The notes beneath the pieces are model-generated. The model ran no database searches. It saw only the letters and a program-made list of their open reading frames with translations, and was not told the DNA's origin. This document shows positions 1 through 64,000 of a stretch of DNA of 64,000 nt, piece by piece; position 1 is the first letter of the stretch; every line of letters begins with the position of its first letter. Source of the stretch: Anthoceros angustus (taxonomy: Eukaryota; Plantae; Anthocerotophyta); NCBI GenBank assembly GCA_010909165.1, contig VJWM01000218.1:62001-126000 (forward strand). The letters run 5' to 3'. A program made the translations under genes and the position numbers.

Positions 1-593
1 ACACCTAGGGCATGGCTCCTCACCCTTGACTCCTCCGAATGCATGCTCGCACTCATGAGGGGAATGGTCCGTCCTCGGCACCTCACGCAGGGCTCGCCAC
101 TTCTGGGCTGGCTTGTCTCCGAGCTCCTCCACTCGACCTCCGCGTCGGTCATGTCGCCCACCACTCCTACTTGTGGAGTAATCACTTGCACGAGAGAAAG
201 TGTCGGGCCCTATCTTGTCACCATCTCGTACACTTCCTTGAGGGTGTAGTGTTGCCCTTCGTGTGCACCGCTTGTTGCACCTTCATGCGCATATGGCAAT
301 GCCTGCAAGTACTTCTCGATGAAGTCCTCCTCGCCGAAATCCTCCATCGGTCACTCATGATCTTGGTGTCACGTAACCGGTCGATTCTTGATAAGCCATC
401 TTGCGGTCTCGACTTCATCTTGAAGTGTGTCACCGGAGATCTTCTCATCCGTGCTTGCGAAACTCCAGGAAGATGTCAAACATCTCTTGATGGGATCGTG
501 CCCACTCGGTGCCACTGCTCCGTCTGCACTGGTTCCTTCGGAGCTTGAACTGCTACTCGGTCCTCCAGCTGTGCCGCTCAACAGCCTCGCCTT

Positions 594-2822
594 GTGCTCG
601 CGATAGCACGCCAATGCTTCATCCCCCAAGTACTTCGGCATTTGGATGAAGCCGTATCGCTTCGTGTATCCGGTCTTCAATTCCATCTCCGCACACACCG
701 CACCGTACTTCTCGATGAAGTCCTCCAGTGGCAAGGTGCCCGCTGTCTGAACAACTCCATTCGATCCTTGTCTCCTCCCATCTTGACGACTCCAAGAGAC
801 AAGTCCTCCTCGCCGCTCACCGAGTTGTCCGGCACTAACGTGTCTTGTGTGTTGCCACCAGATCCTTCAAAGATTGTTGATTGTGTCTGGGTTCCTCCGC
901 GTCCTTGTGGTACCAAAATCGAGTGTCGCACTTCTCCTCTTGGTCGGGACTTGAATTCGCTCGATGGACTTGGTTGGTTGGTAGCTCCGTCCGGATCGAG
1001 TGTGTCGAGCATGCACTCCAGGCGGTTAGTGGCTAGATCAAACCCTTAATCAAGGTTAACACACCCGCTATCTTAGATCGTGATTAGTGAAACCTCTAAG
1101 TATCTATGCATGTTAAAATCGCATAGAAATACTCTGCAGGCTATGTCGTAGTCAAAAGAAGTGAGCTGGGTGAGTTGGATAGCAAAGGCGTAGGAACTCC
1201 AGAGTTAAGCACCCGCGGGGTGGATCAGTACCTGGATGGGGTGCCGACAAACTAGGACTTTTGGACAGAAAGTCAAATCACATGGACTGATGACATACCC
1301 ATGTCTATCCGCTTCCCCTTATCCCTTGAATCCGGGGCCCAAGAGTAAAATACTCTTGTTTCTCCTTGGTTGGTTGGCCTTAAAAGGCCAGCCCCTGTGG
1401 AGGCCTCATTCCTCTCCTTGGTAGGGCTTCTTGCCTCCTCCTTGGCCTTGGACTTGGGCTTCTTGCCTCCTCTCCTTGGCCTTGGACTTGGGCTTCGCCT
1501 CCTCTCCTTGGCCTTGGGCTTGGGCTTCTTCTCCTCCTCTCCTTGGCCTTGGACTTGGGCTTCGCCTCCTCTCCTTGGCCTTGGACTTGGGCTTCTTGCC
1601 TCCTCTCCTTGGCCTTGGGCTTCGCCTCCTCCTCCTCTCCTTGGCCTTGACTTGGCCTTCGCCTCCTCTCCTTGGCCTTAAGCCTTGGGCACACTTGAGA
1701 GTCCCTTGCCTACTTGCTTAAAGAACTAGCGTTGCCTCGTAGCCTCGCCTTGTGCTCGCGATAGCACGCCAATGCTTCATCCCCAAGTACTTGGCATTTG
1801 GATGAAGCCGTATCGCTTCGTGTATCCGGTCTTCAATTCCATCTCCGCACACACCGCACTGCATTTCTCGATGAAGTCCTCCAGGGCAAGGTGCCGCTCC
1901 TGAACAACTCCATTCGATCCTTGTCTCCTCCCATCTTGACGACTCCAAGAGACAAGTCCTCCTCGCCGCTCACCGAGTTGTCCGGCAAGACTAACGTGTC
2001 TTGTGTGTTGCCACCAGATCCTTCAAAGATTGTTGATTGTGTCGCTGGGTTCCTCCGCCCTTCGGTGGTACCAAAATCGAGTGTTCGCACTTCTCCCTCT
2101 TGGTCGGGACTTGAATTCGCTCGATGGACTTGGTTGGTAGCTCCGTCCGGATCGAGTGTGTCCAGCATGCACTCCAGGCGGTTAGTGGCTAGATCAAACC
2201 CTTAATCAAGGTTAACACACCGCTATCTTAGATCGTGATTAGTGAAACCTCTAAGTATCTATGCATGTTAAAATTGCATAGAAATACTCTGCAGGCTATG
2301 TCAGTCAAAAAAGTGAGCTGGGTGAGTTGGATAGCAAAGGCATAGGAACTCCAGAGTTAAGCACCCGGGTGGATCAGTACCTGGATGGGGTGCCGACAAA
2401 CTAGGACTTTTGGACAGAAAGTGAAATCAAATGGACTGATGACATACCCATGTCTATCCGCTTCCCCTTATCCCTTGAATCCGGGGCCCAAGAGTAAAAT
2501 ACTCTTGTTTCTCCTTGGTTGGTTGGCCTTAAAAGGCCAGCCCCTGTGGAGGCCTCATTCCTCTCCTTGGTAGGGCTTCTTGCCTCCTTGGCCTTGGCCT
2601 TGGCCTTGGCCTTGGACTTGGGCTCCTCTCCTTGGCCTTGGCCTTCTCCTGGCCTTGGACTTGGGCTTCTTCGCCTCCTTGGCCTTGGACTTGGCCTTCG
2701 CCTCCTTGGCCTTGACTTGGGCTTCTTCCTCCTCCTTGGCCTTGACTTGGGCTTCTTCGCCTCCTGGCCTTAAGCCTTGGGCACACTTGAGAGTCCCTTG
2801 CCTACTTGCTTAAAGAACTAGC
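594..2822. repeat. ~1.15 kb tandem duplication within the retroelement leader/gag start
   Basis: 594-1730 is repeated at ~1745-2822 with small indels. It may be real or an assembly duplication. Confidence 0.8.
1425..1682. repeat. Degenerate minisatellite (cttggccttggacttgggcttcttgcctcctctc)n; second copy at 2575-2772
   Basis: Directly visible repeated 33-39 bp units. Confidence 0.9.
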
Positions 2823-2992
2823 GTCGAGCCTCGCCTAGCACGGCCTAGCATGGCCTAGGGTCGCTAGCATCACCTAGCATCGCCTAGCATCGCCTAGCAC
2901 GCCTAGCACGCTAGCATCGCCTAGCATCGCTAGCACGCCTAGCATCGCTAGCACGCCTAGCGCCTAGCATCGCTAGCATCGCTAGCATCGCC
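2820..2992. repeat. 10-bp tandem repeat (cgcctagcat)n
   Basis: Directly visible. Confidence 0.9.
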
Positions 2993-3006
2993 TCTGAGTC
3001 ATAGCT

Positions 3007-3579
3007 TGTAACAACGGAGGAGTAGCTCGCACGTCGTGGCACAAACACACTCTCCCACGAGAACAACACGCAAATTCCTCACACATCGCCTCTGAGTCAT
3101 AGCTTTGGCCTCCTCGCTCTTGCATTGCATCTAGAGGACAAGCTATGATCCGAGCTTGTCCTCAATGGAAGGGTCTATATACTAGACCGCATCGGCATAT
3201 TCCTAAGATATCCTATTGGCATCATATGCGAAATATCCTAAGAATACACTATAATATGCAAGGAATATGCCAAAGCATATTACTTGAGCTTATCCACTTA
3301 GCTATTGTATCCTAAGAATACACTATAATATGCAAGGAATATGCCAAAGCATATTACTTGAGCTTATCCACTTAGCTATTGCTAACCATGTTTAATTAAC
3401 ACTAATCAATGCTTAATTAACATAAGCACATTAGATTAATTAACACTAATCAACTTAATTAACATAAGCACTTTAGATTAATTAACACTAATTACTTACT
3501 TAAAGATAAGTAATTAGATTAATTAATGCTAATCAAACACTAAACCCAAGTGCGTAGATTAGTATCACACGGCATGACA
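3007..3579 (-). repeat. 5' LTR (573 bp) of the gypsy-like element
   Basis: Starts TGTAAC (3007), ends CATGACA (3579). TATATA at 3176-3181. Internal ~75 bp tandem duplication 3233-3381 and AT-rich ttaattaac repeats. Confidence 0.65.
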
Positions 3580-3957
3580 ACTCCTTTTTTGCTTGAGACT
3601 TTCAATGCTTATAATCACCTTTCGGATTATGTGACTGCAAGTTTGGAGACCACCGGAGATTGGAGTACGACACCCAAGGCCAAGTTGAGACCACAGAGGC
3701 GGTAGAGGCAATCGATGAGATACCGAATCCGCAAGGGGAGTGTTGCACCATAGCGCTTCGGAGGGAAGCTTCGTTCGATCATTAATGTTAGCACGTTTAT
3801 GCGTGCGTAGAAGAATGTTTTAGTTGCCGGGCGAGTTCCGTTCGTTACCTTTCACACTTCTTATCGGCGGTTACAACCGCCGAGACACTATAAATGACGC
3901 GTTCGGACTTAATCAATCACTCTCATCGCTCACCTTTCGCATCTTGCACCCGCTTAC
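3580..3957 (+). mobile_element. 3' end (3' UTR, PPT, 3' LTR) of a Ty1/copia copy interrupted by the gypsy-like insertion
   Basis: Matches 18631-18979 and 34487-34845. PPT gcaaggggag at 3731-3740, LTR starts TGTTG at 3741. Confidence 0.8.
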
Positions 3958-5930
3958 TGCTTCGTTTGGTAAACCCGATGACATGTTAAGGAAGGCCAAG
4001 GATTCTTAGAGGGTGATGTATAATCTATGACAAAATCTATGTAAAAGTAGCATCACAAAATAGACCTCAAAAAGTCAAGACAAGGGCATATTTTCTAGAA
4101 TTTCATACATCAAAAATTTGAGAGAAAAAGGCAAAAAGAGAACTAGAGACTCAATATGAGTGGGAAGAATTTGGGGTTAAGGAAAGGGAGAGGTGTCTTG
4201 ATGGTTTTGGTGCGTGTGAAACCTCCTAGTTAGTCTTCTCATTTCTTGTGGTTCCGTTGATAGGGGTTTTACTTGTACATTCATAGGCCATGGTTCCTAG
4301 TAGGTCCAAATTTGTATTGGCGGATTTTGGCTTTGTGGCGGTGTCCTTGTGATGATTTGGAGGTTTTGGTTTTCGATCGGCTGGCGATGGGGGCTTTGGC
4401 TCCGATTCAATGGCTCTTCTCGGTTGCTCGGGTTCTTGGTGTTGCGTAATCGGATGATGGTGAATTGGGGCCCGAGCTCCGTAGGTTAATTTGTCTACAA
4501 GTTACATTTGGTATGAGGGGTTTGTTTTGCTCTCGTCTTCGCTTGGCAAGGGAGGCGCTATTTTGATCTATGGAGGATGAGGTTTTGGCTTCTCTTAGTA
4601 TCATTTTCGGTCTCAATTTGCGGTTTCAAAATAAAGCGTGATTTTTTCACAAAATAAAACCATGCTCCCAAGCCGCTTAACAAAGGGATGAGTCCACCCC
4701 AATACCTATTAGAACTCACGATGTCTCATTTGAGGAAGCCAATGTGCCTTTTCCAAGAGGCACTTATGTAGTTATTTGGGGTTTCTTCCTTCTAGCGAGT
4801 AATTGCAAGATATATATTAATACATATTTATTTATAGATCATTAGGCGATGCAGCCATGAGGCTATGATGCCTCTATTTACATTTTTTCACCAGCAATGC
4901 TTGCAGTAGATTTTTTCAAATTCCTAATTCTAATATTATAATAGCGTAAAGAGGTTTTGGTCCTATGGAGCTTGTTGTGGTGTATATTAATACATATAGA
5001 CCACAATAAGTGCATTTAAAACCCTACAATTTGGAAAGTCTACATTTTAGATAAGCCTATGGAGGTAGTTCTAGATGGAACATACATCCAAGATAAAGTC
5101 GCCAAGTTGAAGAGACTGGCAAAACATTAAAACAAGGTCCTCATTTCAAGACACTATCACCAAGTCATTCAAATACCTTGATGGAGCTAGCCCTAAATGG
5201 AACACATACCAGACGAAGGCCCCTTAACAATCATCAAGTATTTATGATAACCTTGTGGAGTTTGCTCGAGACGAAACAAACGCTCAAGCACGCTTCCTTG
5301 AAGAGAGTAGGTTCCCATTATAACATTGTACCACCAAGTATGTCAAATCACCTTGTGGAGTGTGACCGAGAGGAACATACGCACAAGTACAAAGTCCCTT
5401 GAAGAAACTAGGTCAAATACCTACAATCAAACTTGGGTAGGTACCCATCCATTATTCTTCCGTTGACGTGAAGAGTCAAGGGTATCAAATTTGAGGTTGA
5501 GCGTTATTATCCTAGCATTATTCTAAAAATGTCGAGATAAGAAAGGTAATTTCAAAGAAAAATAGAAGTGTAGGAGAGGGACAATGTGTGTGTTAGGGGG
5601 TAACTAGTGGAGAAAGTGATTGGGAACGAGAGAGTATGGGGTGCAAGAAGAAAAGAAAAGGAAGGAGGGACAAGATTTATGAGTAAAAAGGAAATATTAT
5701 AAAATAGAAATAGATTGAAAAAATAAAACATAAAATATGGAAAAGAGTGAAAAGATAGAAGATAAAAAGAAAAGAAAAAGTGAAGAAGATATCAAACAAA
5801 AATTAAGTGAATACCTAGTTGAAATCTTCTTTTGATATTATGTATTGAAGAAGAATAAAGTCATTGAATTTAGGTAACATGGATCGACAAGAAAAAGATT
5901 GTATATCGAGAAATAAATGAGTTGGTTCTC

Positions 5931-6219
5931 TATATATGTACATGTCCTCTCATCACAATTTCACATATTTGACTGCACTTGCTATCTCCTGGTGAGTTAT
6001 TCTCTTATTAGGTACATTTGCTGTTAGGTTTGATTGTAGTATTGCTCTTAGATTTGCTTAGGTTTGATTGTGATATTGCTCTTAGATTTGCTTAGGTGTG
6101 ATTGTAATTTTGGTCTTAGACTTGTTGTGCATTGAAATGGGTAGAGTATTGGCGAAGATCTTTTGTATAGAAAATGTAATCGATTGCTTGATGTTGCTTG
6201 GTTTGTGTAGCTAGAGAAA
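5931..6219 (+). promoter_or_regulatory. TATA box, short leader exon and 5'-UTR intron of the peptide precursor gene (same in every copy)
   Basis: TATATATG at 5931. Donor G|GTGAGT at 5992. U-rich intron. Acceptor TTTGTGTAG| at 6210, then ctagagaaaATGG. Confidence 0.65.
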
Positions 6220-6848
6220 ATGGCGACATCTATGGGATTTGGACGATCTTTCCTTGCTATTTTCCTTGCTCTTCTACTCATGTTTCCAAGCATATTGCTA
6301 GGCGTACTAGGGAGTCACTTGCCGACCGTCAAGAGGATAGATATTGATGACAGCATATTGAGGGCTCCACGAAAACCGCCTAGTGGTCCTAGCCCCGGCA
6401 ATGAGCCAGGGATGCCTCCTCTAGATCCACAGAAGGTGATTGTTCGAGGAGACGAAGGCATCTTGAGGGCTCCTAGAAAACCACCTAGTGGTGCTAGCCA
6501 CAGTAATGAGCCCGGGATGCCTCCTCGATGTAGAGAAAGTGACTGCTCAAGGAGACGAGCGCATCTTGAGGGCTCGGTGAAACCACCTAGCGGTGCTAGC
6601 TCGGCAATGAGCACAGGATGCCTCCTCTAGAGGCAAAGAAAGTAATTGTTGGAGGGCACAAAGGCATCTTGAGAGCTCCAAGAAAACCACCTAGTGGTGC
6701 TAGCCCTGGCAATGAGCCTGGGATGCCTCCTCTAGATCCACTGAAGGTGACTCTTCGAGGAGACGAGCGCATCTTGAGGGCTCCACGGAAACCACCTAGC
6801 GGTGCTAGCCCTGGCAATGAGCCTGGGATGCCTCCTCTAGATCCATAG
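6220..6848 (+). CDS. Secreted multi-repeat peptide precursor (signal peptide + 5 x 35-aa repeats, core RKPPSG(P/A)SPGN; CLE/IDA/PIP-like), copy 1
   Basis: Hydrophobic N-terminus MATSMGFGRSFLAIFLALLLMFPSILLGVLG. Five ILRAP(R/V)KPPSGxSxxNEPGMPPLxx repeats, 105 bp period, ending PLDP*. The frameshift near 6530-6615 is repaired by copies 2 and 5. Confidence 0.8.
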
Positions 6849-7348
6849 AGAGTCATTTTTCAACTTGTCGGTATTGAGTGTAGAAGTAATGGCTCATACA
6901 AGGCACAAGTGGGAATTATAATGTGCATATGTCGTTCACCCTTGGACACCCTTTTTGTTGGGAAGGTGTGGTATTGAAGAAGAATAAAGTCATTGAATTT
7001 AGGTAACATGGGATCGATAAGAAAAAGATTGTATATCGAGATATAAATGAGTTTGTTCTCTATATATGTACAAGTCCTCTCATCACAATTTCACATATTT
7101 GACTGCACTTGCTATCTCCCGTGAGTTATTCTCTTATTAGGTACATTTGTCGTTAGGTTTGATTGTAGTATTGCTCTTAGATTTGCTTAGGTTTGATTGT
7201 GATATTGCTCTTAGATTTGCTTAGATGTGATTGTAATTTTGGTCTTAGACTTGTTGTGCATTGAAATGGGTAGAGTATTGGCGAAGATCTTTTGTATAGA
7301 AAATGTAATCGATTGCTTGATGTTGCTTGGTTTGTGTAGCTAGAGAAA

Positions 7349-7965
7349 ATGGCGACATCTATGGGATTTGGACGATCTTTCCTTGCTATTTTCCTTGCTC
7401 TTCTACTCATGTTTCCAAGCATATTGCTAGGCGATTAGGGAGTCACTTCAAACGCCAAGAGGATAGATATTGATGACAAGATATTGAGGGCTCCACGAAA
7501 CCGCCTAGTGGTCCTAGCCCGAATGAGCCGTGGATGCCTCCTCTAGATCCACGAAGGTGATTGTTCGAGGAGACGAAGGCATCTTGAGGGCTCCTAGAAA
7601 ACCACCTAGTGGTGCTAGCTCGCAATGAGCCCGGGATGCCTCCTCTCGATGTAGAGAAAAGTGACTGCTCAAGGAGACACACGCATCTTGAGGGCTCCAG
7701 TGAAACCACCTAGCGGTGCTAGCTCTGGCAATGAGCCTCGGATGCCTCCTCTAGAGGCAAAGAAAGTAATTGTTGGAGGGCACAAAGGCATCTTGAGAGC
7801 TCCAAGAAAACCACCTAGTGGTGCTAGCCCTGGCAATGAGCCTGGGATGCCTCCTCTAGATCCACTGAAGCTGACTCTTCGAGGAGACGAGCGATCTTGA
7901 GGGCTCCACGAAACCACCTAGCGGTGCTAGCCTGCAATGAGCCCGGGATGCCTCTAGATCCATAG
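7349..7965 (+). CDS. Multi-repeat peptide precursor, copy 2 (local 1.13 kb duplication; indels)
   Basis: Near-identical to 6220-6848, with small indels at different positions. Confidence 0.7.
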
Positions 7966-8729
7966 AGAGTCATTTTTCAACTTGTCAGATTGAGTGTAGA
8001 AGTAATGGCTCATACAAGGCACAAGTGGGAATTATAATGTGCATATGTCGCTCACCCTTGGACACCCTTTTGGGAAGGTGTGGTATTGAAACGGGAGATA
8101 TTTTCTTGTCGTATATTTATTGAAGAATTTAACTGAACTTATTATGTTAACAATAAACAATAATTGGATTTACTAACTATTGATCTTTTGATGTTAATAC
8201 GACATTAAAGGGAATGTGTTACTTGACCCCATCATTTCACTCCGGAACAAGGATGTGGAAATGCATGTCACACCATTTGGTCTACACCGTGGCTTTAGCG
8301 ATCCGACACGAGAAGACGATCCCCAATGAGCCCCATTGCATATAGCACCAGCCCAAGCCGTTGAGAGGGATGGGAGAAAAGTGATAGCAAGCCTGTCTAC
8401 ACCAAGCAGCAGTGGAATTGAAGGACAAGACTACCGCACCAGTGTGAATACGCAAGTTCTTGAGGAGTGGCGAAATGGTCATCGGCAGAACTTTCAGCAA
8501 AGATAATCCCACAATCGAACACCCTCCGCCGAATGAGGCTTGGGTGTAGCTGGAAACCAGTGAGTACTGCATCTTGCAGCATGATAGACCCGAGCTCGCG
8601 ATGGAGAAAGAATTAGGACACGGACTTAGAATATCTAGGAGATTGGAGACACAGGTAGCCGCAAAAACCCCTTAGGTTGAAAGGTCCTCTCATGTTACTG
8701 ACACATTGGTATGCCAAAAATGAACCTAC

Positions 8730-8863
8730 CTAGCTCAAGACCGCGAGGACATCCAAGCCCTCGGGACAAGGTATTGGGTCCCATCCTTTCCTTTGAAGTC
8801 GCTTTCCTACATACTTGAGTACAAACGCTGCTAGAGGACATCTACAACGGCTTCCACACACCG
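8730..8863 (-). pseudogene. Duplicated fragment of CPN20 last exon (also 22571-22706 and 27859-27991)
   Basis: Matches 38515-38653, which encodes [43 protein letters not shown]. Carries shared transitions and lacks the splice acceptor. Confidence 0.85.
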
Positions 8864-9576
8864 CTCCATCTAGTCCGTACCAATACTAATGAACTTACCC
8901 CGCCACCAGATCATGAACTCGGTCCAATGATCATGTCCACCAAGATTGGAGTATTCGGACCCCAACCGGAGCTCTACTCGCGTTGCTACCTCGAGCGACG
9001 GACGCCCGGGTCCTTCACCAGCGAGGCCGCCGACTGTGTGAGCCTGCGGCTAAACTCTCCTTATGTCAAGGGGAGAAATTCCATATAGTGCAAGGAATCG
9101 ATCTCGATCTTCGAGAGAGGTGTTCTCCTAGGACGAATCGGGCTACTATCTAAGAGTTTGATTCTATAGGGATTTCTGTTCAACTCACTGTGCTTTGAGG
9201 TGATCGAACACTTTTAGACCGGACTTGCTCTTCAAAGACGACACCCATTGCTCCGTCATTGCATATTTGCTTATCACGTAATTTGGACAACAAAATAAAG
9301 GTGTAGCACTAGCGACCACGAGGTCCTAGGATACTGACTAGTCTCGCAATGTATGAAGCGGGTAATCAATCTACAAACATTCGAATCGAGTACTTGGGGC
9401 TATGATACCATATTAACATAAAACTATAGAGAACTTGTACAATTGAATAAGTGCAACTAATCGATCAATTACAAAATTATCCTAAATACTTGTGTGGTGG
9501 TATTGTGGTGTATGTTCAAAATTAACCTAAATGAATAAATAATATTGGATAGGTTAATTAACCCTAACCTCTAACA
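8864..9576 (-). mobile_element. Truncated copia-like element: ~165 bp LTR, tRNA-iMet PBS and short degenerate interior (also ~22707-23418 and ~27992-28698)
   Basis: gctatgatacca at 9399-9410 is the reverse complement of the iMet PBS TGGTATCA(G/T)AGC. It is followed by an LTR-like block tattaac..ctaaca (9411-9576). Confidence 0.55.
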
Positions 9577-9589
9577 GTAGCTAAAGAAA

Positions 9590-9822
9590 ATGGCAACATC
9601 TATGAGATTTGGATGATGTTTCCTTGCTAATTTTCTTGGTCTTCTACTCATGTTTGAGCATGCTCGGATATACTAGGAGTCACTTACCAAACATCAAGAG
9701 GATAGAATCGATAATAGCTAGCATCTATCTTGAGCTAGCTCCAAGAAAACCACCAAGTAGTGCTAGCCACAGTAATGAGCCCCGAGAAGCCTCCTCCATT
9801 TAGAATATTTGAGAAAAATTAA
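9590..9822 (+). pseudogene. Single-core paralog of the peptide precursor, pseudogene
   Basis: MATSMRFG* (CGA>TGA at codon 9), then a signal-like segment, SHLPNIKRI and one core LAPRKPPSSASHSNEP. Confidence 0.75.
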
Positions 9823-10440
9823 GAGCAACAGCCCAAGTGAGCCCATTTGATATAAAGAATCCCTATGGGAGTTTCTTTCCCACCATGCCTTTTCCTCTTG
9901 GTTTCTCCATCCACCTTTTGATTTTTGTACTTAGTACTTGACACGATGGAGCGAATGGAGACAAAAACTTTGAACTCAAAACTAAGGCCATCTACCTTGC
10001 GCATTGAAAATGGGTTGGGGCATTCACAAAGTTTCTCAAACAACCTATCTCAAGCAACAACTAGAACTAGATGGCGCTCATGGATAGATGCATGAAGTTT
10101 ATTACACGCACTTGGGAAACTAGCTGCCCTATGCGATAGGGAAATGCCTCTAGCAATACTAAGTCACCCTAGTATCACTATCATTTGTATAATACAAGTA
10201 TGGAGAAGGGGAGCAGAACCCGGAGCGGAGGAACTTATATAGAGGTGGGGGCGATGAATCGTCAGAGCACCGTGAACTTCGCTATTGGGAGCGGATGGCG
10301 CCTGCGGCGAACAAAAGGAACTCCTAGCGTATGCCAAACTCCTCCGCACCTCAAAAATGGGCGCCTCCGCTAAAGCCGGGCTAGGATGCGGGATGTAGAT
10401 GGCGAGAGACCCTAGGATCGTAACTTAGCGAACCACGGTT

Positions 10441-13110
10441 TGTTGCACCATGGTTCTTGAGGTAATGTTAGGGGGATTCTTAGCGTGCTAAAAGAATCTA
10501 TGTAGTAGCCACAATATCTAGACCTTTCACATATACATCAATTTGAGAGAGACACTATAATCAAAATTGAGACTTAATCAATCACTCATCGCTCACCTTT
10601 TGATCTTGAATTTGGGGTATCGAGGAAGGGGAGCGCGTTCGGATGGCTTGGCGTGTGTTAGCTTCCATGGTGCTGGTGGCTCGCGAAGATCCTAAAATCG
10701 CAGATGCCTAGAGCGTCCGCTTCTTCCTCTCCATGGGTAGGCGCCTCCGTGAGGATCATTTGGGGGGCGCATCAAAGAGATGAGGCGCTTCAACATTAGG
10801 TTCTGCATCGGCCCTTTCGGACGGGACTTCATTCTCTTCCACCACGCTCGGGTGTTTTTTACTAAGCATCTGAGGGCGCTTGGAGATTCCACCAAGCCAA
10901 CACTTTCTCTACTAGGTTCATCACCCATCAAGATCTGCTTCAAATCACGAATTGAACTCACTTCGAGTCACTTCACTTCGCATTAGAAAAATTATCTCAT
11001 TAGATACTAGTGCCAATAGCTCACCTCATGCGTGTTATATATGCCTTTGATTTAACAACCACAAAGAAATACTAAGAAGCAAACAATCATGGGAGCATGT
11101 GAACACCCAAATCTTAGATTTAATCGATTTGTGATGTGGAAGATGAGTTTCTTCCTCAAGAGCATGACTATAGATTGTAAGACATTTATGGACCCAACAC
11201 CAATTGGAACATCCGACTTAATTGCGGCTTGGAACAAGAGACCTAGCGCATGATCTCCTCATATCTCGCACTTGATAAAAGTATGCTTGACACACCACAG
11301 TACCAAGATGCTCACGGCATCGGAAGATATTTAACGATATGTTCCAAGCCCAAGACTCCATGTCACTAGTGGCGCCCAGATTGTTTTACGTACCAGATGA
11401 AGGACACGGAGAGTGTTGGTGACGTCACAATTCAAGCGGATAGCCGCCCGGCACCACATCAACACCAAGTCGTAATACTTCGACATCCCACGCATCTTAC
11501 GGGACTTTCGTCGGCTCAATTCCATCATCGGACAATACAGAATTTGGAGGTGCCCAAGCGGACACGTTCTAAATCGTTGGAGCTTTACTTGAGGAGGAAT
11601 CGAGCCGTGGCTCCAATTCAAGCCGGGTAGCACCAATCACGCACTCTTCACTTCGAGGCCGAGGCGGTCAAGAGGCGGAGGGCATAATTTTCAAAGCTCT
11701 AAAAATGTGATTGCATGCAAAGGCTATAAAAATCAATGGTGAAAAGGAAGAAGGAATGTGCGGATAGCCATTTAGTAAGTCTGGGGAAGAAACAATCGAG
11801 AAGACTCACCCGAACGAGTCGAAACTAATGACTCCCAAGCCCCACCAAATAATTCAATCTTAGGCATAATTTGATGGATTAGATGGTTGATAGAGCAACT
11901 ACTCACATTTGCGGGCGCATCAAAGAGATGAGGTTTTCATTAGGTTTGCATCGGCGTATGCCCCACGGACTTCATTCTCTTCCACCACGTGGCCTGATTT
12001 TTGCTCGATGCTGTGCAGATTGAGGCTGTGATTCCACCCAATTGTTTTACTAGAGTGATCACCCATCAAGATCTCGTTCAAATCACGAATTGAACTCACA
12101 AATCGAGTCAATTCGCATTAGAGAAAATTATCTCATTAGATACTAGTGCCAATAGCTCACAGCAATATATGCTCGCCTTTGATCCCCTTAACAACCACAA
12201 AGAAATACTAAGAAGCAAACAATCATGGAGGTGATATTCACTAAAATCGACCGTGCCGAGACCTTTAATAATCGATTATGTGGAAGATGAGTTTCTTCCT
12301 CAAGAGCATGACCGATGGAGATTGTCAGATATATATTAACACCAATTGGAACATCATTAGCGGGAACAAGAGAGACAGCGCCGCATTTAATCTCCTCATA
12401 TCTCGCACTTGATAAAAGTATGCTTCAAAGTAAAATTAAAGATGCTCAAAGAGGAAGATATTTAACGATATGTTCCAAGCCCAAGACTCCATGTCACTAG
12501 TGAGCGCCACGAGATTGTTTTACATGTGATGAAGGACACGGAGAGTGTTGAATAAAGACGTACATTTCAAAGAAGAGCGACTAGCCGCAACATACATCCA
12601 AGATAACCAAGTCAGTGAATAGACATCCCCGCCGCATCTTTAGGACTTCGGTCGAATTCCATCATCGAAAGCAAAAACCGGAGGTGCTAGCACACGCTCC
12701 AAATTGGAGCTTTACTTGAGGAGGAATCGAGCCGTGGCTCCAATTCAAGAACCGCCAAGGTAGCACAATCACGCACTCTTCACTGAGGCCGAGGAAAAAG
12801 GCAGGACGCTGTAATTTTCAAAGTGACTATGAGATAACATAGGCTACAACAAAAACAATAATGGTCGAAAAGGACCAAGGACTAAGTGGATCCGGTGGAG
12901 GTGAAGAAACAATCGGAGAACTCGAGTGATTCAAAAGTCGAACTCGCTAATGACTCCCAAGCCCCACCAAATAATTCAATCTTAAAGGCTTGATGTGTTG
13001 ACCCACGATTGTCGATGGTTGGATTCGTGAGCAACTACTCACATTTGAGGTGGGATATGTTCATCCTATCATAATGTCCTCTTGAGATGTCACCTTGGTG
13101 AGATACTTGT
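10441..13110 (+). mobile_element. Partial, internally duplicated 5' portions of the Ty1/copia (poor or chimeric consensus)
   Basis: Starts cggtt|TGTTG. Two successive noisy copies (~10700-11900 and ~11900-13100) of the gag region seen at 30000-31450. Confidence 0.65.
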
Positions 13111-13453
13111 AAGGCATGAAGTTTATTACACGCACTTGGGAAACTAGCTGCCCTATGCGCAGATAGGGAAATGCCTCTAGCAATACTAAGTCACCCTAGT
13201 ATCACTATCATTTGTATAATACAAGTATGGAGAAGGGGAGGGAGAACCCGGAGACGGAGGAACTTATATAGAGGGGACGATGAATCGTCGAGAGCACCGT
13301 GAACTTCGCTATTGGGAGCGATGGTCGCTGCGGTGAAAAAAAGGAACTCCTAGCGTATGCCAAACTCCTCCGCACCTCAAAAATGGGCGCCTCAAAGCGG
13401 GCTAGGATGTAGATGGCAGAGACCCTAGGATCGTAACTTAGCGAACCACGGTT

Positions 13454-16400
13454 TGTTGGTACCATACGCTACGGAGGGAAGCTTCTGTGATGTATTAATC
13501 AGGCACTATGTGCGCAGAAGAAATTTTAGTTGCCGTGATGCGGGATACCTTTCACATTAAAAGATTACAACCGCCGAGACACTAAAAGACGGACTTAATC
13601 AATCACTCATCGCTCACCTTCGTGATCTTGCACCCGCTTTATGGTATCGAGGAAGGCCAAGCGTCGATAGTGGAGGACGCTGGTGTTTAAGCGTTTGAAG
13701 AACAAGGCAAGAAGATCCTAAAATCGCAGATGCCTAAGCGATGGCTTCTTCCTCTCCGGGTAGGCGCCTCCGTTTGGCCATTTGCGGGCGCATCAAAGAG
13801 ATGAGGTTCAACATTGGCTCTTCGCATCGCATCGAAGCCACCGGGACTTCATTCTCTTCCACCACGCTCGGCGCGTGTTTTTGTTAACCGCTGCAGGGTG
13901 AGCGCTTCCAGATTCCACCAAGCCAACTTTTATAGGAGTCATCACCCATCAAGATCTCAAGAACCAATCACGAATTGAACTCACAAATCGAGTCACTTCA
14001 CTTCGTGCAAAAATTCATCCAAGATTAGATACTAGTGCCAATAGCTCACCTCAGACGTAGCAGCAATATATGCTCGCCTTTGATCCTTAACAACCACAAA
14101 GAAATACTCAATCTTAATAATGTATCAATTAATACAATATTATTTATAATCGATTTATGTGTGGAAGATGAGTCACCGCCCGGCCAAGAGCATGACCGAT
14201 GGAGATTGTATACACTCCCGTGCTGGACCCAACACCAAGTTGGAACATCCGACTTAATTGCGGCTTGGAACAAGAGAGAAGCGTACATTTAATCTCCTCA
14301 TATCTCGCACTTGATAAAAGTATGTAAAGACACACATAGTACCAAAGATGCTCACGGCATCGGAAGATATTTAACGATATGTTCCAAGCCCAAGACTCCA
14401 TGTCACTAGTGAGCACGAGATTGTTTTACGTACCAGATGAAGGACACGGAGAGTTGAAAGCCAAGAATTCCAAGGAAGAGTTACAGAAACCACAAATACT
14501 TAACACCAAGTAATACTCGACATGCATCTTACGGACTCGTCGAAATGGACACCAAAAAGTAATGAGGCCTAACAATCCTCAAATCGTTGGAGCTTTACTT
14601 GAGGAGGAATCGAGCCGTGGAAAAGTTCAACCATCACTTCCTTAAGAGGCAGAGGACGCTGTAATTTTCAAACTTTACGACTCACAAGATGCATGCACCG
14701 GAGGCTAAACAAAAACAATAATGGTGAAAAGTACAAAGGACCTGAAGAATCGGTGGGAGTATTCTACGAATCAAAGAAAACCTGTAGAATCCAGCTTTTA
14801 AAGATAATGTAACAAAGTCACAATTCAATCTTAGTCAGTCTGTTGATGTAATGTGATCGAGATTAGATAATTCGAGAGAAATCACATTTGAGTGTGATAT
14901 GTTCATCCTATCATAATGTCTTCGAAGATGTTGGTGACGAAAAGAAGGAGTGAAGTTGCATTGAGACTCTCTAATGGCGAATCCCTCATCATCAATGGAG
15001 TGCTTATTGCAATGACCAAGAACATGTCGGTGAGAAAATTGGCCACGGACGACCTCATAATTACTTTTCAAGGTTGCACAATTCATGATTGAATGATAAA
15101 CATCGTTGCACTTGCACGGCCTACCTTACACGACTGATCTTCATGATCTTCTTCATCACTTATGTTAGACTCATCATCATTTCTGATGTATTTATGGCGA
15201 GATATAAATGCGTTATTTGGAAGCCTTTGCCAACCGCCTTGTACAAGGATCCATGCATTAAATCCGATGAGATTTCTTATGAGATCAAGTACTCCAAGTT
15301 GACCCAACTCCTTTTAAAGATCCTTCACCAACAAGAGCTCGACGACAGGTTATCAAACATATGAGCACCGCTTGGGGCCACTCTTACTTCCTTACTTTTA
15401 TGAATGGGCAGTACTACATTTATTTCTTCGCCAGGATGAGGCCCTCACCGTTCCAAGAGTTTGTGTTAGCAGAACGAATGGTTTTCAAGTGCACTCTCGC
15501 GACAATGGTGGAGAATACACAAGTGCGACTTTTAATGAGTTGTACGATCCAAAGGGATCCTCGCCAACTTCATGCCATACACTCCTTCTCGAACCCCTAT
15601 AGGGCGACTCAATAGATCACTTCTTGAGATTTCGCTCCATTGAGCTCTCCACCTCTCTAGGCCCTGGGTGATGCTCTGACCAACTACCTTAAAACAGGCT
15701 TCCTACTAAAGAGCCGCCAGCACTACACCTTTGAGATGGCAGTAACAAACCTAGAATCTCCATCTTAGATCTGGTAGTACTTTTGCCCATATACGGATGC
15801 CACCCGTAAATGGGACGACAAAAGTCGCAAGCTTCTCTTCATTGGCTACTCGGATCAAGTAAAAGCCTACCGTCTCATCCGACTACTAGAGGTAATCCTT
15901 TCCCGATTCATTTCCATGAATCCCATGTCCTCAACACCTATCTTACCTCCTGTCTACCTCTCTTGGTATCTGGCCTCCTACCTTGACTAATTTTCCTTGC
16001 CCTTGAGGGGCCACATCTCACTCAAGAAGAAGGACGATATGCAAGCTCAAGAGGAAACTCGCTCATTCACCCGTTCCAGGCCCTACTCAAGCACCTCCTG
16101 AGACACAAAATATACTAGATATACCACATATACCAACTATTCCCTATCAAGCCACTATAGCTGGTATTACCAAGGGCGACCTCGGTGCATCCTTTTCATC
16201 CACAAGGATAATGAGGTACACATCCACACTGAACCACCACCTCTTAGGCGATCTACTGCCATAGACCACCTAGCCATCAATGGAGACATCCACCCTTGTC
16301 CCTAGACTCCTTTTCTGAAGGCCTATTCCACCTGGAAGCACTAGTTCCGCTCAAGCCCAGCTGACAATGCGACCGACAGATTGCATTGCATCAAGCCACA

Positions 16401-18979
16401 TCGAATTGAGATCGAGATGTACCGCAAGCATAGAAGAAGCCCTTAGCATACAGATGGAAGGCTTCCGTTCAATCAATATGACTCTAATTGCCAACAAAAC
16501 TTGGAAACTTCGCGGCCTCCCTTTGGAGCCGTTTCACAAATGGACCTTAAGGAAACTCAACCACGATGGGGGCTTGGATACAAGTCTAGGTAGTGGAGGT
16601 TTCACCAGTACCGTGTTTCACTATGAAGAAAAGCAGTTGTTTAGTCCGTTGTCAAGGCAACCCGATAAGGATACTACTAGCTTTTCGCTCACCACCACTG
16701 TATATACACGGTGGAAAATGCTTTTCTTTAACCCTACATGAGGACATCTACATGTTACACCACTGTGGTTTGTTAAAGGCTGACAAGGTGTGTAAATTGC
16801 TCAAATCCATCTATGGATTAAAGCAATCGGCACAAGTGTGGAATGAGGGTGGACAGATCACGAAGAAGTGTGGCTTTGCCCCTCTCATCTCGAGACACCG
16901 TGTTTACATCACGAGAACCAACAACAGTTTGCAATTGTCACCTTATGTAGCGATAATTTCATTTTCGGACAACCGGAAGTAATACAATATGTGAAAGATG
17001 TTATCAAAGTACGACGTTGTTGACATGGGACCTCTACGCTATGCTCTCGTCGTTTGAATTCAAGGAAGAAGATCACACCTTTTCATCCACCAAGAGCATT
17101 ATGTCGCAACTCTGGAAAGGTTCAACTCAAGGACGCCAAGCCGCCCACGCCCAATTGCCTCGGAAAAGGTATCGGTGAGGGCGGTCATCTGAAGAAGTGC
17201 AGATGAGGAGCATCCCCTATGAGGCTGTGAAGTTTACTTTGTTGTCGATCTGGACAAGGCCGGACATATCACAAGTGAATATAGTGTCGGATATCTCTCT
17301 AATCCGGAAGGCGCATTGGACTGCGTCAGAGGATTCTCCGTTATTTGAAAAGACAAAATCATACTTGATAGGTGACCACTCATCCAAGCTTATTCTTACC
17401 TCCTTTTGATCACATTAGGAGCGAGTGGAGATCAAGCTAACGCCCTCGTGATTATCAGCTACCTTTGTCTCGTGGGCACGCAAGAAGATGCACCATTTGC
17501 ACTTCATCCCGAGCTATGCTCGACCACCAAGGAGATACTTTGGATTCGTAATTCCTACAAGACATTCATGAGAAGCGGGATGAGGCAACTCATTTGTATT
17601 GACAAAATCGGATAGCTATGAATGATCCGATTTTGCGAGGACCAAGCACGTGGACATTTCATTTTCTAGGAACAAGTAATACAATATGTGAAAGATGTTA
17701 TCAAGGGAGTACGACGTTGTTGACATGGGACCTCTACGCTATGCTCTGAGTACGCTTTGAATTCAAGGAAGAAGATCACACCTTTTCATCCACCAAGAGC
17801 ATTATGTCATACAACCACCGGAAAGGTTCAACTGGGACGCCAAGCCGCCCACGCCCAATTGCCTTAGAAGGTATCACCGAGATCAAAGACTCAAGAAGTG
17901 CAGATGAGGAGCATCCCCTACAGTGAGGGGAAGTTTACTTTATTTATCGATCGACAAGGCCGGACATATCAGCTGTGAATATAGTGTCCGGATATCTCTA
18001 ATCCGGAAGGCGATTGGACTCAACAAGAGGATTCTCCGTTATTTGAAAAGACAAAATCATGTTGCTATATAGATGACCACTCATCCAAGCTTATTCTTAC
18101 CTCCTTTTCGGATGCGACAAGGCGACCGGCGCGGAGATCAATGCCACCAGACATTATCAACGGATCAGTTCCTGGGCTGCAAGAAGATGCGACCATTTGC
18201 ACTTCATCCATCAAGAGTATGCACCACGACCAGCCTAAGCAAGGAGATACTTTGGATTCGTCAATTCCTACAAGACATTCATGAGAAGTGGATGAGGCAA
18301 CTCACAGATAGACAACCAAAGAATAGCTATGACACACAATCCGATTTTGCGAGGACCAAGCACGTGGACATTCAAGATCATTTTATCCGCAAGTGGTGGC
18401 GAACAATCAAATCTCATTATGCTACATAAGTACAAGCGACAACACCGAGACATGACAAGGACTTCCCAAGGCACTTCACGACAAGCATGTCGAAGGTATC
18501 GCAGTGAAAATGAAGCGTGTCGGGCATCGGTGATCTAAGAAAGGGGAGCCCCTAGTCACTTGACACCAACTAGAACTCCTTGTTGTCTTTCATCCAAGCC
18601 TCCCTTGACTTTTCACCACCGTTCTTGTGTACTCCTTTTTGCTTGAGACTTTCAATGCGCTTATAATCACCTTCGGATTATGTGACTCAAGTTTGGAGAC
18701 CACCAGATTGGAGTCTCTGCGAAGGCCAAGTTGAGACCACGGTGGGCGGGAGGCAATCGGATGCACTAGATCCGCGGCGAGGGGGGGAGTGTTGGAGCCA
18801 TAGCGCTACGGAGGAAGCTTCGTTCCGTTGGCTTTGTTAGGCACGTTTTGCGTCGTAGAAGAATGTTTTAGTTGCCGGGGCTCCGCGTTCGTTACCTCAC
18901 TTAAATGCCCTAAACCGCTGAGACACTATATCGGGGGATGTAGATCACTCTAGCGCTCACCTAGATCTTGCACCCGCCA
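13454..18979 (+). mobile_element. Ty1/copia LTR retrotransposon, full-length, frameshifted consensus
   Basis: LTRs from 13454 and 18790. PBS TGGTATCGA at 13642, PPT before 18790. Integrase DNGGEYTS, RT LLKSIYGLKQSAQVWNE, RNase H ARTKHVDIQDHFIR in copia order. Internal duplication ~17000-18400. Confidence 0.85.
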
Positions 18980-21232
18980 CGGTTCGTTTGGTAAACCCGA
19001 TGACATGTTAAGGAAGGCCAAGGATTCTTAGAGGGTGATGTATAATCTATGACAAAATCTATGTAAAAGTAGCATCACAAAATAGACCTCAAAAAGGCTG
19101 TGGGCATATTTTCTAGAATTTCATACATCAAAATTTGAGAGAAAAAGGCAAAAAGAGAACTAGAGACTCAATATGAGTGAGCTGGGAATTTGGGGTTAAG
19201 GAAAGGGAGAGGTGTCTGATGGTTTTGGTGCGTGTGGAACCTCCTAGTTAGTCTTCTCATTTCTTGTGGTTCCGTTGATAGGGGTTTTACTTGTACACTC
19301 ATAGGCCATGGTTCCTAGTAGGTCCAGTTTTGTATTGGCGGATTTTGGCTTTGTGGCGGTGTCCTTGTGATGATTTGGAGGTTTTGGTTTTCGATCGCTG
19401 CGATGGGGGCTTTGGCTCCGATTCTGGCTCTTCTCGGTTGCTCGTGTTCTTGGTGTTGCGTGCCGGATGATGGTGAATTGGGGCCCGAGCTCCGTAGGTT
19501 AATTTTGTCTACAAGTTACATTTGGTATGAGGGGGTTTGTTTTGCTCTCGTCTTCGCTTGGCAAGGGAGGCGCTATTTTGATCTATGGAGGATGAGGTTT
19601 CTGGCTTCTCTTAGTATCATTTTCGGTCTCAATTTGCGGTTTCAAAATAAAGCGTGATTTTTTTCACAAAATAAAAACCATGCTCCCTGAAGCCGCTTAA
19701 CAGTGGATGAGTCCACCCCAATACCTATTAGAACTCACGATGTCTCATTTGAGGGAAGCCAATGTGCCTTTTTCCAAGAGGCACTTATGTAGTTATTTGG
19801 GTTTCTTCCTTCTAGCGAGTAATTGCAAGATATATATTAATACATATTTATTTATAGATCATTAGGCGTATGCAGCCATGAGGCTATGATGCCTCTATTT
19901 ACATTTTTTCACCAGCAATGCTTGCGGCAGTAGATTTTTCAAATTCCTAATTCTAATATTATAATAGCGAAAGAGGTTTTGGTCCTATGGAGCTTGTTGT
20001 GGTGTATATTAATACATATAGACCACAATAAGTGCATTTAAAACCCTACAATTTGGAAAGTCTACATTTTAGATAAGCCTATGGAGGTAGTTCTAGATGG
20101 AACATACATCCAAGATAAAGTCAAGTTGAAGAGACTGGCAAAACATTAAAACAAGGTCCTCATTTCAAGACACTATCACCAAGTCATTCAAATACCTTGA
20201 TGGAGCTAGCCCTAAATGGAACACATACCCGACGAAGGCCCCTTAACAATCATCAAGTATTTATGATAACCTTGTGGAGTTTGCTCGAGACGAAACAAAC
20301 GCTCAAGCGCTTCCTTGAAGAGAGTAGGTTCCCATTATAACATTGTACCACCAAGTATGTCAAATCACCTTGTGGAGTGTGACCGAGAGGAACATACGCA
20401 CAAGTACAAAGTCCCTTGAAGAAACTAGGTCAAATACCTACAATCAAACTTGGGTAGGTACCCATCCATTATTCTTCCTGACGTGAAGAGTGGTATCAAA
20501 TTTGAGGTTGAGCGTTATTATCCTAGCATTATTCTAAAAATGTCGAGATAAGAAAGGTAATTTCAAAGAAAAATAGAAGTGTAGGAGAGGGACAATGTGT
20601 GTGTGTTAGGGGGGTAACTAGTGGAGAAAGTGATTGGGAGCGAGAGTATGGGGTGCAAGAAGAAAAGAAAAGGAAGGAGGGACAAGATTTATGAGTAAAA
20701 GGAAATATTATAAAAATAGAAATAGATTGAAAAAAATAAAACATAAAATATGGAAAAGAGTGAAAAAGATAGAAGATAAAAAGAAAAGAAAAAGTGAAGA
20801 AGATATCAAACAAAAATTAAAATTTGAATACCTAGTTGAAATCTTCTTTTGATATTATGTATTGAAGAAGAATAAAGTCATTGAATTTAGGTAACATGGG
20901 ATCGACAAGAAAAAGATTGTATATCGAGATATAAATGAGTTTGTTCTCTATATATGTACAAGTCCTCTCATCACAATTTCACATATTTGATCGCACTTGC
21001 TATCTCCGTGAGTTATTCTCTTATTAGGTACATTTCTTTAGGTTTGATTGTAGTATTGCTCTTAGATTTGCTTAGGTTTGATTGTGATATTGCTCTTAGA
21101 TTTGCTTAGATGTGATTGTAATTTTGGTCTTAGACTTGTTGTGCATTGAAATGGGTAGAGTATTGGCGAAGATCTTTTGTATAGAAAATGTAACGATTGC
21201 TTGATGTTGCTTGGTTTGTGTAGCTAGAGAAA

Positions 21233-21841
21233 ATGGCGACATCTATGGGATTTGGACGATCTTTCCTTGCTATTTTCCTTGCTCTTCTACTCATGTTTCC
21301 AAGCATATTGCTAGGCGTACTAGGAGTCACTTGCGAACGTCAAGAGGATAGATATTGATGACATATTGAGGGCTCCACGAAAACCGCCTAGTGGTCCTAG
21401 CCCCAATGAGCCGTGGATGCCTCCTCTAGATCCACGGTGATTGTTCGAGGAGACGAGGCATCTTGAGGGCTCCTAGAAAACCACCTAGTGGTGCTAGCCA
21501 CAGTAATGAGCCCGGGATGCCTCCTCTCGATGTAGAGAAAGTGGCTCAAGGAGACGCACGCATCTTGAGGGCTCCTGAAACCACCTAGCGGTGCTAGCTC
21601 GGCAATGAGCACAGGATGCCTCCTCTAGAGGCAAAGAAAGTAATTGTTGGAGGGCACAAAGGCATCTTGAGAGCTCCAAGAAAACCACCTAGTGGTGCTA
21701 GCCACGGCAATGAGCACAGGATGCCTCCTCTAGATCCAAGGTGACTCTTGAGGAGGCAGGCGCATCTTGAGGGCTCCACGAAAACCACCTAGCGGTGCTA
21801 GCCACGGCAATGAGCCCAGGATGCCTCCTCTAGATCCATAG
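21233..21841 (+). CDS. Multi-repeat peptide precursor, copy 3 (indels)
   Basis: Same signal peptide and five repeats. Confidence 0.7.
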
Positions 21842-23428
21842 AGAGTCATTTTCAACTTGTATTGAGTGTAGAAGTAATGGCTCATACAAGGCACAAGTGG
21901 GAATTATAATGTGCATATGTCGCTCACCCTTGGACACCCTTTTCGTTGGGAAGGTGTGGTATTGAAACGGGAGATATTTTCTTGTCGTATATTTATTGAA
22001 GAATTTAACGAACTTATTATGTTAACAATAAACAATAATTGGATTTACTAACTATTGATCTTTTGATGTTAATACGACATTAAAGGGAATGTGTTACTTG
22101 ACCCCATCATTTCACTCCGGAACAAGGATGTGGAAATGCATGTCACACCATTTGGTCTACACCGTGGCTTTAGCGCATCGACGAAGACGATCCCCTGATG
22201 AGCCCCATTGCATATAGCACCAGCCGTTGAGAGGGATGGGAGAAAAGTGATAGCAAGCCTGCGCACAGCGGCGGTGGAATTGAAGGACAAGACTACCGCA
22301 TGTGAATACGCAAGTTTCGAGGAGTGGCGAAATGGTCATCGTGCGCAACTTTCAGATAATCCCACAATCGAACACCCTCGTCGCAGAGGCTTGGCAGCTG
22401 AAACCGGTGAGTCGCATCTTGCAGCATGATAGACCCGAGCTCGCGATGGAGAAAGAATTAGGACACGGACTTAGAATATCTAGGAGATTGGAGACAGGTA
22501 GCCGCAAAACCCCTTAGGTTGAAAGGTCCTCTCATGTTACAAAGACATTGGTATGCCAAAATGAACCTACCTAGCTCAAGACCGCGAGGACATCCAAGCC
22601 CTCGGGACAAGGTATTGGGTCCCATCCTTTCCTTTGAAGTCGCTTTCCTACATACTTGGAGTACAAAGCATTGCTAGAGGACATCTACAACGGCTTCCAC
22701 ACACCGTTCCATCTAGTCCGTACAATACTAATGAACTTACCCCGGCCACGGACATGAACCACAGGCGGTCCATGAGTCCACCATTGAGTATTGGACCCCA
22801 ACCGGAGCTCTACTGCGTTGCTACCTCGAGCAGGCGCCGGCGCGGTCCTTCACCAGCGAGGCCGGTGCCAGACTTGCAGTGAGCCTGCGGCTAAACTCTC
22901 CTTATGTCAAGGGGAGAAATTCCATATAGTGCAAGGAATCGATCTCGATCTTCGTGAGGTGTTCTCCTAGGACGTTTAGAATCGCTACTATCTAAGAGTT
23001 TGATTCTATAGGGATTTCTGTTCAACTCATGTGCTTTGAGGTGATCGAACACTTTTAGACCAGACTTGCTCTTCAAAGACGACACCCATTGCTCCGCGTC
23101 ATTGCATATTTGCTTATCACGAATTTGGACAACAAAATAAAGGTGTAGCACTAGCGACCACGAGGTCCTAGGATACGACTAGTCCGCAATGTATGAAGCG
23201 GGTAATCAATCTACAAACATTCGATACCGAGTACTTGGGGTATGATACCATATTAACTGAAAACTATAGAGAACTTGTACAATTGAATAAGTGCAACTAA
23301 TCGATGAATTACAAAATTATCCTAAATACTTGTGTGGTGGTATTGTGGTGTATGTTCAAAATTAACCTAAATGAATAAATAATATTGGATAGGTTAAATT
23401 AACCCTAACCTCTGATTAGCTAAAGAAA

Positions 23429-23660
23429 ATGGCAACATCTATGAGATTTGGATGATGTTTCCTTGCTAATTTTCTTGGTCTTCTACTCATGTTTCCGAGC
23501 ATGCTCGGATATACTAGGAGTCACTTACCAAACATCAAGAGGATAGATCGATAATAGCTAGCATCTATCTTGAGCTAGCTCCAAGAAAACCACCAAGTAG
23601 TGCTAGCCTGTAATGAGCCCCGAGAAGCCTCCTCCATTTAGAATATTTGAGAAAAATTAA
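23429..23660 (+). pseudogene. Single-core paralog pseudogene, copy 2
   Basis: Same TGA at codon 9 as the 9590 copy. Confidence 0.7.
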
Positions 23661-26511
23661 GAGCAACATTAAGTGAGCCCATTTGATATAAAGAATCCCT
23701 ATGGGAGTTTCTTTCCCACCATGCCTTTTCCTCTTGGTTTCTCCATCCACCTTTTGATTTTTGTACTTAGTACTTGACACGATGGAGCGAATGGAGACAA
23801 AAACTTTGAACTCAAAACTAAGGCCATCTACCTTGCGCATTGAAAAATGGGTTGGGGCATTCACAAAGTTTCTCAAACAACCTATCTCAGGCGCAACAAC
23901 TAGAACTAGATGGCGCTCACGGATAGATGCATGAAGTTTATTACACGCACTTGGGAAACTAGCTGCCCTATGCAAGATAGGAAATGCCTCTAGCAATACT
24001 AAGTCACCCTAGTATCACTATCATTTGTATAATACAAGTATGGAGAAGGGGAGCGAGAACACGGAGACGGAGGAACTTATATAGAGGTGGGGGCGATGAA
24101 TCGTGAGAGCACCGTGAACTTCGCTATTGGGAGGCGGATTCGCGGCTGAACAAAAGGAACTCCTAGCGTATGCCAAACTCCTCCGCAGCACCTCAAAATG
24201 GGCGCCTCGCGGGGCTAGGATGCGGGATGTAGATGGCGAGAGACCCTAGGATCAGAACTTAGCGAACCACGTTCGCTTTGGTAAACCCGATGACATGTTA
24301 AGGAAGGCCAAGGATTCTTAGAGGGTGATGTATAATCTATGACAAAATCTATGTAAAAGTAGCATCACAAAATAGACCTCAAAAAGTCGCAACAAGGGCA
24401 TATTTTCTAGAATTTCATACATCAAAAATTTGAGAGAAAAAGGCAAAAAGAGAACTAGAGACTCGATTGAGTGGGAATTTGGGGTTAAGGAAAGGGAGAG
24501 GTGTCTTGATGGTTTTGGTGCGTGTGGAACCTCCTAGTTAGTCTTCTCATTTCTTGTGGTTCCGTTGATAGGGGTTTTACTTGTACACTCATAGGCCATG
24601 GTTCCTAGTAGGTCCAGTTTTGTATTGGCGGATTTTGGCTTTGTGGCGGTGTCCTTGTGATGATTTGAGGTTTTGGTTTTCGATCGCTATGGCGACGGGG
24701 GCTTTGGCTCGATTCGGTGGCTCTTCTCGGTTGCTCGGGTTCTTGGTGTTGCGTGCCGGATGATGGTGAATTAGGGCCCGAGCTGTGAGGTTAATTTTGT
24801 CTACAAGTTACATTTGGTATGAGGGGTTTGTTTTGCTCTCGCTTGGCAAGGGAGGCTATTTTGATCTATGGAGGATGAGGTTTTGGCTTCTCTTAGTATC
24901 ATTTTCGGTCTCAATTTGCGGTTTCAAAATAAAGCGTGATTTTTCACAAAATAAAAACCATGCTCCCCAAGGCTACAAGGATGAGTCCACCCCAATACCT
25001 ATTAGAACTCACGATGTCTCATTTGAGGAAGCCAATGTGCCTTTTCCAAGAGGCACTTATGTAGTTATTTGGGTTTCTTCCTTCTAGCGAGGAATTGCAA
25101 GATATATATTAATACATATTTATTTATAGATCATTAGGCGATGCAGCCATGAGGCTATGATGCCTCTATTTACATTTTTTCACCAGCAATGCTTGCAGTA
25201 GATTTTTCAAATTCCTAATTCTAATATTATAATAGCGTAAAGAGGTTTTGGTCCTATGGAGCTTGTTGTGGTGTATATTAATACATATAGACCACAATAA
25301 GTGCATTTAAAACCCTACAATTTGGAAAGTCTACATTTTAGATAAGCCTATGGAGGTAGTTCTAGATGGAACATACATCCAAGATAAAGCTGCCAAGTTG
25401 AAGAGGCTGTGGCAAAACATTAAAACAAGGTCCTCATTTCAAGACACTATCACCAAGTCATTCAAATACCTTGATGGAGCTAGCCCTAAATGGAACACAT
25501 ACCCGGACGAAGGCCCCTTAACAATCATCAAGTATTTATGATAACCTTGTGGAGTTTGCTCGAGACGAAACAAACGCTCAAGCACGCGGCTTCCTTGAAG
25601 AGAGTAGGTTCCCATTATAACATTGTACCACCAAGTATGTCAAATCACCTTGTGGAGTGTGACCGAGAGGAACATACGCACAAGTACAAAGTCCCCTTGA
25701 AGAAACTAGGTCAAATACCTACAATCAAACTTGGGTAGGTACCCATCCATTATTCTTCTGACGTGAAGAGTCAAGGTATCAAATTTGAGGTTGGTAGTTA
25801 TTATCCTAGCATTATTCTAAAAATGTCGAGATAAGAAAGGTAATTTCAAAGAAAAATAGAAGTGTAGGAGAGGGACAATGTGTGTGTTAGGGGGTAACTA
25901 GTGGAGAAAGTGATTGGGAGCGAGAGAGTATGGGGTGCAAGAAGAAAAGAAAAGGAAGGAGGGACAAGATTTATGAGTAAAAGGAAATATTATAAAAATA
26001 GAAATAGATTGAAAAAATAAAACATAAAATATGGAAAAGAGTGAAAAAGATAGAAGATAAAAAGAAAAGAAAAAGTGAAGAAGATATCAAACAAAAATTA
26101 AATTTGAATACCTAGTTGAAATCTTCTTTTGATATTATGTATTGAAGAAGAATAAAGTCATTGAATTTAGGTAACATGGGATCGACAAGAAAAAGATTGT
26201 ATATCGAGATATAAATGAGTTTGTTCTCTATATATGTACAAGTCCTCTCATCACAATTTCACATATTTGACCGCACTTGCTATCTCGTGAGTTATTCTCT
26301 TATTAGGTACATTTCGTTAGGTTTGATTGTAGTATTGCTCTTAGATTTGCTTAGGTTTGATTGTGATATTGCTCTTAGATTTGCTTAGGTGTGATTGTAA
26401 TTTTGGTCTTAGACTTGTTGTGCATTGAAATGGGTAGAGTATTGGCGAAGATCTTTTGTATAGAAAATGTAACGATTGCTTGATGTTGCTTGGTTTGTGT
26501 AGCTAGAGAAA

Positions 26512-27122
26512 ATGGCGACATCTATGGGATTTGGACGATCTTTCCTTGCTATTTTCCTTGCTCTTCTACTCATGTTTCCAAGCATATTGCTAGGCGTACT
26601 AGGAGTCACTTGCGAGCGTCAAGAGGATAGATATTGATGACATATTGAGGGCTCCACGAAACCGCCTAGTGGTCCTAGCCCCAATGAGCCGTGGATGCCT
26701 CCTCTAGATCCACAGGTGATTGTTCGAGGAGACGAAGGCATCTTGAGGGCTCCTAGAAAACCACCTAGTGGTGCTAGCCACAGTAATGAGCCCGGATGCC
26801 TCCTCGATGTAGAGAAAAGTGACTGCTCAAGGAGGCCGCATCTTGAGGGCTCCTGAAACCACCTAGCGGTGCTAGCTCGGCAATGAGCACAGGATGCCTC
26901 CTCTAGAGGCAAAGAAAGTAATTGTTGGAGGGCACAAAGGCATCTTGAGAGCTCCAAGAAAACCACCTAGTGGTGCTAGCCACGGCAATGAGCACAGGAT
27001 GCCTCCTCTAGATCCATCAAGGTGACTCTTGAGGAGACGAGCGCATCTTGAGGGCTCCACAGAAACCACCTAGCGGTGCTAGCCACAGCAATGAGCACAG
27101 GATGCCTCCTCTAGATCCATAG
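26512..27122 (+). CDS. Multi-repeat peptide precursor, copy 4 (indels)
   Basis: Same signal peptide and five repeats. Confidence 0.7.
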
Positions 27123-28713
27123 AGAGTCATTTTCAACTTGGTATTGAGTGTAGAAGTAATGGCTCATACAAGGCACAAGTGGGAATTATAATGTGCATAT
27201 GTCGTCACCCTTGGACACCCTTTTCGTTGGGAAGGTGTGGTATTGAAACGGGAGATATTTTCTTGTCGTATATTTATTGAAGAATTTAACGAACTTATTA
27301 TGTTAACAATAAACAATAATTGGATTTACTAACTATTGATCTTTTGATGTTAATACGACATTAAAGGGAATGTGTTACTTGACCCCATCATTTCACTCGA
27401 ACAAGGATGTGGAAATGCATGTCACACCATTTGGTCTACACCACGTGGCTTTAGCATCGATACGAAGACGATCCCCAGTGATGGGCCCCATTGCATATAG
27501 CACCAGCCGCGTTGAGAGGGATGGGAGAAAAGTGATAGCAAGCTGTCTACACGCAAAGCAGCGGTGGAATTGAAGGACAAGACTACCGCGCTGTGAATAC
27601 GCAAGTTCTTGAGGAGTGGCGAAATGGTCATCGGCAACTTTCAGATAATCCCTCGAACACCCTCGGTCAGCCGAGGCTTGGCAGTAGCTGAAACCAGTGA
27701 GTCGCATCTTGCAGCATGATAGACCCGAGCTCGCGATGGAGAAAGAATTAGGACACGGACTTAGAATATCTAGGAGATTGGAGACACAGTAGCCGCAAAA
27801 CCCCTTAGGTTGAAAGGTCCTCTCATGTTACACATTGGTATGCCAAAAATGAACCTACCTAGCTCAAGACCGCGAGGACATCCAAGCCCTCGGGACAAGG
27901 TATTGGGTCCCATCCTTTCCTTTGAAGTCGTTTCCTACATACTTGGAGTACAAAACGTTGCTAGAGGACATCTACAACGGCTTCCACACCGTTCCATCTA
28001 GTCCGTACCAATACTAATGAACTTACCCGCCGCATCGAACCACGGGCGGTCCGATCATGTCCACCAAGATTGGAGTATTCACGGACCCCAACCGCGGAGC
28101 TCTACTCGCGTTGCTACCTCGAGCAGGCGCGGACGCGTCCTTCACCAGCGAGGCCGCCGGGACTTGCAGTGAGCAGTGCGGCTAAACTCTCCTTATGTCA
28201 AGGGGAGAAATTCCATATAGTGCAAGGAATCGATCTCCGATCTTCGAGAGGTGTTCTCCTAGGACGTTTAGAATCGTGCTATCTAAGAGTTTGATTCTAT
28301 AGGGATTTCACTCAACTCACTGTGCTTTGAGGTGATCAGAACACTTTTAGACCAGACTTGCTCTTCAAAGACGACACCCATTGCTCCGCGTCATTGCATA
28401 TTTGCTTATCACGAATTTGGACAACAAAAATAAAGGTGTAGCACTAGCCACGAGGTCCTAGGATCGAGACTGCAATGTATGAAGCGGGTAATCAATCTAC
28501 AAACATTCGACAGTACTTGGGGTATGATACCATATTAACAAAAACTATAGAGAACTTGTACAATTGAATAAGTGCAACTCATCGGTGAATTACAAAATTA
28601 TCCTAAATACTTGTGTGGTGGTATTGTGGTGTATGTTCAAAATTAACCTAAATGAATAAATAATATTGGATAGGTTCAATTAACCCTAACCTCTAACAGT
28701 GTAGCTAAAGAAA

Positions 28714-28944
28714 ATGGCAACATCTATGAGATTTGGATGATGTTTCCTTGCTAATTTTCTTGGTCTTCTACTCATGTTTAGCATGCTCTGGATATACTAG
28801 GAGTCACTTACCAAACATCAAGAGGATAGAATCGATAATAGCTAGCATCTATCTTGAGCTAGCTCCAAGAAAACCACCAAGTAGTGCTAGCCCAGTAATG
28901 AGCCACGAGAAGCCTCCTCCATTTAGAATATTTGAGAAAATTAA
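28714..28944 (+). pseudogene. Single-core paralog pseudogene, copy 3
   Basis: Same TGA at codon 9, core LAPRKPPSSAS. Confidence 0.7.
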
Positions 28945-29787
28945 GAGCAACATGAGCCCATTTGATATAAAGAATCCCTATGGGAGTTTCTTTCCCACCA
29001 TGCCTTTTCCTCTTGGTTTCTCCATCCACCTTTTGATTTTTGTACTTAGTACTTGACACGATGGAGCGAATGGAGACAAAACTTTGAACTCAAAACTAAG
29101 GCCATCTACCTTGCGCATTGAAAAATGGGTTGGGGGCATTCACAAAGTTTCTCAAACAACCTATCTCAGGCGCAACAACTAGAACTAGATGGCGCTCATG
29201 ACGGATAGATGCATGAAGTTTATTACACGCACTTGGGAAACTAGCTGCCCTATGCGGCATAGGAAATGCCTCTAGCAATACTAAGTCACCCTAGTATCAC
29301 TATCATTTGTATAATACAAGTATGGAGAAGGGGAGCAGAGAACCGAGACGGAGGAACTTATATAGAGGTGGGGGACGATGAATCGTCGAGAGCACCGTGA
29401 ACTTCGCTATTGGGAGCGGATGGCGCTCATGATAGATGCATGAAGTTTATTACACGCACTTGGGAAACTAGCTGCCCTATGCGGCATAGGAAATGCCTCT
29501 AGCAATACTAAGTCACCCTAGTATCACTATCATTTGTATAATACAAGTATGGAGAAGGAGGCAGAGAACCGAGACGGAGGAACTTATATAGAGGTGGGGG
29601 ACGATGAATCGATAGAAACCGTGAACTTCGCTATTGGGAGCGGATATCTGCGGTGAACAAAAGGAACTCTAGCGTATGCCAAACTCCTCCTGCAAAGACC
29701 TCAAAAATGGGCGCCTCGCTAAAGCCGGGCTAGGATGCGGGATGTAGATGGCGAGACCCTAGGATCGTAACTTAGCGAACCACGGTT

Positions 29788-32700
29788 TGTTGCGACCATG
29801 GCTACGGAGGAAGCTTCGTTAGTTCGGTCATTAATGTTACACGTTTATGCGTGCGTGAAAAATGTTTTAGTTGCCATGTTCGGTCGTTACCTTTCACATA
29901 GATATCGCGTTACAACCGCCGAGACACTATAAGGCAGACGTTGGACTTAATCAATCACTCTCGCTCACCTTTTGATCTTGCACCCGCTTTATGGTATCGA
30001 GAGAAGGCGATTGACGGCTCGGCTCAAGGCCACGCTGTGAGGCTTCCCAATGGCGCTGCAGTGGAAGAACGCAATCGGCAAGAAGATCCTAAAATCGCAA
30101 GATGCCTGAAAGCGTGGCTTCTTCCTCTCCTTTGGGTGGGCGCCTCGCCCATCATTTCGGGACCATCAAAGAGATGAGACGCACCTTCAACATTAGGCCT
30201 CGCCCGCCAGCCCCGTCGAACCACCTGAGGGACTTCATTCTCTTCCACCACGCTCTCCGGCCGCGTGTTTTGCTAACGCATATGCAGTTGGCGCTTCAGA
30301 TTCCACCAAGCCAACTGTTCTCACTAGAGTCATCACCCATCAAGATCTCAAGAACCAATCACGGAATTGAACTCACAAATCGAGTCACTTCACTTCGCAT
30401 TAGAGAAAATTCATCTCATTAGATACTAGTGCCAATAGCTCACCTCATGCGTAGCAGCAATATATGCTCGCCTTTGATCCCTTAACAACCACAAAGAAAT
30501 ACTAAGAAGCAAACAATCATGGAATCGTGAACACCACAAATCGAATTAGTGAGAAGGTTTAACGGAATCGATTTGTGTGGAAGATGAGAGTCATTGCTTT
30601 CGAAGAGCATGACGATGGAGATTGTCGGCCGTGCTGGACCCAACACCAATTGGAACATCCGACTTAATTGCGGCTTGGAACAAGAGAGACAAGCGCAATC
30701 TCCTCATATCGCACTTGATAAAATGCTTGACACACCAGTACCAAAGATGCTCACGGCATCGGAAGATATTAACGATATGTTCCAAGCCCAAGACTCCATG
30801 TCACTAGTGAGCGCCACGAGATTGTTTTACCATCGGGATGAAGGACACGGAGAGTGTTGAGCGACGCGTCGGCAATTTCCAAGCAAGAGCGCGACTAGCG
30901 CCGGCACCACGATCCACAACGCAACTCGCCTTGACATCCGCATCTTACTTCGTCGCTCGAATTCCATCATCGGACAATCGTAGTGCCATTTAGGTGCCAG
31001 CGGACACGTTCTCCGAAATCGTTGGAGCTTTACTTGAGGAGGAATCGAGCCGTGGCTCCAATTCAAGCGCCAAGGTAGCACCAATCACGCACTCTTCACT
31101 TCTGGGGCGAGGCTGAAGGCGGAGGGGTAATTTTCAAACCGCTCTTACTCGGTGCATGCAGAGGCTACAACAAAAACAATCGGAATGGTGGAAAAGGACC
31201 AGCAAAGGACCACATGGGATCCGGGCCATTTCGATGCGAATGCGAGGAAGAAACAATCGGAGAACCTGCCGTGACTCACCCAAACGAGTCATTGCTAATG
31301 ACTCCCAAGCCCCACCAATTCAATCTTACATTGTGTTTGATCTTGACGGGTTGTCGATGGTTCCGGATTCGAGCAACTACTCACATTTTGAGGCAGGGAT
31401 ATGTTCACATCCTATCATAATGTCCTCTTCGAGAGCATGTCACCTTGTGACGACTCACTCCCTAAGGCAGTGAAGTTGCATTGAGACTCTAATGGCGAAT
31501 CCTCATCATCAATGGAGTGCTTCACGAGCAATGACCAAGAACACCTGCTCGGTGATTGGCCACGAGCACGACCTCATAATTACTTTTCAAACCAATGCAC
31601 AATTCATGATTGAATGATAAACATCGACCGCACTTGCACACGGCCTACCTTACAGCTGTATGTCTGAACATGTCTTCTTCATCACTTGTCGCTCATCATC
31701 ATTTCTCAGAACACCTGCTATGGCATTGCCGGGCATATAAATCCGCATTTGGAAGCCTTTGCCAACCTTGTACAAGGATCCAGTCAACATTAAATCCGGT
31801 AAGGATTTCTTACTGAGATCTGCAAGTACTCCAAGTTATTGACTCCTTTTAAAGATCCTTCACCAACAAGAGCTCGGCGACTTAGGCCATACACTCACAT
31901 CTGAAGCACACAGTTTGAGCCTCTACTTCCTTACTTTTATGGACGAATGGGCAGTGCTCCACATTTATTTCTTGCGCCACAAGGATGAGGCCCTCACCGT
32001 TCCAAGAGTTTGTGTTAGCGTGAGCGACAAAGCGGTTTTCAAGTCTGCACTCTCCATCGACAATGGTGGAGAATACACAAGTGCGCTTTTAATGAGTTCT
32101 CGATCCAAAGGGATCCTCCGCCAACTTCGTGCCATACACTCCTTCTCGAACCCCTATGCGGAGCGACTCAATAGATCACTTCTTGAGATTTCTCGCTCCA
32201 TTAGAAGCTCTCTGCCTCTCTCGAGGCTCTTGGGCCCAAGCAGAGCTCACTACCTTAAAAGCAGCTTCCTACTAAAGAGCTGCGGGCACTACACCTTTGA
32301 AGCGAGTAACAAACCTAGAATCTCCCATCTTCGCATCTTGGTAGTCCTTTTGCCCATATACCGATGCCACCCGTAAATGGGACGACAAAAGTCGCAAGCT
32401 TCTCTTCATTGGCTACTCGGATCAAGTAAAAGCCTACCGTCTCATCAACCCACTACTAGAGAGGTAATCCTTTCAGTGTTCATTTCCATGAATCCCATGT
32501 CCTCAACACCTATCTTACCTCCCTGTCACTCTTCGGTATCTCGGCCTCCTACCTTGATAATTTTCCCTTGCCCTTGAGGGGCCACATCTCACTGAAGACG
32601 ATGCAAGCTCAAGAGGAAACTCACTCATTCACCGTTCTGGCCCATACTCAAGCACCTCTGTTCTATATAGGCTATACTAGATATACCACATACCAACTAT

Positions 32701-34845
32701 TCCATATCCAAGCCACTATCCCGCTCGGTATTACCACCGACCTCGGGGTGCATCCTTTGTCCACAACCAGCAGGATAATGAGGTACACATCCGAACGAAC
32801 CACCACCTCTTAGGCGATCTACTCGCCATAGACCACCTAGCCATCAATGGAGACATCCACCCTTGTCCCTAGAGACTCCTTTTCTGCCAAGAGCCTATTC
32901 CACCTCTGAGCACTAGTTCCCGCTCAAGCCCGGCTGACAATAATGGACCCAGTCAGTTGCATTGCAAGCATCGGAATTGAGATGCAGGATGTACCGCAAG
33001 CATAGAAGAAGCCCTTAGCATACAGATGGAAGGCTTGGTTTCAATATGACTCTAATTGCCAACAAAACTTGGAAACTTCGGCCTCCTTGAGCAAGCGTTC
33101 CTGCAAATGGACCTTGAAGGAAACTCAACCACTGGAATGTTTCCAGATACAAGTCTAGGCGGTAGCCCGAGGTTTCACCAGTGCAGTTTCGACTATGAAG
33201 AAAGCAGTTGTTTAGTCCGTTGTCAAGGCAACTTCGATAAGGATACTACTAGCTTTTGCGCTCACCACCACTGTATACCGTAGAGCGTAAAGGCGCTTTT
33301 CACGGAACCCTACATGAGGACATCTACATGTTACCACGGGGTTTGTTAAAGCAAGACAAATTGTATTGCTCAAATCCATCTATGGATTAAAGCAATCGGC
33401 AAGTGTGGAATGAGGCGGTGAATCGAAGAAGTGTGGCTTTGCCCCTCATCTCGACACAGTGTTTACATCGAGAACCAACAGATTTGCAATTGTCACTCGT
33501 AAGCGATAATTTCATTTTCGGAAATAATACAATATGTGAAAGATCATTATCAAGAGTCTGACGTTGTTGACATGGGACCTCTCGCTATGCTCTCAGATGC
33601 AGTTTGAATTCAAGGAAGAAGATCACACCTTTTCATCCACCAAGAGCATTATGTCATACAACTCTGGAAAGGTTCAACTCAAGGACGCCAAGTTTCCGCC
33701 AATTGCCTCCGGAGAAAAGGTATCGGTGAGGTCCGGCCTCAGAGTCACGAGGAGATGAGGAGCATCCCCTGGGTCATGGAAGTTTACTTTGTTGTCGATG
33801 ACAAGGCGGACATATCACAAGCGTGAATATAGTGTCCGGATATCTCTCTAATCCGGAAGGCGCATTGGACTGCGTCAAGAGGATTCTCCGTTATTTGAAA
33901 AGACAAAATCATACTGCTATATAGATGACCACTCATCCAAGCTTATTCTTACCTCCTTTTCGATCTCTGATTGGGCGGGCGACCGGCCCGGAGATCAGCT
34001 GCCCTCTTGTATGATTATCAGGTACTCTTTGTCTCGTGGGCTGCAAGAAGATCAGACCATTTGCACTTCATCCAGCGGTATGCAGCTCGACCTTAGCGAC
34101 CAAGGAGATACTTTGGATTCGTCAATTCCTACAAGACATTCATGAGAAGCGGGATGAGGCAACTTTTGTATTTGCAACCATCGGAATAGCTATGACACAC
34201 AATCCGATTTTGCGAGGACCAAGCACGTGGACATTCGATCATTTTATCCGCAAGTGGTGGCGAACAATCAAATCTCATTATGCTACATAAGTACAGCGAC
34301 AACACCGACACCGACAAAGGGACTTTGGCACTTCACGACAAGCATGTCGAAGGTATCGGTGTGAATGAAGCGTGTCGGGCATCGGTGATCGGAAGAAGCC
34401 CCTAGTCACTTCAGCACCCAGCCACGAACTCCTTGTTCCAGTAGATCCATTGCTCACAACCGACTTTTCACCACTTGTTCTTGTGTACTCCTTTTTGCTC
34501 AGACTTTCAATGCCTTATAATCACCTTCGGATTATGTGACTGCAAGTTTGGAGACCACGGAGATTGGATCGCTGCGAGGCCAAGTTGAGACCACGATGGC
34601 GGTAGAGGCAATCGGATGCACGGGAATCACGCGAGGGGAGTGTTGCCATGGCCTTCTGGAGGAAGCTTCGTTCCGTTCGATCATTAATGTTAGGGCGTTT
34701 ATGCGTGCGTAGAAGAATGTTTTAGTTGCCGGAACCTGTTCGACCTTTTCACATAGATGGCGTTACAACCCGAGACTAAATGGGGGCGTTCGGACTTAAT
34801 CAATCACTCTCATCGCTCACCTTTGCATCTTGCACCCGCTTTACA
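29788..34845 (+). mobile_element. Ty1/copia LTR retrotransposon (~5.06 kb, ~205 bp LTRs)
   Basis: 5' LTR 29788-29991, PBS TGGTATCGAG at 29992, PPT gcgaggggag 34631-34640, 3' LTR 34641-34845 (TGTTG..TTACA). Integrase YFLTFMDE..DNGGEYTS..AERLNRSLLE, then RT and RNase H remnants. Flanked by cggtt/gtt target-site sequence. Confidence 0.9.
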
Positions 34846-37103
34846 GTTCGTTTGGTAAACCCGATGACATGTTAAGGAAGGCCAAGGATTCTTAGAGGGT
34901 GATGTATAATCTATGACAAAATCTATGTAAAAGTAGCATCACAAAATAGACCTCAAAAAGTCAGCAACAAGGGGCATATTTTCTAGAATTTCATACATCA
35001 AAATTTGAGAGAAAAAGGCAAAAAGAGAACTAGAGACTCAATATGAGTGAGCTGGGAATTTGGGGTTAAGGAAAGGGAGAGGTGTCGATGGTTTTGGTGC
35101 GTGTGAAACCTCCTAGTTAGTCTTCTCATTTCTTGTGGTTCCGTTGATAGGGTTTTACTTGTACATTCATAGGCCATGGTTCCTAGTAGGTCCAGTTTGT
35201 ATTGGCGGATTTTGGCTTTGTGGCGGTGTCCTTGTGATGATTTGGAGGTTTTGGTTTTCGATCGCTGGCGATGGGGGCTTTGGCTCCGATTCAATGGCTC
35301 TTCTCGGTTGCTCGTGTTCTTGGTGTTGCGTGCACCGGATGATGGTGAATTGGGGCCCGAGCTGTGAGGTTAATTTGTCTACAAGTTACATTTGGTATGA
35401 GGGGTTTGTTTTGCTCGTCTTCGCTTGGCAAGGGAGGCGCTATTTTGATCTATGGAGGATGAGGTTTTGGCTTCTCTTAGTATCATTTTCGGTCTCAATT
35501 TGCGGTTTCAAAATAAAGCGTGATTTTTCACAAAATAAAACCATGCTCCCAAGCCGCCGATGGATGAGTCCACCCCAATACCTATTAGAACTCACGATGT
35601 CTCATTTGAGGAAGCCAATGTGCCTTTTCCAAGAGGCACTTATGTAGTTATTTGGGTTTCTTCCTTCTAGCGAGTAATTGCAAGATATATATTAATACAT
35701 ATTTATTTATAGATCATTAGGCGTGCAGCCATGAGGCTATGATGCCTCTATTTACATTTTTTTCACCAGCAATGCTTACAGTAGATTTTTCAAATTCCTA
35801 ATTCTAATATTATAATAGCAAAGAGGTTTTGGTCCTATGGAGCTTGTTGTGGTGTATATTAATACATATAGACCACAATAAGTGCATTTAAAACCCTACA
35901 ATTTGGAAAGTCTACATTTTAGATAAGCCTATGGAGGTAGTTCTAGATGGAACATACATCCAAGATAAAGCCAAGTTGAAGAGGCTGGCAAAACATTAAA
36001 ACAAGGTCCTCATTTCAAGACACTATCACCAAGTCATTCAAATACCTTGATGGAGCTAGCCCTAAATGGAACACATACCCAAAGACGAAGGCCCCTTAAC
36101 AATCATCAAGTATTTATGATAACCTTGTGGAGTTTGCTCGAGACGAAACAACGCTCAAGCACGGCTTCCTTGAAGAGAGTAGGTTCCCATTATAACATTG
36201 TACCACCAAGTATGTCAAATCACCTTGTGGAGTGTGACCGAGAGGAACATACGCACAAGTACAAAGTCCCTTGAAGAAACTAGGTCAAATACCTACAATC
36301 AAACTTGGGTAGGTACCCATCCATTATTCTTTGTTGACGTGAAGAGTGGTATCAAATTTGAGGTTGAGCGCTGTTATTATCCTAGCATTATTCTAAAAAT
36401 GTCGTAGATAAGAAAGGTAATTTCAAAGAAAAATAGAAGTGTAGGAGAGGGGGACAATGTGTGTGTGTTGGGAGGGGTAACTAGTGGAGAAAGTGATTGG
36501 GAACGAGAGAGTATGGGGTGCAAGAAGAAAAGAAAAGGAAGGAGGGACAAGATTTATGAGTAAAAAGGAAATATTATAAAAATAGAAATAGATTGAAAAA
36601 AAATAAAACATAAAATATGGAAAAGAGTGAAAAAAGATAGAAGATAAAAAATAAAAAAAGAAAAAAGTGAAGAAGATATCAAACAAAAAATTAAGCTGAA
36701 TACCTAGTTGAAATCTCCTTTTGATATTATGTACTGAAGAAGAATAAAGTCATTGAATTTAGGTAACATGGGATCGATAAGAAAAAGATTGTATATCGAG
36801 ATATAAATGAGTTTGTTCTCTATATATGTACAAGTCCTCTCATCACAATTTCACATATTGATGCACTTGCTATCTCACGTGAGTTATTCTCTTATTAGGT
36901 ACATTTCGTTAGGTTTGATTGTAGTATTGCTCTTAGATTTGCTTAGGTTTGATTGTGATATTGCTCTTAGATTTGCTTAGATGTGATTGTAATTTTGGTC
37001 TTAGACTTGTTGTGCATTGAAATGGGTAGAGTATTGGCGAAGATCTTTTGTATAGAAAATGTAACGATTGCTTGATGTTGCTTGGTTTGTGTAGCTAGAG
37101 AAA

Positions 37104-37720
37104 ATGGCGACATCTATGGGATTTGGACGATCTTTCCTTGCTATTTTCCTTGCTCTTCTACTCATGTTTCCAAGCATATTGCTAGGCGTACTAGGAGTCA
37201 CTTGCCGTCAAGAGGATAGATATTGATGACGACATTGAGGGCTCCACGAAACCGCCTAGTGGTCCTAGCCCGAGAATGAGCCGGATGCCTCCTCTAGATC
37301 CACGAAGGTGATTGTTCGAGGAGACGAAGGCATCTTGAGGGCTCCTAGAAAACCACCTAGTGGTGCTAGCCCTGGTAATGAGCCTGGGATGCCTCCTCTC
37401 GATGTAGAGAAAGTGACTGTTCAAGGAGACACACGCATCTTGAGGGCTCCAGTGAAACCACCTAGCGGTGCTAGCTCTGGCAATGAGCCTGGGATGCCTC
37501 CTCTAGAGGCAAAGAAAGTAATTGTTGGAGGGCACAAAGGCATCTTGAGAGCTCCAAGAAAACCACCTAGTGGTGCTAGCCACGGCAATGAGCACAGGAT
37601 GCCTCCTCTAGATCCATCAAGGTGACTCTTGAGGAGGCAGGCGCATCTTGAGGGCTCCACGAAACCACCTAGCGGTGCTAGCCACGGCAATGAGCCGTGG
37701 ATGCCTCCTCTAGATCCAAG
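37104..37720 (+). CDS. Multi-repeat peptide precursor, copy 5 (indels)
   Basis: ORF 37308-37625 gives three in-frame repeats, including LDVEKVTVQGDTRILRAPVKPPSGASSGNEP. Confidence 0.7.
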
Positions 37721-38514
37721 GCATTTTTCAACTTGTATTGAGTGTAGAAGTAATGGCTCATACAAGGCACAAGTGGGAATTATAATATGCATATGTCGTT
37801 CACCCTTGGACACCCTTTTTGTTGGGAAGGTGTGGTATTGAAACGGGGAGATATTTTCTTGTCGTATATTTATTGAAGAATTTAACTGAACTTATTATGT
37901 TAACAATAAACAATAATTCGGATTTACTAACTATTGATCTTTTTGATGTCAATACGACATTAAAGGGAATGTGTTACCTGACCCCATCATTTCACTCCGG
38001 GAACAAGGATGTGGAAATGCATGTCACACCATTTGGTCTACACCCTGTGGCTTTAGCTGCATCTGATACGAGAAGACGATCCCCCAGACTCATGGGCCCC
38101 ATTGCATATAGCACCAGCCCAAGCCGTTGAGAGGGATGGGAGAAAAGTGATAGCAAGCCTGTCTACACAGCACCAAGCAGCAGGTGGAATTGAAGGACAA
38201 GACTACCGCACCAGTGTGAATACGCAAGTTTACTGAGGAGTGGCAGAAATGGTCATCAGCGTGCAGCAACTCTCAGGCAGCATAATCCCACAACCGAACA
38301 CCCTCAGTCGCAGAGCTGAGGCTTGGCAGGTAGCTGGAAACCAGTGAGCACTGCATCTTGCAGCATGATAGACCCGAGCTCGCGATGGAGAAAGAATTAG
38401 GACACAGGACTTAGAATATCTAGGAGATTGGAGACACAGGGTAGCCGCAAAAACCCCTTAGGTTGAAAGGTCCTCTCATGTTACAGCACATTGGTATGCC
38501 AAAAATGAACCTAC

Positions 38515-39675
38515 CTAGCTCAGCACCGCGAGGACATCTGAAGCCCTCAGGACAACGTATTGGGTCCCATCCTTTCCTTTGAAGTCGTTTCCTGCATACT
38601 TGGAGTACAAAACGCTGTTGCCAGAGGAGATCTGCAACGGCTTCCGCACACCGTCATCACCGAGAGGTCCAGGCCCAGTCGCTACAACCTGCTCACAATC
38701 GCAAAACAGAAACCAGATAGAATTCAGTTCAGCATCACAATTCCAATACCGGGCAGGTAGCTAGGGTTTTAGCTTACTCACGGTCCCAATGACAGGCTTC
38801 TCCTTGGCACTGTCTGTGAGCAACACCGCCCGCTGTTTTGTCCTCTGCTTCTTGAATCTGACATCCGCAGAGGCGTGAGCGGGCCCCGAGCACAAAGATA
38901 GTGTAAAGAGAAGATTCTGCTGATACATCACCTTAATGAGCACTCTGTCGTTCAGAGGCTGCAAATCCTTGATGTCATCAGTTTGCAGAAGCCCGACAAC
39001 ATCATCTTCCTTCAGCAAGAGGTGGTCTTCGCCGTTGAACTCCACCTCTGTTCCAGCGTACTTCAGTACACAATGGAGTTACCGGTCTGCGCAGATAACG
39101 GATTATTCCCCGGAAGCTACAGCCAACAGGTTTAAGGATATCCAAGCCAGCAGCAGCAGATTGACTGGGGATCCGAGTTCGGTTAGGCTGCACAAGCGAA
39201 TGAATGGAATCCAACCTGAACGCTGAGTGCAACCTTTTGTCGCCGAATGTCTTCCGTCCCCGACGGCAACAACTTCGCCACCTTGAGGCTTGGTCTGAGC
39301 AGTGGTCGGGAGAAGAATTCCGCCGCTTGTCTTCTCCTCAACAGTCTCGATCTTCACCAGAATACGGTCTCCCAGCGGCTTCAAGGTTTTGAACTGATGC
39401 AACAAAACAGATAGTGACAATCCTTCCGACACTGCAAAACACTCGAGATTGCCGCAGCTCGCCAATCAAGCAAAATTAGGTTTCTGTCGCCAAACCTTAG
39501 GCGCCACTGCAGTGGCGGCTCTGACGCACCCGCCGTTGCATCGTCGACGCAATGGAACCAGAGGCAGTTGAATGCGCACAGGTGTGGCCTGTCGCAAGCC
39601 CTCGAACGTGCTAATGCTCCAGGTTGCCGACGCCTGCAGAGGCGAGCGCAGCTGGGAACAGGCAGCCATTGACAT
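38515..39675 (-). CDS. CPN20: Chloroplast 20 kDa co-chaperonin (tandem GroES domains), multi-exon
   Basis: Transit peptide, then [85 protein letters not shown] and last exon [27 protein letters not shown] few single-base gaps are probably sequencing errors. Confidence 0.93.
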
Positions 39676-39754
39676 TGCCGGAAGGATCACGGGCAACGAT
39701 GCGGAGTACTCCCTGAAAAGAAACGGGAAACGAAGTCTGGAGAACTGAATAAAT

Positions 39755-42482
39755 TTAGCGCTTCTTTACAGCAGCAGGCTTTGTGCCCCTACCTGTACTA
39801 AGACCCGGTTTGCTTTTGAAGCTGCCCACAGCCTGCGACGGTCGGGACTTGCTCAGGGGCCTAGATGGTCTCTTCGAGTCAGTGCCGGATCTTTTCGGAT
39901 CCGAACTTCTACTACCTACTTTCCTTTCTACTGATTTTGGTGATGAGCCTCTTGCAACCTTGAGAGCACCAGACGGACTGCGAACCAATCCTACTTTGGT
40001 TCCCCTTCTGGTTCCCGCCTTGTCACCCTTCCGTCCTTCCTTCTCCTTCTTTGTTCGAGCTTCCAGCTTCTTTATCACCTCCAGCTTTTCCCGGCTTCCT
40101 ATAACTCCCTCCAATGACTCCCCTTTGCTCATGGCCAGCTGAATTTGTTCCGCAAGCGTCTGGCTGTGCTTGGTGAATAAACTGGTTACTTTTCCTGGAG
40201 AAAAGGCCACAATATAGATGAGAGGCGGTGAACAATTTAATAAACAAATAACAGTCGGCCTACAAGTTCACGCGGGTCAGCATTACCTTTGGCACCCATC
40301 CGCGCTGTCCTGCCTGTTCGATGAAGGTAGTCAATCTGGGCACAAGAAAAGCCATCAGGAGTCAGAGACTGGCAGGAGAATAAGACGAACCACGATGTAG
40401 GTCAGCAGGGCAATCAACCGATCACGCTGTTTGGAACAATGCACACTCACCGAATTCAAGGGGAAGTCGAACATGATGACTTGGTCCACGACGAGGTCAA
40501 GCCCACGTGCAGCCAGATCGGTGCAAATCAAAGGAGGTACTCGAGTCTGGTTTCCAGCTCGGAATTTATTGAGATTTTCAACCCTGCATGGCACATCGTA
40601 CGGTCGGTTGAGGTTCTGTTGGAAACTTTAGCCAGCGAGAATGCGAGAAGGATTACAAGAAGCAAAAATGTCCCGTTCACGCAAATGTGCATTGAGTAGG
40701 CCACGACCAACCTTTCTTCTGCAGGAACCTCCCCATGATAGTTTACTGTGGTCATACCACTTTCTCGAAGGTGATGGTCCACGGCACGGCATGAAGAGAC
40801 AGTATTGCAGAACACCATCACGCGATTCCCCTTGGAAACACTTGGTTCCAAAACCTGCCACTTGCAAACCAGATCAGGCAAGCTATGAAACTAAGGGGAG
40901 TCCAAGATTTAAGTCCCAGCAAGCTACAGTTACCTGAAGCAAAGAATCGAGCTTGTTCTCCGAGCCTGATATCTTTATGAACTCGTGTCGTGCAGTTGCA
41001 ACCTTCTTATGTAAAGTGGAGGTGTAGAGTCTTTTAATGCCTGGAAATTCCTCATCCAGCAGCTTTTGCACTGCCTGCGAGGATGCATCACAGAATATGA
41101 AGCTTCCTTGCAGATCTGGAAAGCGAAAGCAATGAAGGGAAGCCCACCACTAATCCCTCACCTTGGTGATTGTGGCAGTGACCAAGACAGTTTGGAACCC
41201 TTTGCCCCCAGGCTGGGATGCCCGGTTTCTTAAGGGGCGAAGAAACTTGCGAACTTCAGGGGCAAAACCCTGGTCAAACATTGTGTCTGCCTCGTCCAAA
41301 ATCTGACAGGACCATGAGAAGAATGTAAGCTGGTCACGGCTACCAGAATGGAGAAGTATGGTTATCAGTGAGCAAGTACAACAGTTAGCTAGAGTTCAAA
41401 AGCTCACCACATACTTGATATCACCATAGACCATATTCCCCTCTTCAATATGCATCAGCAACCTCCCTGGTGTCCCGACAACCATGTCCACAGGACTATT
41501 TAACGTATATTCCTGAGGTTTCATTCTTGAGCCACCCCCGATAATGGCTGCACGAAATCGGGCGTGGTGGCATATCGATTTTGCTACTTTATAGACCTGG
41601 CAGATAAAGCACAATCGCAGTCACATTCACGACACTACCAGCCCTGCTCACATTGTATTGATGCAGAGAATAGCGGCCCAAGGGACAAACCTGCTCAGCC
41701 AGCTCCCTAGTGGGACAGAGAACCACTGCTCTTGGTCTTCTTGGCCTAGTTGAAAAGCCGTGGAGAGCTTCCTCCGTTCTCAAGGCCTGCACCATCCCAT
41801 GGAAGAGAACAATGCGTACTTAGTCGCCTGCTGTCACAACATTTTCGAGGAGAAACCCAATTCTGGGCATCAGCAACGCCCTTACATTGCAATAGGATCA
41901 CAGACCGTAATCCAACAACAAACCGCAATAGAATCAAATGAACTACTGCAAAACCAGACATTCAATCTCAGAAAGACGCAAACACACCTGAACAATAGGA
42001 AGCATATAGGCAAGAGTCTTGCCGGATCCAGTATGCGATGCAACAACAACATTCTCTCCTGCTAGCACCGCAGGAATGCCAATGCGCTGCACTTCGGTAG
42101 GCTTCTCTATCTTCAAGTAATCCAGCGCAACCAGAAGCTCGTCAGTCAAGCCAAGTTCTCCGAATGTTTCCGGCAACGGTGCAGGTGGCTCTGCAACCGG
42201 CTTCTCCTTGACCACTGGCATCCTGCCAGCAGCTCGTGCAGCATCTTTGATCTGCCTCGACCTGAACTTCTCGAGCAGCGCAGCCGTGTTCGACACAGAC
42301 CCCGAATTGTCTGTACCTACAGCCACTTCAGCTGGAGCCAGACTCACCGGCCGTGCCAGCGCAACCGCACACCATTTGCGAGCAGGCACTCTGCTGGCTG
42401 GAATGTGAAATGGAGACCGGCAAACAAAGGACAGCACTGTGCGGCGCGACAGCAGAGCCATGTTACGCACTTCCAGCACCAT
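39755..42482 (-). CDS. RH39: Chloroplast DEAD-box RNA helicase, RH39-like, multi-exon
   Basis: Q motif [95 protein letters not shown], basic C-tail. Start is 42482 or 42461. Confidence 0.9.
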
Positions 42483-42934
42483 AGTCACAGCGAAGAAGAA
42501 TTGCAAGGGATCCGCTACCGCATTTCTCAATCCTCGTCTCCTTCGAGATTTGCTCCCAGCTCCAATCCTGTCTTGCAATCTACCGGCTCCTCAGCTCGCA
42601 CACACAAATCATCATCATGCATCACTTCCCGTCGCTCGCGGATCAGAGATTCAGATGCGATTTCCACGTCTCACCCAAGCCCTAGGTACAGTCTCAGGGG
42701 GTTTAAGGATTCAAAGATATTTTTTGGCTAACCAGGAAAGGAAACGGAACGGGATCGACAACTGTAACACAGGAACTGGGAGAAGAGTATGTGAATGTGG
42801 AGCCTTTGGAGACAGGATGATTCAAGGGCTCGGAATTGGTGAGGAAGGGCTGGGAATTCGTGTGCTTTTGATGTGATGTGAATTGTGGATGAAGATTGTG
42901 AGGAGGAGGAGGAGGTGCAATCGAGGCTAGGGGA

Positions 42935-44636
42935 ATGGCTCTGCATTTCTCTCAGCTTTCAATTTCTGAAGGCACGCACACTCTGCTGGGTGGTGCTTTG
43001 CCGACACTTGGTTGCAGTTACTTCTGCCTTAGAGCTCCTCCTCTACAGTGTAGAAGGAAATCAGGCTTCCAGCCAGTTCAGGCAGGAGGCAAGCCGGACT
43101 CGGATGGAAAGCCCTCACCTATATCGTTTGGTGATCGACTGCTGGATTACATTGAAGGTGTCTCTTCTCTCATTTCCTATTTTCAGTGTGCCTGTAGGAC
43201 TGTCTTTGGCGGGACTGACCAGTGTGGCCGTAGGTGGTCCGAAGTTGAGGAAATGGTATGGAGCTCCCGAGCAGCTCCCCAAGGACGGGGGAGCGTCTGA
43301 GCAGGATGCCAGCAATGCTGACAGTAAGGATAGTCGAATGGGTTGTTTGTGATTGGTTCTGCAATTTCGGGATCGCTGAGGAGCAAAGGATGTGTTGCAG
43401 AGCAGGATGAGCTGGAGGTAGAGGGGCAGAGAGACGCGGTGTTGGTTACTGATGCTGACAGCGATACTGGCCAGGTATAGATGGTTGCATCAGAACAATG
43501 GTGAAGCCTGGAGTAGTTGCCTGGAGTGCTTACGTCTGTTCGCTTGTCTGTAAACAGTTAATTGTACTGTCGCTCATACTCAAGCGTGCGCGTGTAAGGG
43601 CTCTTGTAAAAGATGTGCGAGCAGCTACAATTGCTTTTGGCTCCTATGTTGAGGTAGGTACACAAATGCCAATCCTTGTCCAGTGCTTGAGCATGGGATA
43701 GTCTTTCACATGGAGCTGACATCTCTCCATGCAACAGCCCGTGATTGGAGATGTAAACGACAAACTGAGCTTGAAGAATGCTCTGCGAGGAGTTAAAGGC
43801 ATAATCTGTCCGTCAAAGGTGGATAGCTTCCTGTCGTGTGTTGTACCGAAGCAGCAACTTTACATCTTAGGAGTTGCCAAATATCTGATGTGACCATGTT
43901 GAATGTCAGGTCGGTGCCTTGGGAGATCCAGGATTGCTCAAGGGGGTAGAACATATTGTTTATCTTTCCCAGGTATGTTCATGACCTTTTCGTCCCTGCC
44001 ACTGATTCGAACCCACGGCAGTACAAATGACAGAATGATCCATACTGTGCAGCTTTCTGTGTTCAGGGACAATGAAGGTTTTGGATCCTTTTTCACACAA
44101 GGGAGCAGAAATCAAGTCGAGAAAGATGAAGCCACGATCGCCAGATTGGGCATTCCCCATACCATCGTGAGGGCTGGCTCTTTGCGAGATGAACCTGGTG
44201 GCCGGCTAGGTTTCAACGTCGGACAGGTTATCATCGCTCGGTATCTGTTCACACTTACCTGGTACTGAACGACATGCAGGCATCTGAGCAAGGACTTCGT
44301 ATGCTGTTTGGGAACGTGTGCATCTCAGGGTGGTAAAGTCAGTGGCAGCATAAGCAGAGAAGATGCTGCCAATGTCTGCGTCAGAGCTCTCGACGCTCCA
44401 CCACAAGATGGTCTACTGTTTGAGGTAGTGATATGCCACCCAGTGCACACTTTGCAGTCTGAGACAGAACTGCTGCATTCATCTTCAGAAGAAGGGAAGT
44501 TCATGAAGGCAAGCTACATCCTCTGAGGAGGCTCTGTGTCTGTGAACCTTGGCAGGTGGCTAATGGAGAGCAGGAGATCAGTGACTGGCAGGCGTTGTTC
44601 AATTCCCTCACCGAAACTCCAGTTCTGTCTGGATAG
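42935..44636 (+). CDS. NAD(P)-binding Rossmann-fold (atypical SDR) protein, probably plastid-targeted, multi-exon
   Basis: GDRLLDYIEG|GPKLRKWYGAP, DAVLVTDADSDTGQ, LILKRARVRALVKD, GIPHTIVRAGSLRDEPGG, SISREDAANVCVRAL..FEV|ANG; GT-AG introns. Confidence 0.85.
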
Positions 44637-45220
44637 CTACTATTCCAGTTCATCGACTCAAAGCATCGTTATCCCCACAAGAAGATCATGTCACATACCT
44701 CGGTTTCTCCGATCAACGTGGATGGTAGCAACACAGAGAGCGTGAGACGTCTTTGTAAAGGGTTGGTGTACAGAACTCCTACCCAAGGAAAGGTCTCGGG
44801 CACCTGGAAACCGACCAGCCCGATGATGGAGATGTTTAAGTGCGTATTATTCTTAGTTTGGGGTGTCAAAGGATTTTAATACTCTAAGACTAATAATAAT
44901 TAATATTTAAGTAATCGTGGCTGTCACTGAAAGCGCGAGGAATCACGGCTTGCCACGCAGAAACAGACGCTCCTTAGGACCACGTCGAGCTCCCTCCATG
45001 CAACACGAGGCCTCCAAGACCTCGCTCCATACAACGGTAGGCCTCCAAGATCTAACGAGTTAGCACACAATATTAGGCCTCCAAGATCTCACTCCATACA
45101 ACACCGCCAGGCTCTCATCCATGCATTAGTGACTATTCATCACAAAAATTCTCTTCCAGACCATTCATCACAAAATTGATCACAAAATTGAACTTGAATT
45201 TGAGATGTGTGCACTGATCC

Positions 45221-45420
45221 ACTTGAGCCGGAACCCGGATGGACATAAAGTAGATTTGGAGCTTAGACATGAACAAGACTTGAGCCGGAACCCGGATGGA
45301 CATAAAGTAGATTTGGAGCTTAGACATGAACAAGACTTGGAGCCTTGAACATGAACAAGACTTGGAGCCTGACCATGAAGAGGAATTGGAGCTGGGACAT
45401 GAAGAGGAATTGGAGTTTAT
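45221..45420. repeat. 57-bp duplication plus ~21-bp degenerate tandem repeats
   Basis: acttgagccggaacccggatggacataaagtagatttggagcttagacatgaacaag twice, then ttggagc..catgaa units. Confidence 0.8.
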
Positions 45421-46291
45421 ACGTGAAGAATTCGAGCCTGCGCATTAACAGGTTTGTAGCCTGAGACTTTTCATAAGGCCTCTATTGAATTCGATGATGC
45501 AGTAGAATTGCCGCTACAATTGTTACATGAAAATATGCATGAATTGCACGCAGAAGGACAATGTGTAGAATTGGAGGTTGATGGTAACCATAGCATTGCA
45601 AATATGGATGAAGATCAAGCACTCCAAGCAGTGATGCCATCGCAGTGGATGGGCGTGTTATACAGTTTTCTATCACAAAGAGATTGAGGGAGGTGGCCAT
45701 GTTGCAGATATCCTGCGCTAGCCTACCATGAGGAAGCTTCTCGCTGCCAAGTCTAAGAAGAAGCAGATTTAGTCCTTTGCACATTTTCAGCTTGTAATAG
45801 CAGATGAGTGGATCACAACAGAGGCAAGGAAGAAGGAGGAAAAGGCTGTTCTATCAGAGGAAAAACAAAAGAGGAAGCAGGCTCATATCTTGGAAAGATT
45901 GAGAAAGGAAGTGGTTGCAGCGGAATGGAGAAACAAAAACCTGTGGCCAATTCCAAGTAAGGCTGAGAAGAAACTAGCTATGGTAAGATGGAAAGTTGAA
46001 GCGAGAAGGAGTCAGATGCTGTTTTGGACGACAAAGCTCCTGCAATCTTGTTGGTGAATCTCTTTCCAAGACATGACAATTTAGACCACTCACAAAGTAC
46101 TCACTCATAGTACACAACCATACATGTTTGGTAATCAAAGTACTCACTCATAGTACACAACCGTATTTGGTAATCAACACTCTTTTGGCTGCTGCCCTTG
46201 ACTCCGTATCTCCTCCGAGCTAGCTCTCTAGAAAAGCATGTTTGCGATCCTCTAACCCATTTGATCGGCATGAAGACCCTTTTTATAAGAG

Positions 46292-46458
46292 ATTCTAGTA
46301 AACGAGTTAAAAATAAAAACTAAAATAAAAGTGAAAATAAAAACTAAAATAAAAGTGAAAATAAAAATCATTTATGGAAGCTGCATGTTGCAGCTTCCAC
46401 AAATGATTTTTATTTTCACTTTTATTTTAGTTTTCATTTTTAACTCGTTTACTAGAAT
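46292..46458. mobile_element. Foldback/MITE-like near-perfect inverted repeat
   Basis: attctagtaaacgagttaaaaat...ggaagctgc-atgtt-gcagcttcc...atttttaactcgtttactagaat; left arm has one extra ~23-bp subrepeat. Confidence 0.7.
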
Positions 46459-47696
46459 GTTGACTGAACTGGGTGAAACCATCCACTCCAAAAGCACCAA
46501 CTTAGGCAATTGCAACGTTCTTATTTGCGAGTCCGCTAGAAAAAGAAAGGTCTTATTTTCGGATGTTTGGTGGCCCGAGTTCTCATGGCTACTTCGAAGA
46601 GCCGATCCACAGTTCTATGAACAGTGACTTGGCTGGAGTGACTGGCTACTTTGGATACCGTGTGGGCCGGTCGGCGACCGGCGGTCGTGGAGGCTCCGTG
46701 CCCAAAGCACTAGACACACATGCCATCGTGTCGCCCATGGCTGCCGATTACACGCAAGCTGCTGCTGCTGCTGCTGCTCGCTGCTGAAGAAGAGGGGGCC
46801 GAAGGATAGGAGAGCAGCCCGGTCCAGCGCGGCCAAGTGTCCCATCGATTCCGGGCTTCTGTCACCCACGGAATTGGGCGGACGATCTGCTTGCATTTTG
46901 GGTGCAGGAATTCCTGGCTGGGTCCTCGTTTGGTAGAGCTGAAGGCAGGTTGTTTGTGTGGATTGGATCAGAGGGACGGGGACTAGGCATTCTGGTCAGG
47001 ATTCGGGAGCATTTGGAGGGAATTGTGTCTAGGGAAGGGGAGGAGTGATTTCAGTGTGTGAAGCACAGCGCATGGTTTGAGCAGGAGGCTCGATGCCGGA
47101 GCGCTGGGTGAAGGTGGAGAGGCAGAAGCGGAGCCGGGCGGCGGAGGCTCGGGAGTGTGCGTGGTGCGGACGGAAGTGGGGTCTGAGGGGCCGGAAGAAA
47201 CCGAATTGAGCACATTGCGGCCGGATTGTGGGATTTGAGGTACGAGGTTGGATTGTTGGAGGTTTTTGAGTCCGGATTTTGTTGTGGGCGGTTGTGAGGG
47301 GGAGGGTATGGAGGGGGACGAGTTGGGTTGTTCGCATTTTGGTGTGCTGGCAAGTGGTGGAGGCGAAGATTAGTCCGGGCTGCCGTGCTGGCTTTCTGTA
47401 GCAGTTGTTGTGCTTTGGGAATGTGAGGTTGAGGTTACAACCGTTGTGTTACTGGTGCAGGGCCTGTAAGCTACTTTGGTGTAGGACAAGGCATTGCTGC
47501 ATTTCTGCGAGAGGGGTCTGTTGGGCGTTTGAAAAGGTCAGTGTTTTCAGCTTGACAGGGAGGCTTTCTTTGTGGGTTGTTGTTGTTTATTTACGTTGTG
47601 AAGGGAGCCAGGATAAGGTCTTTGAGTAGGTCAGGTAGGATGCTGGTCGCGGAGTGCAAAAGATAACGTTTTAGTATGTGGGTTGCTGGTTTCAGG

Positions 47697-50600
47697 ATGG
47701 CAACTGAAGAGGAGGTTTCCCAGACTGTGACAGCAGACTCGGAAGCGGATTTGAGCATGGATGAGAGGATGGCTGCTTGCTTGCATTTGCAGCACAAGCA
47801 GGAGGTGAATCAGCTGATGGCGGCGCACCCAGTCACCAATGCTGATGCAGAGTTTAGAAGGGGTCTGGAGGAGCTGGTGCGCGACCATCTGAATACATGC
47901 ATGGCTATTGCTTCCTGCAGTTCTGCCAATGATGGAAGAAGCAACTCTCTTTCTCGCACACCCTCCATCTCTTCGGTTCATGATGAGGGCAGCTCTCACA
48001 GCCAGCATCACCATCATTCCTCTTCGAGTGAGGAAGATGAAGCACATCTCGATGGGGCAAGTCAGTCTGGGACATCTAGCAGTGACCATCACCACCACCA
48101 CCAGTTTGATTTGTCAGTTCATATTGATGGGCAGCCTGGCGAGGCAGCAGGTGGCGGAGAGGCTGACATGTTAGCATGTAGTGTACAGTTAGGAGACAGT
48201 GGCACACCTAATAATTCACCCTCCAGGTCACAATCCAGAATACTGAGTCGATGGGATGCGCGGCAAGCACAGGAGATGATTACAACTATGGAGAGGCAGG
48301 CGCGAGAATCAGAACTTTTGGCCCTTGCCAGCCTGCACACAGTCTCTATGTTGGATGCATCTTTCTTGCAGGAGTCTGCCTCTCCAAGATCTCACAATGC
48401 TTTTGAAAGACCTCAGAGAAGGGCCTCATCACTAGTGCAGATGTGGAGGGGGCTAGAAGGAGATCACGGGCCATACCAGGATGTGAACAGGTCCCATGAA
48501 ACAACGGACCGTGAGACCGTAGCTGAAGTGCAGCAGGGCGTGATTGAACCAGAGGAAAATCGCCAAAGTGAAACTTACCTGGAAGAAAATGACCAGCATG
48601 AAGTGGAGGCAGCAGCTCATGACACGGCTGATGGTGGTGCTGATACTAGGAGCAGACCAGACGAGGGCTCACGAGGGTGGGAAGTGGATGAGCCTGGCTC
48701 TGTTGCTAGCCAAAGTCAGCAGAGGCACGATGAAGCTGTGAGAATTGGTGAAGGTGAACGTGAACGGGTCAGGCAAATTATGCAGCGATGGATGATGCAG
48801 ACTGGGGTGGCAGAAACTGGACCGATTCCCACCTCCAGCCCAAGCAGTGGGGACGGGCAGGGTGAGCGAGAAAGGGTAAGGCAGCTTGCAAGAGAATGGG
48901 CTCGTGCAAGCAGCCAGCACTCAGCTGCGGTGCTGCAAGGGAGAGCAGACTTGACACAACCACAGGGTAGTTCTCCTCCAGGCCCCCAAGGTTCACATGC
49001 AGAGTTTGGGGATGATTCAGTTGACCGGTTGGGTAGAGGGGACCAGAGTTGGCATGCCCGAAGGTACCGAGACACCCAGCTGGGTTTGGACTTGTTAGTG
49101 AGAGCCGAATTGGAAAGGCAAAGGGAGCTACAGGGCCTGTCAGAACATCGTGCTGTGTCTGACTTTGCTCATCGAAATCGTTTGCAGGTTTTACCACTTC
49201 TCCTGTCAAGTTCATAGAAGTTGTGCACGTTTTTTCTGTTTTTTTCTCTGGTACTAAGTGATGTCTTTGACCCCTCCAGTCCTTCTTGCGTGGGAGGTTC
49301 TTGCGTGGTAGAGCAAATGACGAGGAAGAACGCCGTCCATCACTAGCTGCTGGGGAGATTGGGCAACTTAGGCAGAGGCGAGCTGTCAGTGGGCTAAGGT
49401 GACTGTTTGATGTTCTGGTTGTCTTGCTTTGCTGTCAAGTTCATCAGTGCAGGCCACTGTGGAGATTTCTACAATCACCTCTCGTAATCACTTAGCTTGG
49501 TGGTAATAATCTGTGACATCTGGTTTCCCTGTTGACTAACACTCTTGTGATACAGGGAAGGCTTTCGGTTCAGACTTGAGACGATTTTGGCAGGCCAAGT
49601 CAATGACAGGCATGCTGAAGCAGTGGAGAACGGTCGGGATGCACTGAGGAGGAGGCAGCAGCGAGCCCAACACCGTGCCGGACAACCTGAAAGCCTTGAC
49701 AGAGATAGGGCCCATCTTGGGGTGGGGAGGGATTGGCATGGCATCGCAGCTGCTCGAAGAATACGTGAACTGGAAGACACAACTGCCTACAATATGGAAT
49801 TGAGGGAGCTCTTGAGCAGGTGATGATCTTCTTCAACCTCCATGATCATCCTGTATAAACCTCCTAGGAAGACATGCCATTCTTTTGACTTGCTACTGTG
49901 GATCATTTGCCGTTAATCACATGATATTTTGCCAGACGGAGTGTGACAACTGTTCTAGCAAGTGAGTTCCGGGACAGGCTGGATTTACTCATTGAATCTT
50001 TCATACAACGATCTGGGCGCTCAGCACGACCCTGGAATGTTAATGGCTCTCATCAGCCTGCATCCGGAGGTGAACAACGGCAAGGCCAGCAGCAACAAGC
50101 TCAGGCTGCAAATGTTGGAGCTGGCAATGTAGATCGACCACGCCGCACAATACCACCACCTCCGCCACCCCCGCCTCCGGTTTTCCAGTGGCCTCCAGTT
50201 CCTCAGCAGCCGCTATGGGGATCACGTGTTTCACAACACGTAGCTGAGATGGTAAATGTAAGACTTCTTCTCAGAGATACTTCTGAGAGAATTTGTTCCA
50301 GAGTATTTGAGTTAGAATGTCTAGCAACCTGAGTTTTTGTTCTAGAGGTCAATTGTTCACAGGATTAAGCATGTTCTGTATGCTATCATGAGCAGGAAGG
50401 GCAAGGCAGCAGTGACTTGAGGGCAGACGTCGGCAAGCTTCAGCGAGCATTTGGTGATTTGCAGCGGCTGATGGAGACTTGCATGGAAATGCAGCTTGAG
50501 CTGCAGAGGTCGGTCAGGCAAGAGGTTGCTGGTGCTTTGCATCGAGCCTATGGTACTGAAGGTACGTGCATACACACATTCTCGATGCAAAATTCTTGTG

Positions 50601-50972
50601 CACTCTCATCACTCCATTCAACACTACTGGTGTGCTCACCACTGGTATCCAAATCGGTGTGCTGTCCATGGTAGATGTCCCAGCATACGAGATCGATGGC
50701 ACCAAATGGGCGACAGTAAGAAAGGGCACCTGCTGCATCTGTTGTGACAAGGCCATCGATTCCCTCCTGTACAGGTTCGTTGGCAGCCTGTTACTTTCAG
50801 TGTCTGTCCCTGAAATACCTCATCTAACAAAATCCATCCTCCTCCTCTGTTCAGGTGTGGCCATATGTGCACTTGCCTGAAGTGTGCCAGTGTGTTGCTG
50901 AAGAACAGTGGGAAGTGCCCTATGTGTCGTGCACCCATTCTGGAGGTGGTTCGTGCCTTCACTGTGGCATGA
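47697..50972 (+). CDS. C-terminal RING (C3HC4, neuralized-like) E3 ubiquitin ligase, multi-exon
   Basis: [87 protein letters not shown]|[34 protein letters not shown]|[27 protein letters not shown]. Confidence 0.9.
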
Positions 50973-51695
50973 CAGATTCTACACAACAAACAACCTCGTG
51001 GCTCACCAATCATGTAAGTGAGTAATCGTTTTGCACACGGCGAAGGATCAAATTGTATAGTACATAGGGAACCACCGTGGGCTTGGTAATAAGGCTGCTG
51101 CTGCTGTAGGTTGTAAGTACTTCCTTGTAGACTGCGTAGACATAGATCTAACCTGATCAGATAAAAAAGACGTTTGTGATGCTTTCTCTTCTTTGACACC
51201 TTTGTTTGAAATAAAGAGGTCGTGGGGATTGGTAGACACGTCAGCTCTTGCCTTAGGGCCAAATTTTGACCTAGTTCTCCACCATCACCTAACGTACGTG
51301 TTTCAAAGATGTCCATGAAGAAGCTGAGAAGCCTGCGGCTGTCCTATCCAGGAGGGATCAGAGCGTTGGTTCAAGATCTTGTTACAGCGCAGTGAATGTA
51401 CTGGCGTTCGTTCGGGATTAGCAGAGCAATAAAACCGAATGAGGATGCAAATGAATCGATCTTGAGGACGGATTTCACTCCATTCAGTCTCAGCCTCAGA
51501 ATCAATCCAGCTGCTCTCTGCGTCTTTCCCTGGTCGATTGCAAATGCCGCCAATGCAAATGCCTTGAAGATGATCCCATTGATGCACGTTACTCCATTCA
51601 GGCTCAGCAGCTGGAGCGCCTCTTAGGTACAATCTCCTTCAGCGTTCCCTATCCTGTCCTTTCACACCGCAAGCAGGAGCAGGAGCAGGAGCAGG

Positions 51696-52829
51696 ATGGA
51701 ATGCAGGCTGCTCTTCTCTCCCGGCGCGACATCGCTCTGCAGCCTGCAGAGCGTGCAGAGCGCGGGTGACCTAACTTGCAAGCTCCAGCCTCGGCTGCAT
51801 CCGCGACTGAGCATCAGCAGGATCAGCATCAACAGGATCAGCTCTAACTTCAGGTCGAGGTCCAGGCTGCTCAGGCAGGCGAGGTGCAGCAGTAGCAGCA
51901 GCGACGCGGCCCCGGCAGGGCCGGCGTTGCAGCAGCATCTGGAAGCATGCTGGCGCTTCGTGCGGCCGCACACCATCCGGGGAACGCTCATCGGGACCAC
52001 AGCGCTGGTGGCCCGCGCGCTGCTGGAGAATCCGCAGCTGGTGGACTGGCGCCTGCTCCCTAAGGCGCTGCGGGGCCTGCTGGCGCTTCTGGCCGGGAAC
52101 GGCTACATCGTGGGGATCAACCAGATCTACGACGTGGGGATCGACCGGGTGAACAAACCCTTCCTGCCGATCGCGGCCGGGGACCTCTCGGTGCCGGCGG
52201 CCTGGGCGATGGTGGTAGGGTTCGCGGCGGTGGGGCTGGGGATTGTGAGCACGCACTTCGGCCCGCTCATCACCGGGCTCTACGCGCTCGGGCTGGGCTT
52301 GGGCGCGATCTACTCCGTCCCGCCGCTGCGGCTCAAGAGGTTCGCGGTGCCGGCCTTTCTCATCATCGCCACGGTGCGTGGTTTCCTGCTCAACTTCGGC
52401 GTCTACTACGCCACCCGCGCGGCCGTCGGGCTGGAATTCGCGTGGAATCCCTCTGTCGTCTTCATCACCATCTTTGTCACCGTCTTCGCCACTGTTATCG
52501 CCATCACCAAGGACCTCCCGGACGTGGAGGGCGACCTTAAGTACAACATCTCCACCTTCGCCACCAAGCTGGGAGTGCGGACCATCTCCTGGCTCGGCGC
52601 GGGGCTGCTGCTGGCCAACTACGTGGGCGCCATCGCTGCAGCCGTAGTCTTGCCGCAAGCCTTCAAGCCCCAAGTGCTGATCCCCAGCCACGCCTTGCTT
52701 GCTGCCGCGCTTGTGTATCAGACCTGGGCCTTGGATGCTGGGAAGTACTCTAGGAAAGCCATCAGCGACTTCTACCGCTTCATCTGGAATCTGTTCTACG
52801 CTGAATATTTGTTGTTGCCTTTCATCTAG
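51696..52829 (+). CDS. HST: Homogentisate solanesyltransferase (UbiA prenyltransferase), intronless
   Basis: [75 protein letters not shown]; transit peptide; single 377-aa ORF. Confidence 0.95.
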
Positions 52830-53194
52830 AAAGAAGCACTTGGAACTGTTTGTCACAACATCAGACTCCAGTTCCTTCACCTGAAACTGGAATCAAGGAG
52901 GCACTGGAAGCTGAGAAACAGATGGAACACAAAGTGTGTCCTCGCACAAGTGAACATTACAAGATTTACATCTAGCAGCTGCAATGACCTAACAGTGACG
53001 AGTCCGGCGCTGAATTCAGGAGGGAAGATTTTATTACGACTCCCGGCTCCTCATTCTTATATTGCAAGGCTACATATCATGTTCAATTGAACAGAATTTC
53101 AAAATCTTGCACCAGAATTAGGAAAGGGAACCTGTAGCTCATGAAAGAAGAAAAATACCATTAAGCAACCTTGCTCCACGGCCAGCCAAGGGAG

Positions 53195-53966
53195 TCACAG
53201 CCTGGGGTTCTCTCTGGGATAAGTGACGTATTCCTTGTCGTTAGGGGTTCTGATCGTCTGTCCCGCAGCATCAACTAGGGCAGAGATGGTTGCGAAAGCT
53301 GCTGCCGCTCCTAGCCCCAGTGGAAAGTTCCTGGCTGTCATACAAGAAGGTAGTGATGTCATGAGATTATTCAGCCATTGAAGTTGCTTACACCAGCAGC
53401 AGAAGAAAATGCAAAAATGACATTCCTCCTCAATGTCCAGCCATTCTTGCGTACAGACTATCCAGATCTCACAGGCAAGATTAATTCAGACATCAGCAAG
53501 GGCGCAATCTGCACAGAATGCAAACCCTCGCCCTAACACCTGATTCCAGCCGGGACGTGCATCCTCCAAATTTCTGCAATGCGATGGATTTGCAGACCCC
53601 GGAGGATGACATGCCTTGCCGTGCAGTGCACTTACCCCTGATTCCGATCACTGGCCCAGCAGCTAGGCCCCCGATGGCGCCATTCACAAAATCCTTCTTT
53701 CCTCGAAGGCTCTCGGCAACTGCTTCCGTGAAGGCGTAGATGCCTCCGATAGCAGCAAAGGTGATGCCGTAGCTCCCGCAGGTGCGCAGCGTGCTCCTGA
53801 GGGCAGTCCAGCCTTCCTTCCGCTCCACAGTGGGGCCGTACTTCCAGGTAGCTACAGCTCCTCCCAGCCAGCTCCCGATCACGAAGCCTGAACCTGCTGC
53901 GCTCGCTGTCCTGAAGGCAACGGTGTCGTATTCCCCCAGATCCCTCTCCTTCGTGCCTCCCTGCAT
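53195..53966 (-). CDS. OEP16-3: Tim17/22/23-family protein OEP16-3 / complex I subunit B14.7 (NDUFA11-like), 2 exons (53966-53636, 53334-53195)
   Basis: ATWK..LRSTLRTCGSYGITFAAIGGIY..ESLRGKKDFVNGAIGGLAAG|..AAAAFATISALVDAAGQTIRTPNDKEY. Confidence 0.85.
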
Positions 53967-54715
53967 GCTGCTCCTCTCTTCCGGCAATGCCGCTGCTCTC
54001 AAGCCCTAGCCTCAATTCTTTCCTTCCAGAAGATTCCTTTGCATGCACGAACACAACAGGACGGATCGCCTCGTCCCTGCCTCCGATCGTCTCCTCCTCC
54101 TCCAGCCTTCGTGCCGAGGCCAATTGCGGTGTCTTAGCGCGGCCTTAAGTCGTAACGTTAACAATGAGTTCGCACGGGGCTGTTAGTTAAGACATGGACT
54201 GTTATGTTATGCATTCCCGGGTGCAGCTTTTACGAGTGTGAGGACACAGACCACCGGTTTGCAGGAGCTCTATCTGGAATCGCACCTGACGAGCTTTGAG
54301 GAAATCTGGGAAGCAGGATGGATTCTGGTGGCTGACAAGCCTGTTGAGAAGGCGTTCTGTGATGACAGTGCGGAGGTGGATTGTGGGTCATGGGTTCTGG
54401 ACGTCTGCAGAGGAACGGAAGGCGGTGGTGGTTGGAGGTGCTTTGCATTTCTGAGGAAAGCTTCGATCAAAGTGTAGGAGGTGGAGAACAGTGGGATTCT
54501 GGGGCTTTCTTGAGTGAGGGAAGGATCCGAGCAGGCTGGAGTTCCTGGGGAGCGAGTTTGGAGGATATAGGAGGATGCAGCAGAAGGTGATGGAGAATTG
54601 GTGGTGTTAGGTGCGCTGTTGGAATGCAGCCTACTGCAATTGAATAATCGAAGCAACGTCTGCATTGTCGGAATGCCTGCTAGAATTATCTAACGGCAGC
54701 GTCTGCATTGTCGGA

Positions 54716-57700
54716 ATGCCTGCAATGGAGTGTGCCCGGTCTGCCTCTTCCGTTGTGAGCGTGTCCCATGACTTTAGCTGGGCATGTGGGCATGAGTGTC
54801 AAACGGTGCATTTGCGGTGTCTTGGTCTCAGGGGCTTAGTAGGCCAGAGGGCACAATGTGGGGGGTGTTGTGCATACGGAAGACGGAGGGGAGCGAGTTC
54901 AAGTGCCCCGGTGGGTTCAGGAGGAGGAAGGATGGTGGCAACCCGGGTGCTTCCCAGGATAGTGGAGGCTGAGGATGTCCAGACGTTGAGTTTGTCTACA
55001 ATGAGCAGGAACAAGTTGTTTATGCAGACGTTGGAGGTGGAAGGCAAACAGAGGAGGGAAGAGGTGCATGAGGAGTGTATGGAGCCTGTGGGAAGGTTTG
55101 AGGATGGGGAAGGGCAGTTTCTGCAATTGTTCACGGATGATGGTGATGGTGGAGATCGAGATAAATCCACCTGCGATGCAGAAGTTGGGTCAGGTTGTAG
55201 GTCGAGGGAGGAGCTTAGTGCATTGGTTCAGTCCCTTCGAGCTACACGCATGGCGGCAGCAGATATAGAGGATATTATTAAGAGGTCCGGGTTGAAACTG
55301 ACAAACTCGGACTTGAACAAGGTTTTGGCTGCTTTGGAAGAGGATAGGAAGGCTCTTCATTTTTTTGGCTGGATGAGGCAGACAGGGAGGGCCAAGTCCA
55401 ATTCCCACGCCTACAGTATTGTGCTCAAGATACTGGCACAAGAGAGAGATTGGGAAACCGTGCGTACTTATTTAGATGAGATGCACAGACAGAGCATGGG
55501 TTCGAAAGCTGAGTTGTATGCTTACAATACGCTGATTCTTGCTGCCGGGAGTTCAGGTTCTTCAGAACAGGCTACTAAATGGTTTAGCAGAATGTTGAGC
55601 AATGGTATTTCACCCAATGAGGTGACGTATGGTATGCTCATGATCATCTATCAGAAGGCTAACAGGCTGGCCGAGGCAGAGAGAGTCTTTGCTCACATGC
55701 AGGCCTGCGGTCCTGAGCCCTGTAATGCTTACTCTTCGATGATTGTGTTGTATATGAGAGCGGGGCTTCCTGACAAAGCTGAGCAGCTTGTGAGCCAAAT
55801 GGCAATCCGGAACGTGATGCCAGATAGAGAGAATCTCATCGTTCAACTGAATGTGTTTTCACGGCAAGGGAAGGTTCTGGAGTGTGAGAGAGTTATGGAG
55901 AAGTTGAAGGAGTCAGGCAGCTTACCTCTTGTTGTGTACAATACCATGATTATGGCTTATGGCAGGGCTAAAATGTTCCCCAAGGTGATACTTGTGTTCA
56001 GACAGGTCCAGGAGTCAGGGCTGAAAGGGGATGAGGTGACCTACAACTCCTTGGTAGGTGCCTGTGGAAAGGCTAACAAGCTGAAGGAAGCTGTGCACTT
56101 TTATGAGGAAATGAAGGTTGCAGGACTTGAGCCAAGTCGGGCTACTTTTGGCACGCTTGTACGCTTGTATGGACAGGCAAACAATCTAGGTGCTGTGTCA
56201 AGGATGTTGATAGAGATGACAGATATGGGAGTCAATCCAGATGCCAGAATTCTCGAAAGAGTTGTCAAGGCACATGATGCTTGTCACAAGCTTAACAGGG
56301 TTCCTCAATTATTCTCTGCAATGTCAGAAGCTGGGTGGTTGCCTGATGTTGAGTGCTCCTCTGTAATTTTAAGTATGTATTTGAAGCTAAAGATGCCAGT
56401 AAAAGCTCTGGAGCAGTTCCAAATTCTGAGGCAGGCCAAAGTGCTCCCCCGACCCAGTTTATGCCACAACCTGCTTCTGGGTCTTCGCAATGCCCGCCGT
56501 TATGAGGATGCTGCACAATTGTTCTTGCAACTGCAGGCTGAAGGCATTCCGGCGGGTCTGGACATGTGGTGCACCATGATAGATGTGTACGGGTGGATGG
56601 GCACGGTCACAAAGGCAGAGGAGCTCTTCAATCAACTGAGGGCGTCGACAAAGAAGCTAGATTCGGTGGCTTACAATGTGATGCTTAATGTGTACATGAG
56701 AGCTGGAATTCACGAGTCAGCATTACGAACCTTAAAGCTGATGCAGGAAGAGGGTGGGTTTGTACCGGATGCGTACACATTCCATGCCATGATACGAGTG
56801 TACCAGAAAAACGGACTGCAGCAGGCAAGTGATCTCAATGCGTAAGCCCGTCTTTTCTGGGTTGCTTGCTTTTCCATCATGCCGTTTCTCCAAGCCATGA
56901 GTCTCTAGAGACTGAGTAGAGTTATCTTGTCATGCAGGAAGCAGCAGAAATGTACTGGGCAATGGTGAAAGCTGGCATCAAGCTGGATGCTGCTATGTCA
57001 AATTGCGTCATCAACTGCTGTGGGCGAGCATTGCCTTTGGAGGAAACTGCTAATGTCTTCAACAATATGTTGGATTCTGGATTTGCACCCAATGCTATCA
57101 CATACAACGTCATGATAGACTTGTATGGTAAGCAAGGATATCTCCAGAGGGCAAGCAAAGTTCTAAAGCTGGCTCAGGATCAGGGAGTTGCAGATAGAAT
57201 ATCGTTCAGTACTCTCGTGAATGCATATGGCAAGGTGAAGAACTTCGCCAAGATGGAAGAAACTTTGTGGGAAATGCAAAGGGCAGGCTTTTCACCTGGT
57301 CTGGACACTTACAACTCCATGGCTGATGCGTATGGAAAGGCAGGGCAGTTCAGCAACATGGAGGATGCACTTGAACGCATGGAGCGAGCAGGGTGTGAGA
57401 AAGATCTGTCCACCTACAACATCTTGCTCAATGTCTATGGCAGGCAGAGAATGATGGAAGAGTTCCGGGCGGTGTTAGACAAGATGCGGAGCGAAGGTTT
57501 GGAGCCTGATAAATACACGTACAATACCCTGATCAAGTCATATGGAAACGCTGGTCAACCAGATGAAGCGGTGAAGCTACTCCGTGAGATGAACGATGCC
57601 GGTTTTTTACCAGACCACGTGACGTATACAAACCTGATCTCAGCTTTTGAGAGGAGTGGAAACCTTTTGGAGGCTGCAAGGTGGTCCTTGTGGATGAAAC

Positions 57701-57720
57701 AGGCTGGGTATAAGAAGTAG
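54716..57720 (+). CDS. P-class pentatricopeptide repeat protein, At4g30825/BFA2-like, two exons
   Basis: Many 35-aa PPR motifs, NCVINCCGRALP, C-terminal EAARWSLWMKQ signature. In-frame join through GC-AG intron 56825-56937. Confidence 0.88.
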
Positions 57721-58703
57721 CAGCGACATTACCGTTTCACCAGGAGCTACCTCTTATCGGTGTAAAACCATCCTATCCTTGTTCCTCCTACCCTTCTAAG
57801 AAAGTATGTGCTGTGACCCTCCCAGCCATCTCCCTGTTGGATCGGCTCCTCTATACACTTCCACCTACATGTCAAAGTTGGTGAGAGCAGTCGGCTACGA
57901 GACGCAGAATTACAGCTGCGATCGCAGCCTGAGTCTTCCCTTCCTAGCCATGTGTACAACCATGACATCGGCTTGGCTTTGGAAAGCTCCGTTATCATCG
58001 ACCTTTGGACAGCTGGAAAGCATGAGATTGTGGTGCTGACGAACGGCGTGACACCAAATTTGTAGGGATACTCGAGCATGGCTTTTTGCCAGCTCCCTAC
58101 TTATACCAATGCCTCTCATCTGGGATTGACGTCTTTTGATCTTGCAACGATAAAGCAAAGCAAGTGGTGATCCACCGGAGTGCAGGCAGCTACTGAAACG
58201 AGATGGCTCAAAAGAACAAAGATGAGAACACAAAAGAACAAGACAATCTGGGGTGAGGGTGAAGAATCAGAAAGGAGATTTCTCAAAACCGAATCACTTG
58301 GCACTTACATGTGGACATACACCCCTCTCAACCCCTTGCGGTGGAAAGAGCTGGAGGTGATAACATCCTGAGCTCTTATCACCTTGTTCAAAGGCTTGAA
58401 TAATTAACAGTTTTTAACTCTACAAATAAGATGTAATTTAATTGTACACAAAGTAAGGTGAGAGATCGTCAATCCGAATTCGACAGAGGCACTGGCGATT
58501 GACTTGGTGGAGGGTCTGCCTAGCATTGGCTTACGTCAAAGTCTTCAGACTTACTATTTCATGGGAACTTGGGAGGAGATGCTGCCAAATGCTGGCCTAC
58601 GCCAAGTGGTGAGTCTACTCATCACCTTGGATTCCAGGCTTGACGTCGTGGAAACGGACCAAACTTCTGCAAATCTGCTCCAAATCAGGTATCTCCTGGT
58701 CTT

Positions 58704-59507
58704 TCAGTCGACTAATTCTTCTTCCCCTTCTACACAATCCGTGTCACCCTCATAACCTGAGTCACTTTTGTTGGCATTGTCATAGCTGCCACTTTCATCC
58801 ATACTGTTCCCAGAATATTGCTCGTCTTCATTCTTGTCTTCTCCCTCGGCGTCATTCGAGTCATGCTCACTGTCAGCCACACTGTGGCTCAGAGCAATGT
58901 GGAGAGCCTGGAAATAATCTTTTAGAGTAGACTTCGCAACGATATCTGAAGCCGAGTCTGGCAACAATTCGGGAACCTGAAACTTTCCCGTGGAACTCCG
59001 TTGACCATACTCAATCGACAGAATACTTCTCAAGCAAGCTTCAAAATCCCGCTCAAAAAACGCTGAGCGATATCTCTCGCCAGAGAACTTCCACAGGCCG
59101 GGGGGGCCGTGTCGGTCTGGAACTCTCGCCGTGCTCTCGAGATCTAGGGTTTTCCCTCGCTTGGATGCCCGAAGCCCCTCAAACCTTATCCCCAGGTTGC
59201 GAAAAAAATCTCCCAGAGTAGGTGGCTCTGCCGTCGGGGCACCTGAATATGGATCCAGATCTCGGCGGCCAGGAAACCGAGCATCCAAAACCGCGGCGAG
59301 GAAGTGGTCGAATCTGCCACCCTGCAAGGCGTCCGACATCGCTTCCAGATCCTCGTCCTGTGGTTGAGGAGCCCGCTGCCTGCGGAACATGGCTGCCAGA
59401 TGTACGTAGTCCTTCGCCCTGTCTGAGGGTGTCACTGAAATCTTACCCCCACTCCCCTTGCGCTGGGGCTGGGGGCTTCCTGGTGAATGATAAATTGAAT
59501 GAGCCAT
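58704..59507 (-). CDS. Hypothetical protein with acidic C-terminus, no recognised family
   Basis: ~270-codon open frame with protein-like composition; related sequence at 60300-61150. Confidence 0.4.
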   Translation of the reverse strand: MAHSIYHSPGSPQPQRKGSGGKISVTPSDRAKDYVHLAAMFRRQRAPQPQDEDLEAMSDALQGGRFDHFLAAVLDARFPGRRDLDPYSGAPTAEPPTLGDFFRNLGIRFEGLRASKRGKTLDLESTARVPDRHGPPGLWKFSGERYRSAFFERDFEACLRSILSIEYGQRSSTGKFQVPELLPDSASDIVAKSTLKDYFQALHIALSHSVADSEHDSNDAEGEDKNEDEQYSGNSMDESGSYDNANKSDSGYEGDTDCVEGEEELVD

Positions 59508-59934
59508 ACTCCTGGATGAATTCACAAGTGCACCACCAATGTCTCAGCTCTGCAAGATTGCGCTCACGTTTACAGATGTGTGCGATATCGGCTCTGGGAT
59601 AACCTGGAGCAGGTGGATCTATGACCCTGTTGCTCAAAGTTTGCATCAAAGTTTGCACCGAAGTTTGAATCACGCTTATGGCTGTTGGCATATATCCCAA
59701 CTGCTGTGTGTTGTGTGGGGTCCTGGACATCTCAGCTGTCGACTGGTCGGATTCAACAGCAGGGACCAGGGACAGTTCAAATTCTGACAGACATCTAGCC
59801 TAACACACCCTAAACCCTAAACCTGAGGAGGACGCTGATTTTACCAGCCCAAAATCCCCGTTATAAAACCTGCAAAGAAGGCCTACACAAGAGGACAAAG
59901 GCTTCCGGGTGATGCAGATTGGCTCTTGGGATGC

Positions 59935-60238
59935 TTGTGGGCGAGCATTTCCCTTTAGAAATGGCTAATATGTTCAAACAATATGTTGGGTTCTGGATTT
60001 GCACCCAGTGCTATCACATATAGCACGTATGGATAGCTCCAGAAGGCAAGTAAAGTTCGAAAGCTGGCTCAGGATCAGGGAGTTGCAGATAAGAATATCG
60101 TCCAGTACGCTCGTGAATGCATATGGCAAGGTGAAGAACGTTGCCAAGATGGAAGACTTAGTGGGAAATGCGTGGAAGACGTAGTGGGAATTGCCAACGG
60201 CAGGCCGTTCAGCTGATCTGGACACTTTACAACACCAT
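59935..60238 (+). pseudogene. Degenerate duplicate of PPR exon 2 segment
   Basis: Matches 57017-57322 (tgtgggcgagcatt.., ISSSTLVNAYGKVKNVAKME) with deletions and frameshifts. Confidence 0.85.
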
Positions 60239-60526
60239 GCAAGCAAGCCTGCTGTAGGTGGCCATGGGCAAATCTTTCACACACCCTAGGCCTGGATCGG
60301 AGGAGGCACTCGCAATGAATTTGGTGTACGTAGAGTCTGCCAAATCATGTCTGTTTACTGACGTCATCCCACCTTGGATCCCAGCCTGAAGCGGTGGGAT
60401 TAGTAAATAGCCACGGTAGAGATCCAATGGAATCAAACGTTCATCCTGCTCGGAGAAGCCCACGAATTCAAAGATGTCTGCTGATGGGTCACGTAACGTT
60501 GTGTCCTTGCATCACGTGGTGACTCA

Positions 60527-61036
60527 TTAGCCCTCATCACCACCCTCATCACCACCCTCATAACCCGCCTCGCGATCGTTTGGGTCAGCAGGGTCATAGC
60601 CATCAGGGTCATGCCTGTCCTGAAGTCCTCTTTGCCCAGAGCTAATCGGGTCCATGTTCTTGTGCGCCGCATCGTCGCCTCCTCCCATCTCCACTCCAAT
60701 GTGGAGAGTCTTGGTGAAATAATCTGCAAGATCACTAGCTGTCGGCAACGACTTCTCATTGATGCGGAGTGTCTTGGCGAAATAATCTGCAAGATCACAA
60801 GCTGTCGACAACCACTTCTCTCCGCTTTCCTCAGAATTAATGGGGTCCGTGCTCGTGTGTTTTACATCCTCTTCTTCTGTCTTCCCCACATCAGGGTGGG
60901 CACCCTTGGAATAATATCCAAGATCGCTAGACTCGTCGACCTTGTGCTTCCGAACTGCTCTCCGCCTGGACGCCTTGTTGTTCTTCCAGCAATTAAGCCG
61001 TTTAGATGTCCGCCTCGGCTTGGGAGTAGGCGGCAT
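60527..61036 (-). CDS. Hypothetical protein (basic N-terminus, internal 21-aa duplication, acidic end), probable paralog or relic of 58704-59507
   Basis: 169-aa ORF, (L.TA.DLADYF.KTL.I)x2, GYEG motif, flanks similar to the other ORF. Confidence 0.3.
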   Translation of the reverse strand: MPPTPKPRRTSKRLNCWKNNKASRRRAVRKHKVDESSDLGYYSKGAHPDVGKTEEEDVKHTSTDPINSEESGEKWLSTACDLADYFAKTLRINEKSLPTASDLADYFTKTLHIGVEMGGGDDAAHKNMDPISSGQRGLQDRHDPDGYDPADPNDREAGYEGGDEGGDEG

Positions 61037-61163
61037 TGTTGCGGAACTTCAATGAATCATACTCCGGGTTCGATTCATGAGTGCACCATTCACCGTCTGC
61101 AAGATTTCGCACACAGTTTACACCCCTGTATGTGTTGTGGAGTCCTAGACATCTCATATAATC

Positions 61164-61343
61164 TTACACTGATGTAGTTCAAAGGGGTTGATTCCACGCA
61201 CTTATCTTCCCCTACGTCTTAGAAACCGGGTCCCTGGATGGCGGCAAGTAGCATTACACTGATGTAGTTCAAAGGGGTTGATTCCAAGCACTTATCTTCC
61301 CCTACGTCTTAGAAACCGGGTCCCTGGATGGCGGCAAGTAGCA
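61164..61343. repeat. 90-bp direct tandem duplication
   Basis: ttacactgatgtagttc...ggcaagtagca twice. Confidence 0.9.
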
Positions 61344-62959
61344 ATATGAAGGAGATCTACGAAAGGGTTTGAGCCCGAAACACCATGTTCCCGAATGAGA
61401 TTTACGAAAGGGTTTGAACAGAGACACCAAGTTCCCGATGCAGGTGCCTAGGCAAAAGACCGGGAGCACTTTGAATTTGAAATAATACATCCTGCTGATT
61501 ATAGTCTAACTAGAACAGTGATGACATATATAGTCTTTGGCCCAATATAATCTCAATAAGATAATTATATATTTATATTTACTTATAGGTAATGTTCTAC
61601 AAGCAAATAAAGTAGAAGAGATCTAAATCTCTAATAATATAAGAATTGATTTTGAAATCAAATCTATGGAATACCGATCTGGTCATACGGCATTCACATT
61701 TTTTTAGGGTTGTGGATAGAAAGAAATAGTCCCACCGCATACGGCCGAACTATTTCGGTATGTCACGCATGACCACATCCGTCGGGGCTACGGCCCCCTG
61801 GTGTCCCGATGTCGTCAACCTACCCCATGATGCACGAAAAGATTTCACGATACACAGAAACTTTTCTTTTCTCGGGTTTAGGGTTGCGTTTAGGTCATTT
61901 GCTTTGCTGCGCCATTGTGGCATGCAATATTCCATCTCTGGTCACGCGGCATCCACATTTCTTTAGGGTTGTCAGCAACCGCTGGCCTCACATGTTCCAT
62001 CTCCTAAGAGATGTAGGGTCACTCTAAGTGGGCACAAATGCAGCATGAGGAGCGAGAATTGTTGGATGCGGGCCGGTGCCATGATAGCAATGGATGCAGT
62101 TCAAATAACTATTATCTTACGGTCTCAAGTGTCCCATACATCCAAGCGCAAGCATAACGAAGCATCTTAGTAGTCAACCACCTTTGAAACGTAGGGTGCA
62201 CCTGACCTCTCCTTACGCATACGGTGAAAGCAACACGTCTAAGCGGAGGATTTGCATTCGGTTTCTCGGCCAACGTGGGCCATGCCACGAACAAAATTTG
62301 TGTATGTGTGTCTTGGGAGGATTTGCATTACATTTCTCGACCAAGCGTGGGCCATGCCACGAACAAAATTTGTGTATGTGTGTCTTGCCCGCCTGTTTAA
62401 CATGTATGTGTGGTGATCGGATCGAAACCCTAAACAAGAAAACATGTGCATGACACAATCGGAATACCAGGCCTATGATCGTGTCATACAAAGTTTTTGC
62501 CCCGCATACGAACGTACATGAGCTGATGTCACACGTATTATACATGTATTGTACGTAAATATCTGAAAGATGCCGTGGCATATTTCCATAGCGTACACCC
62601 AAAAAAAAGAAAGTCACACACATGCTCCCGTGTGACCAGATCGGTATTCCATACAAATCCCACAACCCTTGCATTTTTTTTAATTCTTATAATCAACATA
62701 CGTTAATTTCTTTTAAATTTTTATAAGTATGAAAACTGATTTGGCCCTGTAATCTTTGCTCTCTCTATAATTCTTACAGCGACCATATATTCTATCACCT
62801 GCTACTTCCTATGAATTATAAAAAATAGTATTATCACCTGCAATATGTTTAAATAAAATAGTTTTCACCTGCAATATGTTTTTAACAAATAAATTTATAT
62901 GATAATCATAAAAACATTTTTATAATTTTAATTCACCCACAAATATATAGTAAAATGCT

Positions 62960-64000
62960 CGCTCATCGGTGATATAACTCGATTTGATGACTGTCTCGAG
63001 AAACTCAAGATGTTTATCAGTAACACGTCTCCCACGACCAGCCACATGCTTGTTCAGCTATGTCAAGAAGTCCAATCAGCACGTCTACCGACTCTATGAG
63101 GATCCCCGACTTACATGATGAAATGTATAACAGATACTCTCTGATAGAAACTGAACATTGGAGGCTTCACCCCAAATTATTAAGTACAGTGACGTTAAAA
63201 GCAGATGCACTGACACAAAATTATTCGTGCAATTCACAAGGATGGAACCTATCAAGAGTAGAATAATCCGCCAACAGCTGCTAGGTCAACAACTTGAGAA
63301 GACCTGAGGGCCTACTGAAAGTTGAACGAGAGCAAAGAGGTCCTAATCCATAATGGACTACAAGACACTGAGGGACATTAGTCGCAGAAAACACCAGTTG
63401 GATCACCAACTCCACATACCTTTTGCAGATTGACTCCTTCCTCAAAGTACTTTTCATCCCTTCATGTAGTTTTCAAGAATCTTGTCGTGCAGGTCTGTGA
63501 TAGCTTTGTTATCAAGCCGAACGGTAAGCAAATCTACTTGGAATGACAACAATATGCATACAGGCAATAGCTCATGGAATAATGGATCGCAGCCTGCTAC
63601 CACGTCAAAATGAGTTGTTCGCACTAAGAGAAGCTTCACCCTGTCATTCCGTATTCGAAGGCGAGCTTGAGCATTAGCCAGCAGCGGCAACACATGCTCC
63701 TGCTGGTTGTTCACATTATCTTTCTACCATGAAAGAGGTAGCCAGTTCAGGACAAAACGATTTTTCAACAGCACGCATGGCATATGATAGTTGACAAGTC
63801 TTCGATGGACATAATGCAAAAATAAAAGTGAGGGCATAGTGGAAGTCACAGAGAAAGTACAGGAGCACGTGAAAGCCAAAAACATATTGTAGGAGGTCGA
63901 ACATGTCCAAAGACCTCTGCTTAGGGCGAGGAAATGTATCTGGAAGCGGAGAAATTTCAGCGCCTTTCTAAAGTTTTATTGCATACTGAGCTCCTTTGAT
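62960..64000 (-). pseudogene. Callose synthase (GSL/CalS) fragment, FKS1 domain-1 region, degenerate and 3'-truncated
   Basis: Minus-strand pieces DMFDLLQYVFGF, KDNVNNQQEHVLPLLANAQARL, KAITDLHDKILENYMK(G*) and SLYLIIWGEASNVQFLSESICYTFHH. Stop/frameshift where WCKYL is expected, and no downstream exons. Confidence 0.8.

Follow-up and report, generated by a model that had tools for sequence, protein, structure and literature searches.

An amplified orphan gene array in the hornwort Anthoceros angustus that may encode a disordered precursor of several proline-rich secreted peptides

The stretch of Anthoceros angustus DNA analyzed here (the window; 64,000 nucleotides, contig VJWM01000218.1, positions 62,001 to 126,000) carries five closely related copies of a gene built largely of repeated proline-rich modules. 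The best reading of this gene, to which we give a probability of about 40%, is that it encodes a lineage-restricted, orphan, disordered precursor of several proline-rich secreted peptides. To our knowledge, hornwort peptide signalling is known almost only through the families shared with flowering plants, and the known repertoire is small. Provided that its copies are intact and are expressed, the array would correspond to a family of peptide precursors that arose in a bryophyte lineage and is present at an unusually high dosage. A lineage-specific family of this type would illustrate the birth of new secreted signals and would be directly testable in transformable Anthoceros.

Organization of the array

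The ATG codons of the five gene copies are at positions 6220, 7349, 21233, 26512 and 37104. The first 60 nt of the coding sequence are identical in all five, and the copies are 95% identical across an alignment of about 1.1 kb, confirming the five-fold occurrence reported in a preliminary description of this DNA. Each copy contains 4.6–4.8 units of a 105-nt tandem repeat. A six-frame scan of the window found KPPSG 25 times, ILRAP 23 times and MPPL[DE] 22 times, on the plus strand only and confined to the array copies; the earlier estimate of about 25 cores is matched exactly by the KPPSG count, and the module density is 25 in 34 kb. Copy 1 (6220..6848, plus strand, 629 nt as assembled) contains the signal peptide, SHLPTVKRIDIDDS and five 35-aa modules. 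It is the least damaged of the copies, with three frame-breaking indels, deletions at about 6524 (CT), 6575 (C) and 6603 (T). Copy 2 (7349..7966, plus strand, 12 such indels) is part of a duplicate of copy 1 that lies in tandem with it, spans 1.13 kb and takes in the promoter (5842–6978 corresponding to 6971–8090). Copies 3 (21233..21841) and 4 (26512..27122), both on the plus strand, carry 8 and 12 frame-breaking indels, respectively. Copy 5 (37104..37720, plus strand) carries 13, and a 5-nt gap removes its stop codon as assembled; it is also the copy in which the modules stay in frame for longest (37269–37622, 118 aa).

The region upstream of the coding sequence is also conserved. A TATATAT motif, a putative TATA box given its sequence and the invariant alignment columns, lies at 5931..5937 (plus strand) in copy 1 and is kept upstream of all five copies. 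A putative 5'-UTR intron occupies 5992..6210 on the same strand in copy 1, with a GTGAGT donor after position 5991 and a TAG acceptor ending at 6210. It includes three tandem repeats of 34 nt (6024–6124 in copy 1), and its sequence is near-invariant among the copies, all of which possess the donor and acceptor sites. The TATA box and intron sites described earlier were, at the level of sequence, recovered in copy 1 and found to be conserved across the copies.

Three degenerate relics are also present on the plus strand: d1 (9590..9800), 2.2 kb downstream of copy 2, d2 (23429..23640), downstream of copy 3, and d3 (28714..28930), downstream of copy 4. All three have a stop at codon 9 and retain one decayed module; in d1, the start is signal-peptide-like and the single module reads LELAPRKPPSSASHSNEP. 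These relics are partial copies older than the five genes. Self-BLAST identified two head-to-tail segmental units of 5.2 kb (18977–24139 and 24267–29421, plus strand) that are 95% identical, each carrying a single gene copy with 2.3 kb of the DNA upstream of it and a single relic, together with partial units at 3580–10437 and 34487–38654. Copia-like DNA lies between the segmental units, with an RVT_2 fragment at 16593–16982.

Nature of the frame breaks

None of the five copies is intact as assembled. The frame breaks are probably, for the most part, assembly errors at methylated CG/CHG sites, because every repeat in the window bears the same signature: in each pair of repeats, indel events exceed substitutions by about 1.6:1 to 3.5:1. 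In the array, 21 of 35 deletions (60%) fall on CG/CHG motifs, against a background of 14% (permutation p < 1e-4), and deletions recur in sets of copies that are incompatible with any single tree. ORFs that are present as a single copy in the window (377, 513 and 726 aa) are unbroken. Nanopore errors linked to base modification have been documented (PMC10687267), and errors at methylated CG/CHG sites would imply that the array was probably methylated in the sequenced tissue. An alternative, which we consider unlikely, is that the array is dead or silenced, the indels being real and the copies being pseudogenes of recent date, derived from a formerly functional gene and multiplied passively along with the neighbouring transposon DNA. 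Such a history would fit the disrupted frames of all five copies and the Copia-like surroundings; the three older relics, with their common stop, prove that decay occurs at this locus, and if the CG/CHG errors reflect methylation, the array is handled as repeat DNA. However, the excess of indels and their accumulation at CG/CHG motifs are unlike real mutation and extend to all the repeats of the window, identical deletions are found in copy sets fitting no one tree, and the full ORF is regained by gap filling. Repeated genes in this assembly are peppered with CG/CHG deletions, and apparent pseudogene arrays should therefore not be taken literally.

Module anatomy and selective constraint

A plain majority consensus of the copies has a broken frame, since deletions hold the majority at several columns. 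The model used here is the consensus with every gap filled, minus one inserted A, which yields a 633-nt ORF encoding 210 aa. This gap-filled model was used for codon counts alone, and the queries for homology searches were in-frame pieces of the assembled copies. The previously described five-module protein of about 210 aa holds as a gap-filled reconstruction and is found in no copy as assembled; similarly, its SHLPTVKR segment is open in copy 1, with no read-through in the other copies.

The N-terminus of the model is signal-peptide-like, combining a basic n-region with a hydrophobic core of 20 aa and a small-residue site (VLG followed by S). The mature part, of 179 aa, is 19% Pro and lacks both Cys and Tyr; the net charge of the protein is basic. 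Each module is composed of a block, ILRAPRKPPSGxSxxNExxMPPL(D/E), and a variable spacer of 10–11 aa; the model ends with a block, giving five blocks and four spacers. The SGP after which the preliminary description names the precursor is present in module 1 only, modules 2–5 having SGA in the gap-filled model. AlphaFold, with a single sequence as input, predicted no secondary structure (pLDDT 60, pTM 0.11), from which the precursor is predicted to be intrinsically disordered, a low pLDDT from a single-sequence run being weak evidence. No clear processing site common to all modules was found in the model. S1P-type processing (RxLx/RxxL) was considered and rejected, as R-I-L-R marks the start of no more than two or three of the five blocks, the others having G-I-L-R or S-I-L-R. 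RGD was likewise discarded as a conserved motif, being found in spacers 1 and 4 only.

Comparisons between modules reveal a sharply localized constraint. In ILRAPRKPPSG, pS is 0.365 and pN is 0.034 (pN/pS 0.09), the differences being almost all synonymous, whereas pN/pS rises to 0.68 over the remainder of the block and to 1.19 in the spacer. These counts show ILRAPRKPPSG, as far as codon changes can tell, to have been under purifying selection while the spacers evolved freely. The Arg6 codons of four modules are CGA, AGA, AGA and CGG, and each is unchanged across the five copies; because every copy shares these module-specific codons, the modules had already diverged before the gene was amplified, and their differences cannot be put down to noise. 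That ILRAPRKPPSG varies between modules almost only synonymously marks the gene as protein-coding, now or in the past. The strongest constraint lies on the N-terminal side of the dodecamer initially proposed as the core, outside its SGPSPGNE half, and ILRAP may serve structure or recognition instead of being part of a ligand.

Two other readings of the repeats were weighed. In the first, the protein is an unprocessed secreted repetitive proline-rich protein that stays whole in the wall, in mucilage or at the surface, with the modules as structural repeats. We regard this reading as unlikely. It is consistent with the signal peptide, the 19% Pro, the tandem repeats, the basic net charge and the predicted disorder, and equally with the lack of a receptor-anchoring C-terminal motif and of a conserved cleavage site. 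Structural repeats, however, usually have their composition constrained along the whole unit, and the constraint here is sharply local (0.09 versus 1.19). The thresholds of Showalter et al. 2010 for hydroxyproline-rich wall glycoproteins are reportedly a PAST content of at least 50% for AGPs, a PVKCYT content of at least 45% or PPVx[KT] for PRPs, and SPPP for extensins; the mature 179 aa have 35% PAST and 32% PVKCYT, below these thresholds, with no SPPP and no Tyr for cross-linking.

In the second, the gene encodes a RiPP-like multicore precursor in which the blocks serve as recognition sequences and the cores are the 10–11-aa stretches (xxKV[IT]xxG[DH]x[GR]). Variable inserts between conserved flanks follow the RiPP pattern, and each variable stretch is preceded by Asp. 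We nevertheless consider this reading highly improbable, given that no BURP or other Pfam domain was found in any piece, that the protein has no Cys, that no tailoring enzyme was seen within the repeated 5.2-kb units, and that the cores lack the terminal Asn/Asp needed for asparaginyl-endopeptidase cyclization. Moreover, the protein ends in a block, with five blocks against four spacers. With no BURP or other domain and no Cys, the earlier suggestion of a RiPP-like precursor cut after Asn or Asp lacks support.

Relationship to known peptide families

To judge from the searches performed, the gene is an orphan, belonging to no known family. A word-based search of 5.8 billion proteins with a 136-aa ORF as the query returned no homologue, and none was found in metagenome contigs. 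An exhaustive phmmer search of 1.84 billion proteins with a 105-aa three-module ORF yielded no true homologue; its four matches (E 4e-9 to 2e-6) were rejected as unrelated repeat proteins of 337–2224 aa aligned by periodicity alone. No Pfam match was obtained at E <= 0.01, and four in-frame pieces gave none at E <= 10, in a Pfam collection that may lack the newest CLE_plant model. The modules alone had no language-model neighbour in the ESM Atlas. With the signal peptide included, the neighbours were plant small-secreted-peptide precursors (PSY3-like, CLE, IDL5), at 0.83–0.86 only, a lead that rests largely on the signal peptide, since the modules alone had no neighbour.

The near-invariant residues of the 12-aa CLE motif are R(-5), P(-2), G(0), P(+1), P(+3) and H(+5) (PMC2254619). 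Module 1 has five of these six, H being missing, a score reached by 0.5% of shuffles; modules 2, 4 and 5 have three of six, which is the modal shuffle value, and module 3 has fewer. In all but one of the five modules, Ala takes the place of the Pro that follows the central Gly, and the H-N/H-H end is found in none, the corresponding positions being (P/H/S)(G/S)-N-E. The multi-CLE proteins of rice and wheat are 175–250 aa long, with a motif every 25–37 aa (PMC2254619, Oelkers et al. 2008); wheat CLE30/31 read VMVAPRPVPSGPDPIHH every 33–37 aa, and the modules of rice CLE76 likewise lack HN (PMC2254619). The array gene resembles the multi-CLE genes (rice CLE75/76, wheat CLE30/31, Medicago CLE68) in having a signal peptide, a length within 175–250 aa, a single coding exon, a first motif after about 50–75 aa, later motifs every 25–37 aa and similar spacers, and the string APR..PSGP.P of wheat CLE30/31 is common to module 1 alone. 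It differs in that its modules have no terminal HN/HH, that modules 2–5 score at chance and that its four in-frame pieces matched no profile in the Pfam collection used.

We weighed the possibility that the precursor is of the multi-CLE (or CLE/IDA) type but has diverged far, with modules that would derive from PSGP-core LRR-RK XI ligands and would still act on receptors of that kind. The APRKPPSGPSP of module 1, with its CLE score, the spacing and string common to wheat CLE30/31, and the missing terminal HN of rice CLE76 all speak for such an origin. It seems very unlikely, however, in view of the Ala after Gly and the chance-level scores of modules 2–5, the absence of both H at +5 and terminal HN/HH from every module, and the blank Pfam result at E = 10 for the four in-frame pieces; the match was also chosen post hoc, after several families had been inspected. 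In addition, genuine hornwort CLE and IDA peptides are nearly identical to their Arabidopsis counterparts (PMC8462819).

The IDA/IDL motif is of the PIPPSAPSKRHN type, with a PS[AG]PS core, a C-terminal HN and one peptide near the C-terminus of the precursor (PMC8462819). PIP/PIPL peptides, the PIP family being dated to the angiosperms, have an SGPS core and a C-terminal GxGH, which also ends CEP (PMC8462819). The array gene shares with IDA/IDL and PIP/PIPL a Pro-rich, Cys-free secreted precursor and the PPSGPS/SGPS of module 1 (PMC8462819, PMC4526919). PPSGPS and SGPS are confined to that module, SGAS being found elsewhere; HN and GxGH are missing, and there are five internal modules, whereas the precursors of these families contain one C-terminal peptide, or two in some PIPs. 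What the array gene has in common with CEP precursors that carry several CEP domains is a single secreted precursor in which Pro/Gly/Ser-rich 15-aa domains recur, together with the string G-x-S-P-G in some modules (SGASPGNE). The 15-aa CEP domain ends in SPGxGH/N; in the array, SPG is followed by NEP in the modules that have it, and the GxGH end is missing. The CLE/IDA/PIP core of the preliminary description is reduced to a resemblance in module 1, the HN/HH and GxGH ends being absent and the Pfam search of the four in-frame pieces blank at E = 10.

The HypSys precursors of the Solanaceae and Convolvulaceae are secreted proteins of about 150–290 aa that give rise to two to six Pro/Hyp-rich glycopeptides of 15–20 aa, with PPS-type cores, acting as defence signals. 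The likeness to the array gene is one of architecture alone, several Pro-rich peptides per secreted precursor, and would be an analogy; no sequence similarity was detected, and HypSys peptides are defined biochemically, in few angiosperm families. The HypSys family is listed in a review (PMC11756074).

Proposed function and origin

Our best reading remains that the gene encodes a precursor that would work, by analogy, in the manner of multi-CLE, multi-CEP or HypSys precursors while being a member of none. The multi-peptide polyprotein proposed earlier survives in its block and spacer layout, its Pro-rich, Cys-free composition and its amplification both within the gene and by gene copies, and loses its CLE/IDA/PIP core. 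The sequence directly shows the array, the make-up of its modules, selection on the block, the lack of homologues in the databases searched and the error signature; that the copies are intact and expressed, and that their product is secreted, hydroxylated, cleaved and active in signalling, is inferred. The precursor, with its signal peptide and short pro-region followed by five 35-aa modules, would enter the secretory pathway, where prolines in AP, PP and SP contexts would be hydroxylated and perhaps arabinosylated. Proteases may then free up to five related peptides centred on APRKPPSG, which could act extracellularly as signals or phytocytokines.

A C-terminal His/Asn anchor, as used by the ligands of LRR-RK XI receptors, is lacking in the array modules. 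Derivation of a hornwort-specific ligand family from a PSGP-core (CLE/IDA-type) ancestor would require an invariant Asn-Glu to have replaced the His-Asn anchor, followed by five-fold multicore expansion and then by an increase to at least five gene copies; we consider this scenario quite unlikely. If true, these ligands would form a new class, whose LRR receptor kinase partner might likewise be new, or else retuned.

The five-module gene itself would be old and its amplification recent, through unequal crossing-over of the 1.1-kb and 5.2-kb units; capture of the gene by a transposon was also considered, and the head-to-tail arrangement of the units, all in one orientation by self-BLAST, fits unequal crossing-over. 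Any gain in dosage through gene copies presupposes that the copies are intact and expressed. An HST-like ORF is also present in the window; its best match overall is a transcript contig (86%), and its closest named matches are from liverworts and mosses (77–78%).

Organization of the array

When the window was searched with the initial 60 nt of the coding sequence of copy 1 (ATG at 6220), there were 0 mismatches at 7349, 21233, 26512 and 37104, the starts of copies 2–5, and 7 mismatches each at 9590, 23429 and 28714, where three degenerate partial copies are found. The alignment of the five copies has a column identity of 95% across ~1.1 kb, and each copy contains a 105-nt tandem repeat in 4.6–4.8 units. 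Six-frame translation of the entire window gave 25 KPPSG, 23 ILRAP and 22 MPPL[DE] strings, on the plus strand only and confined to the five copies, bearing out the approximately 25 cores of the preliminary description. The degenerate copies lie 2.2 kb 3' of copies 2, 3 and 4, have a stop at codon 9 in common and retain a single decayed module (LELAPRKPPSSASHSNEP); an older pseudogene, duplicated together with each unit, accounts for all three. Self-BLAST delimited a 1.13-kb tandem duplicate carrying copies 1 and 2 (5842–6978 and 6971–8090), two head-to-tail 5.2-kb units with 95% identity (18977–24139 and 24267–29421) and partial units at 3580–10437 and 34487–38654, with blocks of related Copia-like DNA, including an RVT_2 fragment (16593–16982), between units. 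Construction by unequal crossing-over would fit this layout, because every copy has the same orientation.

Reading frame and assembly errors

The array is thus real, but the 210-aa protein previously attributed to it is idealised: every copy is frame-broken, as is the majority consensus of the five. Only when every gap is filled and one inserted A removed does a 633-nt ORF emerge, encoding a signal peptide followed by SHLPTVKRIDIDDS, then four modules of the full 35 aa and a last one of 25 aa that ends in PPLDP. Relative to this model, copies 1–5 carry 3, 12, 8, 12 and 13 frame-breaking indels, deletions in nearly all cases.

Identical deletions are found in copies 1, 3 and 4 (model position 387), 2, 4 and 5 (position 153), 1 and 4 (position 305) and 3, 4 and 5 (position 91), sets compatible with no single tree. 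CG or CHG motifs hold 21 of the 35 distinct deletions versus 14% of positions (permutation p < 1e-4), and several of the remaining deletions are one base off a CG. Repeats of the assembly (for example 18977–24139 vs 24267–29421, 14945–17658 vs 31464–34235 and 583–1732 vs 1741–2824) differ chiefly by 1–3-nt indels; for four such pairs within the window, indel events and substitutions number 119/56, 33/15, 193/122 and 78/22, an indel excess of about 1.6:1 to 3.5:1, and 36%–59% of the indels fall on CG/CHG, against a background of 10–15%. True divergence produces several substitutions for each indel, and the decay of methyl-cytosine produces transitions, not deletions. Nearby single-copy ORFs run for 377, 513 and 726 codons without a break. 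Given the non-tree-like sharing, the accumulation on CG/CHG and a signature that extends beyond the gene, the frame breaks are probably mostly errors, as judged from the deletion pattern rather than from reads. That the array is truly dead, as broken frames in all five copies might be taken to mean, is unlikely beside this pattern. The deletions would fit faulty long-read base calling at modified cytosines, in repeats beyond the reach of short-read polishing; nanopore errors linked to base modification are documented (PMC10687267). Methylated DNA may be roughly mappable by proxy from the indel signature.

The coding region consists of one exon. Upstream of it in copy 1, a TATATAT box (5931–5937) lies within the ~1.1-kb, 95%-identical stretch of all five copies, followed by a putative GTGAGT donor after 5991 and a putative TAG acceptor ending at 6210, nine bases 5' of the ATG. 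The 219-nt AT-rich stretch between them, a putative 5'-UTR intron, includes three 34-nt tandem units (TTAGGTTTGATTGTAATATTGCTCTTAGATTTGC, 6024–6124 and the matching place in copies 2–5). This repeat is almost invariant among the copies, with a conservation well above that of the coding repeats; CG/CHG sites are scarce in it, and this may be the entire reason.

Selection and properties of the protein

The differences between modules are identical across the five copies (invariant alignment columns), and are therefore older than the amplification and not noise. Between modules, pN/pS is 0.09 in ILRAPRKPPSG (positions 1–11; pS 0.365, pN 0.034), 0.68 in the rest of the block (positions 12–24; pS 0.177, pN 0.121) and 1.19 in the spacer (positions 25–35; pS 0.252, pN 0.300). 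In ILRAPRKPPSG, 6 of the 8 variable nucleotide columns are third codon positions, and Arg6 is encoded by CGA, AGA, AGA and CGG. These substitutions bear the mark of selection acting on a protein translated in the model frame, with the tightest constraint on ILRAPRKPPSG rather than on the SGPSPGNE half stressed in the preliminary description. Positions 14 (P/H/S), 15 (G/S), 18 (P/H) and 19 (G/R/W) change from module to module and also from copy to copy. Gene conversion or diversifying selection may have given rise to true variability here; part of it may also come from miscalled bases, the codons lying in the error-prone contexts CCCGG, CCTGG, CACGG and CACAGG.

One basic residue, a hydrophobic core (Kyte-Doolittle window means up to 2.9) and a VLG|S site mark the N-terminus, and hydropathy and site residues predict secretion via a signal peptide. 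The mature part (179 aa; 19% Pro, 10% Gly) is net basic and lacks Cys and Tyr; a single-sequence AlphaFold run gave a pLDDT of 60, a pTM of 0.11 and no secondary structure. Constraint in polyprotein peptide precursors is local, tight in the block and neutral in the spacer. A putative multi-peptide precursor, with presumed cleavage and expression, is ranked first (probability about 0.4) because of this same block/spacer contrast, the small size, predicted secretion, absence of Cys, disorder and spacerless final module, and the function proposed earlier would be a reasonable one. A repetitive secreted protein that stays unprocessed would share the signal peptide and repeats, and is somewhat unlikely; by the usual thresholds, the composition lies outside that of wall glycoproteins (PAST 35%, PVKCYT 32%, no SPPP, no Tyr). 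A RiPP-like precursor is highly improbable.

Comparison with known peptide families

Six residues of CLE peptides are near-invariant: R, P, G, P, P and H (Oelkers et al., PMC2254619). Module 1 (RKPPSGPSPGNE) has five of them, a score reached by 0.5% of shuffled modules, whereas modules 2, 4 and 5 have three, the commonest shuffle value. A PSGP core with a terminal HN is common to CLE and IDA, whose hornwort versions are nearly the same as those of Arabidopsis, whereas CEP and PIP have a GxGH end and a later origin (Furumizu et al., PMC8462819). Neither the CLE His, a terminal HN/HH nor a GxGH end is present in any of the five modules of the model, and SGPS and PPSGPS are limited to module 1, so the placement near CLE/IDA/PIP is not supported. 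The nearest architecture is that of multi-CLE proteins, which have 175–250 aa and a motif every 25–37 aa (PMC2254619); wheat CLE30/31 has VMVAPRPVPSGPDPIHH where the present gene has ILRAPRKPPSGPSPGNE, and rice CLE76, like this gene, lacks HN. This resemblance, found post hoc after several families had been compared, is real in layout and one string, and the modules fail every defining test of the group. A diverged CLE-type ligand, a special case of the multi-peptide precursor, is quite improbable.

A word-based search of 5.8 billion proteins, Pfam (even at E = 10) and metagenome contigs gave no match, and the only matches among 1.84 billion representatives, searched exhaustively, were four unrelated repeat proteins. 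In the ESM Atlas, the modules alone had no neighbour; a query that also carried the signal peptide had weak neighbours, precursors of small secreted peptides from plants (PSY3-like, CLE, IDL5; 0.83–0.86), which provide a lead only. Close relatives of this plant are sparse in databases, since the top match of a conserved window gene is a transcript contig at 86% and its best named matches are from liverworts and mosses; the orphan may be lineage-restricted.

Other features of the window

An intronless plus-strand ORF (51696–52829, 377 aa) belongs to the UbiA family, nearest to homogentisate solanesyl/phytyl-transferases (best match 86%, a transcript contig; 77–78% identity to liverwort proteins). 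As the flowering-plant form of this gene has many introns, the ORF may have arisen as a retrocopy; it is overlapped by a 369-aa antisense ORF (51771–52880). Two plus-strand PPR ORFs (54665–56845, 726 aa; 56932–57720, 262 aa), 87 nt apart in different frames, may be two genes in tandem or a single long gene interrupted by one frameshift. A 513-aa plus-strand ORF in GC-rich DNA (47676–49217) has no Pfam match. The ~1.1-kb tandem duplicate at 583–2824 (91% identity) contains, in each copy, 30–34-nt GC-rich repeats whose minus-strand reading is a charged KAKERRRR/QGQGEE repeat and whose plus-strand reading is a Leu/Gly-rich one. The end of a minus-strand ORF (41943–42578) matches the start of a DEAD/DEAH-box helicase domain, and this ORF probably represents a single helicase-gene exon.
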